64,000 nt of DNA, taken from assembly GCA_018333525.1 (NCBI GenBank), contig JAGXTF010000059.1, positions 17,334 to 81,333 of the forward strand. Direction: 5' to 3'. Both the position numbers and the translations under genes were made by a program. Each line of letters opens with the position of its first letter. Within the stretch, counting starts at the first letter, position 1. This DNA is from Bacteroidota bacterium. Its GTDB lineage: Bacteria; Bacteroidota; Bacteroidia; NS11-12g; UBA955. Of this stretch, positions 1 through 64,000 are shown piece after piece. Under the pieces are notes generated by a model. That model had not been told where the DNA came from. It did no database searches and saw nothing but the letters and a program-made list of their open reading frames with translations.

Positions 1-305
1 AGTAGTATTCTTTTTAATGACATCCCGCCCGCCAGCATGGAAATAAATTCTGACCTGCCCGCAAGCCTGGAAGTGAAATAAAGTACCGTTATAAATATAA
101 ATATCGGGCTGAATGTATTAATTAAATTAGGAATAAAATTGGCGTAATAAGTGAATATTATTCCCTTAATTGGAGCGTTATGTTCAAAAAAATCATCGAG
201 TTTTTCAGCGATATCAAATACGATAATGATGATTACAAAAAGCAGGATGGTAACCACAAATGTGGTTAGAAATTTCTTTGCGATATACCAGTCCAGTTTT
301 TTCAA
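1..305 (-). CDS. LptF/LptG (YjgP/YjgQ) family permease, N-terminal part; the gene continues past the window start
   Basis: Minus-strand translation from a TTG at 303-305 reads LKKLDWYIAKKFLTTFVVTILLFVIIIIVFDIAEKLDDFFEH..., the usual N-terminus and first TM helix of LptF/LptG permeases. It starts 1 nt after the tgt stop, a common tgt-lptG arrangement. It is not in the ORF track because it is truncated by the window edge. Confidence 0.55.
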   Translation of the reverse strand, partial: MKKLDWYIAKKFLTTFVVTILLFVIIIIVFDIAEKLDDFFEHNAPIKGIIFTYYANFIPNLINTFSPIFIFITVLYFTSRLAGRSEFISMLAGGMSLKRIL

Positions 306-1421
306 TTAACGTTTTGCACTTACTTTAATTACCATTTCCTTCTTCCATTGCGCAAAGTCACCTGCAATAATATGTTCTCGTGCCTGGCGAACCAACCACA
401 AGTAAAACCGCAGGTTCTGCAAACTTGCAACAACCGGGCCAAGCATTTCTCCGGACATAAACAAATGCCGAACATATGCCTTGCTGTATTCCGGAGTCAA
501 AGGATCAAGCGAGTCAAAGCTCTCCGCCCATTTCTTGTTGCGGATATTCATGATTCCATTTTCTGTAAAAATGGCACCGTTCCTACCATTTCTCGTAGGC
601 ATAACACAATCAAACATATCAATACCCCTATCTATACACTCCAGAATATTTGCCGGAGTTCCAACACCCATCAAATACCTGGGTTTATCTATTGGTAAAA
701 TTGCCGTTACTTCATCCGTCATCCTATACATATCTTCCACGGGTTCCCCTACACTTAAACCACCAATGGCATAGGCCTCCGCATTCATGGTTTGTACAAA
801 TTCGGCACTCTTTTTTCTCAAGTCACTGTATACACTTCCCTGTACAATCGGCATCAAAGTTTGTTCGTATCCATATAAGGATTTCGTTTTATGGAACTGT
901 TCAAAACACCTGGCAAGCCAGCGATGCGTGAGTTCCATGCTTTTTTTTGCATACGAATAATCACAGGGATACGGTGTACATTCATCAAATGCCATGATAA
1001 AATCCGCCCCGATAATTCGCTGTGTATCAATTACGTTTTCCGGGGTAAATAAATGCCGGGAACCATCAATATGACTTTGAAAAACTACCCCTTCCTCTTT
1101 CATTTTTCGCGCACCGGAAAGGCTGTAAACCTGATACCCCCCACTATCTGTCAACACTGGTCTGGGCCAATTGCTAAAGGCATGTATACCTCCCGCTTTA
1201 TGCATAATTTCATTTCCGGGACGCAAGTACAAATGGTAGGTATTTCCCAAAATAATATCTGCATTTATATCATCCAATAAAAAATTGCGATGGAGGGATT
1301 TTACGGTACCTGCGGTACCAACCGGCATAAATATGGGGGTTCGCACTACACCATGATCCGTAGTGATTTCTCCGGCTCTGGCATGGCTTTCTCCTGCTTT
1401 ATGTGAAATACTGAATTTCAA
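306..1421 (-). CDS. tgt: queuine tRNA-ribosyltransferase (tRNA-guanine transglycosylase)
   Basis: Full-length Tgt homology, including VRTPIFMPVGTAGTVK, DSGGYQ and LSVGE. The ORF track starts at a TTG at 1445. Homology instead favours the TTG at 1419-1421, which gives MKFSISHKAGE... like the canonical MKFEL... N-terminus. That TTG overlaps the upstream gene's TGA as TTGA. Confidence 0.9.
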   Translation of the reverse strand: MKFSISHKAGESHARAGEITTDHGVVRTPIFMPVGTAGTVKSLHRNFLLDDINADIILGNTYHLYLRPGNEIMHKAGGIHAFSNWPRPVLTDSGGYQVYSLSGARKMKEEGVVFQSHIDGSRHLFTPENVIDTQRIIGADFIMAFDECTPYPCDYSYAKKSMELTHRWLARCFEQFHKTKSLYGYEQTLMPIVQGSVYSDLRKKSAEFVQTMNAEAYAIGGLSVGEPVEDMYRMTDEVTAILPIDKPRYLMGVGTPANILECIDRGIDMFDCVMPTRNGRNGAIFTENGIMNIRNKKWAESFDSLDPLTPEYSKAYVRHLFMSGEMLGPVVASLQNLRFYLWLVRQAREHIIAGDFAQWKKEMVIKVSAKR

Positions 1422-2116
1422 TTCTGAGCCATCAGGGTGAGGCAAAATAATTTAGGGTATAATGCCCTCATGGAACCAGAATAATAACTATCCGGCACCT
1501 TCACCAACGCATTATTTATGCCATTTGCCGCGCGTAATTCCACGCATAAATCTACATATTGCAAACGAAATTCAAATCCGGCCCCAAGTTCATAATAATA
1601 CGTATTTGCCTTAATGGCCACAAGTGGTTTGGACGCACCAATTACTACATCTTCATTGCTTTGAAAATCATGAGACCAACGCAGTCCGGACATTACGTAA
1701 AAGCGTGAATTTTTGGGCATCACACTATAATATTTCAAATTTATTGGGACATCAAAAGAAATGGTTTCTATTCGCAAAGTCTGTACCGGTTTGCTTTTCC
1801 AGGTGTATTGTATACTTCGCTGGTGCAAATGCAACATGGTTTGTGCTTTCACTTCAAATCGCTTTTCCGCCCCAAATTTATGGGCAATTGTACCGCCAAA
1901 TGCCCCTCCGGCACCAGCTAATGGACGAACCGCCAACAAGGAATCATTTCGTGCCCAAAATGAAGGATCCAATTCCATTTTCATTTTCGCATTAGTTCCG
2001 GAAAATGCAATTCCCCAATAAATCTGCTTTCGAAAATCCCGGGTTGGATCCACCTTCTGCCCAAATGACAGACTGAAATAACAAAATGCTATGAAAAAAA
2101 ATATTATTTTTTGCAT
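1418..2116 (-). CDS. outer-membrane beta-barrel (porin-family) protein
   Basis: Signal peptide MQKIIFFFIAFCYFSLSFGQ. The protein is about 230 aa with alternating aromatic/hydrophobic beta-strand patterning and a C-terminal aromatic-rich strand. It is co-directional with, and coupled to, tgt. Confidence 0.55.
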   Translation of the reverse strand: MQKIIFFFIAFCYFSLSFGQKVDPTRDFRKQIYWGIAFSGTNAKMKMELDPSFWARNDSLLAVRPLAGAGGAFGGTIAHKFGAEKRFEVKAQTMLHLHQRSIQYTWKSKPVQTLRIETISFDVPINLKYYSVMPKNSRFYVMSGLRWSHDFQSNEDVVIGASKPLVAIKANTYYYELGAGFEFRLQYVDLCVELRAANGINNALVKVPDSYYSGSMRALYPKLFCLTLMAQN

Positions 2117-2832
2117 ACATACATGGTGCTAATTCCAAAAGTAAGCGGGTGGGCAATTGCACTTTCAAACCCACAACTGCGTGCTATTTCAGCAAATTTT
2201 TCGCCTTCAGGAAATTGATTCACACTCTCCGGTAAATACGAATAAGCACGATTGCTTTTTGAAAATAATTTCCCTACTGCAGGTAAAATATTTTTAAAAT
2301 AAAACCAATACAATGCGCTTACCAGTTTGTTTTTGGGCTTGCTGAATTCCAGCACCACCAAATGTGCTCCGGGCTTTAAAACACGGTTAATTTCCTTCAA
2401 TCCATTTTCCAGATTTTCAAAATTCCTCACTCCAAAAGAAACGGTAACAACGTCAAAACTATTGTCTGATAAAGGAAGTTTTTCAGAATCTGCCTGCTGC
2501 AGCTCAATTCTATTTTGAAGGTTTTTCTTTTGAATCTTTGCTCTGCCAACATCCAGCATTCCCTTACTGATATCCACTCCCAGAATATTTACCTCAGGGA
2601 TTTTACTCAGTTCCAATGCTAGATCTCCCGTTCCTGTGGCAACATCCAATATCATTTTGGGCTGAAATTTCTCAATTGTGCGCCTCACTTTTTTACGCCA
2701 GGCTTTATCAATCCCAAACGAAAGCAAGTGATTTAAGAAGTCGTATTTACCGGAAATGTCATCAAACATTTCTTCCACCTGTTGTCGCTTGGAAAGGGAG
2801 GAATCCGGATTTGGCTTTACTATGGCGGTCAA
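2104..2832 (-). CDS. ubiE: demethylmenaquinone / ubiquinone C-methyltransferase UbiE/MenG
   Basis: SAM methyltransferase motif ILDVATGTGDLALEL and VLEFSKP. The 242-aa length and end-to-end similarity fit the UbiE family. Confidence 0.9.
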   Translation of the reverse strand: MTAIVKPNPDSSLSKRQQVEEMFDDISGKYDFLNHLLSFGIDKAWRKKVRRTIEKFQPKMILDVATGTGDLALELSKIPEVNILGVDISKGMLDVGRAKIQKKNLQNRIELQQADSEKLPLSDNSFDVVTVSFGVRNFENLENGLKEINRVLKPGAHLVVLEFSKPKNKLVSALYWFYFKNILPAVGKLFSKSNRAYSYLPESVNQFPEGEKFAEIARSCGFESAIAHPLTFGISTMYVCKK

Positions 2833-2858
2833 AACTTAGGCCCGCAAATATAAGCAAA

Positions 2859-3575
2859 ATGGCTGAATGCGCTGAAACACCAAGCCTGAAGGCACTTCCG
2901 GAAAACTGTGGAGTTGCCGGCAATGATGCAAAGCTGATCCAATTCTCTATTTTTGCACAAAATCGGCTCAGGGCCGCAATTACATTGGAAATTCAAAGAG
3001 CCATATTTAAAGGAAGCTGGGAGCGTGCCGATCAGATGCCAGCAATCAAAATGCCGGAATTCGCCTTTATTGGCAGGAGTAACGTTGGCAAAAGCAGTTT
3101 GATTAACATGCTTTGCAACCACAAAGGGCTGGCTAAAACCAGCGCACAGCCCGGCAAAACACAAACTCTGAATTTGTTTGAAATAGACAAAGTGTGGGCC
3201 ATTACAGATTTGCCCGGATATGGATATGCCAAAGTTTCCAAAGAGCGCAGGTATAAATTTTCCAAAATGATACAATTTTATCTGCAAAAAAGGGAAAACC
3301 TGATGTGCCTTTTCGTTTTGGTGGATATGCGAATTCCTCCACAGAATATTGATATTGATTTTATTAACTGGTGCGGAGAGAATGCCATTCCATTTGTGAT
3401 TTTGGGAACCAAGTGCGATAAACTTTCCGCAGGCAAAAGGCAGGAACAAATGAATATTTTCGGAGAAAAACTTTCCGAAACCTGGGATGAATTACCCAAA
3501 TTTTACGCTACCAGCAGCGAAGACAAAACAGGCCGGGATGATGTTTTGAAATTCATTGCATCCTGCATGAAATAA
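2859..3575 (+). CDS. engB: ribosome biogenesis GTP-binding protein YihA/EngB
   Basis: EngB signature PEFAFIGRSNVGKSSLIN, DLPGYGYAK and TKCDK. The ORF-track N-terminal extension from 2616 overlaps ubiE and is rejected. Start is the ATG at 2859. The in-frame TTG at 2985 gives a more typical length of about 197 aa. Confidence 0.85.
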   Translation: MAECAETPSLKALPENCGVAGNDAKLIQFSIFAQNRLRAAITLEIQRAIFKGSWERADQMPAIKMPEFAFIGRSNVGKSSLINMLCNHKGLAKTSAQPGKTQTLNLFEIDKVWAITDLPGYGYAKVSKERRYKFSKMIQFYLQKRENLMCLFVLVDMRIPPQNIDIDFINWCGENAIPFVILGTKCDKLSAGKRQEQMNIFGEKLSETWDELPKFYATSSEDKTGRDDVLKFIASCMK

Positions 3576-3891
3576 CTATCCTGAAAAAAATTCAAATTTC
3601 AAAAATCTTCATTTCTAATTTCTTGTAAATGGACGTAATATCCATGAAAAAGGAAAATTTTATTGGTGTGCAAAACATAGTAGTATTTAGATTCATATTT
3701 GCCGGAAATGAATATACAATTCTTCTTCTCTTGCCCAGTTTGTCTGAAAATCAGTTCACGGATTTTCAAACATCCATTTGAATATGACAGTGATTCTGCA
3801 TAATCCGTAATACATGTAGTTTCTTTGTAACCGGTATCCCAACTCTAATATGGAACAACTTTTGCGATCTTCATTCGTCTACATTTAAAAC

Positions 3892-4374
3892 ATGCACAAA
3901 TCCATCCTGGTTTTCGGTTTAATTTTCATATCCGTTTTTAATGTCTGCAGCGGTCAGATTGGTGCCAAACGAAGCGTTATCGAGGCATATTTAGGCAAAA
4001 AACAAATTTTTAGTGAACATGTGGAAGGGGATTACTTTACACAGGAATTTAGAACCGGAAAACAGGAAATTACCCAAATCATGTACAACAAAGATTCCAT
4101 TGCTGTAGCACTCACCATTGGAACATTAGATTCATCTATTACGGATATCCTGATTGCAGATTATCTAAAAAATAATTTCTCCGGTTTTGCTGCACATAAA
4201 ATTGGCGCCAACGGTGTGGAAACCTATTATCTGGACACAGTAAAAACAGCCTTAATGATGGTAAAGCACACGAGTTTAAAAGCTAAATCCCCCATTGTTT
4301 CCTTTTCGCTTTGCAACGATCCGGACTTGATAAATTTCTGGATGACCGGTGTGGAATGGTTTAAACCGGAATAG
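3892..4374 (+). CDS. hypothetical secreted protein (signal peptide)
   Basis: N-terminal signal peptide MHKSILVFGLIFISVFNVCSGQ. No recognisable domain. It fills a gap with no competing ORF. Confidence 0.45.
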   Translation: MHKSILVFGLIFISVFNVCSGQIGAKRSVIEAYLGKKQIFSEHVEGDYFTQEFRTGKQEITQIMYNKDSIAVALTIGTLDSSITDILIADYLKNNFSGFAAHKIGANGVETYYLDTVKTALMMVKHTSLKAKSPIVSFSLCNDPDLINFWMTGVEWFKPE

Positions 4375-5841
4375 TTAAGCTTTAATCCAGGTTGCAGCTT
4401 TGGCAATCAACTCGTGCATGGGAACATGCATATGTAAAGTAGCTGAAACTCCCATTTCCTGATTCACCAATTCAGCTTTCGGAAATGAATTTTCTTTTCT
4501 GAAATTAGCCGCCTGGCAGGCACAAAGAAGTTCAATACCCAAAATGGAAGTCACATTTTCCGCAACCTTTAAAGATTTAATTGCGGCATTTGCCCCCATG
4601 CTCACATGGTCTTCCTGTCCGTTTGAACTCATGATAGTATCCACAGATGCAGGAGTACAAAGTTGTTTATTCTGACTGGCCATACTCGCCGCTGAATATT
4701 GCGCAATCATATAGCCGCTGTCTGTTCCGGGATTTGGTGATAAAAACGCAGGTAATCCACGTTGGCCACTAATTAACAGATAAATTCTCCTTTCAGAAAT
4801 ACTACCCAACTCGGAAAGTGCCATTGCTGCATAATCCAAAGTAAGTGCCAATGGTTGACCATGAAAATTCCCTCCGCTTAAAATGAGGTTATCATCTTCG
4901 AAAACCGTGGGATTGTCTGTAACACTATTTAATTCCGTTTCCCAAACAGAAAAACAATATTGAAATGCATCATAACTGGCACCATGTACTTGCGGTATAC
5001 AGCGAAAACTATAAGGATCCTGAACGGCTGGCCTGTTTACTTTTTGCATCGGACTTTGCTTTAAAAATTCCAACATTTCTGCTGCTATTTTTATTTGCCC
5101 TGTATGACTGCGAACGCTGTGCAGTTGCGGGAAATGAGGCTCATTTCGGCACAAATAAACATCTGCTGAAAATGCAGAAATAACAGATAATTTATCCAGA
5201 ATATTTTGTGATATTCGATATAATTCGATGGCATGTGCCAGCATAAATTGGGTACCATTGATCAATGCCAAAGCCTCTTTTGGTTCTAAAACCAATTTTT
5301 CCAATCCGTGTTTTTGCAAAACATCTGCTGCAGAAATATTTCCCAAATCCGGATGGTGCATCTCTCCTATTCCTAATAATGGCAAACACATTTCAGACAG
5401 CGGCGCCAGATCACCGGAAGCTCCCAACGAACCCTGTTCATGTACTTTGGGTGTATATTGATAGTTGTAAAAAAACAGCAATCTTTCTACTACTTCTAAC
5501 CGCACAGCAGAGTGTGATTTCGCAATATTTAATATTTTCAGCAGCAGCATTAATCGCACCAAATTATCCGGCAAATAATTACCGGTACCTGCGGCGTGTG
5601 TGATCAGTAAATTCCGCTGTAGTTCATGTAATTCATTTTCAGGAACAGCCACATTTTGCAGGCTTCCAAATCCAGTATTAATTCCATAAACAGGGGTTTT
5701 GGATTCCTTCAAATATTTCGTTAAAAATGTCGCAGATTTTTGAATGCTTTTTTTGTTCTCATCACTTAATTCGGCAGAATTACCGCTCAACCAGAATTCA
5801 GTAATTTCTTTTAAAGTATAGGTATTTTTCAGAATTGCCAT
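4375..5841 (-). CDS. hutH: aromatic amino acid ammonia-lyase, histidine ammonia-lyase family (MIO-dependent)
   Basis: The Ala-Ser-Gly MIO-forming triad in GSLGASGDLAPLS. Similarity to HAL/PAL/TAL runs the full length. No hutU/hutI neighbours. Confidence 0.8.
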   Translation of the reverse strand: MAILKNTYTLKEITEFWLSGNSAELSDENKKSIQKSATFLTKYLKESKTPVYGINTGFGSLQNVAVPENELHELQRNLLITHAAGTGNYLPDNLVRLMLLLKILNIAKSHSAVRLEVVERLLFFYNYQYTPKVHEQGSLGASGDLAPLSEMCLPLLGIGEMHHPDLGNISAADVLQKHGLEKLVLEPKEALALINGTQFMLAHAIELYRISQNILDKLSVISAFSADVYLCRNEPHFPQLHSVRSHTGQIKIAAEMLEFLKQSPMQKVNRPAVQDPYSFRCIPQVHGASYDAFQYCFSVWETELNSVTDNPTVFEDDNLILSGGNFHGQPLALTLDYAAMALSELGSISERRIYLLISGQRGLPAFLSPNPGTDSGYMIAQYSAASMASQNKQLCTPASVDTIMSSNGQEDHVSMGANAAIKSLKVAENVTSILGIELLCACQAANFRKENSFPKAELVNQEMGVSATLHMHVPMHELIAKAATWIKA

Positions 5842-7214
5842 AAATGCAGGTGTTCCGGAATTTGAATAATCGGGTAATTATGCTGTTCTCCGCTGTTTAA
5901 ATTTTTGAGGGATATGTTTCTGTTTTTCAATTCTTCTTCTCCAATAATTGCAGCAAATGGAATTTTTCTTTGATTGGCATAATCCAATTGTTTTTTTATT
6001 TTTACTGCACCCGGATAAACTTCGGCGGAAATATTCCCTTCACGCAGTATGTTAACGAGTTCAAACGCCATTGGGATACAGGTTTCCAGCATAGGACAAA
6101 TCAATACGCGAACATCATTTCCCGAAATCTCAGGAAATAATTTTGCGGCATCTAAAATATCATAAATGCGATCCAGACCAAATGAAATTCCCACTCCCGG
6201 CACATCTTTTAACCCGAAAACTCCGGTTAAATTATCGTACCGACCACCGCCGCCAATACTCCCAATTTGAAAATTTTCCGGTAATGATTCTGCACTTGGC
6301 ACCACCTCGAAAACCGCGCCGGTGTAATAAGACAATCCCCGAGCTAAAGTGAGATCCAATATAAAATTTTGTTTGGTTTTAACCAGCGAAAATATTCTTT
6401 CTAAATCTGCACAGGCATCCTCCAGCAAGCCGGAGTCACCGCCAGGATGGGATCGGATGGCATCCAATTTTGCATGATTGCTATGAAGGGCATTGGTTTC
6501 AAATAAAAATTGCCAGAAGGAAACAGCATGTTGAATTCCGCTACTTTCCATTTCCTTCTTCACACCTTCAAATCCGATTTTGTCGTTTTTATCTACCAAT
6601 TGCATTAATCTTTGAAGGGCATTTCCACCACCCAAATAATCTGCAAATGCATCAAACAATATTCTATGGTTTATTCGAATCGTAACTGGTAATTGTAAAA
6701 TGGAAAAAACTTCATCATAAATTTTCACCAAATCCACTTCATTCAAAACAGAATCACTACCCACCACGTCAGCATCACATTGCCAAAATTCGCGATACCG
6801 CCCTTTTTGTGGCCTGTCTGCACGCCAAACCTGTTGCATCTGATACCTTTTAAAGGGAAAGGTAATTTTATCGCGATTCATCACCACAAAGCGTGCCAGT
6901 GGAACGGTTAAATCGTAACGCAAACCGCGATCTGAAATACTTTGGAGCACTTTTTTACTATCCCGTTTTTCCAATGCGTCAACATCGGCCTTAGACAAAA
7001 AATCTCCGTTATTCAGAATTTTAAACAACAACTGATCCCCTTCGTCTCCATATTTTCCCTGTAAAGTGCGAAGGTTTTCCATTGCCGGTGTTTCCAATGG
7101 CAAAAACCCGTACAGGCGAAATACACTTTCAATAGCTCCCATAATGTATTTGCGCTTTAGCATCACATCCGGAGCAAAATCTCTGGTACCCGAAGGAAGA
7201 CCCGGTTTTTCCAC
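5829..7214 (-). CDS. hisS: histidine--tRNA ligase
   Basis: Class II aaRS motifs and the N-terminus [21 protein letters not shown]. The ORF track runs to 7430, but those extra 72 aa have no homology. The real start is the GTG (rc of cac) at 7212-7214, giving [13 protein letters not shown].... Confidence 0.9.
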
Positions 7215-7299
7215 GGGGCAAAAGTAAAGGAAAGGGGTAAACACTACAAGGAATCTGGCTTCGCCGGGGTATTCAAAAAAAAAAATACAAAAAAACTTG

Positions 7300-7332
7300 T
7301 GCAACCGAAAAGTTGCATATATATTTGCAACC
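7300..7332. promoter_or_regulatory. palindromic operator TGCAAC-N6-GTTGCA plus a third TGCAACC half-site, overlapping a TAnnTTTG -7 promoter element
   Basis: Perfect inverted repeat at 7300-7317. TATATTTG lies at 7320-7327 and TTGCAACC at 7325-7332, directly upstream of the ArsR-family gene. An A-rich tract lies at 7274-7296. Confidence 0.6.
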
Positions 7333-7334
7333 AA

Positions 7335-7679
7335 ATGGTAGCAAATTCTAAAAACAATACCAGACGAGACGTGTTTCAGGCAATTGCAGATCCGACCCGC
7401 AGGGCGATCATTGGGCTGGTGGCACTGCAATCAATGACTCCGAATGCACTGGCAGAACACTTTGATACCAGCCGTCAGGCAGTTTCCAAACACTTGCGAA
7501 TTCTTACAGAATGCCAATTGGTAAGGCAGGTACAACAAGGAAGAGAAATCTATTACCAATTGGAGGTAAACAAAATGAAAGAAGTAGACCAATGGCTCGA
7601 ACAATTCAGAATGATTTGGGAGAACCGCTTTAACGAACTCGACAAAGTATTATTAACCTTAAAAAATAAGCAATCATGA
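7335..7679 (+). CDS. ArsR/SmtB family transcriptional regulator (winged HTH)
   Basis: HTH motif [46 protein letters not shown]. Start moved to the ATG at 7335 (MVANSK...) so that the operator and promoter are upstream of the gene. Confidence 0.8.
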
Positions 7680-8176
7680 GAAACGCATTATTATTCGACT
7701 TCACTGTCGACAAAGAGAACAACACCATTTTGGTGAAACGCGAATTCGCTGCAGATGTGGCGATAATTTGGGATGCCTTTACGAAACCCGAGATCTTAGA
7801 TCAGTGGTGGGCTCCGAAGCCCTGGAAAGCCAGAACCAAAGTAATGGATTTCAGGGAAGGTGGCCATTGGATTTATGCAATGGTAGGTCCTGAAGGAGAA
7901 GAGCATTGGGCCCGTGCAGATTTTCAGACAATTGAACCCCAAAAACGGTATACAGGATTGGATGCATTTTCAGATGCCGACGGAGTAATAAACCCGGCAA
8001 TGCCACAATCCACCTGGGATGTACATTTTAAAGCGCAGGACCACAAAACACTGGTAGCATATCATATAGAATTTGGCGACCTGGCGCAACTCGAAGCTAC
8101 CATTCAGATGGGCTTTAAAGAAGGGCTTACACTTGCAATGGAAGGTTTGGATGAATGGCTGGAGGCAAATAAATAA
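7676..8176 (+). CDS. SRPBCC / AHSA1 (activator of Hsp90 ATPase homolog-like) domain protein
   Basis: Length of about 165 aa. The W-rich pattern WWAPKPW..FREGG and its position right after an ArsR regulator are typical of ArsR-AHSA1 operons. Its start overlaps the regulator's stop. Confidence 0.75.
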
Positions 8177-8184
8177 TTTAAATT

Positions 8185-8679
8185 ATGACAAATAAAACAA
8201 GCATTAAAGCAGAACCCGGGAAACAGGATTTGTTTATAGAAAGGGAATTTGATGCACCCAGAGAATTGGTATTCAGAGCATTTACTGAAAAAGATTTAAT
8301 CGTTCAGTTTTTGGGTCCAAAAAATATGAAAATGGAAATAGAGCACTACGATATGCGTTCTGGTGGATCCTATCGTTACATCCATATGGATGAACACGGA
8401 AACCAGTTCGCATTTCATGGTTCCGTGCATGAAGTTTCATCGCCCCTCAGAATGATTCAAACCTTTGAATTTGAAGGTTTACCGGAAAGAGGACATGTAA
8501 GTATGGACACATCCATTTTTGAGGAACTTCCAGGCAACAGAACCAAATTAACGATTCAATCCGTTTTTCGCTCTGTTTCGGATCGCGACGGAATGATCAT
8601 GTCCGGCATGGAACGCGGAATCAACGAGGGATTTGAACGATTGGATCAAATGTTAAAATCCCAGGTAAGTAATTCTTAA
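8185..8679 (+). CDS. SRPBCC / AHSA1 domain protein (paralog 2)
   Basis: Same fold signature ([15 protein letters not shown]..., GG.Y.Y). Same strand, 8 nt after the previous gene. Confidence 0.75.
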
Positions 8680-8691
8680 TTTATAAAAAAA

Positions 8692-9123
8692 ATGAAAAGA
8701 CAATTCTGGCTTAGTTTACCGGTAAAAGATGTGAAAATATCCAAAGCTTTTTTTACCAAAATGGGATTTGAATTCAATACCAATTATCCGGAAACGGAAC
8801 AAAGTGCATCGCTGATGCTTGGGGAGCATGGAACAGTAGTAATGTTATTTGAAGAAAGCATGTTCAGGGGATTTTGCGGAAATGAAATAAGCGATGCTAA
8901 AAAAAGCAATGAGGTATTACTTTCCATAGATGCATTTTCCAAAGAGGAAGTGGATACATTTGCTCAAAAGGCCATTGCCGCGGGTGGAATATCCAACCAC
9001 AAGCCTTATGAAATGACCGGCTGGATGTATGGTTGCGTATTTTCAGATCCCGATGGACACAAATGGAATGTACTTTATATGGATATGGGGAAAATGCCAA
9101 AACAGGCAGTTCAAAATCCATGA
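8692..9123 (+). CDS. VOC family (glyoxalase/bleomycin-resistance/dioxygenase fold) protein
   Basis: Length 143 aa. The beta-alpha-beta-beta-beta module pattern (WLSLPVKD... and FSDPDGHKW) is typical of the VOC superfamily. Confidence 0.7.
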   Translation: MKRQFWLSLPVKDVKISKAFFTKMGFEFNTNYPETEQSASLMLGEHGTVVMLFEESMFRGFCGNEISDAKKSNEVLLSIDAFSKEEVDTFAQKAIAAGGISNHKPYEMTGWMYGCVFSDPDGHKWNVLYMDMGKMPKQAVQNP

Positions 9124-9174
9124 AAACATTAAAATATTCATAAATTATTCGCATATTTGATACACAAAAAAATC

Positions 9175-9597
9175 ATGAGTACTGAAAGCACAGAAAAAAT
9201 AACTGTTGAAACCATTATCAATAAACCAGTTGATTTGGTCTGGGAATATTGGACAGCACCTGAACATATTCAGAATTGGAACAATGCTTCCGATGATTGG
9301 CACACTCCACATGCTAAAAACGATCTGAGAGATGGCGGTGACTTTATCATCAGGATGGAATCCAAAGATGGCACCATGGGCTTTGATTTCGGAGGAACTT
9401 ACGATCATGTTATTATCCACGAAACCATCAATTATACCATGGGTGATGGCAGAAAAGTTCTGGTAAACTTCGACGGAGAAAATAATGTTACAAAAATTAC
9501 CGAAACTTTTGACCCTGAAAAAGAGAATCCGGCAGAAATGCAAAGAGCCGGCTGGCAGGCCATTTTGGATAATTTTAAAAAGTATTGTGAAAAGTAG
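9175..9597 (+). CDS. SRPBCC / AHSA1 domain protein (paralog 3)
   Basis: DLVWEYWTAPEHIQNW...DGG.F. Start moved to the ATG at 9175 (MSTES...) from the TTG at 9157. Confidence 0.75.
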   Translation: MSTESTEKITVETIINKPVDLVWEYWTAPEHIQNWNNASDDWHTPHAKNDLRDGGDFIIRMESKDGTMGFDFGGTYDHVIIHETINYTMGDGRKVLVNFDGENNVTKITETFDPEKENPAEMQRAGWQAILDNFKKYCEK

Positions 9598-9724
9598 AAA
9601 ACCTATTTATTTGGATCATCATACATGTGAAATCCGATTAGAAACATTCCCATGTTATTAGCATTTCCGGATTATTTCCAAATCCCATTATTCAATTAAC
9701 CAATCTTTCGATTGGTAAAATATG

Positions 9725-9753
9725 AAAAAGCACTTCTGAGAGAAGTGCTTTTT
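9725..9753. terminator. bidirectional rho-independent terminator (AAAAA-GCACTTCT-gag-AGAAGTGC-TTTTT)
   Basis: Perfect 8-bp stem with a 3-nt loop, flanked by an A-run and a T-run, downstream of the ArsR operon. Confidence 0.7.
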
Positions 9754-9860
9754 CATATTGGGGTATTCAATCCTGGTCTGGTAGAGATTCACAAATTCTT
9801 CTGACATTATTTAAACAGATCCATTTCCCTTTACTACCTGAACTGTATTAATTTTACAGT

Positions 9861-10586
9861 TTGTTAGCAGCTTTGGGTAAAAAGATAATTCTCATATTCA
9901 TATGGCTTTGGATTTTTCCTGTTTTTGGACAAATAGGTCTTAATTTAAATATAGGTGCAGCATCCATTTCAACTGGTGCCATGCATGTGAAGTGCCAGGT
10001 TAACAATGGACAGATAACGCCATTCTCCTATACTACCTCGCCCCAGTTTGCAAATATGTTCAATGCGCAATTTTATTATTCCAAGGGAGAATTTCCCTTT
10101 TTATTGGAATTCACCTATATCACCGGAAATTTTTATATAGACTTTAAAGAAAATATGGGGAATATTTTTCGCACGCAAAATTACAGGCAAAATATTTTTG
10201 GAGGTGGAATTACTATTGAACCATTGCAAAAAGCAGAAAGCAAATTTCGATATGGCTTTGGTATATATGCTTATGGATATCAATTTCACCCGGAATCCGC
10301 TAGCCAGGGGAGCAGAAGCAATGCGCAAATGCTCAATTTTTTCACCGGGCTGGAGGCTGGAATTCGTTTGAATCCATACTTCTATCTCAATGGTTATTTT
10401 CGAATTGCCCCGTTTGAAATCAATTATGTAAAATCTTTTAAAGGATTAATACCTTTAAGTTATCATTCCTCGGAATTCAAAATGTCTCAGCGAGATAAAA
10501 TACTTGGGGTTTGTTTGGGATTCGATTTTGCCAAATGGTTCCGCGAAAAAGACCGAAGCCCCGGAATCTTACATAAAAAGCCATGA
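9861..10586 (+). CDS. hypothetical protein, possible outer-membrane beta-barrel (TTG start)
   Basis: Signal-peptide-like N-terminus KKIILIFIWLWIFPVFGQ. Aromatic-rich alternating pattern and a C-terminal F-rich strand. Only TTG starts are available, so confidence is low. Confidence 0.4.
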   Translation: MLAALGKKIILIFIWLWIFPVFGQIGLNLNIGAASISTGAMHVKCQVNNGQITPFSYTTSPQFANMFNAQFYYSKGEFPFLLEFTYITGNFYIDFKENMGNIFRTQNYRQNIFGGGITIEPLQKAESKFRYGFGIYAYGYQFHPESASQGSRSNAQMLNFFTGLEAGIRLNPYFYLNGYFRIAPFEINYVKSFKGLIPLSYHSSEFKMSQRDKILGVCLGFDFAKWFREKDRSPGILHKKP

Positions 10587-10696
10587 ATCAGACTTAAAAG
10601 CTTGCACATTGTCCAATTACCAATGCACTTTAGGGGGTGGTTTTGCCACAAATCAGGACTGTGATATATTTGTAAATCAAGACTTCACACCAAACT

Positions 10697-12730
10697 ATGT
10701 CTAAAAAAAATCAACCCAAAAAACACATCCCAAATAAACCCTTGGAAGAACATGATATTTCAAAAAAGCCTGGTTTTTGGAATGTGAGAAATTTATCTGT
10801 TTTGGTTCTGCTCATTGCGGCAGTTCAGTTTTATCCCACAGTAAATTATGATTTGGTAAATTGGGATGACAACCTGAATATTTATGATAACAAAACGCTG
10901 GAACCATTTGCGAAAGAATGGAACTGGAAAAATGTGAAAACCATATTTACTTCAGATGTAGGAGGAAGTTATAACCCCTTACCTATTTTCACTTTTGCAT
11001 GTGAAATTTATTTTTTTGCATCGGATCCGGTTGAAAATCCCGGCATTTTTCATTTCAACAATGTATGGATGCATGCCGTTTGCACTATGCTGGTATTTTT
11101 GTTGATGCTGCGGCTCGGCTTAAAAAAGCCCTATGCATTTTTTGCCGGGTTGCTTTTTGCAATACATCCCATGCGAATTGAATCCGTTGCCTGGGTTACG
11201 GAACGAAAAGATGTACTATACGGGTTATTTTTTGTAGCAACACTTTACATATACACATTTATTTCCCGAGGTTCACCTCACAAAGTATGGCTTTACCTTC
11301 TGGCTATTATTTTCACCATTATTTCTCTTTTTGCCAAAGTACAGGCAGTAATTTTGCCGCTTTCCATGGTTTGTATTGATTTTCTGTCGAGCAGAAAATG
11401 GTACAGCTTTAAAATTCTGATTCTGGAAAAACTACCCTGGTGGATGATGTCACTGGCATTCGGATTGTTGAACGTTTACATGCTGCGCAACGTTGGAACT
11501 ATATCCAATGAATCCACGCAAAATTTCGATTTGATCCGACAACTCACCATTGGCTTATATACCTATGTTATTTATATGGTTAAATTCATTTATCCATATC
11601 AGATTTCACCTTTATATGTATATCCCACAATCCTGCCAAGTTATTATTATATAGCCCTTTTTCTGATTCCGGTAATTGCAATTGCTGTCATTTATCTCGG
11701 ATTTAAAAAGAAATACAAACATCTCTTATTTGCCTTTGCTTTTTTCACCTTCAATGTGATGTTCCTGCTACAGATAGTTACCGTGGGACAAGGTTTTCTC
11801 GCCGATCGCTTCACTTATATTGCATACATTGGCTTCTTTTATCTCGCTGCGTATGGTCTGCAAAAACTTGAAAGTGTTTTGATGCCATTTCGAAAAATTA
11901 TTTACACAGGAATGGCGGCCTATCTGCTTGTTCTGGCAATTACAACAGGACAACAAATGCAGTTATGGCAAAATTCCAAAACACTTTGGTCCAGAGTTAT
12001 TGAGGTAAATCCGCTGAATCCTATTGGGTATTTGTATACCGGAATTTATTTAAGAGATCAGGAAAAAGATCTGGAAGGTGCGAAACCTTATTTTATCAAT
12101 ACCGTAAAACTAGATCCCAGCAATGTGGAATACCGGAATAATTTGGGAACTGCTTATATGGATCTCGCTGCAAAAATTCCGTTGCGCGCACAAAAAGATA
12201 TTGAAAGAAGATTTGTGTGGTATGATTCTGCCCTTCAGCAATTTGAGATTATTGTAAAAAAGGAATCCGAAAACAAGATGAAGGATTCCATCACTTTTTC
12301 GAAATATCTGAGAAACCGGGGCGGATGCTATTTTTATTTGAACCAGCCTTTTCGCGCCATTCAGGATTATAACGAGGCCGCGAAATACTTTCCGCTTGAC
12401 CCCCAGTTGATAGAAAGCCGGGCCCTGGCATACATCAAAACCAATCAAAATGAAAAGGCAATTGTAGATCTCAGCACGTATATCAAAAACGCACCTGATA
12501 AATGGAACATGTATTATGAGCGTGCCATCTGTTATTACAAATTATTAAAATTTGATTTGGCTAAAAAAGACCTTGACTTTCTTATTTCCAAAGGACAAAC
12601 TAAAGGGGATTACTATTATTTACGATCCGAAGTAAATAAATCGCTGGGGAACAAAACGGAAATGAAAAACGATGCTATAAAAGCAAGAGAATTGGGCGTG
12701 AAGAATATGCCGGAATATTTGTTTTTGTAG
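10697..12730 (+). CDS. multi-pass membrane protein with C-terminal TPR repeats (TMTC/DUF1736-like, glycosyltransferase-39-like)
   Basis: About 10 predicted TM helices in the N-terminal 430 aa. At least 4 TPR-like repeats in the C-terminal 240 aa (YNEAAKYF, YYERAICYYKL). Confidence 0.7.
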   Translation: MSKKNQPKKHIPNKPLEEHDISKKPGFWNVRNLSVLVLLIAAVQFYPTVNYDLVNWDDNLNIYDNKTLEPFAKEWNWKNVKTIFTSDVGGSYNPLPIFTFACEIYFFASDPVENPGIFHFNNVWMHAVCTMLVFLLMLRLGLKKPYAFFAGLLFAIHPMRIESVAWVTERKDVLYGLFFVATLYIYTFISRGSPHKVWLYLLAIIFTIISLFAKVQAVILPLSMVCIDFLSSRKWYSFKILILEKLPWWMMSLAFGLLNVYMLRNVGTISNESTQNFDLIRQLTIGLYTYVIYMVKFIYPYQISPLYVYPTILPSYYYIALFLIPVIAIAVIYLGFKKKYKHLLFAFAFFTFNVMFLLQIVTVGQGFLADRFTYIAYIGFFYLAAYGLQKLESVLMPFRKIIYTGMAAYLLVLAITTGQQMQLWQNSKTLWSRVIEVNPLNPIGYLYTGIYLRDQEKDLEGAKPYFINTVKLDPSNVEYRNNLGTAYMDLAAKIPLRAQKDIERRFVWYDSALQQFEIIVKKESENKMKDSITFSKYLRNRGGCYFYLNQPFRAIQDYNEAAKYFPLDPQLIESRALAYIKTNQNEKAIVDLSTYIKNAPDKWNMYYERAICYYKLLKFDLAKKDLDFLISKGQTKGDYYYLRSEVNKSLGNKTEMKNDAIKARELGVKNMPEYLFL

Positions 12731-12735
12731 AAGTC

Positions 12736-12880
12736 ATATTTGTTGTCGGTAGCTTTCAGCCTAAAAACATCTTCGCGGATAAATCAACGTCTTGAAATTA
12801 TACATTTGTTGTCGGTAGCTTTCATCTGAAAAACATCTTCGCGGATAACCAAACCGGCTGAAAGCGTGTACCGACAACAA
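12736..12880. repeat. REP-like intergenic repeat family: two direct 49-bp copies plus one inverted partial copy
   Basis: Copies at 12736-12784 and 12802-12850 (TTTGTTGTCGGTAGCTTTCA.C..AAAAACATCTTCGCGGATAA). Inverted core GGCTGAAAGCGTGTACCGACAACAAG at 12855-12880, which can pair with either direct copy. Confidence 0.7.
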
Positions 12881-12988
12881 GACCGGTCTTCAAACATCAT
12901 ATTTATCACTCCCACCCTAACATCTAACTTCTCACATCAAACATCCCACTTCTCACCCGTCCTATCGGCTCGGGCAAGCATCTCCCCC

Positions 12989-14254
12989 TCACTCACCATT
13001 CCTTCTCGCATACACCAAATTGATGTCTACATTTTCATCTCCATAAAACAATAAAATCGGATATCTGTAATTGGCTAAAACTTCTATGGTAATTCTCTCT
13101 TCCGGAGAATAAAATCTCCAACTGGGAAGGAATTGTTCATCATTCGCATCTTCACCGTAAAACATATAATTGGTGGAATAAAAACGACCATATTTTTGAT
13201 ATTCAAATTTCGTTTTTCCACTATTATTGTACGCAATCACAGCTTCACTATAGGAAGCAGTATCCTCGTAATCGCCCGGATTTCCGGGGTACTCTGCGAA
13301 ATGTGGAATGGAAAGAAAATTGGATTTCCCTTGAATAATATCCTGAATTTCATTACCTCTTAGCCAAATCCAATTGAAAGTATCTTCCATTTTTTCGCCT
13401 TTAATTGCTGAAAAAACAGGCATTGCAAACTTGGGTTTTTGCAATGCTGATCCCCGAAATTTCACATGATAATCAAAATTATAATTCATCTCGGAACCTC
13501 TGAAATTCCCAAACATTCTGAAACGCACAACTGAATCAGACCATTCGGTATTGGAGAGTTTCACATTGTATTCTTCGGTAAAATGTTCTAAAATATTATA
13601 ATGAATTACACAACCGGCACCGGGTGTAAAATCATTATAAACCGGAGCTCTGTTTTGCACGCTGAATAATTCCATTTTATCCACCCAATCCTGTTTTAAA
13701 ATCAATGGATATCCGGCATCCGGTACAAAACTGAAATAATACAGCGGATTTTGGGAAACTACTTCTACAGCTTGAATTACATAAGCCGTGTCTTGCAATA
13801 TTATTTTTTGAGCGGTAATACCTTTCACATGAAACTCCACCAGCGAATCATATCGAAATGCCATTTTGGTTTTTCCGGTATTTCTCAATTCCTCAAAATT
13901 TACTTTGCTCAGCCATATGGACGACATATGATGAAAAACGCTGCTATCCGGATATTGGTTGTCATAAATCCTGGCGCTGTCCATGGCCCATTGATCCATT
14001 TTGGCATATCCTTTTACCCCTGGTTGTACAAAATCAAATTCATACCCATTTTCAGATAAGGGATAAATGGAAAGCTCAGATTCGCCATCAGCTTTGGTAA
14101 CCATATATTCAGCTGCCAATGTTTGGTGCAATTCCGGATGATTTTGAATATTAAAATACTTTGGGTTCCCTCCGGGGTCCGAAATCACTACCGGGGGTTT
14201 AATCAATTTACACGATACAACAAACAGGACAGTGATGGGTATAATCCATTTCAT
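12989..14254 (-). CDS. hypothetical lipoprotein
   Basis: Lipoprotein signal MKWIIPITVLFVVSC. The 421-aa ORF has no recognisable catalytic motif. Confidence 0.55.
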   Translation of the reverse strand: MKWIIPITVLFVVSCKLIKPPVVISDPGGNPKYFNIQNHPELHQTLAAEYMVTKADGESELSIYPLSENGYEFDFVQPGVKGYAKMDQWAMDSARIYDNQYPDSSVFHHMSSIWLSKVNFEELRNTGKTKMAFRYDSLVEFHVKGITAQKIILQDTAYVIQAVEVVSQNPLYYFSFVPDAGYPLILKQDWVDKMELFSVQNRAPVYNDFTPGAGCVIHYNILEHFTEEYNVKLSNTEWSDSVVRFRMFGNFRGSEMNYNFDYHVKFRGSALQKPKFAMPVFSAIKGEKMEDTFNWIWLRGNEIQDIIQGKSNFLSIPHFAEYPGNPGDYEDTASYSEAVIAYNNSGKTKFEYQKYGRFYSTNYMFYGEDANDEQFLPSWRFYSPEERITIEVLANYRYPILLFYGDENVDINLVYARRNGE

Positions 14255-14385
14255 TTACAAAGCGAATTAAGTTCAGAAGAAGCAAAGTAGAAACAACTCT
14301 GCTATGGATTTTCCCCTTTTCGACCGACTTATTTTAAAAGCCGACATTGGGTTTGGCATGCCATTTGAATTTATATTTGTACCAA

Positions 14386-14883
14386 ATGAAAATGAAACTG
14401 TTTATCGCCGGTTTAGCAGCGATGCTAACTATGGTATCTTTTGCCGTAAATGACTCTCTACCCTCCGTGGATGTGAAAGACATGGATGGAAATACAGTCA
14501 ATTTCAGTACTGTTGCGGAAAAAGGAAAAATCACCGTGATCTCCTTCTGGGCAACCTGGTGCACACCATGCCTGAAAGAACTGGAAGCCATTAACGAAAA
14601 ATATGCCGATTGGCAAACCACCTATAACATGAAGCTGGTTGCAGTAAGTATGGATGACGCAAGAAATTCCAAAAAAGTAAAACCAAAAGTATTGGGTTAC
14701 GGTTGGACATATCAGGTATTGCTCGACGAAAACAGCGATCTGGCCAGGGTTATGAATGTAAACAACCCTCCTATGACCTTTATCTATGACGGGGATGGCA
14801 AACAGGTTTGGAGCCATCAGGGATATACACCCGGTGCGGAAGACGAACTGGAAGCCAAGCTGAAAGAGATTTCAGGTAAATAA
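14386..14883 (+). CDS. TlpA-like thiol-disulfide oxidoreductase (thioredoxin fold, AhpC/TSA/redoxin family)
   Basis: Signal anchor followed by the WCxxC active site (FWATWCTPCLKELE). Start at the ATG at 14386 (MKMKLF...). Confidence 0.75.
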   Translation: MKMKLFIAGLAAMLTMVSFAVNDSLPSVDVKDMDGNTVNFSTVAEKGKITVISFWATWCTPCLKELEAINEKYADWQTTYNMKLVAVSMDDARNSKKVKPKVLGYGWTYQVLLDENSDLARVMNVNNPPMTFIYDGDGKQVWSHQGYTPGAEDELEAKLKEISGK

Positions 14884-14898
14884 AACGAAGTATTCAAA

Positions 14899-14938
14899 AG
14901 AGTCCTTTGCTACACCGGCAAAGGACTTTTTTGTTTTT
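14899..14938 (+). terminator. rho-independent terminator
   Basis: AGTCCTTTGC-tacacc-GGCAAAGGACT followed by TTTTTTGTTTTTG, immediately after the TlpA-like gene. Confidence 0.75.
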
Positions 14939-15017
14939 GTTGAACCTAAATTAAGATATCTTACACCATGCAATCTTCCCTTTTCCCGGGAAATTGGTTT
15001 CTTTTGTAAAAGAAAAC

Positions 15018-15542
15018 ATGATTTCCAAGAATATTGAAAAGGCATTGCAACAGCAAATTGCGCTAGAGGCTTATTCCAGCGCCTATTACCTCTCCATGGC
15101 CAGTTGGATGGATGTTGAAGGTTTTGAGGGAACAGCAGCATTTTTATACAAGCAGAGCGATGAAGAACGAATGCATATGTTGAAGATTCTTCACTTTATC
15201 AATGATAATGACGGGCACGCTGTGGTACCACAAATGGACGCCCCTCCCGTTACTTTTGAAAATTACCACAATTGTTTTCAGCGCATTCTGGAACAGGAAC
15301 AATCTGTAACCGCCAGTATTCACAGTCTGGTAAATATGTCTCTCACAGAGAAAGACCATGCCGCTAATAATTTTTTGCAATGGTATGTATTTGAACAAAT
15401 AGAAGAGGAAAAGCAGGTTAAAACCATTTTAAACAAATTGAAAATTATTGGGAACGACGGGCCCGGATTGTATTTATTAGACAATGAATTGGGAAAACTC
15501 GCGGGTCCTGTTATTGGCGTTTCCGCTGCAGATGGTGCTTAA
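15018..15542 (+). CDS. ftnA: non-heme ferritin
   Basis: Ferritin ferroxidase-site pattern (EAYSSAYYLSMASW...EERMHMLKI). Start at the ATG at 15018 (MISKNIEKALQQQ). Confidence 0.85.
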   Translation: MISKNIEKALQQQIALEAYSSAYYLSMASWMDVEGFEGTAAFLYKQSDEERMHMLKILHFINDNDGHAVVPQMDAPPVTFENYHNCFQRILEQEQSVTASIHSLVNMSLTEKDHAANNFLQWYVFEQIEEEKQVKTILNKLKIIGNDGPGLYLLDNELGKLAGPVIGVSAADGA

Positions 15543-15679
15543 AACAACCTTTCCTAATTTCTCAATTTTACTGTTGAGAATTCCAATTATCAGATTCTGA
15601 CCATAGGCTTACATTGCCATGACGCAAAAATGAAGGACTGCATTTAACTTGCATTGATCTGGTAACCATTTAAAATTTT

Positions 15680-18499
15680 TTGCCTATGTTTCAAAAGTAC
15701 CTTAGTTTATTTTTATTATTTTTCTCTTTTTCACAGGCAAAATCTTCTCATGTTGCCGGCGGAAATATCAGTTATAAATATCTGGGAAATAACCAATATC
15801 AGATATACTGGACCATCATTCGTGATTGCCGGGGAATTGGATTAGACAGCCCGGAATTAGGTGTATATGGAGGAACCAACGGAGGCAACAGCTGTTTTCA
15901 AACCAAATTAAATGGAAACAGAATCTCTATTACAGACATTTCCCCACGCTGCAGCACATCCAATGCTCCTTGCAAGCCACAAAATACACCTTCCGGGGAA
16001 GGATTCGAATCCCATGTGTATACCTATACCATAGATATTTCCAAATCACCATTTGCAGAGAATATTGCCAAATCTACCTGCTGTGAAATTACATTTTATA
16101 CCAAAATAAGTTCAAGGCCTGGTGTAATTACTACCGGGCCGGCTGGTAATTATTATGTAAATGTTCTTACCATTAATTTTTGTAATTTAAAAAAATGTAA
16201 AAACAAGGTATCAAATCCTCCCGAATTTCCAGTTAACGGAATTCAGATGTTATGTTGCAACCAGGCAAGCAGTTTTAATTTTGGCGCTGAAGATCCGGAT
16301 GGGGATAAAATAAAGTATAAACTCACTTCTGCCCTTTCCGGAATTCCCAATTCCACGGTAAATTATTCCTCTCCATTTTCGTATTTATATCCTTTAACAT
16401 GTTATTGTGTTCCACCCACAACAATCAAATGCAATCCAAACACAACAACAAATCCACCACGTGGAATTTATTTAGATTCCAACAGCGGTCAATTTGTTTT
16501 TACACCTACCAAATGTGATGAGGCTGCAGTAGTTGCTGTGGAAGGAATTGAATACAGAAAAGATACTTCAGGTAAATATTTACCCATTGCCAGAAGCATT
16601 CAGGATTATTTATTTCTGGTAAAAGATGATTGCGATTACAATAAAACTCCAACTGAAGAACTTTATTCCAGCAATTTTGCGGTTAAAGAAGGCGATACAT
16701 TGAAAATTCAATTGCATGTAATGGATGAAACATTTACGCCTTATCAAACCATTCCAGACACACCTTTAATTTTGGCATACGATACTTTTGCCCATTTTTA
16801 TCTGATTCTCACCAACCCTCAAGACAGAGAGAAAATATACGATCTGATATGGCCAACCAAAGTTGGTGATGCAAGGTTCTTTAATTATTATTTCCGCAAT
16901 AAATTCTCCGATTTTCATTGTCCAAAGCAAGTGTATGGATTTGCTGCAATTCCCATTCGCATTCAAAAGGAAGGTGTAAATATTGATTTTAATACATCAA
17001 AAGATACTTGTGGGAATACCGTTTTCAACGCGGTATCGAACCCGTTGGATGATGCGAATTACTTATGGACCTTGTATGATTCTACGGGAAAAGATACTAT
17101 TGCGCAATATGGTGGAAACAGTATTATTCCTTCAATTGGACTCCAGGGAAAATATCAATTAAAATTACAATCATTGAACGGTTTTTACTTTTTTAGAGAT
17201 ACTACAAAAACAATTTATCTCGATGGAAAATATTATCATGCAGATATTGGCGGACCTGAAATTCTTTGCTCCAATTCAAGTCTGGATATTTCAGCAACTT
17301 TATTCGAAACCCATCCACCGCTGCAATATTTATGGACTGTTAAAGCTGGAGGTTCAACAATTTTAACCAGTTCTGATCCCATTCTGAAATTAAATAATAT
17401 ACAGTCCAATCAGAATGTGACACTGGCAATCAAAGACAATAATGGTTGTTTTTATCAAACCAAGCCTAAAACAATTTCCATATTAAATGATATTAATCTG
17501 GATCTAGGAACGGATAAAAATGTGTGTTATGAAAATAATATTTTCATTGGTCCTGACCCTTTGAATTCGTTCAAATACAAATGGAATACCGGAGATACAA
17601 CTTCGCAAATTCAGGTGAACAAATCAGGAAAATATTTATTATCCGTAAATGCCCCTGGTTATTGTGATGCAATGGATTCCGTTGAACTAATGTTCGTTCC
17701 CAAACCAAATATTACTACCACAGATAGTTTGTATTGCAAAAAAGGGAATCCTTTGCAGATTGACCTGAACCACCATTTATTGGAGAACGGAAATGATATT
17801 ACAAATGGATCTGCGAGTTATGACAATGCTTATACAGACAAGTATAATTTAAATATTTACAACGGGCATTTTTTAAATATCAATCTAGGCTATTTTGGTT
17901 ACTGGAAAATCCCTTATCATTTTCATGTATCCGGTTGTCCGGATTTATCCGATACCATTCAACTGCGCACTTCCAGCAATCCTACTGCCCTGTTTAATAC
18001 AGATCCATCTGATTTGTTTGTATATGATCAATTGGATATTTTATTCCAAAACCGAACAACGAATGCAGATAAAACTCCATTATATTTCGATTGGTATATG
18101 GATAGATTTCCCGGGGATGTGTTACATTTTGTAGTGGACTCTTTAATACATTTTCCATCTGTGAGCGCAGGTTATCGCCCCAAGTTGGTAGTTACAACAG
18201 GCATGGGATGTGTAGATTCTATTCAAAAATTACTGAATATTATTCTGGATGTAAATTCGGTGCAGAATAACAGGCTGATCATCAATTCGGATTTGCAAAT
18301 TTTGAGTACTGAAATTGTAAATTACCAATTGATTTTGTTCGATGCCATAGGCCGGCGAATATTTGAGACCCACTCCAATTCCGGAATCAGGGAAAAGAAA
18401 AATGAATTGCCTGAAGGGGTTTATTATTATCAAATTGAATATAACACGCATCTGGCAGCACACCAGATGTTAAAAGGAAAGATTACAATAACCCGTTAA
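15680..18499 (+). CDS. large secreted cell-surface protein, paralog 1 of a tandem family; Cys-rich conserved N-terminal domain and T9SS C-terminal sorting domain
   Basis: Signal peptide. N-terminal motif SHVAGGNISYKYLGN..RDCRGI..GGTNGGNSC...CCEITFY...CNLKKC is shared with the next four genes. C-terminus LILFDAIGRRIF...LPEGVYYYQIE...KGKITITR resembles a T9SS CTD. Confidence 0.7.
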   Translation: MPMFQKYLSLFLLFFSFSQAKSSHVAGGNISYKYLGNNQYQIYWTIIRDCRGIGLDSPELGVYGGTNGGNSCFQTKLNGNRISITDISPRCSTSNAPCKPQNTPSGEGFESHVYTYTIDISKSPFAENIAKSTCCEITFYTKISSRPGVITTGPAGNYYVNVLTINFCNLKKCKNKVSNPPEFPVNGIQMLCCNQASSFNFGAEDPDGDKIKYKLTSALSGIPNSTVNYSSPFSYLYPLTCYCVPPTTIKCNPNTTTNPPRGIYLDSNSGQFVFTPTKCDEAAVVAVEGIEYRKDTSGKYLPIARSIQDYLFLVKDDCDYNKTPTEELYSSNFAVKEGDTLKIQLHVMDETFTPYQTIPDTPLILAYDTFAHFYLILTNPQDREKIYDLIWPTKVGDARFFNYYFRNKFSDFHCPKQVYGFAAIPIRIQKEGVNIDFNTSKDTCGNTVFNAVSNPLDDANYLWTLYDSTGKDTIAQYGGNSIIPSIGLQGKYQLKLQSLNGFYFFRDTTKTIYLDGKYYHADIGGPEILCSNSSLDISATLFETHPPLQYLWTVKAGGSTILTSSDPILKLNNIQSNQNVTLAIKDNNGCFYQTKPKTISILNDINLDLGTDKNVCYENNIFIGPDPLNSFKYKWNTGDTTSQIQVNKSGKYLLSVNAPGYCDAMDSVELMFVPKPNITTTDSLYCKKGNPLQIDLNHHLLENGNDITNGSASYDNAYTDKYNLNIYNGHFLNINLGYFGYWKIPYHFHVSGCPDLSDTIQLRTSSNPTALFNTDPSDLFVYDQLDILFQNRTTNADKTPLYFDWYMDRFPGDVLHFVVDSLIHFPSVSAGYRPKLVVTTGMGCVDSIQKLLNIILDVNSVQNNRLIINSDLQILSTEIVNYQLILFDAIGRRIFETHSNSGIREKKNELPEGVYYYQIEYNTHLAAHQMLKGKITITR

Positions 18500-18596
18500 T
18501 TTAAAGCTATAAAATACGCACCAATTCGAAATGAAAATATAGATACATTTTTTGAAACAAAAGTGTACATTTGACAGATAAAATAATTAAATATTT

Positions 18597-21500
18597 TTGA
18601 AAATTCCAGGAATTGTTCTTCTTTTTTTAATCGCTGGTCAAACCTCCGGGGTTTTTGCATCTCACATTTTCGGGGCGGATATTACGTACAAAAGTTTGGG
18701 TGGTTCAAAATATCGAATTTCTGCAAATTTATATAGGGATTGCAGACAACAGGGAATTTCCACTCCTCAAAGTGGGGTTTTCGCAGGAACCAACGGGGGC
18801 AATGGATGTGGCACATATAATATCAACTTTACAAGAACTTCAATTACCGAGGTTAGCACCATATGCAAAGGTGGAAAACCGATGTGCAGTTTTCCAAACG
18901 CAGTGGTAACAACCGGTTATGGAATTGAAAGGCAACTCTATGAAGCTGATGTAGATTTCAGCGCTACCCCATTGAGCAATTTTGCAAACAAAAGCTCTTG
19001 TTGCGAGGTAACCTTTTATATTGGAGATTGTTGCAGAATCGGCGCTATTACAACCGGTGCTTCGGGTGATTTATATGCCACATGCACAATACAAATATGT
19101 AATTTAAAAAAATGTACTGACACCATAACAAATGGTCCTGCAGCCAGTAGGGTCCCTCCGACTTATTTTTGTTGTAACCAAAGCGCATATTTTAATAATG
19201 GCTTTATGGATACATTTGAAAATGATAGTATATCATACAAGTTGACGCAAGCTTTAAATGGCTTACCACAATCCAGTGTTATTTATTCAACTCCATATTC
19301 CAATAAATATCCAATTACTCCATATTGCATTCCTTCCTCAACAATAAAGTGTGCACCCCAGCCTTATATACCTTTTCCGCGAGGTTTATTTTTTGATACA
19401 GCGAATGGTGATTTTATTTTCGTACCAACCAATTGCACTGAAGTTGGTGTAGTAAATTTTGAAGCAAATGAATGGCGCAAGGATACATCGGGTAAATATT
19501 TGTGGATAGGAAAAGTACACAGGGATATTGTCATCCGGATTTCCAATTCCTGTGGTAATAACAATACCGTCCGGCTCGACTCTACTTATGAATATGATTT
19601 TTGCGCGGGAGATTTGTTAAAAATTCGTTTGAACTTAGTTGATGAAGCATTTGCTCCGTACCAATCAGGCCCTGATTCGATATTCCTTTCGTGGAATAGG
19701 GGAATCCCCAAAGGTAAATTTGAAATTGAATATGATAAAGCTCAAGGTAAAAAACATGCTGTTTTTACTTGGCAAACGAAGTTACAGGACACTTCAGATT
19801 ATAAATATCATTTTGTATTCTCAACTACCGATAGCGTATGTGACCATCCCACAGTTACGCATAGAGCTGTGAATATTTACCTGAAAAAACCAGACAATCT
19901 TGAGATAAATACCACTTATATCAATTGCAACAAAACAAAGCTATCGGCAACATTATCCAAGTCTGTTAATGGCAATAGCATTTATACCTGGATAGTTGTG
20001 GATAGTTTCACCGGAAACATTGTTTTTAAAGGTACTGGAACAAGTACTACCACAGGTATTTTAAGTAAAGGCACATACAAGGCATCATTATTTTGCACGA
20101 ATAAAACTTATTGTTACCAGGAAATTTATACCTTCTTTCACATTGACTCCGTAGCTCCAACCTTATCTCTGCCAAATGATACCAATATTTGTTATGGGAA
20201 AAATGTAAGTATCCTAGGTAATACCGCGAATTTTTATAGTCCAGTACATTACCATTGGACTGTAAATTCCGCTACGAATTCAAAAGACACTCTCAAAATC
20301 CTTATTTTATCAAATATTATTTCAAATCAGGCTGTTTCACTTATGGTATCTGATGCGCGTGGATGTATACTCCGAGATGATTACAATGTCAATTTGTTCC
20401 CGGCTTCTCGTGCTAAATGGTCTAAAATCCCTTTGGATTCTATATGTAGAAATACTCCGGTTTTTTCACTTTCTGAATTCGTAGATTCCCCTGCAGATTC
20501 TCTGCGAAGAACAGGTAAATTCATCATTCAAAGCAGTTCCCTGACTTATGGCAAATTTGGTATTGTTGATAGTATCGGTGCGAATAAATTCGTCCTGAAT
20601 CCCGGAAAACTAACGAATGATTCTGACTTCAATTCCGCTAAAACACATACTGAAATATTAAGCCTATTGTGGAAGGATAGTTTTGGTTGTTCCAGTAAAT
20701 CCGACAATTTCATAAAAATTCTAAAAAGCCCTGAACTTAAAATAATAAATAAGGATATTTGTCAAAATCGGGGAGGAGAATTCAATCTGGATTCCTTAAT
20801 AATCAAACCAGATTGGTGGGGAGATAAATCCAAATACTGGTCTGTCCTGTCAGCACCTTCCGGCATCCCATTTAGTGATGTAATAAAAGAAAGAGATTTC
20901 AATGGAATTCACCAATATTGGTTTCAACTTGGTTCGAAAGGATTAAATAAATTTGCAGGAAAATATGCCCTTGGATTAACGGTTATAGATAAAGACAATG
21001 ATTGTGCAGTAACGGATAATGCCATAATCAACTTAAAACCACAACCAGAATTAACTACCAATAATATTTCAGGACAATGTGTGAATTTAAGTTATGCTAA
21101 TTTGCTCCAATTGTTTGATAGTAACGGGCAACCGGCCGACTCTGCCAGCAGCAGCTTTAACATTTATTCCTATAATGGAATTACAGATTCATCACTTTGG
21201 AAAAATATTCATTTAAAAAACGGATATTTATTTCCCTATTCCAGTAATTATGGTAATTACCAAATCCAAATCAAAAATTGGTCTACCAGCTGCATAAATA
21301 CAAGTTTGAATACCCTTCAGATTTATGCCACTCCCAAAGTAAATTTCACCACAAGCCCTGCTGACAGCGCTCCGGAAAATTTGCCCTATTTCACTGTTAG
21401 CAATAAAACGAGCATCGCTTCCTCAGACAATTTGAGTTATGTCTGGTATTACAGATATCCTAATCCGGTCTATAAAAGCACCGCGGATGCACCCACAATT

Positions 21501-21842
21501 ACTTACCCGAATTCATACGGCATTTACACTGTTTTGATGATTGCCACCAGTTCCAAAGGCTGTAAAGATTCTGCTATGCGTATTTTACAGGTCGGTAAAA
21601 AAACAAATTCCATTCAGGACGACATACCGGAACATACCTGGTTCGATGGAAATTTTGTTCTCCATGGAATGGAATATGAAAAACTGGAAACCATGGTATT
21701 TAATGCAGCAGGTGCCAGAGTGTTTTCCGGTCTGAACAACCAACCATTCAACCCAGTTTCCGGAATTTATTTTTACCAGATACAGGCAACTGATATGAAG
21801 GGCAAAGTGCGCATCTATAAAGGGAAATTGTTAGTTCCTTAA
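18597..21842 (+). CDS. large secreted cell-surface protein, paralog 2 (T9SS cargo)
   Basis: TTG start with signal peptide KIPGIVLLFLIAGQTSGVFA. SHIFGADITYKSLGG..RDCR..GTNGGNGCG..CCEVTFYIGDCCR..CNLKKC. C-terminal CTD ...SGIYFYQIQATDMKGKVRIYKGKLLVP. About 70% identity to paralog 3 over the aligned stretches inspected by eye. Confidence 0.7.
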   Translation: MKIPGIVLLFLIAGQTSGVFASHIFGADITYKSLGGSKYRISANLYRDCRQQGISTPQSGVFAGTNGGNGCGTYNINFTRTSITEVSTICKGGKPMCSFPNAVVTTGYGIERQLYEADVDFSATPLSNFANKSSCCEVTFYIGDCCRIGAITTGASGDLYATCTIQICNLKKCTDTITNGPAASRVPPTYFCCNQSAYFNNGFMDTFENDSISYKLTQALNGLPQSSVIYSTPYSNKYPITPYCIPSSTIKCAPQPYIPFPRGLFFDTANGDFIFVPTNCTEVGVVNFEANEWRKDTSGKYLWIGKVHRDIVIRISNSCGNNNTVRLDSTYEYDFCAGDLLKIRLNLVDEAFAPYQSGPDSIFLSWNRGIPKGKFEIEYDKAQGKKHAVFTWQTKLQDTSDYKYHFVFSTTDSVCDHPTVTHRAVNIYLKKPDNLEINTTYINCNKTKLSATLSKSVNGNSIYTWIVVDSFTGNIVFKGTGTSTTTGILSKGTYKASLFCTNKTYCYQEIYTFFHIDSVAPTLSLPNDTNICYGKNVSILGNTANFYSPVHYHWTVNSATNSKDTLKILILSNIISNQAVSLMVSDARGCILRDDYNVNLFPASRAKWSKIPLDSICRNTPVFSLSEFVDSPADSLRRTGKFIIQSSSLTYGKFGIVDSIGANKFVLNPGKLTNDSDFNSAKTHTEILSLLWKDSFGCSSKSDNFIKILKSPELKIINKDICQNRGGEFNLDSLIIKPDWWGDKSKYWSVLSAPSGIPFSDVIKERDFNGIHQYWFQLGSKGLNKFAGKYALGLTVIDKDNDCAVTDNAIINLKPQPELTTNNISGQCVNLSYANLLQLFDSNGQPADSASSSFNIYSYNGITDSSLWKNIHLKNGYLFPYSSNYGNYQIQIKNWSTSCINTSLNTLQIYATPKVNFTTSPADSAPENLPYFTVSNKTSIASSDNLSYVWYYRYPNPVYKSTADAPTITYPNSYGIYTVLMIATSSKGCKDSAMRILQVGKKTNSIQDDIPEHTWFDGNFVLHGMEYEKLETMVFNAAGARVFSGLNNQPFNPVSGIYFYQIQATDMKGKVRIYKGKLLVP

Positions 21843-21900
21843 TTGATGGCTTTATTCTCCGAATTATTTTGTATGTTTGACTGAACTTCAAATTATTGTT

Positions 21901-24900
21901 ATGCATATATTTAAATATTTAGGATGGATTGTATTGTTTTTTTGCTTTGACAAATCCCAGGCCTCCCATATGTTTGGTGCAGATGTTACCTACAAAAGTT
22001 TAGGCGGTACCAAATATAAAATTATCATGAATGTGTACAGGGATTGCCGGGGAATATCTTTTAGCGGCCCCAGTGCAGGAGTATTTGGGGGAACAAATGG
22101 AGGAAATGGCTGTGGAAACTATAATTTATTTCCATCTAGGATTGCGATATATGATGTATCTTCTGTTTGCCAAGGTGGTTCCAAGTTGTGCAATCCGCAG
22201 AATACATATGGGACAGGTGATGGTATAGAACTTCATGTTTATACTGTGGATGTAGATTTCAGCACTACACCTTTAAATAATTTTGTTAATAAAAGTTCCT
22301 GTTGTGAGGTGACATTTTACATTGGGCAGTGCTGCAGAACAGGAGCAGTTACCACAGGAAGTGCAGGCAATGATTTTTATGCTACCTGCACCATTAATAT
22401 TTGCAATTTATCCAAATGCTCCAGCACGGTTTCATCTGGTCCGGCACCCAGCCTGGCGCCTCCCAATTATTTTTGCTGTAACCAATCTTCGTATTATAAT
22501 AATGGTTTTATGGATAGTATTGATGGTGATTCTATTTCCTATAAATTAATTCCCGCTTTCGCTTCTCTGCCACAAAATTCTGTATCCTATTCCAGTCCTT
22601 TTTCATATCAATATCCGGTTACCTGCTATTGTGTTCCACCCACTACCATTAAATGTTCACCTAATCCATATGCAATGCCGCCAAGGGGAACATTTTTTGA
22701 TACCACAAATGGTGACTTTATTTACACTCCGACAAAATGCGATGAAGTAGCTACAATAAATTTTGAAGCCAAAGAATGGCGCAAGGATACAAGCGGAAAA
22801 TATATATGGATTGGAAAAGTGCGCAGAGATGTTTTGTTCCGGGTTTCCGATGCCTGCGGATATAATAAAACAGTTAGAGTTGACAGCATCTATGAATATC
22901 GCTTTTGTGCGGGTGAGGATGTAAAAATCAGGCTAAACTTAAAAGATCAGGCTTTTACCCCATATCAAACCAAACCGGATTCCATTTATATCACCTGGAA
23001 TAATGCAATACCCGGTGCAAATTTTAAAATAGAATACGATACTGCGGCAGGTGTAAAACATGCCATTTTTAGCTGGAAAACAAAACCAACAGATGCCAGA
23101 GATTATAAATACCATTTTGTATTCAGTACTACAGATAGTGTATGTACCAATCCCACTATCACACACAGGTCGGTGAATATTTATTTAAAATCAAAAGATA
23201 CTCCGGATTTTTCCAGCTCAATTGTAAACTGTAATACATTAAAACTTACGGCAGTTATTGGTAAAAAAGTAACAGGAACTACTACCTATAACTGGGTCGT
23301 AGAAGATAGTTCCGATGGTTCGGTTTTATTTACCGGAAGCGGAAATAATATTACAACCGGGATTTTAAAAACCGCCACATTACGCATCCGTTTAAATTGC
23401 AACAATCCCTATTTCTGTATGCCTGAAATTGTAAAATACCAACATTTTATAAATGCATCACCTTCAGTTCAATTGCCTGCAGATACTGCAGTTTGTTTTA
23501 ATGGGGATGCATATTCTTATGCTAAAATTTCAGGATTGCAAAGTAATGTTACATTCAAGTGGTGGCTCAATTCTGCGCTCCTTCCGGACACATTACAGAC
23601 TATTACCCTGAAACAAAATCAAAGCGACAAAATGCTGGAAGTGCAGGTGACAGACCAACGTGGATGTAGTTCCCGGGACACACAAATTATTAAACAACTT
23701 CCTGACCCACACGTAATATGGACTAAATCCCTGTATCAGGTATGTCACGACAGTTTAAATGTATTGTTGAATAAACTGGTGAATATTGGAGATTCTACTA
23801 CAACCAATATTTATTGTCAGGACTCCAAATACATGAGTTATTCCGGAGGTAATTATTATTTTTCACCCAATAAAAGCGACAATATTTTTCTGCAAAGTGC
23901 ATCCGTAGAATTTAAAATTTATGCTGCATTTACTTCCAAATGGCACCAATGTTTTAGCCGGGATAGCAGCGTCATCCGAATAAATGGAAATCCCATTGTA
24001 GAAATTTCTGATGGATCATTTTGCCAGGATATAGGAACTTATGTGTTGGATTCATTTATTATAAAACCTAAAATTACATTTGGAATCACACGCACTTGGA
24101 AAGCTATTTCTGCTCCAACAGGAGTGAATAAAGCCGGTTTGATATATTCCAGCGGAGGAAAATTGCTTTTTGGTTTTGGTTCCAAAACACAAACCACTTA
24201 TGGTGGAAACTACCAGTTTGAATATTTGGTAAAAAACAATACTACAGGATGTATGGGGCGCGATACCAATAAAGTTACGATAACCAACGAAGCGTTATTT
24301 CAGAAAACCAGAAGTGTGCTATGTGAAGATGCCGGTGCATATAGTTTGAATAATAGCGGATTACTGGATAACAATAATATTGATGTACCACCTTCCAGCA
24401 GTTATCAGATTGTAGCATTCAACAACAGTAAAACAGATCCGAAAGTAACCGGAACAACTTTAACCGGGGGATATATTTTTCCGACTTCATCAGCCGGTTT
24501 GGGATACTGGACATTCAAAATAAATGCAGCGCCATATGGCTGCCCTATGAGTGACACTTTTTCTTTCTCCGTTTCACCCGCTCCGGTAGCATCGTTTACT
24601 TCCAATCCCAAAGATTCCACACCAATTTCCAAACCTGATTTTGTACTGAGCAATACCAGTACCATCAGTGCAGGTTATTTGAGTTATTTCTGGAATTTCG
24701 GTACTGGAAATACTGCGGACACGTCCATACAGGCAAGCCCAACCATTAACTATCCGGCTAAAAATGCGGAATATTTTGTGACGTTGGTTGCAACCTCGGA
24801 TAAAAAATGCAGAGATACATCTGTAATGCGTTTGCAGGTCGGCTCTTTTATCAATGGGATGTCGAATACCGACCTTCCAAAAATCTGGATGAACAATCAG

Positions 24901-25092
24901 TTTCAGGTGCAAGGAATTTCATTCAGAAAACTGGAAACCGGAATTTTTGATGCGAGCGGGAAACAGGTTGCAACATTAGTAAACAACGGAACTATTACAT
25001 TGCCGGCCGGAATTTATTATTACCGTGTTTTCGTGGAATTTGAAAATGGGAACACGGCCATGTACAAGGGAATAATTCACCATCAGGAATAA
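21901..25092 (+). CDS. large secreted cell-surface protein, paralog 3 (T9SS cargo)
   Basis: ATG at 21901 (MHIFKYLGWIVLFFCF...). Same N-terminal Cys-rich domain, with long blocks nearly identical to paralog 2 (EWRKDTSGKY.WIGKV.RD...YKYHFVFSTTDSVC). T9SS CTD at the C-terminus. Confidence 0.7.
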   Translation: MHIFKYLGWIVLFFCFDKSQASHMFGADVTYKSLGGTKYKIIMNVYRDCRGISFSGPSAGVFGGTNGGNGCGNYNLFPSRIAIYDVSSVCQGGSKLCNPQNTYGTGDGIELHVYTVDVDFSTTPLNNFVNKSSCCEVTFYIGQCCRTGAVTTGSAGNDFYATCTINICNLSKCSSTVSSGPAPSLAPPNYFCCNQSSYYNNGFMDSIDGDSISYKLIPAFASLPQNSVSYSSPFSYQYPVTCYCVPPTTIKCSPNPYAMPPRGTFFDTTNGDFIYTPTKCDEVATINFEAKEWRKDTSGKYIWIGKVRRDVLFRVSDACGYNKTVRVDSIYEYRFCAGEDVKIRLNLKDQAFTPYQTKPDSIYITWNNAIPGANFKIEYDTAAGVKHAIFSWKTKPTDARDYKYHFVFSTTDSVCTNPTITHRSVNIYLKSKDTPDFSSSIVNCNTLKLTAVIGKKVTGTTTYNWVVEDSSDGSVLFTGSGNNITTGILKTATLRIRLNCNNPYFCMPEIVKYQHFINASPSVQLPADTAVCFNGDAYSYAKISGLQSNVTFKWWLNSALLPDTLQTITLKQNQSDKMLEVQVTDQRGCSSRDTQIIKQLPDPHVIWTKSLYQVCHDSLNVLLNKLVNIGDSTTTNIYCQDSKYMSYSGGNYYFSPNKSDNIFLQSASVEFKIYAAFTSKWHQCFSRDSSVIRINGNPIVEISDGSFCQDIGTYVLDSFIIKPKITFGITRTWKAISAPTGVNKAGLIYSSGGKLLFGFGSKTQTTYGGNYQFEYLVKNNTTGCMGRDTNKVTITNEALFQKTRSVLCEDAGAYSLNNSGLLDNNNIDVPPSSSYQIVAFNNSKTDPKVTGTTLTGGYIFPTSSAGLGYWTFKINAAPYGCPMSDTFSFSVSPAPVASFTSNPKDSTPISKPDFVLSNTSTISAGYLSYFWNFGTGNTADTSIQASPTINYPAKNAEYFVTLVATSDKKCRDTSVMRLQVGSFINGMSNTDLPKIWMNNQFQVQGISFRKLETGIFDASGKQVATLVNNGTITLPAGIYYYRVFVEFENGNTAMYKGIIHHQE

Positions 25093-25293
25093 AACCTTAA
25101 GTGAAATTGGATAAACTATTGCGAAATAGAACCTCAAACAAAGAGTCTTAATTGGAACATTTAAATTTCCGGCCGATAAATTCATTAGGGTTTTTTATGG
25201 ATTCGATTTATCTTTGAGTATGTCATTTCCGGAGCTTACAACTTCAGGCAACACTTTATATTTGAACTACGTCCTTCATTCTAACTCCTCTCT

Positions 25294-28200
25294 ATGCGAT
25301 TAAAACTACCATTCCTGTTTTTTTTATTTTTCGTTCTCTTTAACTCAGCTTCACTAAAAGGCAGCAATGCATCCGGCGGATATTGGGAATACAGTTATCT
25401 AGGCAACAACAAATACTTGTTGAATTTTGGTGTTTTACGCGATTGCAGGGGAATTCCACTTTCCGGAATTTCGTTTGGTTTTTATGCAGGAACGAATTAT
25501 GGAAATGGATGCAAGCAAGACACAATACAGGGTTTTGTTCTCACTTCCATGAAAACGGTTACCAGGTACTGCAGCAGTATATCTGACCCATGTTATCCGC
25601 ATAATTCAAATAGTACAGGAAGTGGAATTGAATTGCTAATCTATTCCAGAGTTGTAGATCTAAACAGCTCCAAATTCTCATCTTACGTGGGGAGTAGTGC
25701 TTGCGGAGATATAACTTTTTATGCCAATAAGTGTTGCCGAAGTGGTGCAATTACCACCGGGCATGATGGTGAGGATTTTTATGTGGTTACCACCTTGCAC
25801 ACTGAAAATTTATCCAAATGCATCAATCAAAATAATAATTCAGGAAAATGGTTAAATCATTTTCCTGCAATCATTTGTTGTGCCACTCCCGTATTTCACA
25901 ATTTTGGGTTTACCGACAGCACAGACCGTGATTCTATTTCTTATAGCATGGCGCCGGCTCAAAGAGGGATACCGATAAATAGTGTGAGTTATACCAGTCC
26001 ATTTAAATATCAAACACCAATTACGGTTTATTGTCCGGGAAGCGGCGGATTGGGTTGTACTCCAAACATCACTGCAGATCCACCCAGAGGAATGTATCTC
26101 AATGATAAAACCGGGGATATAGTTTTTACTCCGGTCAATTGTACAGACGTCGCAACAATTGCAGTTCAGGCAACTGAATGGCGCAAAGACAAAAATAACA
26201 AATGGGTGAAGATCGCTTCCATTTTATATGAAACGATGGTGATTATTAAAGACAATTGCGACTATAATAAAATTCCAAAAATTACCGGAACTACGAGTTC
26301 AAAAATTTGCGCGGGTGATAAAATATGTTTAACCATTGATGTTACAGATGATAAATTTACACCATACCAATCTGTAGCAGATACTGTTCATACTTCCTGG
26401 ATTTTACCTATACCCAATGCTACTATTACCGTACAATCCGATACATTTCCCAATAAAGAAAAACTGGAATTTTGCTGGCAAACCACCTCGGCTGACACAC
26501 AGGATTTTGCTTATCAATTTGAAATCATAGCGCATGATGGAAGTTGTAATGTTTCCAGAGAAAGCAGCCGTGCATTTACCATTCAGGTACAAAAAAAGGA
26601 TGAAGCAAAAATATCCGTATCCCCTGTTCAGCCGTGTAACAACATAACCTTGCAGGCCTCTACTTTGCGCTACAAAGAATCCACACCAACATTTGAATGG
26701 ATAGTAACAGATTCTTTAACAGGTAAAAAAATATTCGGTGGAAATAAATCCACGGAATTTATTTCTTATTTACAAAAAGGGGGGTATAAAATTACACTGC
26801 GCACTACAAGCGTAAAATTCTGTTATCCCGATGTAGTACAATATATTTCAATCAGGGATTCTTTGCCCACAGTGACTTTGCAAAGAGGAATACAGGTTTG
26901 TACCCAACAGAAATTTAATATCCTTGCAGTAACAAGCAATGCGAAAAATCCGATCACATATACATGGACTTTCCCCGGAGGAATTGACTCCACCGGCTTC
27001 AAAGACAATTACAATTTAATTTATTCCGATACTTCCACTATAAGAATTCAGGCAACAGACAGTAATGGATGTATCATGAAAGATACTGCTGCGGTAATTG
27101 TTTGGGAATTGCCAAAAATAGCATGGATTTCGGATCCATTAAATACCAGATGCCATGATTATGGAGATTTCAATCTGGATCCATTGCTTATAGAACCGTT
27201 CTCAGGATTGCGTACCAATTCAAATTTCCGAATTTATGGTTCCCTAACCAAATTTGGAGCCTATGGTTTGGTGGATTCCATAAAACCCGATGAACACTAT
27301 TTCCGCACTACTAAAATCAACAATGCCCTTGAATTAAGCTCAGGTAAAAGTGTTACGGAAACAATAACAGCCTGGTTCAGAGATACCAATGGTTGTGAGA
27401 ATTCAGCAACAACAAAACAAAAAATAAATGGGAATCCAATTATTGAACTGACAGATAAAACTTTTTGTCAGAATATGCTTGGAGAAATTACTGCAGATTC
27501 ATTTGTCATTAAACCTAAAATCAAATTTGGCGCCCAATACACATGGACTGCTGTTACTTGTCCATCAGGGGTAAATTTAAAGGATGTGTTCACCAATCCA
27601 TCTTTGAATGAATATTACTTTCAGGGTGGTTCTAAAGGGGTAAATACTTTTGCCGGAGAGTATATTCTGCGTTTAAAAATCGTAGATTTATTAACCGGTT
27701 GTACAGATAGTGAATCCAATAAAGTAACGCTGCTCTCAGAGCCGGTAATGGATACTTTTTCGCATAAAGGAGTGTGTGTAAATGGCAGCGCAGTAGATTT
27801 AACCAAATTATTTAAATCCAATGGAAATCCTGTTACAGTTGGAGAAAGTAATTTCAGAATTACTGCATTTAACGGTGACACCAATAGCACCTTTTACAAA
27901 AATATTGTTTTGAAAAATGGTTATATTTTCCCTACCAATGTACCCTGGGGAAAATATACGGTTTTGTGCACCAACCGCAGCACAGGTTGCGATGCTTCAA
28001 CACTGAATTATATTCTTATCCGACCGCTGCCACAAGCAGAATTCACGACCAATCCGAAAGATACGGCTCCAAAAAATCTCCCTTATTTTGTAACAAAAAA
28101 CACCACAAAAATTGCTTCAGGTGAAAACATGACTTTTGAATGGTATACCAAATTCCCTTCGCTTTCTGATAAATCCACAGCATTTGAACCTGTAATCACC

Positions 28201-28539
28201 TATCCTCTTACGGATTCCGGTTATCTGGTGAGAATGATTGCACTAACCGCCAGCGGTTGCAGGGATACCTTTGATAAAGTACTTATTGTAGGTACTGGAA
28301 AATACATTTTCGTCCGTTCCATTGAAGGAAAAGAATTTAAAATAGATTCCAGAATAAGCGTATTATCTCCCGAGTATCGCGTTTTACAAACCGATGTATA
28401 TGATGAAAGTGGCAGATTGGTTCATTCATTTTTGAAAAATGAGGGTGTCGATTTGAAAAGTGGTATTTACTTCTATGTCATTTACTTCCAGTCTCCTGAT
28501 GGTCAGATTATGGTTTACAAATCCAAAATTTCCTTATAA
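25294..28539 (+). CDS. large secreted cell-surface protein, paralog 4 (divergent N-terminus, T9SS cargo)
   Basis: Signal peptide. Retains RDCRGIPLSG, CC..GAITTG and TEWRKDKNNKW. Its C-terminal half aligns with paralogs 2 and 3 (KINGNPIIELTD..FCQ, GNYQ/KYTV... and the NPKD...KNTTKIASG block). T9SS CTD. Confidence 0.7.
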   Translation: MRLKLPFLFFLFFVLFNSASLKGSNASGGYWEYSYLGNNKYLLNFGVLRDCRGIPLSGISFGFYAGTNYGNGCKQDTIQGFVLTSMKTVTRYCSSISDPCYPHNSNSTGSGIELLIYSRVVDLNSSKFSSYVGSSACGDITFYANKCCRSGAITTGHDGEDFYVVTTLHTENLSKCINQNNNSGKWLNHFPAIICCATPVFHNFGFTDSTDRDSISYSMAPAQRGIPINSVSYTSPFKYQTPITVYCPGSGGLGCTPNITADPPRGMYLNDKTGDIVFTPVNCTDVATIAVQATEWRKDKNNKWVKIASILYETMVIIKDNCDYNKIPKITGTTSSKICAGDKICLTIDVTDDKFTPYQSVADTVHTSWILPIPNATITVQSDTFPNKEKLEFCWQTTSADTQDFAYQFEIIAHDGSCNVSRESSRAFTIQVQKKDEAKISVSPVQPCNNITLQASTLRYKESTPTFEWIVTDSLTGKKIFGGNKSTEFISYLQKGGYKITLRTTSVKFCYPDVVQYISIRDSLPTVTLQRGIQVCTQQKFNILAVTSNAKNPITYTWTFPGGIDSTGFKDNYNLIYSDTSTIRIQATDSNGCIMKDTAAVIVWELPKIAWISDPLNTRCHDYGDFNLDPLLIEPFSGLRTNSNFRIYGSLTKFGAYGLVDSIKPDEHYFRTTKINNALELSSGKSVTETITAWFRDTNGCENSATTKQKINGNPIIELTDKTFCQNMLGEITADSFVIKPKIKFGAQYTWTAVTCPSGVNLKDVFTNPSLNEYYFQGGSKGVNTFAGEYILRLKIVDLLTGCTDSESNKVTLLSEPVMDTFSHKGVCVNGSAVDLTKLFKSNGNPVTVGESNFRITAFNGDTNSTFYKNIVLKNGYIFPTNVPWGKYTVLCTNRSTGCDASTLNYILIRPLPQAEFTTNPKDTAPKNLPYFVTKNTTKIASGENMTFEWYTKFPSLSDKSTAFEPVITYPLTDSGYLVRMIALTASGCRDTFDKVLIVGTGKYIFVRSIEGKEFKIDSRISVLSPEYRVLQTDVYDESGRLVHSFLKNEGVDLKSGIYFYVIYFQSPDGQIMVYKSKISL

Positions 28540-28552
28540 CCTTCCATTATTT

Positions 28553-30091
28553 ATGAAACATTTTAATTCCGGATTTATTCCAAAATTTATTTTGCTTTGC
28601 GTTTTTGCAGTATTCATTAAGGCAAACGGAAGCCATATGATGGGGGCAGATATGCAATATAAATGCCTTGGAAATGGCATGTATAAAATTACAGCAAAAC
28701 TCTATCGAGACTGCCGGGGAATTCCATTAAACGGCCCTACTTTTGGTGTGTTCGCTGGAAACAACGGCGGCAACTCCTGTGGCAATTATTCGCTCATTTT
28801 TAACCGAATTTCCATCAGAGACGTTACGCCAATCTGCGACTCACTTTCTGCCCCCTGTAATCCGCAGAACACCACCAGCAAAGAAGGTGTGGAAGAACAT
28901 ATTTATGAAGCCATCGTTAATTTTAAAACAACTCCACTTAGCAATTTCTGGAATAATTCTTCTTGTTGCAATGTTACCTTTTATGTAGGACAATGCTGCA
29001 GGAATGGAGCAATTACCACCGGACCTGCAGGCAATGATTTCTATACTACCTGTTTAATTAATTTGTGCAGTCTGGATTCCACCCAATGCAATTCGAGTCC
29101 TTCTTTAACCAATATTCCCATCATTTTTCATTGCTGCAACACTCCTTACCGCTATAATATTGGTGCATTGGATTCTGCAGAAAATGATTCCCTTTCATAC
29201 AAACTGGTGGGAGGAATTGGAAGTTTACCCAATGCTTCTGTAACCTATACCAATCCATTTAGCTTTGACCATCCGCTTTCCGTTTATTGTCCGGGTGGAG
29301 GAATTACCTGTACACCCAATCCGAATGCGACGATACCTGAAGGCTTTTTTCTGGATTCTGCAAATGGAGATATGGTATTTACCCCTGTAAAATGCGATGA
29401 AGTTGGAATTATTGTTGTTGAAATCACGGAGTGGCGAAATGTAAGCGGAACCTGGAAAATGCTCGGAAAAAACCGCCGAGATATTCAGGTTTTATTTAAA
29501 GATTGTGGAAATAATATGCCGCCACAAATAAGCGGTCAAAAAACACATAGGATGTGTGAAGGCGATTCTATTTGTTTTGATATTTTAGCCATTGACAGAA
29601 ATGATACCTCTTCTACCTCAGGAGATACTGTAACCCTGGATTGGAACAATGGAATTCCGGGTGCAAGTTTCACTATTAAGAACCCACAATCTAAGGATAA
29701 GGAAGCCAGATTTTGCTGGGTTGCACCAATTGGTTCATCCCGTGCCAATGCCTATACATTTACAGCCCATACCGTGGATAGAAATTGTCCGATTAAAAGT
29801 GAGTCTTATGTTGGCTTTAAAATTTATGTAGACCAATGTAATACCGGTACCAATAAATTATCGGGCAAGACAGCAATTCGGATTTATCCAATGCCTGTTA
29901 GTTCCGGTAATTTCATCCAACTGCAACCTGAATATTCAGGGAAATACGAAATTCTATCGATTTCAGGCCAGATTATTTATCACGGCAGGGCGGAAATAAC
30001 CAAAGGAATTTGGGTTCCATCGGAAGTAAAGTCCGGAATTTATTCCATTCAAATGGAATCAGGTCCCAGGTTCAAAATAGTTGTAGATTAG
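28553..30091 (+). CDS. short paralog 5 (512 aa) of the same family: N-terminal Cys-rich domain fused almost directly to a type-A-like T9SS CTD
   Basis: ATG at 28553 (MKHFNSG...). SHMMGADMQYKCLGNG..RDCRGIPLNG..GNNGGNSCG..CCNVTFYVGQCCR. C-terminus IYPMPVSSGNFIQL...KSGIYSIQM is type-A-like. The ORF-track start at 28460 overlaps the previous gene and is rejected. Confidence 0.65.
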   Translation: MKHFNSGFIPKFILLCVFAVFIKANGSHMMGADMQYKCLGNGMYKITAKLYRDCRGIPLNGPTFGVFAGNNGGNSCGNYSLIFNRISIRDVTPICDSLSAPCNPQNTTSKEGVEEHIYEAIVNFKTTPLSNFWNNSSCCNVTFYVGQCCRNGAITTGPAGNDFYTTCLINLCSLDSTQCNSSPSLTNIPIIFHCCNTPYRYNIGALDSAENDSLSYKLVGGIGSLPNASVTYTNPFSFDHPLSVYCPGGGITCTPNPNATIPEGFFLDSANGDMVFTPVKCDEVGIIVVEITEWRNVSGTWKMLGKNRRDIQVLFKDCGNNMPPQISGQKTHRMCEGDSICFDILAIDRNDTSSTSGDTVTLDWNNGIPGASFTIKNPQSKDKEARFCWVAPIGSSRANAYTFTAHTVDRNCPIKSESYVGFKIYVDQCNTGTNKLSGKTAIRIYPMPVSSGNFIQLQPEYSGKYEILSISGQIIYHGRAEITKGIWVPSEVKSGIYSIQMESGPRFKIVVD

Positions 30092-30213
30092 AACTACAGC
30101 AGGCATTACAATATTTTCTGAGATATGGGGTTATTACAGAATCCTGTAAAATCCACGTCCGGTTGAAAAACCGCGTTAGGGAAATCCACGGGTGAACCTA
30201 TTTTTGCGCCTGA

Positions 30214-31131
30214 TTGAGTATTGAAGTTACAAATCTCACCAAAAAATATGGCGATCAAGTCGCTGTAAACCATATTTCATTTCAAGCCGGGAAAGGCGAA
30301 ATTGTTGGTTTTTTGGGCCCCAACGGTGCAGGTAAAAGCACCACCATGAAAATACTTACCTGCTTTATTCCGCCAACGGAAGGAACCGCAAAAGTTTGTG
30401 GTTTTGATATAGGCGAAAAGAGCATAGAGGTGCGAAAACATGTGGGATATCTTCCGGAACATAACCCACTATATCTGGAAATGTATGTGAAGGAATACCT
30501 GCGTTTTGCTGCAGAATTGGGAAAAACAAAGAATCCGGCACAACGTGTAAAAGAAGTGATTGCATTGACAAGGCTTGAAAGTGAACAACACAAGAAAATC
30601 AGGCAATTGAGTAAAGGTTATCGCCAAAGGGTTGGCCTTGCACAAGCCATTATTCATGATCCAGAAGTATTGATTTTGGATGAACCAACCAGCGGACTGG
30701 ATCCGAATCAGGTAATTGAAATCCGCGACCTGATTAAAAACCTGGGAAAAGAAAAGACCATTATGATTTCCACCCATATTATGCAGGAAGTGGAAGCCAT
30801 TTGCGATCGCGTAATTATTATTGACAAAGGAAATATCGTAGCTGATGATACCCTTGAAAATTTGAGAAACAGCGCGGCCGGCAAGGTGATTATACGGATA
30901 CAGTTTGCAGAAAAAATGGATGCTGAAAAAATAAAATCCATTCCCAATTGTGACAAGGCAACCGAAACCGAAAATAATACCTGGTTATTGGAGTCTGCCG
31001 ATTCGGCTTTCAGACAGCAGGTTTCACAATTCGCGCTCAAAAACAATTACGAAGTTTTGGAATTGGTTTCAGAGAAAAATACACTGGAAGAAATTTTTAG
31101 AAAATTAACAGGAAATGTGGGTCATCTATAA
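30214..31131 (+). CDS. gldA: gliding motility-associated ABC transporter ATP-binding subunit GldA
   Basis: Walker A GPNGAGKST, signature LSKGYRQRVGLA, Walker B LILDEP. N-terminus MSIEVTNLTKKYGDQ matches GldA-type. Followed by gldF and gldG. TTG start. Confidence 0.8.
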   Translation: MSIEVTNLTKKYGDQVAVNHISFQAGKGEIVGFLGPNGAGKSTTMKILTCFIPPTEGTAKVCGFDIGEKSIEVRKHVGYLPEHNPLYLEMYVKEYLRFAAELGKTKNPAQRVKEVIALTRLESEQHKKIRQLSKGYRQRVGLAQAIIHDPEVLILDEPTSGLDPNQVIEIRDLIKNLGKEKTIMISTHIMQEVEAICDRVIIIDKGNIVADDTLENLRNSAAGKVIIRIQFAEKMDAEKIKSIPNCDKATETENNTWLLESADSAFRQQVSQFALKNNYEVLELVSEKNTLEEIFRKLTGNVGHL

Positions 31132-31843
31132 AAAAGAAATCAGAAGCTTTTTAAGCTCACTCACTGCATTTATTGTGATGGTGGTTTTTCTGATAATTAC
31201 CGGCTTGCTGATGTGGGTTTTCGGTGGAAATACTGTCTTCGATCTCGGCATATCCAGCATGGTGGTAATGTTTAATCTGGCACCATATGTATTTATTTTT
31301 CTGGTATCTGCAGTAACCATGCGCAGTTTCAGTGAAGAAAAAAGATTGGGAACATTGGAAACTTTGAGTACCCGACCCATTTCCGATCTGGGGGTAATAT
31401 TGGGCAAATATTTTGCAAATGTAACTTTGGTCATTTTTGCATTGTTGCCAACACTAATTTATTATTACTCGATAAGCGAACTCGGTGATCCAACCGGGAA
31501 TATAGATACCGGTGCGATGTGGGGTTCTTATTTCGGTTTAATTTTATTGGGCGCTGCGTATACTTCCATAGGAATGTTTGCATCTGCAATTACGGAAAAC
31601 CAAATAGTGGCATTAATTTTAAGCATGCTGATTTGCCTGGTTTCCTATGAAGTTTTGGGCATGGTTGGTGAAATAAAAGCATTGGAAGGAATAGGAAAAA
31701 GCATACACTGGTTCGGATTGGATTTTCATTATTACAGCCTGAGCCGTGGCGTATTGGATACCCGTGACCTTGTCTATTTCATCAGTTTCTCGGGGCTGTT
31801 TATCTGGATTACAAAATTGGTGTACGAAAGCAGAAAATGGTAA
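31115..31843 (+). CDS. gldF: gliding motility-associated ABC transporter permease GldF
   Basis: 242-aa ABC-2-type permease with 6 TM helices. Overlaps the gldA stop and precedes gldG. Confidence 0.75.
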   Translation: MWVIYKKEIRSFLSSLTAFIVMVVFLIITGLLMWVFGGNTVFDLGISSMVVMFNLAPYVFIFLVSAVTMRSFSEEKRLGTLETLSTRPISDLGVILGKYFANVTLVIFALLPTLIYYYSISELGDPTGNIDTGAMWGSYFGLILLGAAYTSIGMFASAITENQIVALILSMLICLVSYEVLGMVGEIKALEGIGKSIHWFGLDFHYYSLSRGVLDTRDLVYFISFSGLFIWITKLVYESRKW

Positions 31844-33612
31844 TGGGAAAAAGGAGAATTTACAAAACACAATCCTGGGTAGAGCTGGCAGTAATGCTGG
31901 TAATATTGGTGATTTTAAATACCCTCGCTGGTTTCTATTACAAACGCTTTGACCTCACAACAGAAAAGCGATTTACGCTTAGTGAAACCAGCAAAAAACT
32001 GGCATCCGCACTTTCGGAAAAATTATATTTTAAATTATATCTGAATGGAGAAATGAGTGGGAATTTCAAACAATTACGCTCAGAAATTCAGGATATGGCT
32101 TACGAATTTCGCGAAGCTTCAGGTGGTAAAATAGAAATTGAAGCACTGGATCCATTGAAAGGTAAAGAGGGTTCAGAAAGGGCAAAAATCCTGAATGAAT
32201 TTGTTCAAAAAGGCATTGAACCGAAAAGCGATATTGAAGATGAAAACGGCGATGAAACCAGAATTCGCGAATTGATTCCGGGTGCAGAATTCAACTATAA
32301 AAACAATACATTTTATGCCAATTTTTTTGAATATGATGCCGCGTTGAGTGTTGACGAGAATTTTCAACGAGCCATTGAAAACATTGAATATGAAATGGCA
32401 AATGCGCTGCGACAGTGCGTTACTGAAAAAACCAAAAGAATTATTGTAGCCGATGGAAATGGGGAAATGATTGATAACCGCGTACAATCTTTTGCCGCAG
32501 AATTACGGAAGTATTACAGTATAGAAGCTGTAAATTTAAATATTGCAGATACCAATGCAGGCAAGCCATTTCTTCAAAAAATGATGGCCAATCCGGACAG
32601 TGCGGAGCTGATATTGATGAACAGTTTGCAGCGGAGATTAAATCTGGCAGATCTGTTAATGATTGTGAAACCGTTGCACGATTATACTCCGGCAGAATTG
32701 TTTTTAATTGACCAGTTTCTGATGCAGGGTGGACGTGTTTTGTGGATGGTGGATCCTGTGCATATAGAGATAGACAGCTTTGAAAACAACGAATCTCAGG
32801 TAGCATTGGATTATGGACTGGAGAATATCAACAGCATGCTCAATACCTATGGCGTATTGTTTAACAATGATTTGCTTCTGGATGCCATGTGCAACCGGAT
32901 TCCCTATATGGAACAAGGCAGAATGCGCATGATTAACTGGTGGTATTTCCCTTTGTTTACCGATAAAAATGAGGCACATATTATTACCAAAAATGTAGGT
33001 GCGGTCTGGTCACAATTTCCATCTACATTAAAAATAAAACCGAGAAAAGAAATCAATACCATTCCACTTCTTACCAGTTCTGCGCGAAGTAAGGTTGTAA
33101 ATACACCTGCAACAGTGGAAATGACCAAGGTAATTATGCAGCAAACTCCCGAATATTTACAACAATATCTGGCTACTATGAATGCCGGGCCAAAAACAAC
33201 CGGGGTGCTGTTGGAAGGCAATTTTAATTCTGCTTTTGCCAATCAAAAACGCTTTACGGATATTCCATTTAAGAAATCGGGTAAAAGTAAAATGGTAGTT
33301 ATTGCAGACGGAGATTTAATACGCAATCAGGTGAGTTCCAGAGGAGGAAATTATCCAACTGGTTTTGACCGTTTTAACCGCATGACTTTTGCCAATAAAA
33401 AATTCATGCTGAATTGTATTGATTACATGATTGATGATAATGGCCTGATAGAGATACGAGGTAAGGAAATCGGGCTCCGCTTGCTGGATAAAACCAAAAT
33501 CAAAACGGAGAAATTATTCTGGCAGCAGGTCAATATTCTGGTGCCAATTGGTATTGTGCTCCTATTTGGCGCTACTAATTTCTGGATAAGAAAACGGAAA
33601 TACGCCAGGTAA
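31837..33612 (+). CDS. gldG: gliding motility-associated ABC transporter accessory/substrate-binding protein GldG
   Basis: 591 aa, with an N-terminal TM helix, a large external domain and a C-terminal TM helix (ILVPIGIVLLFGATNFWI). Overlaps the gldF stop. Canonical gldAFG order. Confidence 0.75.
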   Translation: MVMGKRRIYKTQSWVELAVMLVILVILNTLAGFYYKRFDLTTEKRFTLSETSKKLASALSEKLYFKLYLNGEMSGNFKQLRSEIQDMAYEFREASGGKIEIEALDPLKGKEGSERAKILNEFVQKGIEPKSDIEDENGDETRIRELIPGAEFNYKNNTFYANFFEYDAALSVDENFQRAIENIEYEMANALRQCVTEKTKRIIVADGNGEMIDNRVQSFAAELRKYYSIEAVNLNIADTNAGKPFLQKMMANPDSAELILMNSLQRRLNLADLLMIVKPLHDYTPAELFLIDQFLMQGGRVLWMVDPVHIEIDSFENNESQVALDYGLENINSMLNTYGVLFNNDLLLDAMCNRIPYMEQGRMRMINWWYFPLFTDKNEAHIITKNVGAVWSQFPSTLKIKPRKEINTIPLLTSSARSKVVNTPATVEMTKVIMQQTPEYLQQYLATMNAGPKTTGVLLEGNFNSAFANQKRFTDIPFKKSGKSKMVVIADGDLIRNQVSSRGGNYPTGFDRFNRMTFANKKFMLNCIDYMIDDNGLIEIRGKEIGLRLLDKTKIKTEKLFWQQVNILVPIGIVLLFGATNFWIRKRKYAR

Positions 33613-33818
33613 GCTGCGGTTTCCACAAGTGCATTCCGGTATTTTAATACCCAATCGAAATAATCCCAGTATTTTTTTAATATTATTCTGTGGAAAGCCA
33701 TATTTGATAATGGCTGATTTTATCGATTACAGTAAATGCTGTCTCCACTGACCAAATAATGACAATCCCGGTGAAATATTACATGTCATAACCCGTTATT
33801 GTATCTTCGCATGGTTAC

Positions 33819-34421
33819 ATGTACGATTTTATTCGCGGCAACATTGAAAGAATTAGCCCAACTCACGTTGTATTGGAGAACAACGGTGTAGGTTACCTCA
33901 TGAGCATCAGCATTTACACATACGAAAAGATCAAATCTGCCAAGCAGGCTATGCTCTTTACCGAACAGGTTTTCAAAATCGAAAACCAAAGTCCGGTGGC
34001 CACATTGCTGTTTGGATTTGCCGAACCAAACGAAAGAGAGATGTTCCAATGGCTTACTTCTGTAAGCGGGGTAGGCAATAACACAGCAATTCTGATGTTG
34101 AGCAGCCTGGATCCTGAAGCCTTGTCATCCGCAATTCTCAACGGCAATGTTGGGTTGTTGAAGAGTATCAAAGGTATTGGAGAAAAGACAGCCCAGAGGA
34201 TTGTATTGGAATTGCGGGACAGGCTTGGAGGAAAAGCGCGCAAAGGGGCAACGCTTTTGCCACAGGGAATGTCTGATTATACAGCTGAAGCACTGGCTGC
34301 ATTAACCACGCTCGGATACAACAGAGCTGCCGCAGAAAAGGCACTTAACAAGGTAACGGAGAATGGAAAATTACAGTTATCTGTTGAAGAACTGATAAAA
34401 AATTCACTTAAAATCCTTTAA
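33819..34421 (+). CDS. ruvA: Holliday junction branch migration protein RuvA
   Basis: MYDFIRGNIERISPTHVVLENNGVGY..., with HhH motifs (GIGEKTAQRIVLEL) and a C-terminal RuvB-interaction domain. Confidence 0.9.
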   Translation: MYDFIRGNIERISPTHVVLENNGVGYLMSISIYTYEKIKSAKQAMLFTEQVFKIENQSPVATLLFGFAEPNEREMFQWLTSVSGVGNNTAILMLSSLDPEALSSAILNGNVGLLKSIKGIGEKTAQRIVLELRDRLGGKARKGATLLPQGMSDYTAEALAALTTLGYNRAAAEKALNKVTENGKLQLSVEELIKNSLKIL

Positions 34422-34484
34422 TTGCAAGTTTCCCATAAATAAGTCCATCTGAGAAAATCTATACGCAACAACGGTTAATTAATA

Positions 34485-37400
34485 ATGCATTTTTTAAGAG
34501 CGAAATTTTTGAAAGAAAGAAAAATTTCCGCATCAGGATTTTTATTTTTTTGCGCACCGGTAATTGCGTTAATCCTCTTTCCTACAGACATATTTGGACA
34601 GTCTGATGAGGATAGTACCAAGCTGAAATATAATATTTCCCCAACCAAGAAATGGGAAAAGCCGAAACCCGCTACCAATATTGATCTGTCAAATCCACTC
34701 ATGAAAGAGTGGAAATACAATCCCAAAACCAACAGATACGAGGAATACCAGACATTCGGGGGTATCTCCTATCCCACCGGCAACAGCATGTCGGTTATGG
34801 ATTTTTATAAAAAATTAAATCGCGAAAACCAGGAAGGCTACCTGCGTGAAAAGACCCAAAACACCAGCTACAGCCTTAACAGCAAAGGAAAAGGCAGCAT
34901 TACCGAATATGTGAAAGGGGAGTTGAATAATCCCACTATATCCAAAATATTTGGTGAAGGTGGGGTGGATTTCCAACTCAGTGGATCTGCCATGATAAAG
35001 CTGGGAGGAAACTGGAATGTAAACCGCAATCCAAGCTTCTCCAAAAGACAACAGCGATATTTTGTACCGGTTTTTGACCAGCAACTTCAAATTAGTGCCA
35101 ATGGAAGCATCGGTCAATTTGTGAAACTCGGAATCAATTACGACACAGAGGCGGCTTTTGACTTTGACAATCAAACAAATTTGGGCTGGAAAGGCAAACC
35201 GGATGGCATTTTAAAAGATGTTCAGATTGGAAATGTAAGTCTGAATCTTCCAACCCAATTAATTAAACCGACCAACAACCTTTTCGGCATATCCAATACT
35301 CTGGTTTTTGGAAATACTACCATAAAATCCGTGTTCTCCCAAAATAAAGGGCAGAGCACAGAAACAGTATTAAAAGGTGGTGCTCAGTTGAATGAATTCC
35401 GCATTACTGCTGACAATTACGACCAAAATCGCCACTATTTTCTGGCCCAATATTTTAGAGATAATTACAACAAGTCACTGGAGAATATGCCAAATATCCC
35501 CAGTAATGTGATTGTGAATCGTGTAGAAGTATGGATTACAAACCGAAATGCGAATGTGGAAACCCCAAGGGATATACTGGCTTTTCAGGATCTAGGGGAA
35601 TCGTCACCTTATCGCACCCAATTGGGAGGCAACGCAGATCCGTTACCGGATACATCTTCCAATATCATATTTGAGAAGTTGCGGCAATTCCCCAAAACCA
35701 GAAATATTGGAACCGCAATAGATGAAGTATACAAAGCATTTCCATATTTTGAACAGTCCGTGGATTTTGATATGCTCAATTATGCCAGGCAGCTGAGCAA
35801 AACAGAGTTCACATTCAGCCCCCAACTCGGTTATATTTCGTTGAATCAGCCATTGAATAATGATGAGATTCTGGCCGTGGCTTATGAATATTCCTATAAT
35901 GGAAAAGTGTATCAGGTAGGTGAATTTTCAAGGGATATTCCCCCTGGAAATCAAAAACTTTTGTATCTTAAAATGTTGAAAGGCAACACCATCAGAACCA
36001 AACTGCCCATGTGGAATTTGATGATGAAAAACATTTATTCCCTAAACAGTTATAGCCTGTCTCTCGAAGATTTTAAACTGAATGTAATTTATGCCGATGA
36101 TACCAGTGGTGCGGATTACAACTATCTGCCGGTGAAAGATGTGGGCGCGTTTAAAAATGGGAATCCGTTGATTCGCGTATTGGGATTGGACAAGCTGAAC
36201 AGGCAGATGGAAGCGAAACCCGATGGAATTTTTGATGCCTTTGAAGGGATGACCGTACAAACCCAGTATGCCAGAATAATTTTTCCGGTTACAGAACCTT
36301 TTGGAGATTATTTGAGAAGTCAGTTTGACGGTAATACGGATTTGGCGGATTATTATGCTTTTGATGCCCTTTATGACAGCACGAAATGGCTTGCTGCTCA
36401 GGATGTAAAACACAACAAATACTTTCTGACAGGAAGCTATAAAAGCCCCAATGGGGCAGAAATATTTTTGGGAACGACCAACCTGCAAAAGGGCTCTGTA
36501 CGCGTGACTGCCAATGGTCGACCGCTTACAGAGGGTATGGATTATGAAGTGGACTATGCATTGGGCAGAGTCCGGATTCTGAATCAGGGACTCTTACAGG
36601 GAGGTGCGGAAATACGCGCCAGTGCTGACGGTCAGTCTTTTTTTAACATTCAACAGAAAACATTGATTGGCGGAAGGGTGGATCACAAATTCAACAACAA
36701 ATTGTTGGTAGGTGCCACCATGCTCCACATGTATGAAAGACCACTTACTTCCAAAACGAACTTCAATGAGGAACCACTTCTGAATACCATTTTTGGTGCG
36801 GATTTGGCTTATAGCAGCAAAAGCCGATTTATTACCAGAATGGTGGATAAACTGCCATTTCTTGAAACAAAGGAAGTATCCAATATTACGGCATATGCAG
36901 AATTTGCCAAGATTATTCCGCACAATCACAAATCCCAGGGCGGGCAACGCGGGGTTTCGAATCTCGATGATTTTGAAAATGCTGAATTGCCCAATGATTT
37001 TAAAATGGTTTCGAACTGGGTTTTGGCCAGCGTACCTCTAAAACAACCGGATTTATTCCCGGAAGTGGGCAATGAAGACAAGCGAACCTGGCTGAATCGC
37101 GAAGCCAAATTATCTTTTTATACGATTGACCCCCTATTCTTCCGGGACAATGATATGCCTTCCAATATCAAAGGCAGAGTGGATGAAATTCTGAGCAATC
37201 ATTATATGCGTCAGATTGACCAGCGAGAAGTATTTCCGCAGCGCCAGTTTCCCAATGGAACACCTACCATTTTACCAACTTTGGATATCGTATTCCACCC
37301 CGAACGAAAAGGACAATACAATTTAAATTCCAATGTTGGTGAAGTAGATGCAAATGGGAATCTGACTGAACTCACCAAGAGCTGGGGTGGTATGATGCGG

Positions 37401-40400
37401 CGTGTGGATCAGAATGATTTCGAAGCTGCCAATATCGATTATATTGAAATATGGATGATGGATCCGCTTATCGACAATCCGAATCTGAAAGGTGATTTTT
37501 ATATCAATTTAGGAAGTATAAGCGAAGATGTGTTGCCCGATAGAAGGAAGTCATTTGAAAATGGATTGCCAACAGATGGTTCTACCGACAAAACAGACAC
37601 TACTGCATCAGCTATTGTACCATCAGTTCCTCAAATCAATTACGCATTTAATAACGATCCGGCATCTGTAAAAACCCAGGATGTGGGATTGGATGGGATG
37701 AATGACGACCAGGAAAGACTCATTCTGGACTCGTTTTATTTGCAAAGAATTGCTTCCAATTTTGGCACAGGTTCCAGTTTTTATGTGAATGCGCAAAACG
37801 ATCCATCAGGAGATAATTTTGCCCATTATCTGGAAGATAGTTTTGTAGGTCTGGATTACGATGTTATACAACGTTATCAATATTTTCAGGGACCTCAGGG
37901 AAATTCCAGCCCCGATAAATTCAACACCGCTCCATATACGGGAATGCCGAAATCCTCCACTACCCAACCCAATGATGAGGATGTAAACCGGGATTTCACC
38001 ATGAACCAAAGTGAGGATTACTACCAGTATAGAATAAAAATCAGCGCAGCAGATTTGCAAATCGGAAAAAATTATGTGGCAGATATTGTTCATAATTCTG
38101 TTACGCTTCGCAATGGTAAAAATTCTGAAATTAAATGGTACCAATTAAAAATTCCTATTCGCCAATATGAAAAAGCTGTAGGAAATATCAGTGATTTTAA
38201 GAGCATTCGTTTTATGCGGATGTTCATGACTAATTTCAATGGTACAGCGGTTATGCGTGTTGGATATATCAACATGGTTCGTGCAGATTGGCGGAGATAT
38301 ACCAATTCATTAAAAAATCCGGGAATTATTGTTCCATCTGATCCTAATGATGGGACTAAATTTATTGTAAGTACAGTGAACCTGGAAGAAAACAGCCTTC
38401 GCGCTCCTATTGCTTATGTAACGCCTCCCGGTGTTGTTCGTGTGCAAAATATGGCGAGCTTGGGCACCGTGCTGGAAAACGAGCAATCACTGTCCTTAAA
38501 AGTTTGTGATTTAAAAGCAGGCGATAGCCGTGCTGCATTTAAAACCACTCAAATGGATGCAAGAAACTATAAAAATCTGCAAATGTTTGTGCACGCAGAA
38601 GCATCCAACAATACCAATATTAATGATGGTGAAATTGCTGCATTTGTGCGTTTTGGAACTGACTTAACTTCCAATTATTATGAATATGAAATTCCGCTGA
38701 AACTCACCAGGGGATTTATAAATAAAAACACACCGGGAGCTGATCATGAAATTTGGCCTGATGAGAATTTTATTGATATCGCATTTGAAGCATTCTACAA
38801 CCTGAAAATGGATAGAATGAATGCGAACTGGCCAATGACCGCTCCATATAAAAAGCCAGGTGGCAGAGGTACTGTTTCAGTTATGGGGTTACCCGATGTT
38901 GGAAATATTCGGGTGATGATGGTGGGAATTAAAAACAACAGTTCTGCAAACCAGTGTTTTGAAGTATGGTTTAATGAATTGCGCGTAAAAGATATTGCGA
39001 ATAAAGGTGGCTGGGCCGCATTGGGAAATGTTCAGGCACAGCTCGCAGATTTTGGACAATTAAATTTGGCTGGAAGCATCAGAACCATTGGATTTGGAGA
39101 TGTAGATAAGAAGCTGAACCAGCGCAGTTTAAGCACCAACATGAATTATGATATCGCCAGTAACCTGGAACTGGGTAAATTTTTCCCCCAGAAAAAAGGT
39201 GTTTCTGTACCCATGTATATTGGTTATTCTGAAAGTTATGTAAGGCCAAAATTTTATCCCCTGAATCCCGATTTGGAATTGCAAACCTTTTTAGCTTCCA
39301 TTGCTGACCCGGATAAAAAGAAAGAAATACGAAAGGCTGCAGAAGACTATAATTCGCTTTACAGCCTCAACTTTTCAAATGTTCGAATAGCCGCTGCACC
39401 GGGCAGAAAATCTCTGCCATGGAGATTGAGCAATTTCAATGCATCTTATAATTATCAGAAAAATTATAAGCGCAACCAGCAAATCGAAGAATTTTTCAGC
39501 AAGACAACCGTACTGCAATTGGGATATAATTACGCCATTCCCACGAAATCTATTATGCCATTTAAAAAGTTGAAACCCAAATGGCTGAATCCGGTGCGGG
39601 AATTCAATTTCAATTTACTTCCGTCCAATATTAGTACCAATTGGAAAGTTTCCAGATATTACAGCGAAACACAATCGAGAAATAATAATTCTTTCAGACA
39701 AGTAAATCCGAGATTGTATGATAAGAATTTCTTTATGGACAGGATTTATAATTTCACCCTGCCATTAACAAGTTCAATCAACATTTCATACAATGCCACT
39801 GCAACTTCGCGCATACAGGAGCCATATGGTGCATTAAATTCAGAAGCCAAGAAAGACTCCGTAAAAACTGAATTGTTCTCACTGGGAAGACCCAAATCCT
39901 TTAATCAGACATTTACTGCAAGCTATCAATTGCCATTTGCCAAGTTTGCACGATTGAGCTGGATTACTACCAATATCACGTATACAGGAAGTTATCAATG
40001 GATGCAAGCTCCACCAGCTTTGGCATTTCTCGGCAATACCATTCAGAATGGCAGGGATATAAACCTGAGTACCACATTCAATTTTCAACAATTGTATATG
40101 AAAATTCCGTGGTTGAGAAATTTGGAAAAGCCTATTCCCACAAGGAATCCATTAAAACCATCGCCCAAGAAACCGGAACCTAAAAAAGAGGGAGATGAAG
40201 ATGAAAAACCAGCGCCAAAACCTAAAAATAGCCCTGCTAAAATTTTTGCCGGTAATTTTATCATGATGTTTAAGAATGCCAGCCTGAATTATTCTAAAAA
40301 AGAAGGAACAGAATTGCCGGGATTTATTTACAGACCGGATTATTTTGGTTATAATTTCCTTCACAAGGAACCTGGCATTCCATTTATTTTGGGTTGGCAG

Positions 40401-41618
40401 GATCAGGAAATTCGCTACAAACTGACCAATAGAAATGCGCTTAATCAGGATGTAAGACAATCTAATTTTTACCGCAGCAATTTCACAGAAAACATTTCCG
40501 GAAACATTACGCTTGAACCTATTAAAGGATTTAGAATTCAATTGGACTTCAACAGAAGCAAAACCAATGGTTTGCAAACCCAATATAGATGGGATGGCAC
40601 CAGGTGGATAGATCAGGGATTGACAGAAAACGGTTCCTATTCCATTACTTCAAATTTTATGCGTACCCATTTTGTGAAAGATCAAAATATTGGCGAAGAA
40701 CATCCGAATCAAAACTTCAAAAATTTTCTTGACAACAGATATTCCGTTGCACAGAAACTGATGTTTAACGATCAAAGGGTAACAGAAAAACGCGAGGATA
40801 CCATTACGAAGTTCCCAATTGGATATAGCAAAAATTCCCAGGACGTTTTGATAGGTTCCTTTTACAGCACATATTCCGGGAATGCCGCGAGCAAAAACGG
40901 GTTTAGTTTAACGGATGCGAAGGGAATGCCGCTAATACCGCTTCCGAACTGGAATATTAATTACAATGGATTAACTAAGATAAAAGCTCTGGGAAAAATA
41001 TTCACCAATATTACCCTCAAACATGCTTACAACGGCAGGTATATGATAGGCAGTTACACACGCAACCTGACATATAAAAGCGATGCTCTAGTACCGGATG
41101 ACGGTAAAGACTTTATTCCCAAAAACCTGATTGCCGATGCCACCATTTCAGAATCCTTTTCTCCTTTATTTGGATTAAATGTTGCAACCAAAAGTAACTG
41201 GACCCTGGGTATGGAATACAAGCGCTCCAGAATTATTAAATTATTTGCCGGCAGTTTTAATATTACTGAAATCAGAAGTAATGAATGGCAAATTACAGGT
41301 GGATACAGGGTTACAGGTTTAAATTTACCATTTAAACGAAACGGCCACCGTTTGTATTTACCCAATGATTTCCGCTTTGACCTCACTATTGCCATTGCCG
41401 ACAATAGCTCTACTCTGCGTAAAATTGACGAAAATATTAACCGCTATACAGCAGGTATGCGGAACATACAAATTCGCCCATCTGCCACCTATCAGGTAAA
41501 TACTAAAATCAACGTGGCGCTGAAGTATAACAAGGTAATTATGGATCCAAAAATCCAGCAGCAGTATTACACAGCGCTTACAGATTTTGCCATTGAAGTA
41601 CGTTATATACTGAATTAA
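34485..41618 (+). CDS. sprA: T9SS outer-membrane translocon SprA (Sov)
   Basis: 2377 aa with a signal peptide. Huge beta-barrel protein in the conserved ruvA-sprA arrangement. Length and composition are typical of SprA. Confidence 0.9.
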   Translation: MHFLRAKFLKERKISASGFLFFCAPVIALILFPTDIFGQSDEDSTKLKYNISPTKKWEKPKPATNIDLSNPLMKEWKYNPKTNRYEEYQTFGGISYPTGNSMSVMDFYKKLNRENQEGYLREKTQNTSYSLNSKGKGSITEYVKGELNNPTISKIFGEGGVDFQLSGSAMIKLGGNWNVNRNPSFSKRQQRYFVPVFDQQLQISANGSIGQFVKLGINYDTEAAFDFDNQTNLGWKGKPDGILKDVQIGNVSLNLPTQLIKPTNNLFGISNTLVFGNTTIKSVFSQNKGQSTETVLKGGAQLNEFRITADNYDQNRHYFLAQYFRDNYNKSLENMPNIPSNVIVNRVEVWITNRNANVETPRDILAFQDLGESSPYRTQLGGNADPLPDTSSNIIFEKLRQFPKTRNIGTAIDEVYKAFPYFEQSVDFDMLNYARQLSKTEFTFSPQLGYISLNQPLNNDEILAVAYEYSYNGKVYQVGEFSRDIPPGNQKLLYLKMLKGNTIRTKLPMWNLMMKNIYSLNSYSLSLEDFKLNVIYADDTSGADYNYLPVKDVGAFKNGNPLIRVLGLDKLNRQMEAKPDGIFDAFEGMTVQTQYARIIFPVTEPFGDYLRSQFDGNTDLADYYAFDALYDSTKWLAAQDVKHNKYFLTGSYKSPNGAEIFLGTTNLQKGSVRVTANGRPLTEGMDYEVDYALGRVRILNQGLLQGGAEIRASADGQSFFNIQQKTLIGGRVDHKFNNKLLVGATMLHMYERPLTSKTNFNEEPLLNTIFGADLAYSSKSRFITRMVDKLPFLETKEVSNITAYAEFAKIIPHNHKSQGGQRGVSNLDDFENAELPNDFKMVSNWVLASVPLKQPDLFPEVGNEDKRTWLNREAKLSFYTIDPLFFRDNDMPSNIKGRVDEILSNHYMRQIDQREVFPQRQFPNGTPTILPTLDIVFHPERKGQYNLNSNVGEVDANGNLTELTKSWGGMMRRVDQNDFEAANIDYIEIWMMDPLIDNPNLKGDFYINLGSISEDVLPDRRKSFENGLPTDGSTDKTDTTASAIVPSVPQINYAFNNDPASVKTQDVGLDGMNDDQERLILDSFYLQRIASNFGTGSSFYVNAQNDPSGDNFAHYLEDSFVGLDYDVIQRYQYFQGPQGNSSPDKFNTAPYTGMPKSSTTQPNDEDVNRDFTMNQSEDYYQYRIKISAADLQIGKNYVADIVHNSVTLRNGKNSEIKWYQLKIPIRQYEKAVGNISDFKSIRFMRMFMTNFNGTAVMRVGYINMVRADWRRYTNSLKNPGIIVPSDPNDGTKFIVSTVNLEENSLRAPIAYVTPPGVVRVQNMASLGTVLENEQSLSLKVCDLKAGDSRAAFKTTQMDARNYKNLQMFVHAEASNNTNINDGEIAAFVRFGTDLTSNYYEYEIPLKLTRGFINKNTPGADHEIWPDENFIDIAFEAFYNLKMDRMNANWPMTAPYKKPGGRGTVSVMGLPDVGNIRVMMVGIKNNSSANQCFEVWFNELRVKDIANKGGWAALGNVQAQLADFGQLNLAGSIRTIGFGDVDKKLNQRSLSTNMNYDIASNLELGKFFPQKKGVSVPMYIGYSESYVRPKFYPLNPDLELQTFLASIADPDKKKEIRKAAEDYNSLYSLNFSNVRIAAAPGRKSLPWRLSNFNASYNYQKNYKRNQQIEEFFSKTTVLQLGYNYAIPTKSIMPFKKLKPKWLNPVREFNFNLLPSNISTNWKVSRYYSETQSRNNNSFRQVNPRLYDKNFFMDRIYNFTLPLTSSINISYNATATSRIQEPYGALNSEAKKDSVKTELFSLGRPKSFNQTFTASYQLPFAKFARLSWITTNITYTGSYQWMQAPPALAFLGNTIQNGRDINLSTTFNFQQLYMKIPWLRNLEKPIPTRNPLKPSPKKPEPKKEGDEDEKPAPKPKNSPAKIFAGNFIMMFKNASLNYSKKEGTELPGFIYRPDYFGYNFLHKEPGIPFILGWQDQEIRYKLTNRNALNQDVRQSNFYRSNFTENISGNITLEPIKGFRIQLDFNRSKTNGLQTQYRWDGTRWIDQGLTENGSYSITSNFMRTHFVKDQNIGEEHPNQNFKNFLDNRYSVAQKLMFNDQRVTEKREDTITKFPIGYSKNSQDVLIGSFYSTYSGNAASKNGFSLTDAKGMPLIPLPNWNINYNGLTKIKALGKIFTNITLKHAYNGRYMIGSYTRNLTYKSDALVPDDGKDFIPKNLIADATISESFSPLFGLNVATKSNWTLGMEYKRSRIIKLFAGSFNITEIRSNEWQITGGYRVTGLNLPFKRNGHRLYLPNDFRFDLTIAIADNSSTLRKIDENINRYTAGMRNIQIRPSATYQVNTKINVALKYNKVIMDPKIQQQYYTALTDFAIEVRYILN

Positions 41619-43856
41619 GTGAAAAGTATTTTATTCAGAATTCCGCTATTTATTTTCCTTTTCCCATTGTTTATTGTTGCCCAGGAATTGCCCCTGGGTC
41701 AATGGAAAATGCATCCTTCCTTTTTGGATACCAGGCTTTGTGAAGCAACCGAACATTTTGTATATGGTGCATCTTCCAAGGGCTTTTTTCGCGTAAATAT
41801 TCAAAGTGCAGACATTGAAAGATTAACGGGAATGGATGGTTTCCACGGAAGAGAAATTACATCTTTGGATTATCTGGCAGATAAAAAAATTCTGGTAATT
41901 GGATATGCCGATGGATTTTTAGAATTGCTGAAAAATGAAACCGTAATTGTTGCAATTCCCGGTTTTTACAATGAAATGTTACAGGGCGATAAAAGTATTT
42001 TACATTGTAGTTTTAAAGACAATGATGCTTTGATTTCCACCAATTTCGGAATTTTGGTATTGGATCTCGAAAAGAATGAAATAAGGGAGAATTATAAAGA
42101 TATTGGAACCAACGGACAAACCCAACCGGTAAGGAGCACCGCTGTTTTGGGAGACAGTATTTATGCCGGTATTCCTGATGGAATTATTGCTGCAAAATAT
42201 GCTGTAAACGTTAATTTAAAGAACTTTTTAAATTGGAAAAAAGTTTACTCCAAGGGGCCCGGAAACCAACTTTGCAGCTTTAGCGACAGCATTTATTTTT
42301 ATTCGGACAGCATTGTTTTAACTTATAAAAATGGCGTTGTTTTGAATAGTTTTATACCTGGAAAATCCACGACAAAAAGAATAAAAGTTTTTCAAAACAG
42401 AATTTATTTTTTCAGACCCGGAGCAATAACGAATCAAAAATCAGATGCAAGCAGAACCGTTACCAATATGAATCTCTTATCCTCCGGGACATTGGATGCT
42501 GAGGGCTCTTTGTGGTATTGCACCGGCTTTGGGGGTGGTGCAATTAAATTAATTCCCGGAAGTGAAATTGCATTTGAACCCAATGGTCCAACTTCTAATT
42601 CTGTTTTTGCAATGAGTAAAAAAGGAAATTATTTATTTACTACCGGTGGTGGTGTTACCAATACATTTGGTAACGCATACAATCCGGCTGGATTTTATAT
42701 TTATAATAATTTCCGCTGGAATTCCAACCCTGCATCTGTTTATAATACAGGCTTGTATGATTATACTTTTGTTCATTTCAATACAGTAACAGATAAGTAT
42801 TATTTAGCTACACATACCAATGGAATGCTGGAGTTTAGCGGTGGTGTTGCAACCAACAGATTTGATGACAACAATGCACCTTTTTTTCGCGATCCGGGTT
42901 CGGGATTTATTAGAATCAGTGGTGTTGCAAACGATAAGGAGGGTAACTTATGGGTGAACAATTATGGCGGAGAAAAACCGCTGCTGGTGTATAAAGGTGG
43001 CACCTGGACCGGAATTAAAGTAACGGAATCATCCAGTTTAAAGGCCTTGGTTATTGACGACAATGACTACAAATGGATGATTGTTCAGGGCAATGGTATT
43101 TTGGTTTATGATGACAATAAAACACCAGGCAACGATTTGGATGACAAATCTGCGAGACTTACAACTTCAAACGGTTTAATAACCAATGATGTATTGTCAC
43201 TTCAGGTAGATCAGAATGGTTATGTTTGGATTGGAACCACACAAGGATTAAATGTGGTAACCAATACTGCTGACATTTTTGTGAAGCCCAAAATCGACAG
43301 GTTTATTATTGAACAAAATGGAAGTACAGGATATTTGTTAGGGGAAGAAACCATCAATGATATTTGTACCGATGGTGGAAACAGAAAATGGTTTGCAACG
43401 AATAACGGAGTGTTTTTGGTGGAACCAAACGGACAGGAAGTGCTGCTAAAATTCACTGCGGATAATAGCCCCTTACCGGACAACAGAGTGTATTGCATCG
43501 GGCAGGTATCAAATTCCGGCGAAGTATTTTTTGGTACCGATGCGGGAATTGTATCCTATAGAAGTGACGCCAGCGATGCAGATGAAACATTTAAAAAAAT
43601 AAAAATTTATCCCAATCCGGTACGACCAGGATATAATGGCTTGGTAACTATAGAAGGACTCGCAAAAAATGCGGAAATCAGAATTACCGATGCAGCAGGA
43701 ATGCTAATTTATCAAACCAAGGCAAATGGAGGCACAGCTACATGGCCATGCACCAAACTCGATGGCAGCAAACCTGAAAGTGGCGTCCTTTATGTTTTTG
43801 GCATCAATGAAGAAGGCACAGAAACTGCTATGGGGAAGTTTGTTTTTATAAAATAA
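41619..43856 (+). CDS. PorZ-like T9SS component/cargo: two-component-regulator-propeller repeats plus a type-A T9SS CTD
   Basis: GTG start directly after the sprA stop (TAAGTG). Signal peptide. Repeated Reg_prop-like motifs (VWIGTTQGLNVV, WFATNNGVFLV, VFFGTDAGIVSY). C-terminus KIYPNPVRPGYNGLVTIEGL...GVLYVF is a T9SS type-A CTD. The architecture matches PorZ, which has two beta-propellers and a CTD. Confidence 0.6.
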   Translation: MKSILFRIPLFIFLFPLFIVAQELPLGQWKMHPSFLDTRLCEATEHFVYGASSKGFFRVNIQSADIERLTGMDGFHGREITSLDYLADKKILVIGYADGFLELLKNETVIVAIPGFYNEMLQGDKSILHCSFKDNDALISTNFGILVLDLEKNEIRENYKDIGTNGQTQPVRSTAVLGDSIYAGIPDGIIAAKYAVNVNLKNFLNWKKVYSKGPGNQLCSFSDSIYFYSDSIVLTYKNGVVLNSFIPGKSTTKRIKVFQNRIYFFRPGAITNQKSDASRTVTNMNLLSSGTLDAEGSLWYCTGFGGGAIKLIPGSEIAFEPNGPTSNSVFAMSKKGNYLFTTGGGVTNTFGNAYNPAGFYIYNNFRWNSNPASVYNTGLYDYTFVHFNTVTDKYYLATHTNGMLEFSGGVATNRFDDNNAPFFRDPGSGFIRISGVANDKEGNLWVNNYGGEKPLLVYKGGTWTGIKVTESSSLKALVIDDNDYKWMIVQGNGILVYDDNKTPGNDLDDKSARLTTSNGLITNDVLSLQVDQNGYVWIGTTQGLNVVTNTADIFVKPKIDRFIIEQNGSTGYLLGEETINDICTDGGNRKWFATNNGVFLVEPNGQEVLLKFTADNSPLPDNRVYCIGQVSNSGEVFFGTDAGIVSYRSDASDADETFKKIKIYPNPVRPGYNGLVTIEGLAKNAEIRITDAAGMLIYQTKANGGTATWPCTKLDGSKPESGVLYVFGINEEGTETAMGKFVFIK

Positions 43857-43864
43857 ACATACAA

Positions 43865-44130
43865 CGCTGTTGGTCCTCTTGCCACATTAGCGAAGCATGT
43901 GGCGACCAATGGCATCCTCACTCAAACCTATTACAGCATAGCGCTGTTGGTCCTCTTGCCGCATTAGCGAAGCATGCGGCGACCAACAGCTAATCACTTC
44001 ATTGTATAAGAACTTGTCGTTGGTCGCCTTGCGCTGCGCCGGCAAGGCATGAGGACCAACGACGCTCAGTCGTGCAGTGGCACTGTTGGTCCTCGTGCCA
44101 CATCAGCGAAGCATGCCGCGACCAACAGCT
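43865..44130. repeat. REP/BIME-like cluster upstream of the RAYT gene: four GC-rich ~49-bp palindromic units (types 1,1,2,1)
   Basis: Units at 43865-43912, 43942-43990, 44015-44064 (inverted type) and 44082-44130. Consensus CGCTGTTGGTCCTCaTGCCgCATcAGCGAAGCATGcGGCGACCAACAGC. Each unit is an imperfect palindrome. Confidence 0.8.
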
Positions 44131-44138
44131 TCCTATTC

Positions 44139-44168
44139 GTTTATTTCCGTTTATTTCCGTTTATTTCC
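44139..44168 (+). repeat. perfect tandem repeat (GTTTATTTCC)x3
   Basis: Three exact 10-bp units between the last upstream REP unit and the RAYT start codon. Confidence 0.8.
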
Positions 44169-44201
44169 GGATACAAATTATGTCCAAATTATTATTACCA
44201 A

Positions 44202-44720
44202 ATGAATGAGAAAATCAATAATTTATTTTTCTTTACTGCAACATGTTTAAATTGGAAACATTTGATCCATCAGGATTCTACAAAATTATTTTTAATTAAC
44301 TCTTTGAATTATTATACAGAAAAATCCATTTGCAGAATTTATGGATTTGTAATTATGCCGAATCATATACACTTAATAATTGCAATAAATAATGAACAGC
44401 GGAATTACTTTCAACATTCTTACTTAAAGTTTACAGCACAAACTATTATTGGTGAATGGAGAAATAACAAATCGATATTATTGAATTCCATAAAATCAAC
44501 ACAAGCTGACAGAAAATTCCAATTTTGGGAACGGAATCCAAAATGGAAGTCCATTCAAACGGATGAGAGTTTTTGGAAAACGCTGAGATATATTCATGAT
44601 AACCCAACGCAGGAACACTGGAAATTGGTTGAAAATGCGGAAGATTATATGATGAGTTCAGCTAAATGTTACTTAAAAGGAAATTCTGAATTTACTTGTC
44701 TTACAATCTATTGCCCCTGA
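44202..44720 (+). mobile_element. REP-associated tyrosine transposase (RAYT, IS200/IS605-like Y1 HuH transposase family)
   Basis: HuH motif IMPNHIHLII. Catalytic-Tyr region KTLRYIHDNPTQ, similar to the Y..NP motif of RAYT/IS200 TnpA. 172 aa. Flanked on both sides by REP palindromes. The ORF track starts at 44049, but that stretch is translated REP sequence, so the start is the ATG at 44202. Confidence 0.7.
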
Positions 44721-44728
44721 TAAATTAA

Positions 44729-44915
44729 TGTCGTTGGTCGCCTTGCGCTACGCAGGCAAGGCATGAGGACCAACGACGATACCACTGCACAGCGCTGTTG
44801 GTCCTCATGCCGCATCAGCGAAGCATGCGGCGACCACCAGCTAATTACTTCATTTTATAGGCACCTGTCGTTAGTCGCCTTGCGCTGCGCCGGCAAGGCA
44901 TGAGGACCAACGACG
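44729..44915. repeat. REP/BIME-like cluster downstream of the RAYT gene: three units (types 2,1,2)
   Basis: Units at 44729-44778, 44793-44841 and 44866-44915. The type1-spacer-type2 arrangement with spacer TAAT.ACTTCATT.TATA repeats the pairing seen at 43942-44064. Confidence 0.8.
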
Positions 44916-44942
44916 CTATAATAATTTACGACAAACCAAATC

Positions 44943-45716
44943 CTATTTAGGATCAGGCAATTCCAGAACCAGACCATCATATGCCAATTCCACATTCGGT
45001 GGTAATTCCATATTCACCTCATCATGAAATCCGATTTGATGACTCATGTGCACAAAATAGGTTTTGTCTGCCTGAACCTTTTCCGCAACCGCAACTGCTT
45101 CATCCAAAGTAAAATGCGAAATATGGTGTTCTCTTCTCAATGCATTTAAAACAAGAACTTTACTTCCCATTACTTTTTGCAATTCATTTTCTGCAATAAA
45201 ATTCGCATCGGTGATATAGGTAAAATCTCCAATTCTAAAACCAAGAACGGGCAATTTATAGTGCAATACTTCAATGGGTATGATATCCATACCAAATAAA
45301 TTAAAAGGTTTATTTTCTATCTGATGAAAATTAATTTCCGGAATTCCGGGATACTTTTTTTCAGAAAAAATATAGTGATATTGGTATTGAAATGCCTGCA
45401 ATACACGCTCAGACAAGTAAACATCAACCGGCTTGTTATGAAGGTAATTAAATGGCCTTATATCGTCCAACCCTGCAGTGTGATCCCTGTGCTCATGGGT
45501 AAACAATATTGCATCCAACCTGCTGATACCTGCACGAATTAACTGGTAGCGGAAATCGGGGCCTGCATCAATTACAATGCTATAATCTCCAATTTGCAAA
45601 TGAACAGAACAGCGAAGCCTTTTGTCTTTGGGGTTTTCTGAAAGACAAACCGGACTGTCACAACCTATCGGCGGAACGCCCTGGGATGTACCTGTACCCA
45701 AAAATGTGATCTTCAC
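44943..45716 (-). CDS. MBL-fold metallo-hydrolase
   Basis: Metallo-beta-lactamase His motif FTHEHRDHTAG, plus downstream His/Asp ligands (HMSHQ). 257 aa. Confidence 0.75.
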   Translation of the reverse strand: MKITFLGTGTSQGVPPIGCDSPVCLSENPKDKRLRCSVHLQIGDYSIVIDAGPDFRYQLIRAGISRLDAILFTHEHRDHTAGLDDIRPFNYLHNKPVDVYLSERVLQAFQYQYHYIFSEKKYPGIPEINFHQIENKPFNLFGMDIIPIEVLHYKLPVLGFRIGDFTYITDANFIAENELQKVMGSKVLVLNALRREHHISHFTLDEAVAVAEKVQADKTYFVHMSHQIGFHDEVNMELPPNVELAYDGLVLELPDPK

Positions 45717-45801
45717 GGTTTACAAATGTAGCCATTGACATTCAGCTTTGAAATGTCGCCGAAATCAAAATTGTATTAAAAAATCTGAAATTTCAATGGA
45801 A

Positions 45802-46791
45802 TTAACTGGCGTTCGATTCCAGAAAACCTTTTAATCCGTTTATGTTTTCTACTACCAGATTATTTACGCCTTTTTCATTGGAGATCAATATACTCAACCA
45901 ATCCATGGTATGAATAATTTCGAAAATGGAAGCAAATCCAAAATGATCCAAAGGGTATTCAAATATTTTATTCCCATGTTGCTCCAAAACTTTTTTCAAA
46001 TAATGAAAACGCAACGTGTTCCGCTCGTTCACGCCACTATTTAAAAGAATAAAATTGGTATCATGTCTGGAATAATAGCTTTCTATCATGTTGTGGTTTG
46101 CCTCTGGCAATATGCTCACAAAGGCCTCCCCTTTTGCATTCTCCTGAATTTGTTGGCAAAATCTGGTAGCAACAGCTTCCAATGCCAAATCACAAATCAA
46201 CACATATTTGTGATGAACATGTGGCATAAAATAATGCAACATTTCTTCCGCACGGAAGCGCATGGATTTGTTGTTTTCCAAATTTACACGAACCTTTTCC
46301 AGTTGGCTTCCCATGTCATATTCAATAAGGTCTGCCAAAATCATCAACAAAGTACAAAGGGAATATCCCAAAGCCATTCTAGGTTGAAATCCAGCTTCTG
46401 AAAAATAAACCGGCAGTCCGTCTTTTTGTGCCATTTCTGCAAGACTTCCACCGCTGGTGAGCACCATCATGGTACATCCTTTTGACTTCGCATCAGCGTA
46501 CATGGAAAGCGTTTCCTCTGTATTTCCACTATAGGAATTTAAAATTACCAGTGTTCTCTGATTTGCAAATGCAGGTAATTTATATTCAGAAATTACTTCA
46601 ATAGGAATTGGAAAGCTCGTATAAAAGGCTAGTCTTGCAATCTTACCTCCAATTCCCGATCCACCAAGTCCACCTATTATAACGTGATCAAATTCATTCA
46701 CTTTTCGGCCATGTGAAGCATAATTGCGCAACACATATGCCACTTGTTCATGAAAGTTATTGAGGGCTGTTTCGTGGGTTAAAATAGTCAT
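45802..46791 (-). CDS. SIS domain protein (bifunctional phosphoglucose/phosphomannose isomerase-like)
   Basis: Two SIS-like nucleotide/sugar-phosphate binding segments (VIIGGLGGSGIGG..., VLNSYSGNTEETL). 329 aa. Confidence 0.7.
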   Translation of the reverse strand: MTILTHETALNNFHEQVAYVLRNYASHGRKVNEFDHVIIGGLGGSGIGGKIARLAFYTSFPIPIEVISEYKLPAFANQRTLVILNSYSGNTEETLSMYADAKSKGCTMMVLTSGGSLAEMAQKDGLPVYFSEAGFQPRMALGYSLCTLLMILADLIEYDMGSQLEKVRVNLENNKSMRFRAEEMLHYFMPHVHHKYVLICDLALEAVATRFCQQIQENAKGEAFVSILPEANHNMIESYYSRHDTNFILLNSGVNERNTLRFHYLKKVLEQHGNKIFEYPLDHFGFASIFEIIHTMDWLSILISNEKGVNNLVVENINGLKGFLESNAS

Positions 46792-46817
46792 AAAGATAGA
46801 TCATAAGCTGCCGGAAT

Positions 46818-48965
46818 TTAATCCCAGCCGAATTTATACCTGTAGTCCTGAATTTCTCCTTTGGTGCGGAAAATCTCCTCCAGTCTTCTGGAAAGAAATT
46901 GTGGATTATTGGCAAAATCTTCCTGATTTTCAAATCCTGTTTTTGGCGCTTCTATTTTGTCCTTGCTCTCAATCCATAAGATAGCAACAACGTTAGCACC
47001 TTTTACCGGCTTGCTCCATGCTTTCTCTTTAACTCCAAAAATTGCACCCAAAATTTTAGGTTCCGTGAATAATTGAGGAATAAAATTAGAACTCATTTTC
47101 ACACTCTCCAGAGGAATTACAGTTCCACCTGATTTCTGAGCTATTTCTTCAGCAGTTTTAGACCCGGCAAGCGCCTTTTCAAATTTCTCTACAATCTTGG
47201 CAGCTTTGAGCTCATTACGAACCAGTGGTTCAATTTTTTCGCGCACATCTTTTACTTCTGCATACCCTCTGGATCTGGCGTTGGTAACGATTACAACCAT
47301 ATGCCTGGTGCTGAATGCAAATACGTCGCTTACGTCATTTTGCTTGCGCTCTGCTTCAAACAACCAGGAGAGCAGGGTTTTAACATCTTCATTTTGAGTA
47401 AGTCCGGGGATATCGCGGTCTTCGGTTCGAATTTCCTTTTTAACTCTTGGCTGCAAACCGAGTTTATCACGGGCAGCTTCAAAACTTTTTATATCTCCTT
47501 CGGTAATGCTGTTTCTAAATTTCCTGCTTGCTTCATCTACCAGTTTTATGGTGGCTGGACCAGGCATTACTTCCACCGCATGTTTGCGATATTTTATTTT
47601 AATCTTATCCGGATTCTCCAGTTGTTTCATTACATGGAATCCAAATTGTGTATGCACAACATCCATATCCCCTTTGGTATGGGTTGCACACCATTTTCCA
47701 AATTCAGGAACATATTTACTGGCAGGGGCCCAGTCGTAAATTCCTTTTTCCATTGCAGAACCGGGGTCACCACTGTAATCTTTTGCAAGTGCACCAAAAT
47801 CTGCCCCGGCTTTAAGCTTGGCCAGTAATTCAAAAGCAAGTGCTTTTGCCTGTGCCGAATCCGCAATTTTCATCTTATTAGGCAAACCTCCATTGTTCGG
47901 AATGAGGATATGCGCCACTTTCACATATGGGTTTGTTGTATCTGTTTGCTCATCCAGTTTTTGAATAATGGTGTATTTGCCATCTATCGTCATAATTGGC
48001 AGCATAGCATTTTTTGGCAATGAAGCTAAAGGTGCATACATCGCTTTTTCAAATGAATCGCGGCCTAATTCCCTGGAAGAAGTAAATTTCTCTACCCCTT
48101 CACCGGCAGTATCTGGCTTTGTTTCTTTGCTCCATGAAGTATAGAATTCTTCTGCTTGTTTTTTGGAATATGCAGTATCCTCAGAATTTGGAATGATTTC
48201 CCAATATACATATTGAATATCTCTGGTTGCAAAAGCCTGTTTGTATTCTTCGCGATGCTCCTTCAAATATTTTTCCAAATCCGCATCGGTAACTTTTACA
48301 TCTTTATCTGCAATAACCGAGTAGTTTACCGCTACAGCTTTGCCAGTAGCACCCTGATTGGCTGCCACATATGCATATTCCTTTTCAACCTTGGATTTCA
48401 TTTGAGCCTTGGAAATATACTGGGTATAGTGTTTTTCCAACTCTTGTTGTTTCACATTCTTCACAAAATCCAAGAGGTTTTTCTGAAGGGTTTTATTGGT
48501 CTTCGCCATTTTGAACAGGTCAGAAACCTTTTTCACATCATAATTGCCATCTGTTTGAAAATCCTGAATTCCTTTTACGGTTTCAATGGGATAATCTCCC
48601 ATAATCATTTCATTGAACTCTTCATCGGAAATGCCAATATTCGCCATGTTAATCTGCTTTTCCATGGTGCGGCGCTTGATCAAAGTTGTCCAACTCTGGT
48701 CAATCAAACCTTTTCTGGTTTTTTCATCATCTTTAAAATCGGGATTGCTTTCGCTCTCGCGTTTAAAAAGTTCCGCGAAAATTTCATTCAAATCATTGAT
48801 TTTGACTTTTTCGCCAAATATTTCACCAATAACATCCTGATCTTCCCGGGACAACCCTGTGTATTTACTTCCGGTGAGTACATCACCCAATACAAACAAT
48901 ACCAGAGCCACAACTATCGCGATTACTACCGCTCCTGAATTTCTTAGCTTTTGAATTATAGCCAT
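46818..48965 (-). CDS. peptidyl-prolyl cis-trans isomerase, PpiD/SurA-like periplasmic chaperone (parvulin domain)
   Basis: N-terminal TM anchor. SurA-N-like domain and a parvulin motif (QFGFHVMKQ). 715 aa, typical of the Bacteroidetes PpiD-like protein. Confidence 0.8.
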   Translation of the reverse strand: MAIIQKLRNSGAVVIAIVVALVLFVLGDVLTGSKYTGLSREDQDVIGEIFGEKVKINDLNEIFAELFKRESESNPDFKDDEKTRKGLIDQSWTTLIKRRTMEKQINMANIGISDEEFNEMIMGDYPIETVKGIQDFQTDGNYDVKKVSDLFKMAKTNKTLQKNLLDFVKNVKQQELEKHYTQYISKAQMKSKVEKEYAYVAANQGATGKAVAVNYSVIADKDVKVTDADLEKYLKEHREEYKQAFATRDIQYVYWEIIPNSEDTAYSKKQAEEFYTSWSKETKPDTAGEGVEKFTSSRELGRDSFEKAMYAPLASLPKNAMLPIMTIDGKYTIIQKLDEQTDTTNPYVKVAHILIPNNGGLPNKMKIADSAQAKALAFELLAKLKAGADFGALAKDYSGDPGSAMEKGIYDWAPASKYVPEFGKWCATHTKGDMDVVHTQFGFHVMKQLENPDKIKIKYRKHAVEVMPGPATIKLVDEASRKFRNSITEGDIKSFEAARDKLGLQPRVKKEIRTEDRDIPGLTQNEDVKTLLSWLFEAERKQNDVSDVFAFSTRHMVVIVTNARSRGYAEVKDVREKIEPLVRNELKAAKIVEKFEKALAGSKTAEEIAQKSGGTVIPLESVKMSSNFIPQLFTEPKILGAIFGVKEKAWSKPVKGANVVAILWIESKDKIEAPKTGFENQEDFANNPQFLSRRLEEIFRTKGEIQDYRYKFGWD

Positions 48966-49181
48966 ATTTCGTCAAAAAAAATGACGGCAAAAATAGCATT
49001 TTCAGTGTACCAATACCAACGAAATCCATAATTCGTGCGATTCCCCGGTTGGGAAAATGACCAGAACAATGCATAATACCGATATTCAGATACACCTAAC
49101 CCGCAACAAGACTCAGAAGTAGGTGTTTAATAAAGGCTCTCTGCTAACTTTAGAATTCCTCTATTTTCAGTTAGAGTCTAA

Positions 49182-50732
49182 TTAATGGCGGTCGATATAT
49201 ACATCGCGGGTAATTTTTTTACCTTTAAAGGACAAAGACAGTTCATAAACTCCGGATGGAAATTTCTCTACAGGCAAAATCAATTCATTGTCGGGAACTA
49301 AAACAGGATTAATCAATTCCTTAAAAAACAACTGATTTCCCCTGGTCATTTCTACTGTGCAACTTTTGGAATTGGGTATGTAAATATGCAGGTAAATCAA
49401 GTTGGTATCGCGCAATTGAAGAAATTGTACACCTGGCATTTTATTTTCCTGCAGTGGTTTTTTGAAGTTCTTTTCCGTAGCAATTCCAACCATTACTGTT
49501 GCAAATAATTTCTCCTGATCGTATACGGTAAAAGCTGTCCGCACTTGTTTACGAGCAGCGGCAATACTTATGTAATCCCCAAAAAACACTCCTTTCCCCG
49601 GTGCACAAAATGGAGCATCGGTTAGGCGAATGTTCGGTCCCGGCTTTAATTCCTTGATATTACAAGCATATACATCGGTGTATCTGTTATATTCTGAATT
49701 TCTCCGATCGTAAAAAATCGTGTAAATTTTATTCGTCTTTCTATCCAGACAAACATTGGGCATATACTGGTCCCTGCCATTATGCAAGGCATCACTATTG
49801 ATTCGAATCGGCCCTTGAAAAGTTGTACCCTTATCTTTAGAAAAAAGGTAAAAAACATCCTGATCCCCATTTCTGGAATCGCCAAACACCACATAGAGTT
49901 TGCCCTTTTTGTCGGCGATTACAAAAGGCATACTGTTACTGCGCAAAAGTGCATGCACATTTAAATTCCAGCCTTCCGATTGTTTTGCAAGTATGATATC
50001 TTTACCCCAGGTTTTACCGCCATCAGAGCTTTTGTCCATCCAAATTTGTCCTCTTCCTGCCCATACTGCGTATAATTCTCCATGCGGACCGGCTGTTACA
50101 GTTGCACCTTCCAAAGTATTGTCATCATCTGAAGCATCTCCGTTGGAATCATTCACCGTAACAGGTGTTTGAAATGTAGCACCATCGTCATCACTAAATG
50201 CAACGCGAATTCGGGAAGAATCCTGTGGACTTTTGCTTCCATAAACATCAAATTCGGTCCAGCTTATATAAACCCTGTTACGGAATTTGCTTTTTTTACC
50301 TTCATCCACAAATATCCAGGGCTTATCCTGAACCTTCCCGGCATTATTTCCAATCCCTGTGGAAGTGAAAGTTTTTCCACCATCCACACTTCTTTCCACA
50401 ACAATTCTGTCAAAATGGGAAGGCCAGGGTTTGTTTTTGTTTTTTGACAAATGACAAACGAATTGAATTCCGGAGCTGCTGATATAAACTACCGGGTCTC
50501 CATAAAATCCCTCAGCAGGATTTAACCTTTTAGGCGTCCAGGTATATCCGCCATCTTCACTACCGAAAAATAAATCGTTATTGCTTCCTAAAATTTGGGT
50601 ACCCGGAAATTTAGGGTCTATTGCAATGCAGGGTTCATTTGTTTCTACGCCATCCGGGTGCAGGGGCACCAGTTGAATCTGTCCGAAAACACGGCCAAAT
50701 CCGAGAATTATCAGGCACAGAAAGAATTTCAT
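49182..50732 (-). CDS. BNR-repeat (sialidase-like beta-propeller) protein with T9SS C-terminal sorting domain
   Basis: Five S-x-D-x-G-x-T-W/F BNR motifs (SEDGGYTW, SVDGGKTF, SDDDGATF, SSDGGKTW, SKDKGTTF). Signal peptide. C-terminal ~80 aa (…FPSGVYELSLSFKGKKITRDVYIDRH) is CTD-like. Confidence 0.7.
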   Translation of the reverse strand: MKFFLCLIILGFGRVFGQIQLVPLHPDGVETNEPCIAIDPKFPGTQILGSNNDLFFGSEDGGYTWTPKRLNPAEGFYGDPVVYISSSGIQFVCHLSKNKNKPWPSHFDRIVVERSVDGGKTFTSTGIGNNAGKVQDKPWIFVDEGKKSKFRNRVYISWTEFDVYGSKSPQDSSRIRVAFSDDDGATFQTPVTVNDSNGDASDDDNTLEGATVTAGPHGELYAVWAGRGQIWMDKSSDGGKTWGKDIILAKQSEGWNLNVHALLRSNSMPFVIADKKGKLYVVFGDSRNGDQDVFYLFSKDKGTTFQGPIRINSDALHNGRDQYMPNVCLDRKTNKIYTIFYDRRNSEYNRYTDVYACNIKELKPGPNIRLTDAPFCAPGKGVFFGDYISIAAARKQVRTAFTVYDQEKLFATVMVGIATEKNFKKPLQENKMPGVQFLQLRDTNLIYLHIYIPNSKSCTVEMTRGNQLFFKELINPVLVPDNELILPVEKFPSGVYELSLSFKGKKITRDVYIDRH

Positions 50733-50738
50733 ACCGGT

Positions 50739-51698
50739 TTAATGCATTCCGGCTAAGCTATGTTTGTGGGATAGCCAGCGCTCAGCATCCAATGCCGCCA
50801 TACAACCGGATCCCGCAGCTGTTACAGCCTGCCTGTATACTTTATCCTGAGCATCGCCTGCGCAAAAAACACCTTCCATATTGGTATAAGTGGAATCGGA
50901 TTTGGTTATGATATAGCCCTGATCATCCATATCCAAATAATCTTTAAAAATCTCCGTATTTGGTTGGTGACCGATGGCCACAAAAAACCCCTTAATTGGA
51001 AATTCTCTTTTTTCACCGGTTACATTATTAACTACCCTTACTGCTTCTACCACATGGTCACCAAGTATTTCATCTGTTTCAGAATTATACAGGATTTCTA
51101 TGTTTTTCGTATTTTCAACGCGATGTTGCATGGCTTTCGATGCGCGGAAATGGTCTTTGCGCACAATCATATATACCTTGTTGCAGATTTTGGCCAGATA
51201 GCTTGCTTCTTCACAGGCAGTATCCCCCGCTCCAACAATTGCCACATCCATTCCACGATAGAAGAAACCATCGCAAACCGCACAGGCACTTACTCCACCC
51301 CCATTTAATTTTTCTTCACTTGGCAACCCCAACCATTTGGCCGATGCCCCGGTACAAATGACCACGGTTTCTGCAATAATCTCTTTGTTATAATCCACAG
51401 TTATCTTTTGAGGTCCCCCATCTTTAAACTCCACTGCGGTTACCATTCCAAATCTCACATCAGCACCAAGTCTTACCGCTTGTTTTTTAAAGAGGTCCAT
51501 CATTTCAGGCCCCATAACACCATCGGGGTATCCCGGGTAATTTTCAACTTCTGTAGTAATGGTTAGCTGTCCCCCGGGTTGAAGACCCTCATATAAAACG
51601 GGCTTCATATCTGCACGAGCAGCATAAATTGCGGCGGTATATCCGGCAGGGCCGCTTCCAATTATCAAACATTCAATGTGTTCAGGTTCCTGATTCAT
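50739..51698 (-). CDS. trxB: thioredoxin-disulfide reductase
   Basis: FAD motif IIGSGPAGYTAAIYAAR, redox-active CAVCDG and NADPH motif. 319 aa. Confidence 0.9.
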   Translation of the reverse strand: MNQEPEHIECLIIGSGPAGYTAAIYAARADMKPVLYEGLQPGGQLTITTEVENYPGYPDGVMGPEMMDLFKKQAVRLGADVRFGMVTAVEFKDGGPQKITVDYNKEIIAETVVICTGASAKWLGLPSEEKLNGGGVSACAVCDGFFYRGMDVAIVGAGDTACEEASYLAKICNKVYMIVRKDHFRASKAMQHRVENTKNIEILYNSETDEILGDHVVEAVRVVNNVTGEKREFPIKGFFVAIGHQPNTEIFKDYLDMDDQGYIITKSDSTYTNMEGVFCAGDAQDKVYRQAVTAAGSGCMAALDAERWLSHKHSLAGMH

Positions 51699-51826
51699 AA
51701 ACAGAGCGCAAATTTAAGGAAGGAACAATTGAGGCCACAAAGAGTTGCCAACTTTTAAACCACGAATTGTAATTTTTGATCAGGTACCGCGTTTAAGCTA
51801 TTATAATTTATTGAATATTTAAGGTC

Positions 51827-53287
51827 ATGAAAAAATCGAATTACTTTTATGCGGTTGTTGCAGTTTTATTTTTTGGAGCATGCAATTCTAACCAATTCAA
51901 AAAAGACAACATAAGTATTGATGCCAAATCCGAAACTTTTTCGATACAAAAGGAACTGAATTCTATTTCGGCAAATGCGGAGCATTATTCCATAAATGCT
52001 ACGACAGGCGAACAAATCACAACTACCGGCGGAGCAAGAATTCTGATTGCTCCGGAAAGTTTTGTAACTAAAAATGGTGAACCTGTATCAGGCCCGATAG
52101 ATCTGAGTTATAAAGAGATGAATTCTATTGCTGAAATTGTTGCTTCGGGTATTCCAATGCAGGCAAATAACAATGGCACTATTGGACAATTTGTGAGCGA
52201 TGGTATGTTTGAAATCAGTGCCAGTTCCAGAGGCGAAGAATTAAATGTGGCACCGGGAAAGGTTCTGAAAGTATTTACAAAAAGCCGCGATAAAAATTCA
52301 ACTTTTCAATATTGGTATTTCAATAAAAGCAAAGGCATTTGGGAAGAAACAGGAACTCGTGAAACTCTGGCAAATGAAACCGATATTCAATCTGAAATGG
52401 CATTGATGAATATCAATTCCAAAACAGGAATTACGAGTGCCAACTGGAGATGGTATTCCGGCAACAATCACGGGATTCAAACTGTTGCAAATGAAAATGG
52501 AACAATCATTACTCCGAATAAAATGATACCGGGGAAATACGATTCCAAAAAATTAACTTTGGATTTGGAATTCAACCTCGCTTTATATCCTGAACTCGCG
52601 GGTTACAGCAGTTTAATGTGGCAATTTGCCGGTAGTGATCTGACAGAAGATCCGGCGAGAAATAACTGGATTTTTCAAACTGCCTGGAACAATGTAAAAC
52701 TGGAGCCAATAGCAGAAAAACCAGGTTTTTTTAATTTAAGTATGGATGCAGGTGGTAAGCCTTTTCATACCGTAGTGCGTCCGGTAGTGCAGGGTAATGA
52801 TTATGAAAAAGCTAAAGAAGAATACGGAAAACAACTGGTAAATTTAGAAAAGGAAAGAACCAGAATCCTCAACGAAGGTGCCAGTGCGGATCAAATTACA
52901 AAAAACTTATACAATGCATTTCAGGTGAGCAGAATGGGTGTTTTTAATTGCGACAGATTTTACAGCGATGTAAATGCAAAGGAATATACTGCCAGTTTTG
53001 AACTGGATGGCAAAGCCATGGACCCGGAAAGAATGATCTATATCGTAACAGACCGAAGAACCGGGGTAATTCAATACACAGCAAAATATTACAAAATGAG
53101 ATTTAACCCTCGTATGTTGGACGCCATTTTTGTAGTTGCTGCAAATGGTACCATTGCCGCAGTAAATGCATCAGGGATACATTCCATTAAGGAAGGGAAT
53201 GGTGGAAAGGTCCATCTGGTATTTGAAAATGTAAAAACCAAAATCAAAGATTTGGGTAGTTTGAAAGAAGCTATCGACAACCTCTAA
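51827..53287 (+). CDS. hypothetical lipoprotein
   Basis: Lipobox AVLFFGAC. No recognisable domain. Immediately upstream of the WG-repeat protein. Confidence 0.5.
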   Translation: MKKSNYFYAVVAVLFFGACNSNQFKKDNISIDAKSETFSIQKELNSISANAEHYSINATTGEQITTTGGARILIAPESFVTKNGEPVSGPIDLSYKEMNSIAEIVASGIPMQANNNGTIGQFVSDGMFEISASSRGEELNVAPGKVLKVFTKSRDKNSTFQYWYFNKSKGIWEETGTRETLANETDIQSEMALMNINSKTGITSANWRWYSGNNHGIQTVANENGTIITPNKMIPGKYDSKKLTLDLEFNLALYPELAGYSSLMWQFAGSDLTEDPARNNWIFQTAWNNVKLEPIAEKPGFFNLSMDAGGKPFHTVVRPVVQGNDYEKAKEEYGKQLVNLEKERTRILNEGASADQITKNLYNAFQVSRMGVFNCDRFYSDVNAKEYTASFELDGKAMDPERMIYIVTDRRTGVIQYTAKYYKMRFNPRMLDAIFVVAANGTIAAVNASGIHSIKEGNGGKVHLVFENVKTKIKDLGSLKEAIDNL

Positions 53288-53306
53288 TACAATTAACAGG
53301 ATTAAA

Positions 53307-56300
53307 ATGCGCAAACGGATTTTCATATCCCTTGCACTTGCATTGGTGTTTATCGGGTCATTTAAACTCGGTGCGCAAAACCTGTATCCCATTTTACAAA
53401 ACGGTTTGTGGGGTTATATGGATTCAGCCGGAATTATCCGAATTGCACCACAATTTCAAAAAGCCGGGGATATGGAAAATGGAATAGCAAAAGCAATTTC
53501 AGGTCAAGATTTAATTGTTATTTATAACGAAAAACGTATCCTGAAACTGGAAGGATGTTCCCGCTTTGATCCGGTAACCGGGAGCAATTTTTACAAAATA
53601 CAGAAAGACCACCAATGGTGGCTTGCAGATAGGGATGGTAATTTTTTATCAGAAGAAGGATTTGACAGAATCTGGTTTGCAGGAAAAACTTCCGGTAAAT
53701 TTATTTTTAATTCAAAAGGCAATACAGGGTTGATGGATAGTACAGGCCGCGTGCTTTTCAAATCGAATTATTTTACGTTGAAATCGCTGTGTGAAAATAT
53801 TTATTCGGTAACCACCATATCCGGATTTGTACTTGCCGTGGATGAAAATGGCAATCTTCTGATGCCCGACAGTTTCAAAAATATTCAGATAATAAATCCC
53901 CAATACAGGGTATTCAAAGGCATTATTTCTGATGGTAGTTTTGTGTTTTTTGACGCCAACGGGAATCTGATTACTCGTGGAAAACGAATCAAATGGGATG
54001 CATTGGGAAATGATTTCTACTGGTTGCAACAAGATAAAAAATCGCGCATTTATGATATGAATCGCGGTATATTTATTGACAGCCTCAAAGGAACATTTGC
54101 GTCAAGTCTTTTACCCCAGACACTTTCGGTTTATAATAGCGGAAAAGCAGTTAAAATCTTTCATCGGTATCTGGGCTACCTCAGCGATATAAGTAATGTA
54201 CAATTCTTTGAAAGCGGAAAAATAAGTATTTTTCAAAACAATGGTTATTATGGGTTAATCAACCAGGACTACAAAATTCTTTTAGAACCTAAATTCTTTC
54301 AAATTCAACGTATCAATGATTATAATTTCATGGTGCAGGATTCCGGATTTAATTATAAATTATACGATGGAAATAAACAAAAGTTTACAAATGGCAAATG
54401 GTATAGTGACTGGAGCATTCACAAAGGGTTTTTTAAAGCTTATACCCTTTGGAATGAAATGGATTACATAAAACTCAGCGATTCCGGCTTTATTTCATCT
54501 TCCCAAACCTATTTCAATGTACAACGGGTAAATGTACAATTGCGTACCGAAAACAATGCGCAATGGACATGGAATCGTCCGGCAATTAATATCTCCCAAT
54601 TTACAGGCGCCAACAGAAACACACCATGGTTTCAGGGAAGTGTTAATTCAGTTGCGGTTGGTAGAATGGAGAATTACAACCGCTATGGTCTCCGAAGGCT
54701 GAATCCCAAAACTGGCAAATTCGAAGTGTACAGAACACCGGTTTTTAACCAGGTAATTGTTCTCCCCGACACCAACCTGAGTTACGCCGGAATGCCATCA
54801 GCAAAAAACAAAAAAATCCCTGTGATGTATTGCAGTGAGGTTATTTCCCCGGGGGAATTCACCATTGTGGAAGAATCGACAGGAAAGTCACTTATTCCTT
54901 ATTCTGATTACATAGATATCGATGATTTTAAGAATAAAAATTCTTCTGTTTTCCGAATTTACCGCAACGGGAAAATGCATTTGATTTCCAAAGTAAATTT
55001 CAAACTAATAAACTCGGCACTTTATATCAGTAAAAGCAAATTCGGGGTAAGACAGGTTTGTATAACCGGAGCTTTGGCAGCCGAGAAATTCAACGACAAT
55101 ATGAGAGATTTAACGGATTATGATTTGTTGAATGGGCTTGGGTTAAGAACCAATAGAAGAATTTCGTCTTATTCCATTAGAAACGGAGACTGGCGCCTCC
55201 TTCTTGCCAATGGTAACCTGATAAAACCAGCAATAGCCGGTGCCGGTAAAATCATATTTATGGGGGAATTTCGATATGGATTTGCGATTGTGATGCTCCA
55301 TACACTCAAATGCGGAGTAATTGATTCGCTGGGAAATACCTTTATTCCTGCAGAATATGATATCGTCAATTTTTCACGTGATATTCCCGGGCATTTCTAT
55401 TGTGGTTCAAAGTTTAATCGTTGGGGCTTGACCAACCAATATGGTGATATTTTATTACAGCCACAATTCCACAAAATACTGCCCGCTGGAGATGCTTATT
55501 ACGGGTGGACTCAGGACAGTTGTTTTATTTTCAATACCAACGGCATATTTAATTCGGTTAACCACAAAAGCAGACCGGTAATATTTGAAAATGAAACCGG
55601 ATTTCTGCGTGCCAGAGGCGGATATAAAATCACAAACGACCTCGGAAATTCTTCATTGGATCCCCTTTTCCAAAATGTCAAATATTTTCATAACGGATAT
55701 GCTCCTGTAAATAAAGCAGGACGCTGGGGTATGGTGGATGAAAATGGAAGAACAACAGTAAAATTCAAATACAGCAATGCCAAATCTTTTCAGCATACTG
55801 CGGGAATATTTGAAAAAAATATTCGTTGGATTTTTGTAAACAGGGAAGGGGAAAGAATCCAAGGTCCGAAAAGGGCGGATGCCTATTCAGAAATTTCTCC
55901 GGGTGTTTTTATATACTTTAACAACAAACGCTCCAGATATGCCATGTATGACGGAAATGGGAAAAAATTAAGTGGATTCAGTTTTTCTGAATGTCCTATA
56001 CTTTTTCAGGAAAATATTATTGGCTGCAAAACAGGAAAGGTAAATTTTTACACGTTGGAAGGTAAAAAATTTGCAACGATGAAATCCTTGCCAAAATTTA
56101 AAGGCGCACAATTTACTTTCCAAAACGCTTTAAAAATAAAGATAAAAGATTTTGAGGCATATACCATTTTAAAATTCTCACCCGCACAGTTGCGTGCATT
56201 TGGACTGGATTCCCCGTGGAATGAGTTGGTTATTCCTCTTGCAATCTCCAGGGATATTTACCTGCAAAAAAATTATTTGTTTGAAGCATATCAGAACGAT

Positions 56301-56684
56301 TTATACCAGGTAACTACCGTTTTGGGTGCAAGCTTTGTAAATGGGAATGGCGAAAATGTGATGAACGATTATTTTTCTGCTGCAGAACCCATGCATGCCG
56401 GAGTTAGCATTTGCACTTTAAAAAACGGTAATTCCGGAATTTTAAATGCCCAGGGATTCTGGATTTTGGCACCGGAATATGGCAGTATGAAACGAATTAA
56501 CGACAGTGTTTTTGCGTACCGCGTAAACTACGAGTATGATATTTTCAATGAAAAAGGCGAAAAAATAAATGAAGAAAAGATTGATGGCATGCATTTCACA
56601 AATGGCTTACTCTGCATTCGCAGTCAGAGCAAATTGGGTTATTACAATCCCGCAAAAAGAATGGTTTGGGAATTACAGGAATAA
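53307..56684 (+). CDS. WG-repeat (WG containing repeat, KWG-like) giant protein, 1125 aa
   Basis: Signal peptide. More than 15 recurrences of the motif hydrophobic-x-G-x-WG-h-h-D/N..G (GLWGYMDSAG, YYGLINQDYK, RWGLTNQYGD, GRWGMVDENG, LGYYNPAKRMV). Confidence 0.65.
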   Translation: MRKRIFISLALALVFIGSFKLGAQNLYPILQNGLWGYMDSAGIIRIAPQFQKAGDMENGIAKAISGQDLIVIYNEKRILKLEGCSRFDPVTGSNFYKIQKDHQWWLADRDGNFLSEEGFDRIWFAGKTSGKFIFNSKGNTGLMDSTGRVLFKSNYFTLKSLCENIYSVTTISGFVLAVDENGNLLMPDSFKNIQIINPQYRVFKGIISDGSFVFFDANGNLITRGKRIKWDALGNDFYWLQQDKKSRIYDMNRGIFIDSLKGTFASSLLPQTLSVYNSGKAVKIFHRYLGYLSDISNVQFFESGKISIFQNNGYYGLINQDYKILLEPKFFQIQRINDYNFMVQDSGFNYKLYDGNKQKFTNGKWYSDWSIHKGFFKAYTLWNEMDYIKLSDSGFISSSQTYFNVQRVNVQLRTENNAQWTWNRPAINISQFTGANRNTPWFQGSVNSVAVGRMENYNRYGLRRLNPKTGKFEVYRTPVFNQVIVLPDTNLSYAGMPSAKNKKIPVMYCSEVISPGEFTIVEESTGKSLIPYSDYIDIDDFKNKNSSVFRIYRNGKMHLISKVNFKLINSALYISKSKFGVRQVCITGALAAEKFNDNMRDLTDYDLLNGLGLRTNRRISSYSIRNGDWRLLLANGNLIKPAIAGAGKIIFMGEFRYGFAIVMLHTLKCGVIDSLGNTFIPAEYDIVNFSRDIPGHFYCGSKFNRWGLTNQYGDILLQPQFHKILPAGDAYYGWTQDSCFIFNTNGIFNSVNHKSRPVIFENETGFLRARGGYKITNDLGNSSLDPLFQNVKYFHNGYAPVNKAGRWGMVDENGRTTVKFKYSNAKSFQHTAGIFEKNIRWIFVNREGERIQGPKRADAYSEISPGVFIYFNNKRSRYAMYDGNGKKLSGFSFSECPILFQENIIGCKTGKVNFYTLEGKKFATMKSLPKFKGAQFTFQNALKIKIKDFEAYTILKFSPAQLRAFGLDSPWNELVIPLAISRDIYLQKNYLFEAYQNDLYQVTTVLGASFVNGNGENVMNDYFSAAEPMHAGVSICTLKNGNSGILNAQGFWILAPEYGSMKRINDSVFAYRVNYEYDIFNEKGEKINEEKIDGMHFTNGLLCIRSQSKLGYYNPAKRMVWELQE

Positions 56685-56795
56685 TTAATCTCCGGCCTAA
56701 AGAACAATCGCAGAAAATTAAAAAGTATTAAACCTTTGGGATTATGGGTTGAAAAACTTGTATTCCCATCCCGCATTGCGCAAATTCGCAATACA

Positions 56796-59700
56796 ATGTA
56801 TTTCAGGCAATTCCTTTTGCTGCTTATCACGGCCATTTCCAACCAATTGCGGGCGCAAACAGAGTTGCCCAATTTCAGGCAGGTGGGAACCCGCGAAGGC
56901 TTGCCTGAAGGAGTTGTACATGCCATTCATAGCGACAAACAGGGAATTATCTGGATTGCCAGTTATGAAGGTTTATACCGCTACTCAGGTGGCAAATGCG
57001 TTCCAATCTATAGCCAGGGCAAAGAAGATACCACAAGCCTGAGTTCCCAAAGGGTATTCTCCATTTTAGAAGACCACCAGGGGTCCATTTGGGTAGGCAC
57101 AAGCGTAGGTCTGAATCGCATGGATCGCAAAACGGGGAAGTTCAAAAGATTTTTAAACCTCCCGGGAAAAAACAAACAACTGCCTGATAATTCTGTGATT
57201 CGAATTTTTGAGGATTCTAAAAATCAGATTTGGGTAAGTACCAAAAAAGGAATTGCAAAATTTCATGAGAATAACGAAATTTTTGAAAGCATCCATCTTT
57301 CGGACAGCCAGGCCTTTGTTTGTTATACCAGTTTTGAATCCGGAGGGAAAACCTGGTTTGCAGGAAATGGTGATTTTTATTATTACGATAAAACGAAAAA
57401 TGTTTTACAACGCGTAATTGTTTCCAGAACAATTACAGGTAATAAAAAATATCCTGTAATCAGTTCCATTACAGATAACAAAGGAAACACCTGGGTTGGT
57501 ACGTACAGGGGAATTTTTAAATTTGATTCCAAAAACGATAAATTAATTCACGCGGGTTTTCCGGATACCTTATTAAACCACAATAAGATAACTTCATTTT
57601 TACTAACCGATAACCACCTCTGGATTGGATCTTCTATAGGATTAATAGATTGGGATCAAAGCCAAAATACATATAAGGGATATTCCTATATGGCCAATAA
57701 TCCCATGGGATTAAGTACCAGTTATATTCAATCCATTGCAAAAGACAATAATGGAAATATTTGGGCCGGAACATCCCTGAATGCAGCCATTTTCCAAACG
57801 GCATACAAACCTATTACATTTTATACTGTTGATCCGCAACTACCTTTAAATGATGCCGACAACCACACTGCGAGATTATTTGAAGACCATTTGGGAGGAA
57901 TTTGGACATGGAATCACAGAGGGGTGTTGAGAAGCGCCGGTATTGGAAAGGAAATGAAGAAAATTCCCGGAACACCATTCGCCTATTTTCTGGAGTATTT
58001 TCTAGAGATAGAATATCACAACAAACCTTTGATATTAATGGCATACAGTTCACCGGGTCACGGTATATACCAATATAATTCAGCTGCCAATCGAATAGAA
58101 AAGTTTCCATTAAACGCGCGATTGGACAAAATGAATTTATATCAAATTCACATCGATAAAAAGAATAAAAATAAACTTTGGATAGGTACTTTGGAAGGTA
58201 TTTGCATTTATGATTTGCAAACCCGGGATACCAGCTGGATTCGGTTTGGCGGGAAAAAAACTCAATTGCGTTCGTTCAGGCAATTGGAAGATGGGCGATG
58301 GATATTATTGTCTCCATTGGGATATGGATTTTATGATGAAACCAGCAATAAACAGGAATTATTTCTGTATGATGCCAACAAGAAAAACATGTTTCACAGC
58401 GGCTTGATTCGCGATTTTGCCATGGGAAAAAATGGAGCATATTGGCTGGGTACAGAAACCGGACTCACCTATTTCAATCCCGCAACCGGTAAGTATTTAA
58501 ATTACACAACCAACAATGGATTGAAGGGTGGAAACATCATCTACGCCATGCATGCGGATAAATTTGGAACCTGCTGGTTTGTTACCAATAGTTATTTGAT
58601 ACGCCACGATCCTGTTACCAATAAATTTCAATATTTTAACAGTTCTAATGGGATATTTACCACATTTAACCGATGGAGTATATGTGAACTTCGAAATGGG
58701 AATGTGCTTTTTGGAGGCATAAATGGTTTTATTTCATTTAACCCGGAAAAATTGCAGGCGAATCCGGTATTTCCTAAAATTATACTAACCCATTTTCAGG
58801 TAAGAAACCAGGAAAGGCATTATGGTTTGTTTCCTGAATTTATACAAGAAGTAAAAGTTGGATATCAGGAAAATGCCATCACTTTCGAATTCATTGCACA
58901 GGAATATGCCTCACCGGAAAAAAACGAATATGCCTACCAAATGGAAGGATTTGATACAGGTTGGATTTATTCGGGAAATGAACACCGCGCCACTTATACT
59001 AACCTTTCTCCGGGTACCTATTATTTTCTGGCAAAATGCACCAATTCCGAGGGAATCTGGAGCAAAGATGTTTTGAAAATCAAAGTAATTATCACCCCGC
59101 TTTATTATCAATCCTGGTGGTTTCGCTTACTCATTTTGGCAGGATTTGGGGTTATTATTTGGTTATTTTGGAAAAACAGAAATCAAAAAAGGAAGCTGGA
59201 ACAACAAAAGGCCATAGCAGAACAGAATTCGATTTATAAATCAAAATTCCTGACCAATATGAGCCATGAAATTCGTACGCCAATGAACGCAATCATAGGT
59301 CTGAGCAGACTTTTGCTTGACACGGACCTAAATGAAAAGCAAAAACAATATGCCGAAGCTGTACAACAATCTTCAGAAAATCTGTTATGGATTGTGAACG
59401 ACATTTTGGATCAGGCAAAAATTGAAAGTGGAAAGTACACCATCGTAAATAAACCTTTTCAACTGGATGTGATATTAAAACAAATTCATAACCTGCTTCA
59501 AATAAAAGCAAAAGAAAAAGGAATTGAATTTAAGGTCGAAATTTACAACAACGCCCCTGTAAAACTAGTTGGAGACCCGGTTCGTTTGTATCAGATCCTT
59601 ACTAACCTGGTTGCAAATGCCATCAAATTCACCCAAACCGGATATGTACATTTATTTGTAGAAAGCATATCCAGCAATAGAGAAGAAGCCAGTTTGCGAT

Positions 59701-60350
59701 TTATGGTAAAAGATTCTGGAATTGGAATTCCCCGGGAAAAAATTGACCAGATTTTTGAATCCTTTAACCAACTGATACAGGATGAAAACACACATTCCGG
59801 AACAGGCCTTGGACTTGCTATTGCACGCGAACTTACCCAACAACTCGGTGGAACTATTTCGGTGGAAAGTGAATTAAATACAGGTTCAACATTCACCGTT
59901 ACTCTGCCCTTTAAAATTGATACGCAGACTGCAGTTGCTGTAAATTCAGGAGTAAAACATAACAAATCGGATAAAATGCTGCATATTTTATTGGTGGATG
60001 ATACGCGTTTTAATATTCTGCTTGCGCAGGAATTATTGTCGGAACAATTTCCCAGAAGTATAGTAGATACTGCAGAAAATGGAAAAATTGCAATCGAAAA
60101 AATCCAAAGTAATGGATATGATCTCATTCTGATGGACGTAAAAATGCCGGTTATGGATGGAATAGAAGCAACCAAATGGATACGGAATGCCAATGGTGCA
60201 ACATTTCAGAATATCCCTGTATTGGGACTTACGGCAAATGCCATTCCGGAACAATTGGAGGAATGCTTTGCTGCCGGTATGAATGATTATCTGACTAAAC
60301 CTGTAAATGCCTCTGAACTGTTTGATAAAATAATAAAATTAACGCCTTGA
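56796..60350 (+). CDS. hybrid sensor histidine kinase/response regulator with periplasmic two-component-regulator beta-propeller and Y_Y_Y domains
   Basis: At least 10 Reg_prop repeats (IWVGTSVGLNRMD, LWIGTLEGICIYD...). Y_Y_Y domain (LSPGTYYFLAKCTN). One TM helix. HisKA H-box SHEIRTPMNAI. HATPase_c (GTGLGLAI). C-terminal REC domain (LLVDD..D..MP.MDG). Start at the ATG at 56796 (MYFRQFLLLL...). Confidence 0.85.
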   Translation: MYFRQFLLLLITAISNQLRAQTELPNFRQVGTREGLPEGVVHAIHSDKQGIIWIASYEGLYRYSGGKCVPIYSQGKEDTTSLSSQRVFSILEDHQGSIWVGTSVGLNRMDRKTGKFKRFLNLPGKNKQLPDNSVIRIFEDSKNQIWVSTKKGIAKFHENNEIFESIHLSDSQAFVCYTSFESGGKTWFAGNGDFYYYDKTKNVLQRVIVSRTITGNKKYPVISSITDNKGNTWVGTYRGIFKFDSKNDKLIHAGFPDTLLNHNKITSFLLTDNHLWIGSSIGLIDWDQSQNTYKGYSYMANNPMGLSTSYIQSIAKDNNGNIWAGTSLNAAIFQTAYKPITFYTVDPQLPLNDADNHTARLFEDHLGGIWTWNHRGVLRSAGIGKEMKKIPGTPFAYFLEYFLEIEYHNKPLILMAYSSPGHGIYQYNSAANRIEKFPLNARLDKMNLYQIHIDKKNKNKLWIGTLEGICIYDLQTRDTSWIRFGGKKTQLRSFRQLEDGRWILLSPLGYGFYDETSNKQELFLYDANKKNMFHSGLIRDFAMGKNGAYWLGTETGLTYFNPATGKYLNYTTNNGLKGGNIIYAMHADKFGTCWFVTNSYLIRHDPVTNKFQYFNSSNGIFTTFNRWSICELRNGNVLFGGINGFISFNPEKLQANPVFPKIILTHFQVRNQERHYGLFPEFIQEVKVGYQENAITFEFIAQEYASPEKNEYAYQMEGFDTGWIYSGNEHRATYTNLSPGTYYFLAKCTNSEGIWSKDVLKIKVIITPLYYQSWWFRLLILAGFGVIIWLFWKNRNQKRKLEQQKAIAEQNSIYKSKFLTNMSHEIRTPMNAIIGLSRLLLDTDLNEKQKQYAEAVQQSSENLLWIVNDILDQAKIESGKYTIVNKPFQLDVILKQIHNLLQIKAKEKGIEFKVEIYNNAPVKLVGDPVRLYQILTNLVANAIKFTQTGYVHLFVESISSNREEASLRFMVKDSGIGIPREKIDQIFESFNQLIQDENTHSGTGLGLAIARELTQQLGGTISVESELNTGSTFTVTLPFKIDTQTAVAVNSGVKHNKSDKMLHILLVDDTRFNILLAQELLSEQFPRSIVDTAENGKIAIEKIQSNGYDLILMDVKMPVMDGIEATKWIRNANGATFQNIPVLGLTANAIPEQLEECFAAGMNDYLTKPVNASELFDKIIKLTP

Positions 60351-60353
60351 AAA

Positions 60354-60683
60354 ATGCCCGTTAAATTAGAAATCCTCCGAAATTATTTGAACCATGATGA
60401 AAAAATGGTGCAGAAATTTCTTCAGCTTTTTTGCAGTGCCATTCCTCAGGATTTGAACAAATTGAAACAATATATGCATGAATCCGATTTTAAATTGGCA
60501 TCGGTTACTGCACATAGTATCAAATCACAATGCGCCTATCTGGGTCTGGATCTAGCGCGATTGATGGCTGAAAAACTGGAAAACATATCGCAGATTGGGC
60601 ATGAACAGAATATATTATTTGAAAGCCTTGAAAATATTTTATTGTCGGAAATTGCCGAAATGAAAATGACCTTGAATATTTAA
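60354..60683 (+). CDS. Hpt (histidine phosphotransfer) domain protein
   Basis: 109 aa. Hpt-like motif AHSIKSQCAYLGL in a four-helix-bundle-sized protein. Begins 4 nt after the hybrid HK. Confidence 0.6.
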   Translation: MPVKLEILRNYLNHDEKMVQKFLQLFCSAIPQDLNKLKQYMHESDFKLASVTAHSIKSQCAYLGLDLARLMAEKLENISQIGHEQNILFESLENILLSEIAEMKMTLNI

Positions 60684-60729
60684 AAATTATTCTTCCATTA
60701 AAATCCTTAAATTTGATAAAAACTATCCT

Positions 60730-61431
60730 ATGTTTCGTATTTTGCTGGTAGACGATGACCCCACTCTGAGCGAGATTACAAGGGAATATCTGGAAGCCAG
60801 GGATTTGTCTGTGTTGCTTTGCAACAACCCTGCGAATGCCTTGGATTTATTAAAGCGCCACCATTCTGATATTTGTTTGCTGGATGTTAAAATGCCCGAA
60901 ATAGATGGATTTACGCTTGCGGAAGAAATCCGAAAAAAAGACAAGGAAATCCCTATAGTATTTCTTACCGGACAAACGATGAAAGAAGACCGGATACGCG
61001 GTTTGATGCTGGGCGCAGATGATTATATTTTAAAACCCTACAGCATGGAAGAATTGTATTTGCGCGTCATTGCAATTATGAAAAGATACAAAAATTCCGG
61101 AACCAAAAATAACATTCCGAATACCTATCAATTCGGTAAAATCATTTTCCATACCGGATCCAGAGAAATTATCACCGACAATCAAACCATCAGGTTAACA
61201 GCAATTGAAAACAAATTATTATCCCTTTTATGCGCAAACCTAAACGGGACTTTAAGCCGGGACCGTGCATTACAGGAGATTTGGGGAGATAACGACATTT
61301 ACAAAGGTCGCAGCATGAATGTATATATCAATAAACTCAGAAATATTTTGAAAGTGGAACCGGATATAGAAATTTTAAATGCCCATGGGGAAGGCTATAT
61401 CCTGAGTTACAAGGGTTCCCTACCGGAATAA
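60730..61431 (+). CDS. OmpR-family response regulator transcription factor (REC plus winged-helix)
   Basis: ILLVDDDP...LLDVKMPEIDGF...GADDYILKPY, with a C-terminal trans_reg_C (LTAIENKLLSLL...). 233 aa. Confidence 0.85.
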   Translation: MFRILLVDDDPTLSEITREYLEARDLSVLLCNNPANALDLLKRHHSDICLLDVKMPEIDGFTLAEEIRKKDKEIPIVFLTGQTMKEDRIRGLMLGADDYILKPYSMEELYLRVIAIMKRYKNSGTKNNIPNTYQFGKIIFHTGSREIITDNQTIRLTAIENKLLSLLCANLNGTLSRDRALQEIWGDNDIYKGRSMNVYINKLRNILKVEPDIEILNAHGEGYILSYKGSLPE

Positions 61432-61489
61432 TAGTATGTATTTTTGAATTTTGTTTTGAGCCGGACATTACAAAAACTAGTTTTGTTCC

Positions 61490-63403
61490 ATGGTGCCCAA
61501 TTTTCAAATTCATTCCAAAGAGGATTATCATCGGATTTACGAACAAAGTCGGTTAGATCCGGAAGGTTTCTGGAAACGGATTGCTGAAGAATTTTATTGG
61601 CAAAAAAAATGGGACAAGACTCTGGAATGGAATTTTGATGCCCCTGAAATAAAATGGTTTGCCGGAGGGAAATTAAATATTACAGAGAATTGTATAGACC
61701 GTCATTTAGCGGACAAAAGCGACCAGCCTGCAATTATCTGGGAACCCAATAATCCGAGTGAAAATACCAGAACTATTTCCTACAAAGAATTGCATAATGA
61801 TGTTTGCAAATTTGCCTGGGTTTTACAAAAAAACGGAGTTAAAAAAGGGGATCGCGTTTTAATTTATATGGGTATGGTGCCGGAGCTTGCCATGGCACTA
61901 TTGGCTTGTGCCAGAATTGGTGCCATACACAGTGTGGTATTCGGTGGATTCAGTGCACAGAGTATTTCGGACCGATTACACGATGCGAAATCAGAATTTA
62001 TTATCACCCAGGATGGTACTTACCGCGGTGCCAAAGTAATTCCATTAAAACCAACGATGGACGATGCTTTGGTGAATTGCGATTTTGTAAAAAAGGTTTT
62101 TGTGTTGGCCAGAACTAATAATCCTGTGAGTATGATTCGCGACAGAGATGTATGGCTGGAAGAAGAATTATCCGGAGTTTCAGAAGAGGATTTCCCTGCA
62201 GAAATAATGGATGCCGAAGATCCATTATTTATTCTTTACACCAGTGGAAGTACAGGAAAACCAAAAGGCGTGGTGCACACAACAGCGGGATATATGGTTT
62301 GGACCGCCTATTCATTTTCCAATGTATTTCAATACCAACCCGGTGAAATTCATTTTTGCACTGCAGATATTGGTTGGATTACTGGTCATAGTTATATCGT
62401 TTATGGCCCGTTGTGTATGGGTGCAACCAGTTTGATGTTTGAAGGAATTCCTACATATCCGGACGCAGGAAGGTTTTGGGAAATTGTAGAAAAACATCAG
62501 GTCAATATTCTATATACAGCACCAACAGCGATTCGCAGTTTAATGGCATTTGACAAAAATCACATTCATCGAAATAATCTCGACAGTTTGCGTGTGTTGG
62601 GAACCGTTGGTGAACCCATCAATGAGGAAGCATGGCAATGGTATTTTAAGAATATAGGCAAGGAAGAATGTCCGGTAGTTGACACCTGGTGGCAAACAGA
62701 AACAGGTGGAATTCTCATCAGCAATTTGGCTGATATCACTCCCGCAATTCCAACCATGGCAACCTTGCCTTTGCCGGGCGTATTTCCTTTGCTGGTGGAT
62801 GAATCGGGTAAAGAAATTGCAGCGGATTCGGAAAAAACCGTAAGTGGCAATTTATGTATTCGTTTCCCCTGGCCCGGTATGCTGCGCACTACCTGGGGAG
62901 ATCATGAGCGTTGCCGAACCAATTATTTTGCAACTTATCCGGGTTTGTATTTCACTGGTGATGGCGCCATGCGGGATCCTCAGGGGAATTACAGAATTAC
63001 AGGTCGTGTAGACGATGTTCTGAATGTAAGTGGACATAGAATTGGCACCGCCGAAGTGGAAAATGCCATAAATATGCACACCGGCGTAACAGAAAGTGCG
63101 GTAGTTGGATATCCGCATGACATCAAGGGACAGGGAATATATGCTTATGTAATTTTCAATCATCTGCATGTTGATGAAGAAGTAACCCGGAGAGATTTAT
63201 TAGAAACAGTTACCAGAGTTATTGGACCCATTGCAAAGCCCGATAAAATTCAATTTGTAAGTGGTTTGCCCAAAACCCGAAGCGGCAAAATAATGCGGCG
63301 AATTTTGAGAAAAATTGCGGAAGGAGAAACAGAGAATTTAGGGGATACTACTACCCTGCTGGATCCGCAAATAGTGGAAGAAATTGTGAAGGGGAAAATG
63401 TAA
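61490..63403 (+). CDS. acs: acetate--CoA ligase (acetyl-CoA synthetase)
   Basis: AMP-binding motif YTSGSTGKPKGV. 637 aa. N-terminus and overall layout are typical of Acs, including the catalytic Lys region PKTRSGKIMRR. Confidence 0.9.
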   Translation: MVPNFQIHSKEDYHRIYEQSRLDPEGFWKRIAEEFYWQKKWDKTLEWNFDAPEIKWFAGGKLNITENCIDRHLADKSDQPAIIWEPNNPSENTRTISYKELHNDVCKFAWVLQKNGVKKGDRVLIYMGMVPELAMALLACARIGAIHSVVFGGFSAQSISDRLHDAKSEFIITQDGTYRGAKVIPLKPTMDDALVNCDFVKKVFVLARTNNPVSMIRDRDVWLEEELSGVSEEDFPAEIMDAEDPLFILYTSGSTGKPKGVVHTTAGYMVWTAYSFSNVFQYQPGEIHFCTADIGWITGHSYIVYGPLCMGATSLMFEGIPTYPDAGRFWEIVEKHQVNILYTAPTAIRSLMAFDKNHIHRNNLDSLRVLGTVGEPINEEAWQWYFKNIGKEECPVVDTWWQTETGGILISNLADITPAIPTMATLPLPGVFPLLVDESGKEIAADSEKTVSGNLCIRFPWPGMLRTTWGDHERCRTNYFATYPGLYFTGDGAMRDPQGNYRITGRVDDVLNVSGHRIGTAEVENAINMHTGVTESAVVGYPHDIKGQGIYAYVIFNHLHVDEEVTRRDLLETVTRVIGPIAKPDKIQFVSGLPKTRSGKIMRRILRKIAEGETENLGDTTTLLDPQIVEEIVKGKM

Positions 63404-63578
63404 TACTATTCGAATACCAAGCTTTCGGATTATGAAATGAGAAAGAGTATTTAAGGACCCAAATCATCAGTAATACCTTTTAATATTTCCAACTGATCAA
63501 TTATCTATCCCTCTCCAATAATGGATTTCAGATATTTGGTCAGACTACATTTGTCAAAACAAAATCTTTTATAAGTGC

Positions 63579-63622
63579 AAAAAAAAACCCTGCACTGCAA
63601 TCTGCAGTTTCAGGGTTTTTTA
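63579..63622. terminator. bidirectional terminator-like hairpin (A-run, CCCTGCACTGCA-atc-TGCAGTTTCAGGG, T-run)
   Basis: Imperfect 12-13 bp stem flanked by A9 upstream and T6 downstream. Lies between convergent acs and a minus-strand small ORF. Confidence 0.55.
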
Positions 63623-63642
63623 TTCATGTTGCTAAACCTTGT

Positions 63643-63747
63643 TTAGCTGTGTTGGTTTTTATTGCTTTCCAAAATGCGAACCAGTCCAAAGATGGCTCCA
63701 ATGGTGGCAACTATACCGATGAATAAGAAAAGGTACATGTCTTCCAT
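63643..63747 (-). CDS. possible small hydrophobic membrane peptide (34 aa)
   Basis: MEDMYLFLFIGIVATIGAIFGLVRILESNKNQHS is a single predicted TM helix. The ORF track extends it to 67 aa, but that extension is low-complexity F-rich sequence. Weak call. Confidence 0.3.
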   Translation of the reverse strand: MEDMYLFLFIGIVATIGAIFGLVRILESNKNQHS

Positions 63748-64000
63748 AGGCTGAGGGATTAAATGATATTCCGAAGTAAAGAAAAAAAAGTCAAAAAACA
63801 AAAAAAAGTTTGGGAAATCACATTTTTTTAATATACTACGAGGCAAATTTTGAATATTTATTCTATTGCAACCATTTTGAAACTATTTCTCCGAACAATA
63901 AGCTGCTAAAGGGTTTCCAAACGGGACTACAGGTCATTTTAGAACGCGATACTGTAGATTTTAGAGCCCCTGAGTCACGGATCATTTTTTAACCGTCCAA

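What the first reader, a model, noticed from the sequence alone, without database searches (positions are those of the whole stretch)
15680..30091. Five tandem, same-strand paralogs of a large cysteine-rich T9SS cargo protein next to gldAFG/sprA, candidate undescribed adhesin system
Five consecutive genes of 939, 1081, 1063, 1081 and 512 aa have signal peptides. They share an N-terminal domain with an invariant Cys framework (S-H-x-x-G-A-D-I-T-Y-K-x-L-G...R-D-C-R-G-I...G-T-N-G-G-N-G-C-G...C-C-E-V-T-F-Y-x-G-x-C-C-R-x-G-A-I-T-T-G...C-N-L-K-K-C), and every one ends in a T9SS C-terminal sorting domain. Paralogs 2 and 3 share long, nearly identical blocks, so the duplication is recent. Paralog 4 has a diverged N-terminus and paralog 5 is a minimal version of N-domain plus CTD. 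The array sits directly upstream of gldA-gldF-gldG and ruvA-sprA-porZ-like, i.e. inside the gliding/T9SS core. I do not recognise the Cys-rich N-domain as a named family. It is not SprB-repeat, cadherin, PKD or FN3 by motif. The arrangement suggests a diversifying family of surface or motility adhesins, SprB/RemA-like in role but not in sequence, or secreted binding proteins.
Basis: partly seen in the sequence, partly recalled or inferred. Interest (0 to 1): 0.8.

Follow-up and report, generated by a model that had tools for sequence, protein, structure and literature searches.

The report
Five tandem secreted Ig-like surface proteins
Five neighbouring genes in an uncultured freshwater Bacteroidota genome encode diverged copies of a secreted, cysteine-rich protein built from immunoglobulin-like domains; they belong to a very large but unnamed family of type IX secretion substrates, so the find is real but fairly ordinary.

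Summary
The five same-strand genes (939, 1081, 1063, 1081 and 512 aa) are real paralogs. They share a ~410-aa N-terminal module that matches no Pfam or NCBIfam family, even when the family consensus is used as query. The module is not a new fold: AlphaFold (pLDDT 91) gives three Ig/cadherin-like beta-sandwiches followed by a C-terminal sorting domain (CTD). It is not rare either: an exhaustive profile search finds 2,239 cluster representatives at E<=1e-30. A distant 'THIVGGE' branch exists in cultured genera and is annotated only as 'gliding motility-associated C-terminal domain-containing protein'.

Paralogs 2 and 3 are 42% identical (62% in the module, 68.5% DNA), so the duplication is not recent. 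All five CTDs score below the curated cut-offs. P5 is clearly type A on a family-specific model, while P1-P4 carry a degenerate, type-B-like CTD. Adjacency to gldAFG-ruvA-sprA-porZ is confirmed here and in one sister MAG, but in none of 78 other loci, and no accessory gene is conserved, so this is not a 'system'.

Best reading: fast-diverging, disulfide-stabilised T9SS cargo that acts as surface or secreted binding proteins. Function is inferred, not shown.

The parts
15680..18499 (+). Paralog P1 (939 aa): signal peptide, N-module, variable beta-rich middle, type-B-like CTD
   Evidence: ORF. N-module HMM 585 bits. CHU_C 23.4-24.5 bits against cut-off 27 and TIGR04183 22.2 against 23. Family type-B HMM 29.2 bits, type-A HMM 20.7 bits. 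Lacks the C148/C149 Cys pair.
18597..21842 (+). Paralog P2 (1081 aa)
   Evidence: ORF. Same length as the public gene call. N-module HMM 618 bits. 42% identical to P3 overall and 62% in the N-module. C-terminus scores only 11.2 bits on the type-B HMM.
21901..25092 (+). Paralog P3 (1063 aa from ATG 21901; the ORF opens at TTG 21877)
   Evidence: ORF. Public gene call is 1063 aa. N-module HMM 664 bits. TIGR04183 16.3 bits and CHU_C 13.4-14.5 bits, both sub-threshold.
25294..28539 (+). Paralog P4 (1081 aa), the most diverged N-module (S-N instead of S-H at the mature N-terminus)
   Evidence: ORF. N-module HMM 591 bits. 33-37% identity to the other N-modules. PKD 18.9-20.4 bits against 23.5. C-terminus weak on both the type-A (10.7) and type-B (7.7) HMMs.
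28553..30091 (+). Paralog P5 (512 aa): minimal form, N-module plus type A CTD; begins 13 nt after the P4 stop codon
   Evidence: ORF. An exact 512-aa product is on record on ENA contig k141_296349. AlphaFold pLDDT 91.1. Ortholog M3/P0012 in MAG-354 is 49-52% identical.
28631..29077 (+). P5 domain D1 (aa ~27-175): Cys-rich Ig-like beta-sandwich carrying the SH..GAD, YRDCRG, G.G.EEH and CCRNGAITTG motifs
29105..29506 (+). P5 domain D2 (aa ~185-318): cadherin/He_PIG-like sandwich with the NSSP, CCN and D.x.D-S-(I/L)-S-Y motifs
29510..29836 (+). P5 domain D3 (aa ~320-428): third Ig-like sandwich
   Evidence: AlphaFold model. D348, D358 and D409 are 99% conserved and C412 92%.
29879..30085 (+). P5 C-terminal sorting domain, type A (begins I-Y-P-M-P-V)
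   Evidence: AlphaFold strand-rich domain at aa 443-511, pLDDT about 90. TIGR04183 22.1 bits against 23 and PF18962 16.8-17 bits against 27. Family type-A HMM 36.9-40.4 bits, E 4e-13; the PorZ control scores 21.8-25.5.
18227..18496 (+). P1 C-terminal 90 aa: degenerate CTD, closer to type B (ends ...GVYYYQI...LKGKITITR)
   Evidence: Alignment A4. hhalign of P1-P4 C-termini against type B CTDs gives 96.9%, E 1.7e-10, over 71 columns to the last residue; against type A it gives 95.3%, E 2.1e-8.
21570..21839 (+). P2 C-terminal 90 aa: degenerate CTD-like domain
   Evidence: Aligns with the C-termini of P1, P3 and P4. Group hhalign. On its own only 11.2 bits on the type-B HMM.
24820..25089 (+). P3 C-terminal 90 aa: degenerate CTD-like domain
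   Evidence: TIGR04183 16.3 bits.
28267..28536 (+). P4 C-terminal 90 aa: degenerate CTD-like domain
24580..24834 (+). PKD-like domain of P3, immediately before its CTD
   Evidence: PKD_4 26.6 bits for the whole protein and 27.6 bits for the C-terminal fragment, against cut-off 27. Long relatives P0066 and P0114 have the same PKD-then-CHU_C order.
18566..18573 (+). Candidate Bacteroidota -7 promoter box TAnnTTTG, 24 nt before the P2 start
   Evidence: Background is 0.81 per kb on the + strand. Promoter function is an inference from the published Bacteroidota promoter consensus (own knowledge).
21872..21879 (+). Candidate -7 box TAnnTTTG, 22 nt before the P3 ATG
25257..25264 (+). Candidate -7 box TAnnTTTG, 30 nt before the P4 ATG
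34485..43856 (+). Context, not part of the family: sprA (34485-41618) and porZ (41619-43856), the T9SS translocon and attachment-complex component that such cargo would use
   Evidence: TIGR04189 2206 bits and NF052228 505 bits.
30214..33612 (+). Context, not part of the family: gldA, gldF, gldG
   Evidence: TIGR03522 427.9 bits, TIGR03518 293.1 bits and TIGR03521 453.6 bits, all above their cut-offs.

Best explanation
The five genes encode old, fast-diverging paralogs of a Sec-exported, T9SS-secreted protein. Each has a conserved head of three disulfide-stabilised Ig/cadherin-like beta-sandwich domains (D1-D3, about 410 aa). P1-P4 add a variable beta-rich stalk of about 500 aa with a PKD-like domain. 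All five end in a C-terminal sorting domain.

Inferred mechanism. The signal peptide takes the protein to the periplasm, where it folds and forms disulfides. The CTD is then recognised by the SprA translocon encoded 4 kb downstream. [quoted passage not shown] P1-P4, with a degenerate type-B-like CTD, would if secreted depend on a PorP/SprF-like shuttle encoded elsewhere. Because the CTD is the cell-proximal end, the conserved N-module is displayed at the distal tip. It most likely acts as a ligand-binding or adhesive head, with the paralogs offering related but different specificities and stalk lengths.

The position next to gldAFG-sprA-porZ is synteny inherited in one lineage, not a functional unit.

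Shown here: paralogy, the fold, family size, CTD homology at profile level, and absence of conserved partner genes. Inferred: secretion, disulfides, surface display and binding.
For: - Paralogy and the shared module.
- High-confidence all-beta four-domain model of P5, pLDDT 91.1, and of D1 alone, pLDDT 87.
- No catalytic family hit in Pfam or NCBIfam.
- CTD evidence: 30 of 58 close homologs carry PF18962. P5 scores 40.4 bits on a type-A HMM built from those homologs, more than the bona fide PorZ CTD in the same window at 25.5. The P1-P4 C-termini match type B CTDs at 96.9% and type A at 95.3%. Long relatives with the same N-module pass TIGR04131 (37-44 bits against 35) or TIGR04183 (32.8 against 23).
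- T9SS machinery (sprA, porZ) is present.
- Fast divergence: P5 is 49-52% identical to its ortholog and the other paralogs only 31-39% to any MAG-354 copy, while flanking proteins are 61-79% identical.
- The rules linking CTD type to shuttle and destination come from PMC12618676 and PMC9143113.
Against: - Every public CTD model scores all five proteins below its curated cut-off.
- P2, P3 and P4 on their own score only 7-11 bits on family CTD HMMs. They lack the NRWG and W-x-G signatures of type B CTDs and the PNP signature of type A, so their secretion is uncertain.
- No PorP/SprF-like gene was found among the window ORFs scanned.
- Ig-like folds are generic and do not prove adhesion.
- No ligand, expression or localisation data exist.
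- Disulfide pairing could not be read because model coordinates are not exposed.
Confidence: 0.6

Rival explanations
1. SprB-like motility adhesins. The proteins would be loaded on the gliding track and propelled along the cell. The array would sit next to gldAFG/sprA because it is part of the motility apparatus.
For: The array is adjacent to gldA-gldF-gldG-ruvA-sprA-porZ in the window and in MAG-354. [quoted passage not shown] Long relatives carry bona fide type B CTDs and are labelled 'gliding motility-associated-like protein'.
Against: The gld/sprA neighbourhood is absent from 78 other loci holding a family member. There is no SprB-repeat hit and no PorP/SprF gene in the window ORFs scanned. 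P5 and most close homologs have type A CTDs. Not all type B cargo goes to the track. The database label reflects only the CTD model.
Confidence: 0.12
2. Released, soluble binding proteins. After CTD removal the proteins would be shed into the water to bind a substrate, such as a polysaccharide, a metal or another cell, rather than staying on the surface.
For: Type A CTDs support either anchoring or release, as with AmyB and RemA in PMC12618676. P5 and hundreds of ~500-aa homologs are just the N-module plus a type A CTD with no stalk. D1 has conserved polar residues that could form a ligand or metal site: H28, R52, D53, E114, H116 and R150.
Against: PorZ, part of the attachment complex, is encoded in the window, so anchoring machinery exists. 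The stalk-bearing forms P1-P4 and the 1,500-aa relatives look like surface-projecting proteins. There are no data on release.
Confidence: 0.15
3. A variable surface coat or decoy. The family would be an abundant, rapidly diversifying surface layer under phage or grazer selection. The paralogs would provide antigenic or receptor variation rather than binding any specific ligand.
For: Paralogs and orthologs diverge much faster than flanking genes. Genomes carry several copies, for example JAEUUL01, JADYZD01 and CANKVN01 on three or more contigs each. The stalk varies in length from 475 to about 1,750 aa. P2, P3 and P4 each seem to have their own -7 box, which would allow independent expression.
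Against: The distal N-module is the conserved part and the variation is mostly in the stalk, the reverse of what is expected for an immune-evasion tip. There are no invertible promoters, no long identical tracts and no repeat cassettes that would indicate programmed variation.
Confidence: 0.08
4. P2-P4 are decaying copies. With degenerate CTDs they would no longer be secreted and would be on the way to pseudogenisation, leaving only P5 (and perhaps P1) functional.
For: P2, P3 and P4 score only 7-11 bits on CTD HMMs and have no public-model hit or only a weak one. They have no one-to-one ortholog in the sister MAG.
Against: All four are intact ORFs of 939-1081 aa. The Cys framework and family-invariant residues are largely kept. 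Their C-termini are conserved among themselves, with G42, G64 and Y66 invariant and a shared GIY-Y-Y-x-I...YKGK motif. P2-P4 have candidate promoters.
Confidence: 0.05

Closest known systems
Uncharacterised ~580-aa 'gliding motility-associated C-terminal domain-containing proteins' with an N-terminal T-H-I-V-G-G-E motif (Crocinitomicaceae/Fluviicola, Adhaeribacter, Hymenobacter, Pontibacter, Taibaiella; e.g. P0322, P0293, P0374)
   Same: Homologous N-module in the same domain order. All 75 proteins are recognised by the HMM of the window family, many across D1-D3. They share the motifs [ST]-H-x-x-G-[GA]-[DE], YRDC, CCRN, NSSP and D-x-D-G-D-S-L-x-Y. They have a signal peptide and a T9SS CTD, and no Pfam or NCBIfam model covers the module.
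   Different: Only about 25-30% identical to the window family. They have far fewer cysteines, almost always a canonical type B (CHU_C) CTD, and occur in cultured genera. None has a tested function.
SprB of Flavobacterium johnsoniae (gliding-track adhesin, type B CTD, partner SprF)
   Same: A large T9SS-secreted cell-surface protein built of repeated beta-sandwich domains. The P1-P4 C-termini resemble type B CTDs at profile level.
   Different: There are no SprB repeats and no adjacent sprF/porP gene. The window proteins are much smaller. The CTD lacks the NRWG and W-x-G motifs that are present in every type B CTD of my alignment. Movement on the track is untested.
RemA / AmyB-type type A CTD cargo (F. 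johnsoniae) and A-LPS-anchored type A cargo of Porphyromonas gingivalis
   Same: P5 and most close homologs end in a type A CTD. The PorV shuttle and PorU/PorZ attachment route is expected, and porZ is encoded in the window (PMC12618676 and PMC9143113).
   Different: There is no lectin, amylase or protease domain. The passenger is the unnamed three-sandwich module. CTD scores fall below the curated cut-offs.
Ig-like binding regions of Gram-positive serine-rich-repeat and related adhesins (SraP 4m03, GspB 5iuc, Hsa 6efc, S. sanguinis SK1 6vs7, R28 8cxj)
   Different: Sequence identity is 12-18% and only one domain is aligned. The match is to a generic Ig fold, the anchoring is unrelated (sortase/LPXTG), and no sialic-acid-binding motif was tested.
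Cadherin-like / He_PIG (PF05345) bacterial Ig domains
   Same: D2 has a D-x-D-x-D-S-(I/L)-S-Y acidic motif. He_PIG matches are faint, E 0.03-0.04. Protocadherin and cadherin-23 match by fold.
   Different: Scores are below the gathering threshold (14.8-15.1 bits against 24). Ca2+ binding is untested.

Membership tests
T9SS type A CTD (TIGR04183 / PF18962 Por_Secre_tail) | Score at or above the curated cut-off of the public model | tested here: not met
   P5 scores TIGR04183 22.1 against 23 and PF18962 16.8-17 against 27. P1 scores TIGR04183 22.2 against 23. P3 scores 16.3. P2 and P4 have no hit at E<0.1. The bona fide PorZ CTD in the same window also falls short, 19.9 against 23, so the cut-off under-calls CTDs in this lineage.
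T9SS type A CTD (TIGR04183 / PF18962 Por_Secre_tail) | Homology to CTDs of relatives that do pass PF18962, located at the extreme C-terminus | tested here: met
   This applies to P5 only. It scores 36.9-40.4 bits (E 6e-12 to 4e-13) at aa 455-535 of the 544-aa ORF, on HMMs built from homolog CTDs. On the same HMM P1 scores 20.7, P4 10.7, and P2 and P3 are not significant.
T9SS type A CTD (TIGR04183 / PF18962 Por_Secre_tail) | Compact beta-sandwich fold of about 70-80 aa | tested here: met
   In the P5 AlphaFold model, aa 443-511 form strands E443-445, 453-458, 463-468, 474-481, 485-488, 495-501 and 506-511, with block pLDDT 88-96.
T9SS type B CTD (TIGR04131 / PF13585 CHU_C) | Score at or above the curated cut-off of the public model | tested here: not met
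   P1 scores CHU_C 23.4-24.5 against 27 and P3 13.4-14.5. TIGR04131 hits none of the five. Relatives P0066, P0114 and P0060 with the same N-module do pass, 37-44 bits against 35.
T9SS type B CTD (TIGR04131 / PF13585 CHU_C) | The five conserved motifs A-E reported as each necessary for SprB CTD secretion (PMC12618676). The motif sequences are not given in the text, so they were taken from my alignment of type B CTDs as NAFTPNGDG-ND-F, IFNRWG, W-x-G, GVYYY and G-x-(V/I)-T-L-(I/L)-R. | tested here: inconclusive
   P1-P4 keep the GVYYY-type motif and a terminal K-G-K-I-x-I/L motif. They have F-D/N-x-x-G in place of FNRWG, and lack NAFTPNGDG and W-x-G. Profile-profile match to type B is 96.9%, E 1.7e-10.
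T9SS type B CTD (TIGR04131 / PF13585 CHU_C) | Cognate PorP/SprF-like shuttle gene nearby (frequent but not obligatory) | tested here: not met
   No PorP/SprF family hit among the window ORFs scanned. None recurs next to family members in 82 loci. Orphan type B substrates are known to exist.
T9SS substrate in general | N-terminal Sec signal peptide, and T9SS machinery in the same genome | tested here: met
   Hydrophobic N-termini, modelled as a helix at aa 8-24 in P5. No dedicated signal-peptide predictor was available. sprA and porZ are on the same contig.
SprB-type gliding adhesin | SprB repeats (PF13573) and movement on the gliding track | tested here: not met
   There is no PF13573 hit at E<=0.1-1 in any of the five proteins. 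Movement is not testable with these tools.
He_PIG / cadherin-like Ig domain (PF05345) | Pfam score at or above the gathering threshold over D2 | tested here: not met
PKD domain (PF18911 / PF00801) | Pfam score at or above the gathering threshold | tested here: inconclusive
   P3 scores 26.6 bits as a whole protein and 27.6 bits as the C-terminal fragment, against 27. P4 scores 18.9-20.4 against 23.5 and P2 13.9.
Unnamed three-sandwich N-module family (this work) | Full-length match to the ~410-aa module in relatives from other genomes | tested here: met
   The P3 module finds 57 proteins with E down to 1.9e-131 at 96-100% coverage. The profile finds 2,239 representatives at E<=1e-30, and the top 150 all begin within the first 29 profile positions, nearly all extending past position 430. 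There are 261 tblastn-confirmed matches (the best 80 kept as loci) in the GTDB species-representative genomes.

The most novel reading that the evidence does not exclude
The conserved D1-D3 module could be a dedicated, still-unnamed ligand-binding head used by thousands of Bacteroidota T9SS substrates. It appears with either type A or type B sorting domains, that is, either destination. D1 would contain a specific binding or metal site formed by the near-invariant polar residues: the His at the second position of the mature protein, R52-D53, E114, H116 and R150. The five paralogs would then be a panel of related specificities, for example for algal or cyanobacterial surface glycans, in planktonic freshwater Bacteroidota. 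Naming and solving this module would annotate a very large block of 'hypothetical / gliding motility-associated' proteins.
Probability: 0.25. Interest if true: 0.55.

Novelty: new member of a known kind. Interest (0 to 1): 0.3.

Why it matters
T9SS substrates make up much of the cell surface and secretome of Bacteroidota, and most are annotated only through their sorting domain. This work adds four things.

- It delimits a ~410-aa three-domain N-terminal module that no Pfam or NCBIfam model covers, although it heads at least about 2,200 clusters at 50% identity. That makes it a sensible target for a new domain model and for one structural or binding study.
- The same head is combined with type A or type B CTDs. 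Published CTD-swap experiments show that the CTD decides the cargo's destination, so the head can be sent to either.
- In this lineage the curated CTD cut-offs miss real CTDs, including that of PorZ.
- Adjacency to gld/spr genes is not evidence of a motility role.

For freshwater microbial ecology, a fast-evolving multi-copy surface protein family in abundant uncultured Bacteroidota is a reasonable candidate for particle or algal attachment. None of this overturns current understanding.

Tried and rejected
- The word-indexed search returned only 57 proteins and made the family look rare. The exhaustive profile search (9,937, 6,593 and 2,239 representatives at E<=1e-3, 1e-10 and 1e-30) showed that this was a sensitivity artefact. 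The profile has 495 positions and includes some CTD columns, so part of the weakest hits may be CTD-only. The E<=1e-30 set cannot be.
- PDB sequence searches with the module profile and with the P2 C-terminal half found nothing useful.
- Foldseek against afdb50 was unavailable.
- The sigma-70 promoter scan was uninformative: 53 sites against 61.7 expected. Apart from the hairpin after the redoxin gene at 14895-14933, no terminator-like site lies between the five genes or before gldA.
- Direct-repeat search found only diverged in-register paralog similarity and no recombination tracts or cassettes.
- I looked for a conserved accessory gene by clustering all flanking ORFs of 82 loci. Only housekeeping synteny blocks came out: M24 aminopeptidase, PCMT, sugar transferase and HlyD/ABC.
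- A redox link between the upstream TlpA/ResA-like thiol-disulfide oxidoreductase and the Cys-rich cargo was considered. The gene is syntenic only in the window and MAG-354 and scores below the family cut-offs, so the idea stays a speculation.
- An LPMO-like N-terminal histidine brace was considered because of the conserved S-H at the mature N-terminus. The His is at position 2, not 1, and P4 has Asn there. No coordinates were available to test proximity to E114 and H116.
- The disulfide map could not be derived because model coordinates are not exposed.

Full report
**What is in the sequence.** The region 15680-30091 holds five consecutive + strand ORFs.
- With the most plausible starts they encode 939, 1081, 1063, 1081 and 512 aa.
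- The last four lengths match the gene calls on the public source contig, ENA metagenome assembly ERZ27300258, contig k141_296349, 407,786 bp.
- All five begin with a hydrophobic leader that ends just before a conserved S-H, which is S-N in P4.
- In the AlphaFold model of P5 the leader is a helix at aa 8-24, and the first strand starts at aa 29.
- Pairwise blastp E-values run from 1e-77 to 0, so paralogy is beyond doubt.
- The five-way alignment shows about 410 shared aa with 70 invariant columns, many of them Cys.
- Downstream, gldA, gldF, gldG, ruvA, sprA (2206 bits) and porZ (505 bits) all pass their NCBIfam equivalog cut-offs.
- Upstream lie a TlpA/ResA-like thiol-disulfide oxidoreductase and a ferritin.

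The core observation is therefore right.

**Where the observation overstates.**
- P2 and P3 are not nearly identical. They are 42% identical over their full length and 62% in the N-module. DNA identity is 68.5% over 938 nt, and the longest in-register DNA matches are 25-150 nt at 60-92%. The duplications are old.
- The Cys framework is largely shared but not invariant. P1 lacks the C148/C149 pair, and P4 lacks C139 and C172. Across 144 family representatives only eight Cys are conserved at 88% or more.
- No public CTD model reaches its curated cut-off on any of the five. P1 scores TIGR04183 22.2 against 23 and CHU_C 23.4-24.5 against 27. P5 scores TIGR04183 22.1 against 23. P3 scores 16.3. P2 and P4 have nothing at E<0.1.

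**What the N-terminal module is.**
- No Pfam-A or NCBIfam model hits it in any of the five proteins, in 58 relatives, or in HMM consensus sequences of the family and of its distant branch.
- The only trace is a faint He_PIG match on the second domain, at E 0.03-0.04.
- AlphaFold2 with a 58-sequence alignment gives a confident model of P5, pLDDT 91.1 and pTM 0.78. It is all-beta with four domains: D1 about aa 27-175, D2 about 185-318, D3 about 320-428, and the CTD at 443-511.
- Foldseek against the PDB returns strings of Ig/cadherin domains such as RAGE, protocadherins, ICAM-5 and CD22, at E about 1e-7 and with low TM-scores because of domain orientation.

The 'Cys-rich N-domain' is thus not a new fold. 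It is three Ig/cadherin-like sandwiches with Cys-rich elaborations and no recognisable catalytic domain.

**How big the family is and who has it.**
- The word-indexed search suggested rarity: 57 proteins, the best 52% identical, all from MAGs and unnamed.
- The exhaustive profile search corrected this. It found 9,937 cluster representatives at E<=1e-3, 6,593 at <=1e-10 and 2,239 at <=1e-30.
- Its best 150 all begin within the first 29 profile positions, nearly all extending past position 430, in proteins of 281-1,746 aa.
- In one genome per GTDB species, 261 stretches encode a confirmed relative. The best 80 are all from uncultured Bacteroidota MAGs, mostly freshwater (Tanganyika, Baikal, Zurich, Rimov, Mendota and rivers), and often several per genome.
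- Source names are only 'hypothetical protein', 'PKD domain-containing protein', 'T9SS type A sorting domain-containing protein' or 'gliding motility-associated-like protein'.
- A distant branch begins T-H-I-V-G-G-E and keeps the YRDC, CCRN, NSSP and D-x-D-G-D-S-L-x-Y motifs. It comprises hundreds of ~580-aa CHU_C proteins in Crocinitomicaceae/Fluviicola, Adhaeribacter, Hymenobacter, Pontibacter and Taibaiella.
- All 75 proteins are recognised by the HMM of the window family, many across D1-D3.

The module is therefore widespread, uncharacterised and unnamed, but not unseen.

**The C-terminal domains.**
- I built HMMs from the C-termini of relatives that pass the public models.
- P5 is clearly type A. 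It scores 36.9-40.4 bits, E down to 4e-13, and begins I-Y-P-M-P-V. That is more than the bona fide PorZ CTD of the same window, which scores 21.8-25.5.
- P1-P4 share a C-terminal domain with one another. As a group it matches type B CTDs slightly better (hhalign 96.9%, E 1.7e-10, 71 columns to the last residue) than type A (95.3%, E 2.1e-8). The type A against type B control gives only 42.5%.
- Singly, P1 scores 29.2 bits on type B and 20.7 on type A. P2, P3 and P4 score only 7-11 bits.
- P1-P4 keep the GVYYY-type strand and a terminal K-G-K-I-x-(I/L) motif. They lack the NAFTPNGDG, NRWG and W-x-G signatures present in all type B CTDs I aligned.
- Paillat et al. report five type B motifs, each necessary for secretion of the SprB CTD (PMC12618676), so secretion of P2-P4 is uncertain.
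- Long relatives with the same head pass TIGR04131 (P0066, P0114 and P0060, 37-44 bits against 35) or TIGR04183 (P0153, 32.8 against 23). The head is therefore combined with either sorting signal.
- P3 also has a PKD domain just before its CTD (27.6 bits against 27). The long relatives have the same PKD-then-CHU_C order.

**Genomic context.**
- MAG-354 (GCA_016787485.1) has the same layout: hisS, a 430-aa unknown, redoxin, ferritin, three paralogs of 1064, 1244 and 509 aa, then gldA, gldF, gldG, ruvA and sprA.
- tblastn of the window's gld, spr, ruvA, redoxin and ferritin proteins against all 86 fetched loci found them only in that MAG and in the window's own contig.
- Other members are singletons among unrelated genes.
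- Copies per locus are one in 79 loci, two in 4, three in MAG-354 and five in the window.
- Clustering all flanking ORFs showed that 43 of 82 loci share a different conserved neighbourhood: M24 aminopeptidase, PCMT, sugar transferase and HlyD/ABC. That is another orthologous locus inherited by descent, and no accessory gene travels with the family.
- The position beside the T9SS and gliding genes is therefore lineage-specific synteny, and 'system' is not justified.
- Within the array, Bacteroidota-type -7 boxes (TAnnTTTG) lie 22-30 nt upstream of the P2, P3 and P4 starts, against a background of 0.81 per kb. P5 starts 13 nt after P4.
- This suggests separate promoters for P2, P3 and P4-P5, which is an inference. 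No terminator-like hairpin lies in any of the gaps between the five genes or before gldA.

**Evolution.**
- Between the window and MAG-354 the flanking proteins are 61-79% identical.
- P5 and its ortholog M3 are only 49-52% identical.
- P1-P4 have no one-to-one partner, with a best match of 31-39%.
- The family thus evolves faster than its neighbours and turns over by duplication and loss.
- Variation is greatest in the stalk. The N-module keeps family-wide invariant residues: E114, D212 and G264 at 100%; C102 at 100%; D348, D358 and D409 at 99%; R52 at 98%.

**Most likely mechanism.**
- Shown: a Sec-type leader, three Ig-like domains, a CTD-like C-terminus, and T9SS genes on the same contig.
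- Inferred: export to the periplasm, folding with disulfide formation, and CTD recognition by SprA.
- For P5 (type A), hand-over to PorV followed by release or anchoring via the PorU/PorZ attachment complex.
- For P1-P4 (type-B-like), dependence on a PorP/SprF-like shuttle encoded elsewhere, if they are secreted at all.
- These rules come from PMC9143113 and PMC12618676, which also show that the CTD alone dictates the final location and that not all type B cargo goes to the gliding track.
- Because the CTD end is cell-proximal, the conserved head is distal, which fits a binding or adhesive tip on stalks of different length.
- I put this at about 0.6 overall. The 'T9SS cargo made of Ig-like domains' part is more secure than the 'adhesin' part.
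- The rivals are a gliding-track adhesin (0.12), a released soluble binder (0.15), a variable coat or decoy (0.08) and decaying copies P2-P4 (0.05).

**Comparison with known families, and verdict.**
- By sequence the closest relatives are uncharacterised CHU_C proteins.
- By fold they are generic Ig/cadherin adhesin domains.
- By logic they are type A and type B T9SS cargo such as RemA and SprB.
- Membership of the SprB family fails: no SprB repeats and no SprF.
- Membership of the curated CTD families fails on score, but is supported by profile comparison and by the fold.
- The finding is a real, well-delimited array from a large, unnamed family of a known kind of protein. It deserves a domain model and one biochemical study, but it would not surprise a T9SS specialist. 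Interest 0.3.

Noticed in passing
window 14347-15542 and 14895-14933: A TlpA/ResA-like thiol-disulfide oxidoreductase (69.7 bits, below the family cut-offs) and a ferritin lie immediately upstream of the Cys-rich array. They are syntenic in MAG-354 at 66% and 75% identity. A 17-bp-stem bidirectional terminator-like hairpin follows the oxidoreductase gene. A role in oxidative folding of the cargo is only a speculation.
   Followed up: partly
window 41619-43856: PorZ passes its equivalog model (505 bits), but its own CTD scores 19.9 on TIGR04183 against the cut-off of 23. The curated type A threshold therefore under-calls genuine CTDs in this lineage.
   Followed up: yes
L007-L086: In 45 of 80 loci the family gene runs into the end of the MAG contig. 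Assemblies tend to break inside these genes, presumably because of multi-copy repetitive stalk regions, so copy numbers per genome are underestimated.
   Followed up: partly
L007 3861-9238 and 42 other loci: Half of the fetched loci share an upstream block of M24 Xaa-Pro aminopeptidase, PCMT methyltransferase, two unknown ORFs, a Bac_transf sugar transferase and HlyD/ABC genes. This marks a second, widely conserved orthologous position of the family.
   Followed up: partly
P0066, P0114, P0060 versus P0153, P0002 etc.: The same N-module is fused to canonical type B CTDs in ~1,500-aa proteins and to type A CTDs in 500-1,750-aa proteins. Sorting domains have therefore been exchanged within one passenger family.
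   Followed up: partly
window 15740-15760, 18660-18680, 21958-21980, 28622-28640 (mature N-termini): The predicted mature proteins start with a conserved [AGS]-[ST]-H, placing His at position 2, directly before the first strand. The motif continues as T-H-I-V-G-G-E in the distant branch. P4 has S-N instead. D1 also has near-invariant E114 and H116. Whether these residues form a site could not be checked without model coordinates.
   Followed up: no
window 12989-14254 (- strand): A 421-aa ORF has no Pfam or NCBIfam match, but is conserved in position in MAG-354 (430 aa, 30% identity).
   Followed up: no
window 30214-31131: The public gene call for gldA is 272 aa. The 305-aa ORF from TTG 30214 matches TIGR03522 end to end (aa 1-299 on profile positions 1-301), so the public start is probably too far downstream.
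   Followed up: partly
window 53307-60350: A 1125-aa protein with WG_beta_rep repeats is followed by a 1204-aa hybrid two-component sensor (Reg_prop, Y_Y_Y, HisKA, HATPase, receiver). It is typical of Bacteroidota polysaccharide-sensing regulators and unrelated to the finding.
   Followed up: no
record titles of L009, L027, L031, L036, L042, L045, L051: Several MAGs carrying this Bacteroidota-specific T9SS cargo are labelled Sphingomonadales, Bifidobacterium, Rhizobium, Chitinophaga pinensis or Chryseobacterium gleum. These labels are probably wrong.
   Followed up: no

Follow-up and report, generated by a model that had tools for sequence, protein, structure and literature searches.

In the T9SS, SprA is the outer-membrane translocon, and PorZ, which uses first Sec and then the T9SS for its own export, acts at the cell surface as a member of the PorQUVZ attachment complex, where it delivers anionic LPS (A-LPS) to the PorU sortase; the role of cargo shuttle belongs to PorV. 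In Flavobacterium johnsoniae, porZ (Fjoh_0707) and sprA (Fjoh_1653) are about 950 locus tags apart, and gldA was reportedly found by Hunnicutt et al. in 2002 to be unlinked to gldFG. In Porphyromonas gingivalis, porZ (PG1604) sits elsewhere in the genome than the translocon gene, sov, which lies directly 3' of ruvA on the same strand (PGN_0833-PGN_0832; PorXY/SigP-regulated). Transcription of this ruvA-sov pair is polycistronic at least in part, and SigP, the T9SS sigma factor, binds ahead of ruvA and not ahead of sov (PMC4800418). The T9SS genes of P. gingivalis have been described as scattered and with no adjacent cargo genes (PMC5445135). In Flavobacterium columnare, gldF and gldG form an operon, and the role of GldAFG in gliding has been described as still largely unknown (PMC5879114).

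The locus described here lies within a 64-kb stretch of DNA, the whole of which was analysed and is referred to as the window, and it holds gldA, gldF, gldG, ruvA, sprA and porZ side by side, downstream of a set of tandem paralogs. The ORF map placed every gene from the paralogs through porZ in the same direction, with each ORF exactly where an earlier note on this DNA had located it (Table 1). These are ordinary gliding and T9SS genes, all the parts belong to known families, and it is the gene order alone that is unusual: as judged from the loci compared, one uncultured Bacteroidia lineage keeps the genes side by side, whereas other Bacteroidota hold them separately. Gene identities, junction geometry and the spread of the arrangement among relatives were observed directly. 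We are reasonably confident that standard gliding and T9SS genes have been consolidated here in a lineage-specific manner, probably into at least two co-directional transcription units.

Table 1. Features of the locus, in nucleotides from the start of the window.
Feature	Coordinates	Strand	Evidence or remarks
Five tandem paralogous secreted proteins, putative T9SS cargo	15680..30091	+	Pairwise identity, C-terminal matches
Paralog 1	15680-18499	+	
Paralog 2	18597-21842	+	
Paralog 3	21877-25092	+	
Paralog 4	25294-28539	+	
Paralog 5	about 28553-30091	+	
TAnnTTTG match TATTTTTG (Bacteroidota -7 promoter motif)	30199..30206	+	Starts 15 nt 5' of gldA start codon
gldA, gliding-associated ABC transporter ATP-binding subunit	30214..31131	+	TTG start; TIGR03522, Pfam ABC_tran
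gldF, ABC-2 permease	31115..31843	+	TIGR03518
gldG, ABC transporter auxiliary subunit	31837..33612	+	TIGR03521; Pfam ABC_transp_aux, DUF7088
Weak terminator-like hairpin, gldG-ruvA gap	33696..33715	+	Terminator scan
Two-part promoter-like motif AATA-N15-CGTTAT	33775..33799	+	Begins 44 nt 5' of ruvA ATG; function inferred
ruvA, Holliday-junction branch migration protein	33819..34421	+	TIGR00084; Pfam RuvA_N, HHH_5, RuvA_C
sprA/sov, T9SS outer-membrane translocon	34485..41618	+	7134 nt, 2377 aa; TIGR04189, Pfam SprA_N
porZ, T9SS attachment-complex protein	41619..43856	+	745 aa, GTG start; two beta-propellers and C-terminal Ig-like sorting domain
Seven ~50-nt REP-like palindromic repeats around RAYT-like ORF	43864..44914	.	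7 matches versus 0.03 expected
RAYT-like ORF	44049-44720, start more likely 44202		NF047646, 63 bits, below cut-off 80

The assignments of the first five genes made in the earlier note were all borne out by curated equivalog models. GldA scored 427.9 bits against TIGR03522 (cut-off 402.6, full length covered), GldF 293.1 bits against TIGR03518 (cut-off 288.5, a marginal pass) and GldG 453.6 bits against TIGR03521 (cut-off 389.85). RuvA, in which the three-domain Pfam architecture is present, gave 173.6 bits (TIGR00084, cut-off 85), and SprA gave 2206 bits over residues 72-2376 (TIGR04189, cut-off 200) and 578 bits for the SprA_N domain; an NCBI protein 100% identical to it carries the name cell surface protein SprA. 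The Flavobacterium gld and spr genes belong to the same orthologous families, and a gliding role of GldAFG here, in a genome assembled from an uncultured organism (MAG), would follow from family membership.

In Flavobacterium, gldA and the gldFG operon are listed separately; here the three gld genes are contiguous, and both overlaps reported earlier are real in the sequence. The ends of gldA and gldF share 17 nt, an overlap that is identical in three relatives (loci L166, L167 and L168), and gldF and gldG overlap by 7 nt from the first gldG ATG. If gldG begins instead at its second ATG (31843), as the public gene caller's 589-aa product implies, the two genes share 1 nt (TAATG). The three ABC transporter subunits would form a first unit, gldA-gldF-gldG, with translation linked through overlapping stop and start codons. 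A TGA stop lies immediately 5' of the gldA TTG start, and the TAnnTTTG match before gldA is weak evidence for a promoter because such matches occur on this strand at a background of 0.81 per kb.

The next pair, ruvA-sprA, is a widespread arrangement and not a special one: in 6 of 8 outgroup SprA loci, ruvA is the gene immediately preceding sprA. As in P. gingivalis, ruvA directly precedes the translocon gene on the same strand, and, in keeping with SigP binding there, a conserved motif lies 5' of ruvA and the 63-nt ruvA-sprA spacer holds no promoter-like motif (no TAnnTTTG match was found in it). This locus differs in having porZ immediately behind sprA and gldAFG in front of ruvA. A second unit, ruvA-sprA-porZ, probably has its promoter within the 206 nt that separate gldG from ruvA, which matches the polycistronic ruvA-sov of P. 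gingivalis with SigP bound upstream of ruvA, and in it porZ has been appended to the end of an old ruvA-sprA unit.

It is this last junction that sets the clade apart. Upstream of porZ, sprA was found in all nine clade loci whose junctions were compared (9/9), in 8/8 clade loci in the gene-order comparison, and in none of 110 distant PorZ loci (0/110), so that, on the gene orders compared, the adjacency is confined to this clade. The earlier description of the cluster as unusually compact is borne out by the comparison with F. johnsoniae, where porZ and sprA lie apart, and with P. gingivalis, where T9SS genes are scattered; it applies to sprA-porZ and does not extend to the common ruvA-sprA pair. 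We consider it unlikely that the arrangement is merely a chance rearrangement that was fixed in one lineage, was kept because the sampled relatives are close, and carries no meaning for regulation or function. Collinearity with relatives at about 70% SprA identity does reach well beyond the cluster; in L166, synteny extends well past the T9SS genes, and tgt, a porT-like gene, ubiE, hisS, ahpC and a ferritin gene keep the same order, so that little can be concluded about selection from the larger block being conserved. The gldAFG-ruvA link, moreover, is lost or interrupted in L082 and L168, and the presence of gldFG within 3 kb of porZ in an unrelated Bacteroidales locus (L038) is by a rough estimate close to the chance expectation among 110 loci. 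What argues against a neutral origin is that the distance from the sprA stop to the porZ start lies between -32 nt (overlap) and +9 nt (gap) in 9/9 clade loci spanning 60-100% SprA identity, and that this junction stays tight while its sequence, even its frame, and the flanking genes change; in L082 it is kept although the flanks differ on both sides. Judged by this junction in the nine loci and by the gldA/gldF overlap shared with three relatives, the arrangement exceeds chance. Whatever its origin, there is no room for a promoter between the two genes, and PorZ synthesis thus has to come from the sprA transcript.

The division into at least two units was drawn from the gldG-ruvA gap of this genome, and we infer co-transcription, translational coupling, promoter function and operon boundaries from spacing and conservation only. 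The AATA-N15-CGTTAT motif in the gap, the first half of which is flanked by an ATGACA/TGTCAT inverted repeat, is the single match in the 64-kb window when both strands are scanned, and it recurs at the same position and spacing upstream of ruvA in L166 and L082, the 15 bases between the halves varying among loci. It is also found before ruvA in L168 by alignment only, the pattern scan, anchored on an upstream called start, having missed it. This conserved motif makes it probable that gldAFG is transcribed separately from ruvA-sprA-porZ. The hairpin in the same gap is weak evidence since the total of terminator-like sites in the region matches shuffled controls; both the promoter and the terminator scans of the region were at chance level. 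In the sister sub-clade (L002, L003 and L089-L091), no more than 2-4 nt separate gldG from ruvA, and a pattern scan did not find the ruvA motif, so that the two-unit reading may hold only for the sub-lineage of this genome, and gldF to porZ is plausibly one unit in the sister loci. With a spacer that ranges from 2 nt to a three-gene insertion, the gldAFG-ruvA linkage is, in the gene orders compared, a sub-clade trait.

The earlier note had gone further and read the cargo paralogs, gldAFG, ruvA, sprA and porZ as a single co-regulated unit of secretion machinery and cargo. The genes are co-directional, the same block, from the paralogs through gldAFG and ruvA to sprA, is present in L166-L168, and the close packing of the sister sub-clade makes one transcript from gldF to porZ plausible there. 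In this genome the proposal is unsupported, and we regard it as decidedly unlikely: the gap before ruvA holds the window-unique motif and the hairpin, L168 carries three genes between gldG and ruvA, one of them on the reverse strand, and L082 has ruvA-sprA-porZ without gldAFG beside it. For paralogs 2 and 3, a TAnnTTTG match immediately precedes or covers the listed start, and further matches lie 5' of paralog 4 and of gldA; the spacers between paralogs reach 201 nt; and paralog number varies among relatives from 3 to 5, with a three-gene array upstream of gldA in L166-L168.

The five upstream genes are, as had been claimed, true paralogs (31-45% identical pairwise), and all have signal-peptide-like N-termini by inspection. 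Paralog 5 more likely starts at about 28553 (MKHF...), with which the apparent 80-nt overlap with paralog 4 vanishes. Their C-termini resemble the CHU_C (type B) and Por_Secre_tail (type A) domains of T9SS cargo, annotated as gliding motility-associated C-terminal domain proteins, although 4 of the 5 window copies score below the curated thresholds. A fragment of paralog 1 reached 29 bits against CHU_C (cut-off 27), whereas paralogs 2-4 gave 15-19 bits, below threshold, and paralog 5 stayed below threshold on both PF18962 (20 bits) and TIGR04183 (22.1 bits, cut-off 23). By these sequence scores, paralogs 1-4 look more like type B, and a resemblance to type A appears in paralog 5 only; hhalign of a paralog C-terminus with the PorZ CTD gave a probability of 67%. 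The N-terminal domain matched no Pfam family and no solved structure, and in homologues of its approximately 600 aa the C-terminal domain is nearly always PF13585 or PF18962, the usual make-up being PKD repeats plus PF13585, or else PF18962. Going by these homologues, the paralogs belong to a family in which a T9SS sorting domain is the usual C-terminus, and they would be T9SS-type cargo genes, most with promoter-like motifs of their own.

At the sprA-porZ junction, the sprA stop TAA (41616-41618) is followed by GTG at 41619 without a gap, which agrees with the start proposed earlier. From the reading frame, this GTG is the only workable start, because the porZ frame opens at that codon and no other start gives a signal-peptide-like N-terminus (MKSILFRIPLFIFLFPLFIVA/QE, by inspection only). 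The public gene caller's later start yields 674 aa, and residues W29, H32, S52, G55 and L69, which lie upstream of it, are invariant in PorZ orthologues. Ribosomes would most likely reinitiate at the TAA/GTG junction to make PorZ, although neither the GTG start nor the lack of a spacer is proof of this. Of the three stop codons, TAA is the one least often read through. A SprA-PorZ fusion protein made by read-through of this single TAA is extremely improbable and was disfavoured: both ORFs are in frame in the window, with porZ opening exactly at the codon after the stop, and also in L002, with three codons between the genes, but the frame relationship is not conserved in the clade, being lost in L082 (+1 nt), L087 (+5 nt) and the overlapping-TTG loci L003 and L088-L091, and at every locus PorZ has a signal-peptide-like N-terminus of its own.

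By profile and predicted fold, the 745-aa protein is a PorZ orthologue over its whole length, as the earlier note had suspected. The HMM check proposed in that note, which a match to an unrelated propeller family or the lack of a CTD would have decided against PorZ, came out for PorZ: it gave 505.5 bits against NF052228 (T9SS anionic LPS delivery protein; cut-off 260) over residues 1-745 and model positions 1-757, and the PorZ-type N-terminal beta-propeller PF21544 gave 96.1 bits (cut-off 27, model positions 1-154 of 154). The family profile matched the crystal structure of P. gingivalis PorZ (PG1604, 5M11) at E = 1.3e-135, end to end and through the CTD to 5M11 residue 758. The AlphaFold model (mean pLDDT 86.3) is all-beta, with low pLDDT at residues 1-23 and seven strands at residues 662-743, and Foldseek returned 5M11 as its best match (E = 8.4e-46, TM 0.69, 766 columns). 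The full-length architecture is that of P. gingivalis PorZ, but the two share only 22% identity in the structure-based alignment with 5M11 and differ in genomic context; the clade proteins are only about 30% identical to PorZ of other Bacteroidota. The predicted type-A CTD of the protein stands on homology and the model, not on its own scores, which are below threshold (19.9 bits on TIGR04183, cut-off 23; 21.9 bits for the last 119 aa on PF18962, cut-off 27): most clade PorZ orthologues have precomputed PF18962 matches, and the YPNPV and G-x-Y motifs are invariant. That the protein is instead a hybrid two-component sensor domain or an unrelated secreted propeller has next to no likelihood and was disfavoured. 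The Reg_prop repeat (PF07494) is common to hybrid two-component sensors, and BT4663-type structures are the next Foldseek matches, but transmembrane and kinase domains are absent, the full-length equivalog score is twice the cut-off, the C-terminal sorting domain can be aligned with the one in PorZ, and 5M11 is far ahead of the sensors by profile (E = 1e-135 versus 5e-39) and fold (TM 0.69 versus 0.32). PorZ is not a cargo shuttle, as it had been called; by analogy, the product encoded here would have a putative role in A-LPS delivery together with PorQ, PorU and PorV. Beyond porZ, a REP/RAYT-like cluster marks the 3' edge of the unit and has no part in T9SS function.

There is a slender chance that the gene order of this clade records a functional link that is hidden in the model organisms, with PorZ made in fixed proportion to SprA and GldAFG working in the same pathway. 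If so, the fixed PorZ:SprA proportion would point to assembly of the attachment complex at the translocon or together with it, and the packing in the sister lineage, with its 2-nt spacers, would imply a place for GldAFG in the same pathway, for example as exporter of the anchor, lipid-linked or A-LPS-like, that the PorU sortase receives from PorZ.

The identities of the six genes from gldA to porZ were tested with NCBIfam equivalog models at their curated cut-offs, and all six products scored above them, in agreement with Pfam, including the PorZ-specific N-terminal propeller family PF21544. The gene names proposed in the earlier note, which had been made from the sequence alone, are therefore borne out, and each ORF was found where that note had placed it. 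The assignment of the 745-aa protein as PorZ, rather than as an unrelated propeller or a protein devoid of a C-terminal sorting domain (CTD), held in three tests. A profile built from 14 family members matched the crystal structure of P. gingivalis PorZ (5M11) with E = 1.3e-135, in an alignment that starts at profile position 26 and reaches the last residue, CTD included; the AlphaFold model was all-beta and ended in seven strands (mean pLDDT 86.3, pTM 0.77); and the top Foldseek match of this model was again 5M11 (E = 8.4e-46, TM 0.69), with the periplasmic sensors of hybrid two-component systems far behind (TM 0.32). The sorting-domain HMM scores of the window PorZ are below threshold (19.9 vs 23 and 21.9 vs 27), PF18962 is present in most PorZ orthologues, and the YPNPV and G-x-Y motifs are invariant; we take the predicted CTD as present. 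The label of PorZ-like "shuttle" had to be dropped, because the cargo shuttle is PorV and PorZ is a member of the PorQUVZ attachment complex (PMC10936215); the curated PorZ model carries the name anionic LPS delivery protein. All six proteins are orthologues of well-studied T9SS/gliding components, with no new component and no new mechanism implied.

Positions and model scores of the features discussed (window positions unless a relative, L166 to L168, is named)
Feature	Position	Score (bits)	Cut-off (bits)	Remarks
PorT/SprT-like outer-membrane beta-barrel ORF	1418-2116 (-)	83.7	125	NF052311; between tgt and ubiE
AhpC/TSA-type and ferritin-like genes	14347-15542			Ahead of paralog array
Same, L166	8787-9905			
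Same, L167	5842-9422			
Same, L168	3721-4803			
Paralogs 1-5	15680-30091			
gldA	30214-31131	427.9	402.6	TTG start, TGA stop immediately before
gldF	31115-31843	293.1	288.5	
gldG	31837-33612	453.6	389.85	
Inverted repeat with ruvA-proximal motif	33753-33799			
ruvA	33819-34421	173.6	85	
sprA (SprA/Sov)	34485-41618	2206	200	2377 aa
porZ	41619-43856	505.5	260	GTG start, 745 aa
REP-like repeats	43864-44914			Seven copies
RAYT-like tyrosine transposase ORF	44049-44720	63	80	NF047646; flanked by REP-like repeats
Hybrid histidine kinase, then RprY-like response regulator	56736-61431	240.8 (regulator)	370 (regulator)	Kinase 1204 aa

Reading of the junction sequences also bore out the 17-nt gldA/gldF overlap, the 7-nt gldF/gldG overlap and the porZ GTG directly after the sprA stop TAA. 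The gldF/gldG overlap shrinks to 1 nt (TAATG) with the second ATG, at 31843, as the gldG start, as the 589-aa protein of the public gene caller implies. The GTG is the credible porZ start because the frame opens there, it gives the sole signal-peptide-like N-terminus, and residues upstream of the public start are invariant (W29, H32, S52, G55 and L69 in 21 PorZ orthologues, all absent from the 674-aa version). The public start of the 674-aa PorZ was rejected since it leaves these conserved residues upstream and yields a protein without signal peptide; it lies 71 codons late (window 41619-41831; 10001 in locus L001), at the cost of the signal peptide and the conserved residues of the first blade. 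The public entries for SprA (2369 aa) and paralog 3 (1063 aa) also start 8 codons past the first possible start.

To place the gene order among its relatives, PorZ loci were sampled from one genome per species and from metagenomes, and the window's genes were sought around each. The sequence reached 3 kb or more upstream of porZ in 118 loci; sprA was directly upstream of porZ in 8, all of them in the close clade of the window and with a PorZ at least 48% identical to that of the window, and it was within reach of porZ in none of the 110 distant loci (PorZ identity 34% or less). The sprA-porZ link is confined to the window's clade. In a survey anchored on SprA, the order ruvA-sprA-porZ was found at 60% identity to the window SprA (locus L082, with other flanks on both sides), ruvA-sprA without porZ at 55% (L171) and at 44-45% (four loci), and sprA without ruvA or porZ at 48-49% (two loci). 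Therefore, the ruvA-sprA arrangement is widespread, and it is already documented: in P. gingivalis the ruvA-sov pair is polycistronic at least in part, and the T9SS sigma factor SigP binds ahead of ruvA, not of sov (PMC4800418). The window's ruvA-sprA matches this pair and adds porZ after sprA. In F. johnsoniae porZ (Fjoh_0707) and sprA (Fjoh_1653) are apart (PMC10936215), whereas in the window they adjoin, and the T9SS genes of P. gingivalis are scattered, without adjacent cargo genes, according to a review (PMC5445135). No published sprA-porZ linkage was found in literature searches on ruvA/sprA and porZ gene order. The 2002 work of Hunnicutt et al. on gldF and gldG reportedly placed gldA unlinked in F. 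johnsoniae. Of the claim that the cluster is unusually compact, the compactness stands, as a trait of one uncultured Bacteroidia clade, and the novelty of the ruvA-sprA part does not, this being an old known operon; gene order alone has not been described before, chiefly that of the abutting sprA-porZ pair.

Two loci of this survey deserve separate mention. An unrelated Bacteroidales MAG (L038, 4164-12013) has gldF and gldG in divergent orientation some 3 kb away from porZ and no gldA close by; a wider gldFG-porZ link was rejected, given that this is the 1 case within 3 kb in the 110 distant loci, about what chance would give by our own rough estimate. The MAG of L002 (CAMBTR010000005.1) bears the title Chryseobacterium gleum, but it has the gldF-gldG-ruvA-sprA-porZ array specific to the clade and a PorZ 48% identical to that of the window, versus about 30% for other Bacteroidota, and its species label is probably wrong.

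The sprA-porZ junction was measured in nine loci, from the sprA stop to the sole porZ start giving a signal peptide. In the window this distance is 0 nt; it is +1 nt for L082, +5 nt for L087 and +9 nt for L002, and in L003 and L088-L091 a TTG start makes porZ overlap sprA by 26-32 nt, so that junction sequence and relative frame vary across the nine loci and the tightness is constant. The lack of promoter space between the genes suggests that porZ would be transcribed and expressed as part of the sprA transcript. A SprA-PorZ fusion made by read-through of a single TAA might be envisaged in the window, where both genes share one frame with only that codon between them (41616-41621), but it was rejected because the in-frame arrangement is not kept in the relatives, and the shared frame is probably a coincidence. 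For separate translation of PorZ from the common transcript, reinitiation after sprA termination would be the most likely mechanism.

Directly after porZ there are seven palindromic REP-like repeats of about 50 nt, in both orientations and found nowhere else in the 64-kb window (7 matches vs 0.03 expected). Because the listed start of the RAYT-like ORF among them coincides with repeat copies, translation probably begins instead at the ATG at 44202. Transcription may end at the REP-like cluster. Downstream of porZ one relative was examined, L082, and it has a methyltransferase gene in place of this cluster.

Regarding the upstream part, three relatives with SprA 69-78% identical to that of the window (L166, L167 and L168) carry an ahpC-like gene, a ferritin gene, three paralogs, gldA, gldF and gldG as in the window, with the 17-nt gldA/gldF overlap common to all four. 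The L166 and L168 loci extend to ruvA and sprA; L167 stops within gldG, and its contig also has sprA and porZ homologues. Collinearity between L166 and the window goes far past the cluster, taking in tgt, a porT-like gene, ubiE and hisS, and therefore conservation at that distance is only weakly indicative of selection. How gldG is joined to ruvA varies: 206 nt separate the two in the window, 108 nt in L166 and three genes (one on the reverse strand) in L168, and L082 has no gldG-ruvA link. In the sister sub-clade, whose flanks were covered from inside gldF onward, the spacer is 4 nt in L002 and 2 nt in L003 and L089-L091.

The gldG-ruvA gap contains a two-part motif, AATA-N15-CGTTAT, which starts 44 nt before the ruvA ATG and is the single match on both strands of the 64-kb window. 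L166, L168 and L082 have it too, identically placed and spaced and with different bases between the halves, and it was not found in the loci with a 2-4-nt gldG-ruvA spacer. We read it as a putative ruvA-proximal promoter, and as a lead, its architecture recalls that of ECF-sigma promoters and would fit the SigP precedent. An inverted repeat brackets its first half (ATGACA/TGTCAT in the window, ATGACAG/CTGTCAT in L168, ATGCA/TGCAT in L082), varying in sequence by locus with self-complementarity kept, and may be an operator or a hairpin. The Bacteroidota -7 motif TAnnTTTG begins 15 nt before the gldA start, is found again at the listed starts of paralogs 2 and 3, overlapping them or just ahead, and once upstream of paralog 4; none was found in the ruvA-sprA spacer. 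Scans of 29900-45000 gave no signal for sigma-70 promoters (55 sites vs 43.6 +/- 7.8 in shuffled sequence) or intrinsic terminators (17 vs 13.9 +/- 3.7), and an Rfam scan of the whole 64-kb window at gathering thresholds found nothing.

The ruvA-proximal motif, the variable gldG-ruvA link and the TAnnTTTG sites do not support the proposal that machinery and cargo are co-regulated as a single unit in the window's genome. The best reading for this genome is that the paralogs (in several units), gldAFG and ruvA-sprA-porZ would be transcribed separately. In the sister sub-clade, gldF through porZ may well form a single unit.

The cargo assigned to this cluster, paralogs 1-5, are indeed paralogous (31-45% identical), and all have signal-peptide-like N-termini; paralog 5 most likely starts near 28553. 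Their standing as cargo is upheld by family-level evidence, and their own C-terminal scores are mostly sub-threshold: CHU_C gave 29 bits for a fragment of paralog 1 (cut-off 27) and 15-19 bits for paralogs 2-4, and paralog 5 reached 20 bits with PF18962 and 22.1 bits with TIGR04183, both sub-threshold. Comparison of the paralogs with the PorZ CTD profile gave a probability of 67%. Homologues of their N-terminal 600 aa or so are mostly proteins of about 1500 aa (PKD repeats and a CHU_C tail) or about 720 aa (Por_Secre_tail), and on account of these tails "T9SS cargo family" is a reasonable predicted assignment; of the five, four resemble type B more than type A. The shared N-terminal region of the paralogs, which has no Pfam family and whose PDB sequence search with paralog 2 was empty, is a putative, uncharacterised cargo domain family. 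It opens with the conserved motif SH..GG.I.Y...G...Y........RDC.G and is widespread in proteins of about 1500 aa that are annotated as gliding motility-associated and combine PKD repeats with a CHU_C tail. AhpC/TSA-type thiol peroxidase and ferritin-like genes precede the array in the window and in 3/3 relatives examined.

Elsewhere in the window, a further T9SS component may be encoded by the beta-barrel ORF, which is under its model cut-off and whose tgt-barrel-ubiE order is also present in L166 (750-3273). A large hybrid histidine kinase is followed by an OmpR-family response regulator, RprY-like although under cut-off, and no PorX/PorY-type regulators were recognised within the 64 kb.

These results have modest value for annotation, as public calls cut PorZ to 674 aa and label the cargo-like paralogs only as hypothetical proteins. 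The sprA-porZ pair would represent a natural case of translocon and attachment-complex genes linked at the level of translation. We consider it improbable that this linkage and, in the sister lineage, the joining of gldFG to ruvA reflect a functional tie of the GldAFG transporter to both translocon and attachment step. The role of GldAFG in gliding has been described as largely unknown (PMC5879114), and the gene order hints that this transporter should be grouped with translocon and attachment.

Follow-up and report, generated by a model that had tools for sequence, protein, structure and literature searches.

A block of about 1.09 kb in the chromosome of an uncultured Bacteroidota bacterium raises a simple question: why does one transposase-like gene stand in the middle of seven GC-rich hairpins, in the gap between two convergent housekeeping genes? 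The window (the whole stretch of DNA that was analysed, 64,000 nucleotides) carries the type IX secretion genes SprA and PorZ near the block, in keeping with a Bacteroidetes host. Very probably the block is a REPtron: a single chromosomal RAYT gene (REP-associated tyrosine transposase) of the Bacteroidetes type, surrounded by the REP hairpins that are its cognate elements. Among domesticated transposases that maintain a population of non-coding mobile hairpins, those of RAYT/REP systems have been studied best, and mechanistic work has been nearly all proteobacterial. As a Bacteroidota case, the locus described here is unusually clean, with an intact gene and seven well-formed hairpins of two compensating types. 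Moreover, its empty site can be identified in relatives, and gene-free hairpin doublets occur in a sister organism. How the Bacteroidetes-type subclass recognizes DNA without the GTAG guide could be examined on such a locus.

The PorZ and MBL-fold hydrolase genes converge, and the block (1,086 bp) fills the gap between their stop codons (Table 1). In two syntenic relatives (L025 and L026), the corresponding called genes are separated by 2 bp; in a third (L024), a thioesterase gene occupies the junction. BLASTN synteny with the relatives ends at 43856 and restarts at about 44950, and neither REP nor RAYT is present at any of these three junctions. Because PorZ and the MBL gene abut in syntenic relatives, the block is, on sequence comparison, an insertion relative to them. 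Its parts differ in composition: the REPs are 61% GC and the RAYT gene 29.7%, in a window of 38.9%. (The hairpins make gene callers extend the RAYT reading frame too far, and they probably break short-read assemblies at the locus.)

Table 1. Features of the REPtron and its neighbours. Coordinates are those of the window; type 2 REPs are given on the minus strand, their canonical orientation.
Feature	Position	Strand	Basis or remark
PorZ gene, left neighbour	41619-43856	+	stop codon borders the block
Whole inserted block (putative REPtron: RAYT gene and seven REP hairpins)	43857..44942	.	synteny with relatives
REP type 1, copy 1; most diverged, right arm ends CCAAT	43864..43914	+	sequence and folding
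REP type 1, copy 2; best hairpin, -18.3 kcal/mol as ssDNA	43941..43991	+	sequence and folding
REP type 2, copy 1; left half of upstream head-to-head doublet 44015-44130	44015..44067	-	sequence and folding
REP type 1, copy 3; gene-proximal upstream, inner stem degraded (z -1.0)	44080..44130	+	sequence and folding
Perfect 10-bp tandem repeat (CGTTTATTTC x3.2)	44138..44169	.	leader, last upstream REP to start codon
RAYT / TnpA-REP-like HuH-Y1 gene, 172 aa	44202..44720	+	motifs, models, fold
REP type 2, copy 2; gene-proximal downstream, left half of doublet 44729-44842	44729..44781	-	sequence and folding
REP type 1, copy 4	44792..44842	+	sequence and folding
REP type 2, copy 3; GTTAGTC variant	44866..44918	-	sequence and folding
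MBL-fold hydrolase gene, right neighbour	44943-45716	-	stop codon borders the block

The hairpins are bulged palindromes of about 50 nt, four of type 1 (88-100% identical to the reference copy) and three of type 2 (92-100%). Around the gene they follow the order -> -> <- -> gene <- -> <-, in which type 2 copies always point the opposite way from type 1, and the two gene-proximal copies face the RAYT gene in inverted orientation. The layout is BIME-like: the two REP types take turns, in opposite directions, and are separated by type-specific spacers, of 10-12 nt between annotated copies where these stand head to head, and of a conserved 23 nt where they stand tail to tail. The pair formed by type 1, spacer, and type 2 at 43933-44066 is repeated at 44784-44917, with 92% identity over 134 nt (92.1% over 127 nt). 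A 38-nt pattern, satisfied by all seven palindromes, was absent from 100 shuffled versions of the window and, outside the RAYT cluster, from its 64 kb; a further 6.3 kb beyond one window end (L027) contained no REP.

Both types share one two-tiered fold. The outer stem, of about 10 bp, starts with GTTGG; next come a one-sided, 5-nt bulge, CTCNT, and an inner stem of 7 bp, which closes a loop of 9 nt with GCGAAGC or GCGCAGC at its tip. Once type 2 is reverse-complemented, its outer stem is identical to that of type 1 (GTTGGTCCTC...GCGACCAAC) and its inner stem is different. The hairpins are stable (-14 to -18 kcal/mol). When folded as single strands of DNA, six copies clearly surpass their shuffled counterparts (z -2.5 to -5.5); the seventh, at 44085, in which the inner stem is degraded, folds weakly (z -1.0). 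Covariation over 12 copies favors this fold: 95.6% of cells are paired, versus 24-52% when the partners are slid, and 7 of 19 pairs are altered on both sides, versus 0-1 when slid. By their sequences, the hairpins make up a family of at least three types related by compensatory changes. The 5' flank reads (A)GC and leads into the paired stem G(CT/TC)GTTGGTC; an unpaired 5' GT[AG]G guide is missing, as the flank contains neither GTAG nor GTGG. Stem-breaking substitutions mark three copies: 43869 ends in CCAAT, 44797 has CCACC, and 44870 has GTTAGTC. (Likeness to the CGTC-tagged REP superfamily proved superficial. The canonical strand of type 2 does read AGCGTC-GTTGG; in CGTC-tagged REPs, however, the stems measure 8-9 bp and the loops 4-5 nt, and no transposase is associated [Di Nocera 2013].)

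Much of this had been anticipated in a preliminary description made from the sequence alone. Its seven palindromes, four upstream and three downstream of the gene, were all found where it had placed them, as was its 172-aa HuH/Y1 protein with HIHLII and RYIHDNP motifs. Its account of the two types as partial reverse complements was accurate, the outer stem being common and the inner stem not; the recurrence of the type 1-spacer-type 2 pair with a conserved spacer was real; and the contrast in GC content between the REPs and their surroundings held.

The RAYT reading frame is full length and encodes the motifs MPNHIHLII and RYIHDNP. Its protein has the HuH residues H55 and H57 (in PNHIH), FWER at 108-111, the catalytic Tyr130 (in YIHDNP), and, near the carboxyl terminus, Y149, S152, and S153. 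Across 47 homologues, PNHIH, W109, R111, Y130, H132, N134, P135, S152, and S153 are invariant, and E110 (FWER being a "WE" motif) is nearly so; every family-invariant residue is intact in the window protein. Named homologues come from Mucilaginibacter, Arcicella, Flavisolibacter, Chitinophagaceae, and Sphingobacteriales, and the homologue search found no orthologue above 55% identity.

Recognition by standard models, proposed in the preliminary description as a check, gave a split result. The NCBIfam RAYT model REP_Tyr_transpos (NF047646) matches with E 2.4e-17 and 63.2 bits against a curated cut-off of 80, and Pfam Y1_Tnp (PF01797), which matches 44 of the 47 family members, with E 7e-4 and 20.2 bits against a cut-off of 23. 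The E-values are significant, but strictly judged the protein fails both models. These sequence scores, significant yet below threshold, mark a divergent subclass outside the NCBI "equivalog." The AlphaFold model (pLDDT 94.7) has as its best Foldseek match 4ER8_A (E 1.1e-7, TM 0.62/0.65, 177 columns), the E. coli TnpA-REP (RAYT) bound to a REP hairpin. The ISDra2, IS608, and IS200 TnpA structures rank below it and align over only about 125 columns; every one of the 30 PDB fold matches at E <= 0.001 is a Y1 transposase. 4ER8 also comes first in a profile sequence search, weakly (E 0.0014, 14% identity). A single-sequence search of the PDB found nothing meaningful, and profile and fold searches were required. 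Assignment as a RAYT-type HuH/Y1 enzyme is thus supported by sequence and predicted structure: the call holds despite sub-threshold model scores because of fold, motifs, and family context.

A Y1 transposase inserted at a recognizable junction might also be an autonomous insertion sequence of the IS200/IS605 type, self-moving, with the palindromes as subterminal end hairpins that were duplicated locally. The block is indeed missing at the same junction in syntenic relatives, orthologues occupy different gene neighborhoods, the GC content of the gene is well under that of the host, and the Y1 fold is common to the IS608 and ISDra2 TnpA proteins. However, the NCBIfam transpos_IS200 model (NF033573) does not match the protein at E <= 1, against the strong E-value of the RAYT model, and the best fold match, TnpA-REP, extends over the full length, including a carboxyl-terminal extension absent from IS transposases. 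Moreover, the locus has several inverted hairpins of two types, rather than one left end and one right end on the same strand, and related hairpins form gene-free doublets in another organism. There is no tnpB, the roughly 70 kb available from the source genome holds one copy of the gene, and plasmids and phages are almost free of the family (4 distant matches, at 27-31% identity, among 72,556 plasmids, and 0 among 50,697 phages). An autonomous element is therefore very unlikely, and the RAYT assignment is preferred.

Homologous loci tie the protein to its hairpins. Inverted hairpins bracket the genes of seven relatives, at six loci, and share the stem base GTTGG...CCAAC; counting the window, this base is conserved at eight of eight genes, down to about 40% protein identity. 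Outside the stem base the hairpins of the eight genes are unrelated and lineage-specific, and the relatives' genes lie in unrelated neighborhoods. For example, the family member in Mucilaginibacter sp. X4EP1 (CP183229) has the cognate hairpin TTGTTGGAGTTGTCTCCAACAA. That each of the seven homologous genes stands between hairpins peculiar to its own lineage suggests that protein and hairpin work as partners.

These loci also bear on a quite different answer, namely that the hairpins are host regulatory elements, either terminators or mRNA-stabilizing stem-loops, that were amplified locally, beside a transposase-like gene that is incidental or inactive. The position of the cluster, exactly between two convergent genes, would suit such a role, as would that of a related copy (at L005, below) in another convergent gap. 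E. coli REPs are known to affect mRNA stability and termination (PMC3733652), and about 70 kb of the source genome contains no other copies. Yet no T-tract follows the hairpins, a terminator scan gave no hit among them, and an Rfam search matched no family, returning only sub-threshold noise (fungal sRNA and miRNA models). The relatives manage with a mere 2-bp gap at the PorZ-MBL junction. An incidental or inactive gene also fits poorly with a protein in which no family-invariant residue has been lost, and with hairpins on both sides of seven of seven homologous genes examined, in unrelated surroundings. Host regulation as the reason for the cluster is very unlikely, although a secondary terminator effect of the hairpins is possible.

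If the hairpins are mobile partners of a RAYT, copies should be found away from the gene. A metagenome scan with the REP pattern gave 10 matches, 7 of them chance matches without a palindrome. The other three come from a related organism, on two contigs (243 kb and 659 kb) of JGI sample Ga0207952: gene-free doublets at L004 and L010, and a singlet at L005. Their hairpins are 82-95% identical to the window copies; the loci otherwise have no similarity to the window and no RAYT nearby. Both doublets are intergenic, head-to-head pairs of type 2 and type 1, with about 20 nt between 42-nt cores. By sequence, then, the dispersed unit is the head-to-head type 2-type 1 doublet, as at 44015-44130 and 44729-44842. 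(An IS200-type reading frame at L005, which matches NF033573 at 72 bits, was considered as a REP partner and set aside as coincidental; it is unrelated to the RAYT, and hairpins do not bracket it.) No GTDB representative genome carries the hairpin family: 4 pattern matches, from high-GC Actinomycetota, Chloroflexota, and Gammaproteobacteria, are about the number expected by chance. Viral contigs gave 0 REP matches.

The preliminary description is supported, with some qualifications. The type 1-spacer-type 2 arrangement that it singled out does recur, but it is the head-to-head doublet that is found dispersed. Palindrome copies do occur elsewhere, at three gene-free loci in the related organism, but about 70 kb of the source genome has 0 outside the cluster. 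Finally, as to convergent intergenic gaps, which it proposed to check for copies, the one at L005 lies in such a gap and the doublets at L004 and L010 are intergenic. Copy number clearly appears to be far below that in E. coli or Pseudomonas, seemingly tens rather than hundreds.

So few copies could also mean that the REPtron, once active, is now a relic, with hairpins immobile in this lineage and the seven copies left as a fossil cluster. The lack of any copy beyond the locus in about 70 kb fits this reading, as do the stem-breaking substitutions in three copies and the degraded inner stem in a fourth. The reading frame, however, keeps its full length and each invariant residue. The best hairpins are nearly perfect, the two repeated pairs of 127-134 nt are 92% identical, and well-formed dispersed doublets have been kept in the related organism. 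A fossil is unlikely, and a functional REPtron remains the favored explanation.

How such a REPtron might work can be sketched by analogy with E. coli TnpA-REP (4ER8) and Pseudomonas REPINs. The enzyme would bind the hairpin once this has folded in single-stranded DNA, most likely that of the lagging-strand template, recognizing the conserved stem base together with the asymmetric bulge. Cleavage beside the hairpin would proceed through Tyr130, with a metal held by His55 and His57, and the DNA would then be rejoined. The head-to-head doublet of about 115 nt, a REPIN-like unit, would spread in this way at low copy number, and the gene would remain single-copy. A bolder proposal, which we doubt somewhat more than we believe, is that the RAYT of this Bacteroidota branch reads paired GTTGG/CCAAC rather than an unpaired 5' GTAG; that the one-sided, 5-nt pyrimidine bulge sets polarity; and that the mobile unit is an obligate heterodimer of the two types, a BIME-like design that would have arisen separately from that of the Proteobacteria. 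The cited RAYT literature reports no biochemical activity for members of subclass 2.6, the group to which we now turn.

Subclass 2.6 of the TnpA-REP proteins is Bacteroidetes-specific, with a mean length of 179 aa, the motifs NH[LIV]H and YIH[QN]NP, and a carboxyl-terminal SS; its genes are flanked by atypical hairpins without the GT[AG]G foot, termed "weaker secondary structure," with copies elsewhere (Quentin 2018, BMC Genomics 19:475, PMC6006769). Table S1 of that paper includes Runella members with GTTGG-type hairpins. RAYTs have single or low gene copy number, are chromosomal, and occur rarely on plasmids; flanking 16-mers of RAYT Group 5 number about 31 per replicon (Bertels 2017, PMC5581495). 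Judged by motifs, host, and hairpin style, the window locus fits subclass 2.6, equivalent to group 5. It shares the Bacteroidota host, the length (172 aa), NHIH, and the terminal SS, as well as flanking hairpins that lack the GT[AG]G foot, copies elsewhere (here in a related organism), and low gene copy number (one in about 70 kb). The family consensus of the Y motif is YIHNNP, although the window protein itself has YIHDNP. Two features differ. The window family has FWER ("WE"), whereas the motif table gives "WQ" for subclass 2.6 and "WE" for subclass 2.2 (PMC6006769); this may reflect a sub-branch, or a motif that was read differently. And the window hairpins, unlike those described for the subclass, are about 50 nt long, two-tiered, stable, and of two alternating types.

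E. coli K-12 TnpA-REP (YafM; subclass 2.2, Group 2) offers the closest structural comparison, with the same HuH-Y1 fold along the full length of 4ER8. There too, inverted REPs flank the gene, each an imperfect palindrome that owes its polarity to a bulge. In E. coli BIMEs, Y and Z REPs alternate in opposite orientation with characteristic spacers, and so do the two REP types of the window. However, the proteins are only 14% identical and come from different phyla, and that of the window scores under the NCBIfam equivalog cut-off. Unlike E. coli REPs, the window hairpins lack the unpaired 5' GTAG guide; what is conserved in them is GTTGG at the paired base of the stem. A REP/BIME-RAYT architecture, as the preliminary description had it, is thus borne out in its inverted, alternating hairpins and RAYT-type protein, but not as the proteobacterial type.

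The REPIN-RAYT system of Pseudomonas (Group 3, subclass 2.5; Bertels and Rainey 2011, PMC3116915) likewise has doublets of inverted REPs with a short spacer, gene-free in intergenic DNA, and a single-copy RAYT. The window doublets differ in being heterodimers with different inner stems, and their hairpins are much longer and far rarer. Because the two types have different inner stems, such a doublet cannot form one long perfect hairpin. With the IS200/IS605 TnpA proteins (IS608 and ISDra2), the window protein appears from its model to share the catalytic core fold, HuH/Tyr chemistry, and recognition of single-stranded DNA hairpins. The extra carboxyl-terminal region, the multiple inverted hairpins, and a gene without tnpB, present once in about 70 kb, set it apart. 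The locus is a clear example of a type of system already described, and not a new kind.

The RAYT gene (REP-associated tyrosine transposase, or TnpA-REP) and its seven hairpins very probably form a RAYT/REP system. The preliminary description had proposed a RAYT flanked by seven REP palindromes in BIME-like pairs, and this reading is supported: the gene encodes an intact TnpA-REP-type HuH-Y1 enzyme accompanied by a hairpin family, and the region reads as described, with seven palindromes around the gene. Their claimed GC contrast holds (mean 61% versus 38.9% for the window), as does recurrence of the type 1-spacer-type 2 unit: a 134-nt block at 43933-44066 appears again at 44784-44917 (92% identity). 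A 38-nt pattern common to all seven copies has no other match in the 64-kb window, and none in 100 shuffles.

Hairpins and RAYT gene in the window, hairpin elements, and stem bases of hairpins at relatives' loci
Feature	Position or locus	Orientation	Sequence or size	Basis or scope
Type 1 hairpin	43864-43914, 43941-43991, 44080-44130, 44792-44842	+	51-nt family	repeat search, 88-100% identity to reference copy
Type 2 hairpin	44015-44067, 44729-44781, 44866-44918	inverted vs type 1	53-nt family	repeat search, 92-100%
RAYT gene	44202-44720	+	172 aa	
5' flank			(A)GC	types 1 and 2, alignment
Outer stem			10 bp, G(CT/TC)GTTGGTC with GACCAAC(AG/GA)C	types 1 and 2
Bulge	5' side only		5 nt, CTCNT	types 1 and 2
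Inner stem			7 bp, GCCGCAT/ATGCGGC	type 1
Inner stem			7 bp, GCCTTGC/GCAAGGC	type 2
Inner stem			GCCATGC/GCATGGC	third type, related organism
Loop			9 nt, tip GCGAAGC or GCGCAGC	
Stem base, P0002	L028		GTGGTTGGTC and TTGGTTGGTG	
Stem base, P0006	L016		GTGGTTGGTC	
Stem base, P0003	L018		ATGGTTGGTC	
Stem base, P0005	L020		CTGGTTGGTG	
Stem base, two paralogues	L022		TTGTTGGAG	Mucilaginibacter sp. X4EP1
Stem base	L023		CGTTGGCG	Flavisolibacter

Reverse-complemented, type 2 lines up with type 1 in every column. Folded as single-stranded DNA, all seven copies adopt the two-tier structure, six of them better than shuffles (z -2.5 to -5.5); in the one at 44085 the inner stem is damaged. Pairing was evaluated over 12 copies: the seven in the window and five, third type included, from a related organism. 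Standard pairs occupy 95.6% of cells, versus 24-52% with partners slid by 1-3 columns, and both-sided changes occur in 7 of 19 pairs, versus 0-1 after sliding; the both-sided changes amount to a few events common to copies of one type rather than many independent ones. The loop tips, GCGAAGC in types 1 and 3 and GCGCAGC in type 2 (for example, 43965-43971 and 44036-44042), are G-N-A mini-hairpin motifs. Both variants also occur in REPs of subclass 2.6 entry PbraA01, and GCGAAGC in subclass 2.2 entry PstuA01 (Quentin 2018 Table S1, PMC6006769).

Around the gene, hairpins in canonical orientation run -> -> <- -> [gene ->] <- -> <-, such that the two copies nearest the gene both point toward it, and type 2 copies always run opposite to type 1. 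The spacer of tail-to-tail pairs is conserved at 23 nt; 10-12 nt separate annotated head-to-head copies. A perfect 10-bp tandem repeat (CGTTTATTTC, 3.2 copies, 44138-44169) follows the last upstream hairpin, ahead of the RAYT start codon, and may be part of a promoter or leader.

Hairpins without the gene were found in JGI metagenome contigs. Ten matches were recovered; seven lack the palindrome and were rejected as chance, and the three true relatives all come from sample Ga0207952. Two (L004 and L010) share a 243-kb contig, each with an intergenic head-to-head type 2/type 1 doublet that matches window 44015-44130 and 44725-44848 at 82-87% identity over 113-123 nt. The third (L005, on a 659-kb contig) is one third-type copy between an IS200-type ORF and metK. 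None of these loci encodes a RAYT homologue or shows further similarity to the window. The gene-free doublets identify the dispersed unit as the head-to-head heterodimer, not the tail-to-tail phase initially highlighted. Purely regulatory hairpins were one rival reading and are argued against; no Rfam family matches the hairpins, and no copy has a 3' T-tract.

At L005 (1584-2042 and 2268-2312), a different Y1 gene sits immediately upstream of the hairpin; it passes NCBIfam's IS200 model at 72 bits and carries the Y...Q..HH signature of Quentin's subclass 1.2. A link between them was rejected: the gene is not bracketed by hairpins, and proximity is probably coincidental.

Dispersal is seen in the related organism, not in about 70 kb of this genome (the window plus 6.3 kb of an identical Logan contig), which holds no further copy; within-genome dispersal thus remains unproven. 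The related organism has three loci in about 0.9 Mb (exact pattern), a density that suggests tens, not hundreds, of copies per genome. GTDB representative genomes lack the family (four matches, chance level), as do viral contigs. The Logan contig, SRR6213120_9387 (25,412 bp, another sample), is 100% identical to window 51490-64000; from its coordinates, its other end falls within the last hairpin, at about 44,888, suggesting that the hairpin cluster interrupts short-read assemblies.

For the protein, the RAYT assignment is kept, with scores below the curated thresholds: NCBIfam returns a single match, REP_Tyr_transpos (E 2.4e-17, 63.2 bits; curated cut-off 80), the IS200 model gives none, and Pfam Y1_Tnp scores 20.2 bits, under its cut-off of 23. 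Y1_Tnp matches 44 of 47 family members at E <= 0.01. An AlphaFold model from the 47-homologue alignment is confident (pLDDT 94.7, pTM 0.89), and its top PDB match is 4ER8, a complex of E. coli RAYT with a REP hairpin (E 1.1e-7, TM 0.62/0.65, 177 aligned columns); IS200/IS605 transposases rank after it, over only about 125 columns. A family profile search also places 4ER8 first, weakly (E 0.0014). The family is absent from phages and has four distant matches in 72,556 plasmids, a scarcity typical of RAYTs rather than insertion sequences (PMC5581495). An autonomous IS200-type element, suggested by the Y1 fold, is therefore argued against.

An inactive relic is argued against as well: the protein retains every residue invariant across the 47 homologues (P53-N-H-I-H57, W109, R111, Y130, H132, N134, P135, Y149, S152, S153). 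Database homologues number 372, almost all of about 175 aa, the closest only 55% identical; those named are Bacteroidota (Mucilaginibacter, Arcicella, Flavisolibacter, Chitinophagaceae, Sphingobacteriales). The gene has 29.7% GC, versus 38.9% for the window and 61% for the surrounding hairpins, which could reflect foreign origin or family-wide composition. A 223-aa ORF from 44049 starts within a hairpin and was rejected as over-extended (44049-44201); the 206-aa JGI call for the closest homologue likewise starts within an upstream hairpin (L028:368-475). REP hairpins cause RAYT gene models to run too far at the N-terminus.

On the model of E. coli TnpA-REP and of Pseudomonas REPINs, the enzyme would bind the folded hairpin on single-stranded DNA, reading the stem base and asymmetric bulge; cut beside it through Tyr130, with metal bound by His55/His57; and rejoin the DNA. 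The outcome would be low-frequency spread of the head-to-head doublet of about 115 nt.

The block lies between converging genes for PorZ (NF052228, 505 bits) and an MBL-fold hydrolase. The SprA-PorZ ... MBL-PGI-SurA synteny is retained in three relatives, whose MBL orthologues are 74-78% identical. None of these loci contains a hairpin or RAYT, and in two the called genes are only 2 bp apart. BLASTN synteny ends at 43856 and restarts near 44950. Thus 43857-44942 (1,086 bp) is lineage-specific, and by this comparison the block is an insertion. In the third relative (L024), a small 4HBT thioesterase gene occupies the junction, so the convergent gap seems to accept insertions repeatedly. The wider order (RuvA-SprA-PorZ ... 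MBL hydrolase-PGI-like-SurA-like, window 34500-48000) is conserved at about 66-70% nucleotide identity. The closest RAYT homologue instead adjoins a HipA-like gene; the RAYT gene is therefore not syntenic across lineages.

The hairpin association is kept: inverted hairpins (-> gene <-) bracket all seven relatives' genes at six loci. Their sequences are lineage-specific, yet every one begins with GTTGG and ends with CCAAC. In the closest relative (L028), the downstream hairpin folds with the layers seen in the window, namely outer stem, 5-nt bulge, and inner stem. Across lineages, a hairpin family under structural constraint is tied to a TnpA-REP-type enzyme. In Mucilaginibacter sp. X4EP1 (CP183229, L022:2300-6528), a pair of RAYT-like paralogues is separated by 2.7 kb, and the same 22-nt hairpin (TTGTTGGAGTTGTCTCCAACAA) flanks each of them in several tandem copies; a GIY-YIG gene and 75-77-bp repeat arrays are nearby.

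Quentin et al. 2018 (PMC6006769) described TnpA-REP subclass 2.6, which they regard as the same as the Group 5 RAYTs of Bertels et al. 2017. Its members are mostly from Bacteroidetes and average 179 aa, with NH[LIV]H, YIH[QN]NP, and C-terminal SS. The window protein matches in host, length, HuH motif, Y motif (variant YIHDNP), and SS, and by motifs and context it is a probable member of the subclass; one difference is FWER, for which the table gives 'WQ'. In Group 5, the commonest flanking 16-mer has about 31 genome-wide occurrences (Bertels et al., PMC5581495). Subclass 2.6 hairpins were described as lacking the GT[AG]G foot and having 'weaker secondary structure', whereas those in the window are longer and stronger; GTTGG-type hairpins of two Runella proteins appear in Table S1 of the same paper (PMC6006769). 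Modest novelty lies in two details: a paired GTTGG stem base, conserved in place of the GTAG guide, and, in Bacteroidota, a heterodimer in which two compensating hairpin types are combined in BIME-like fashion.
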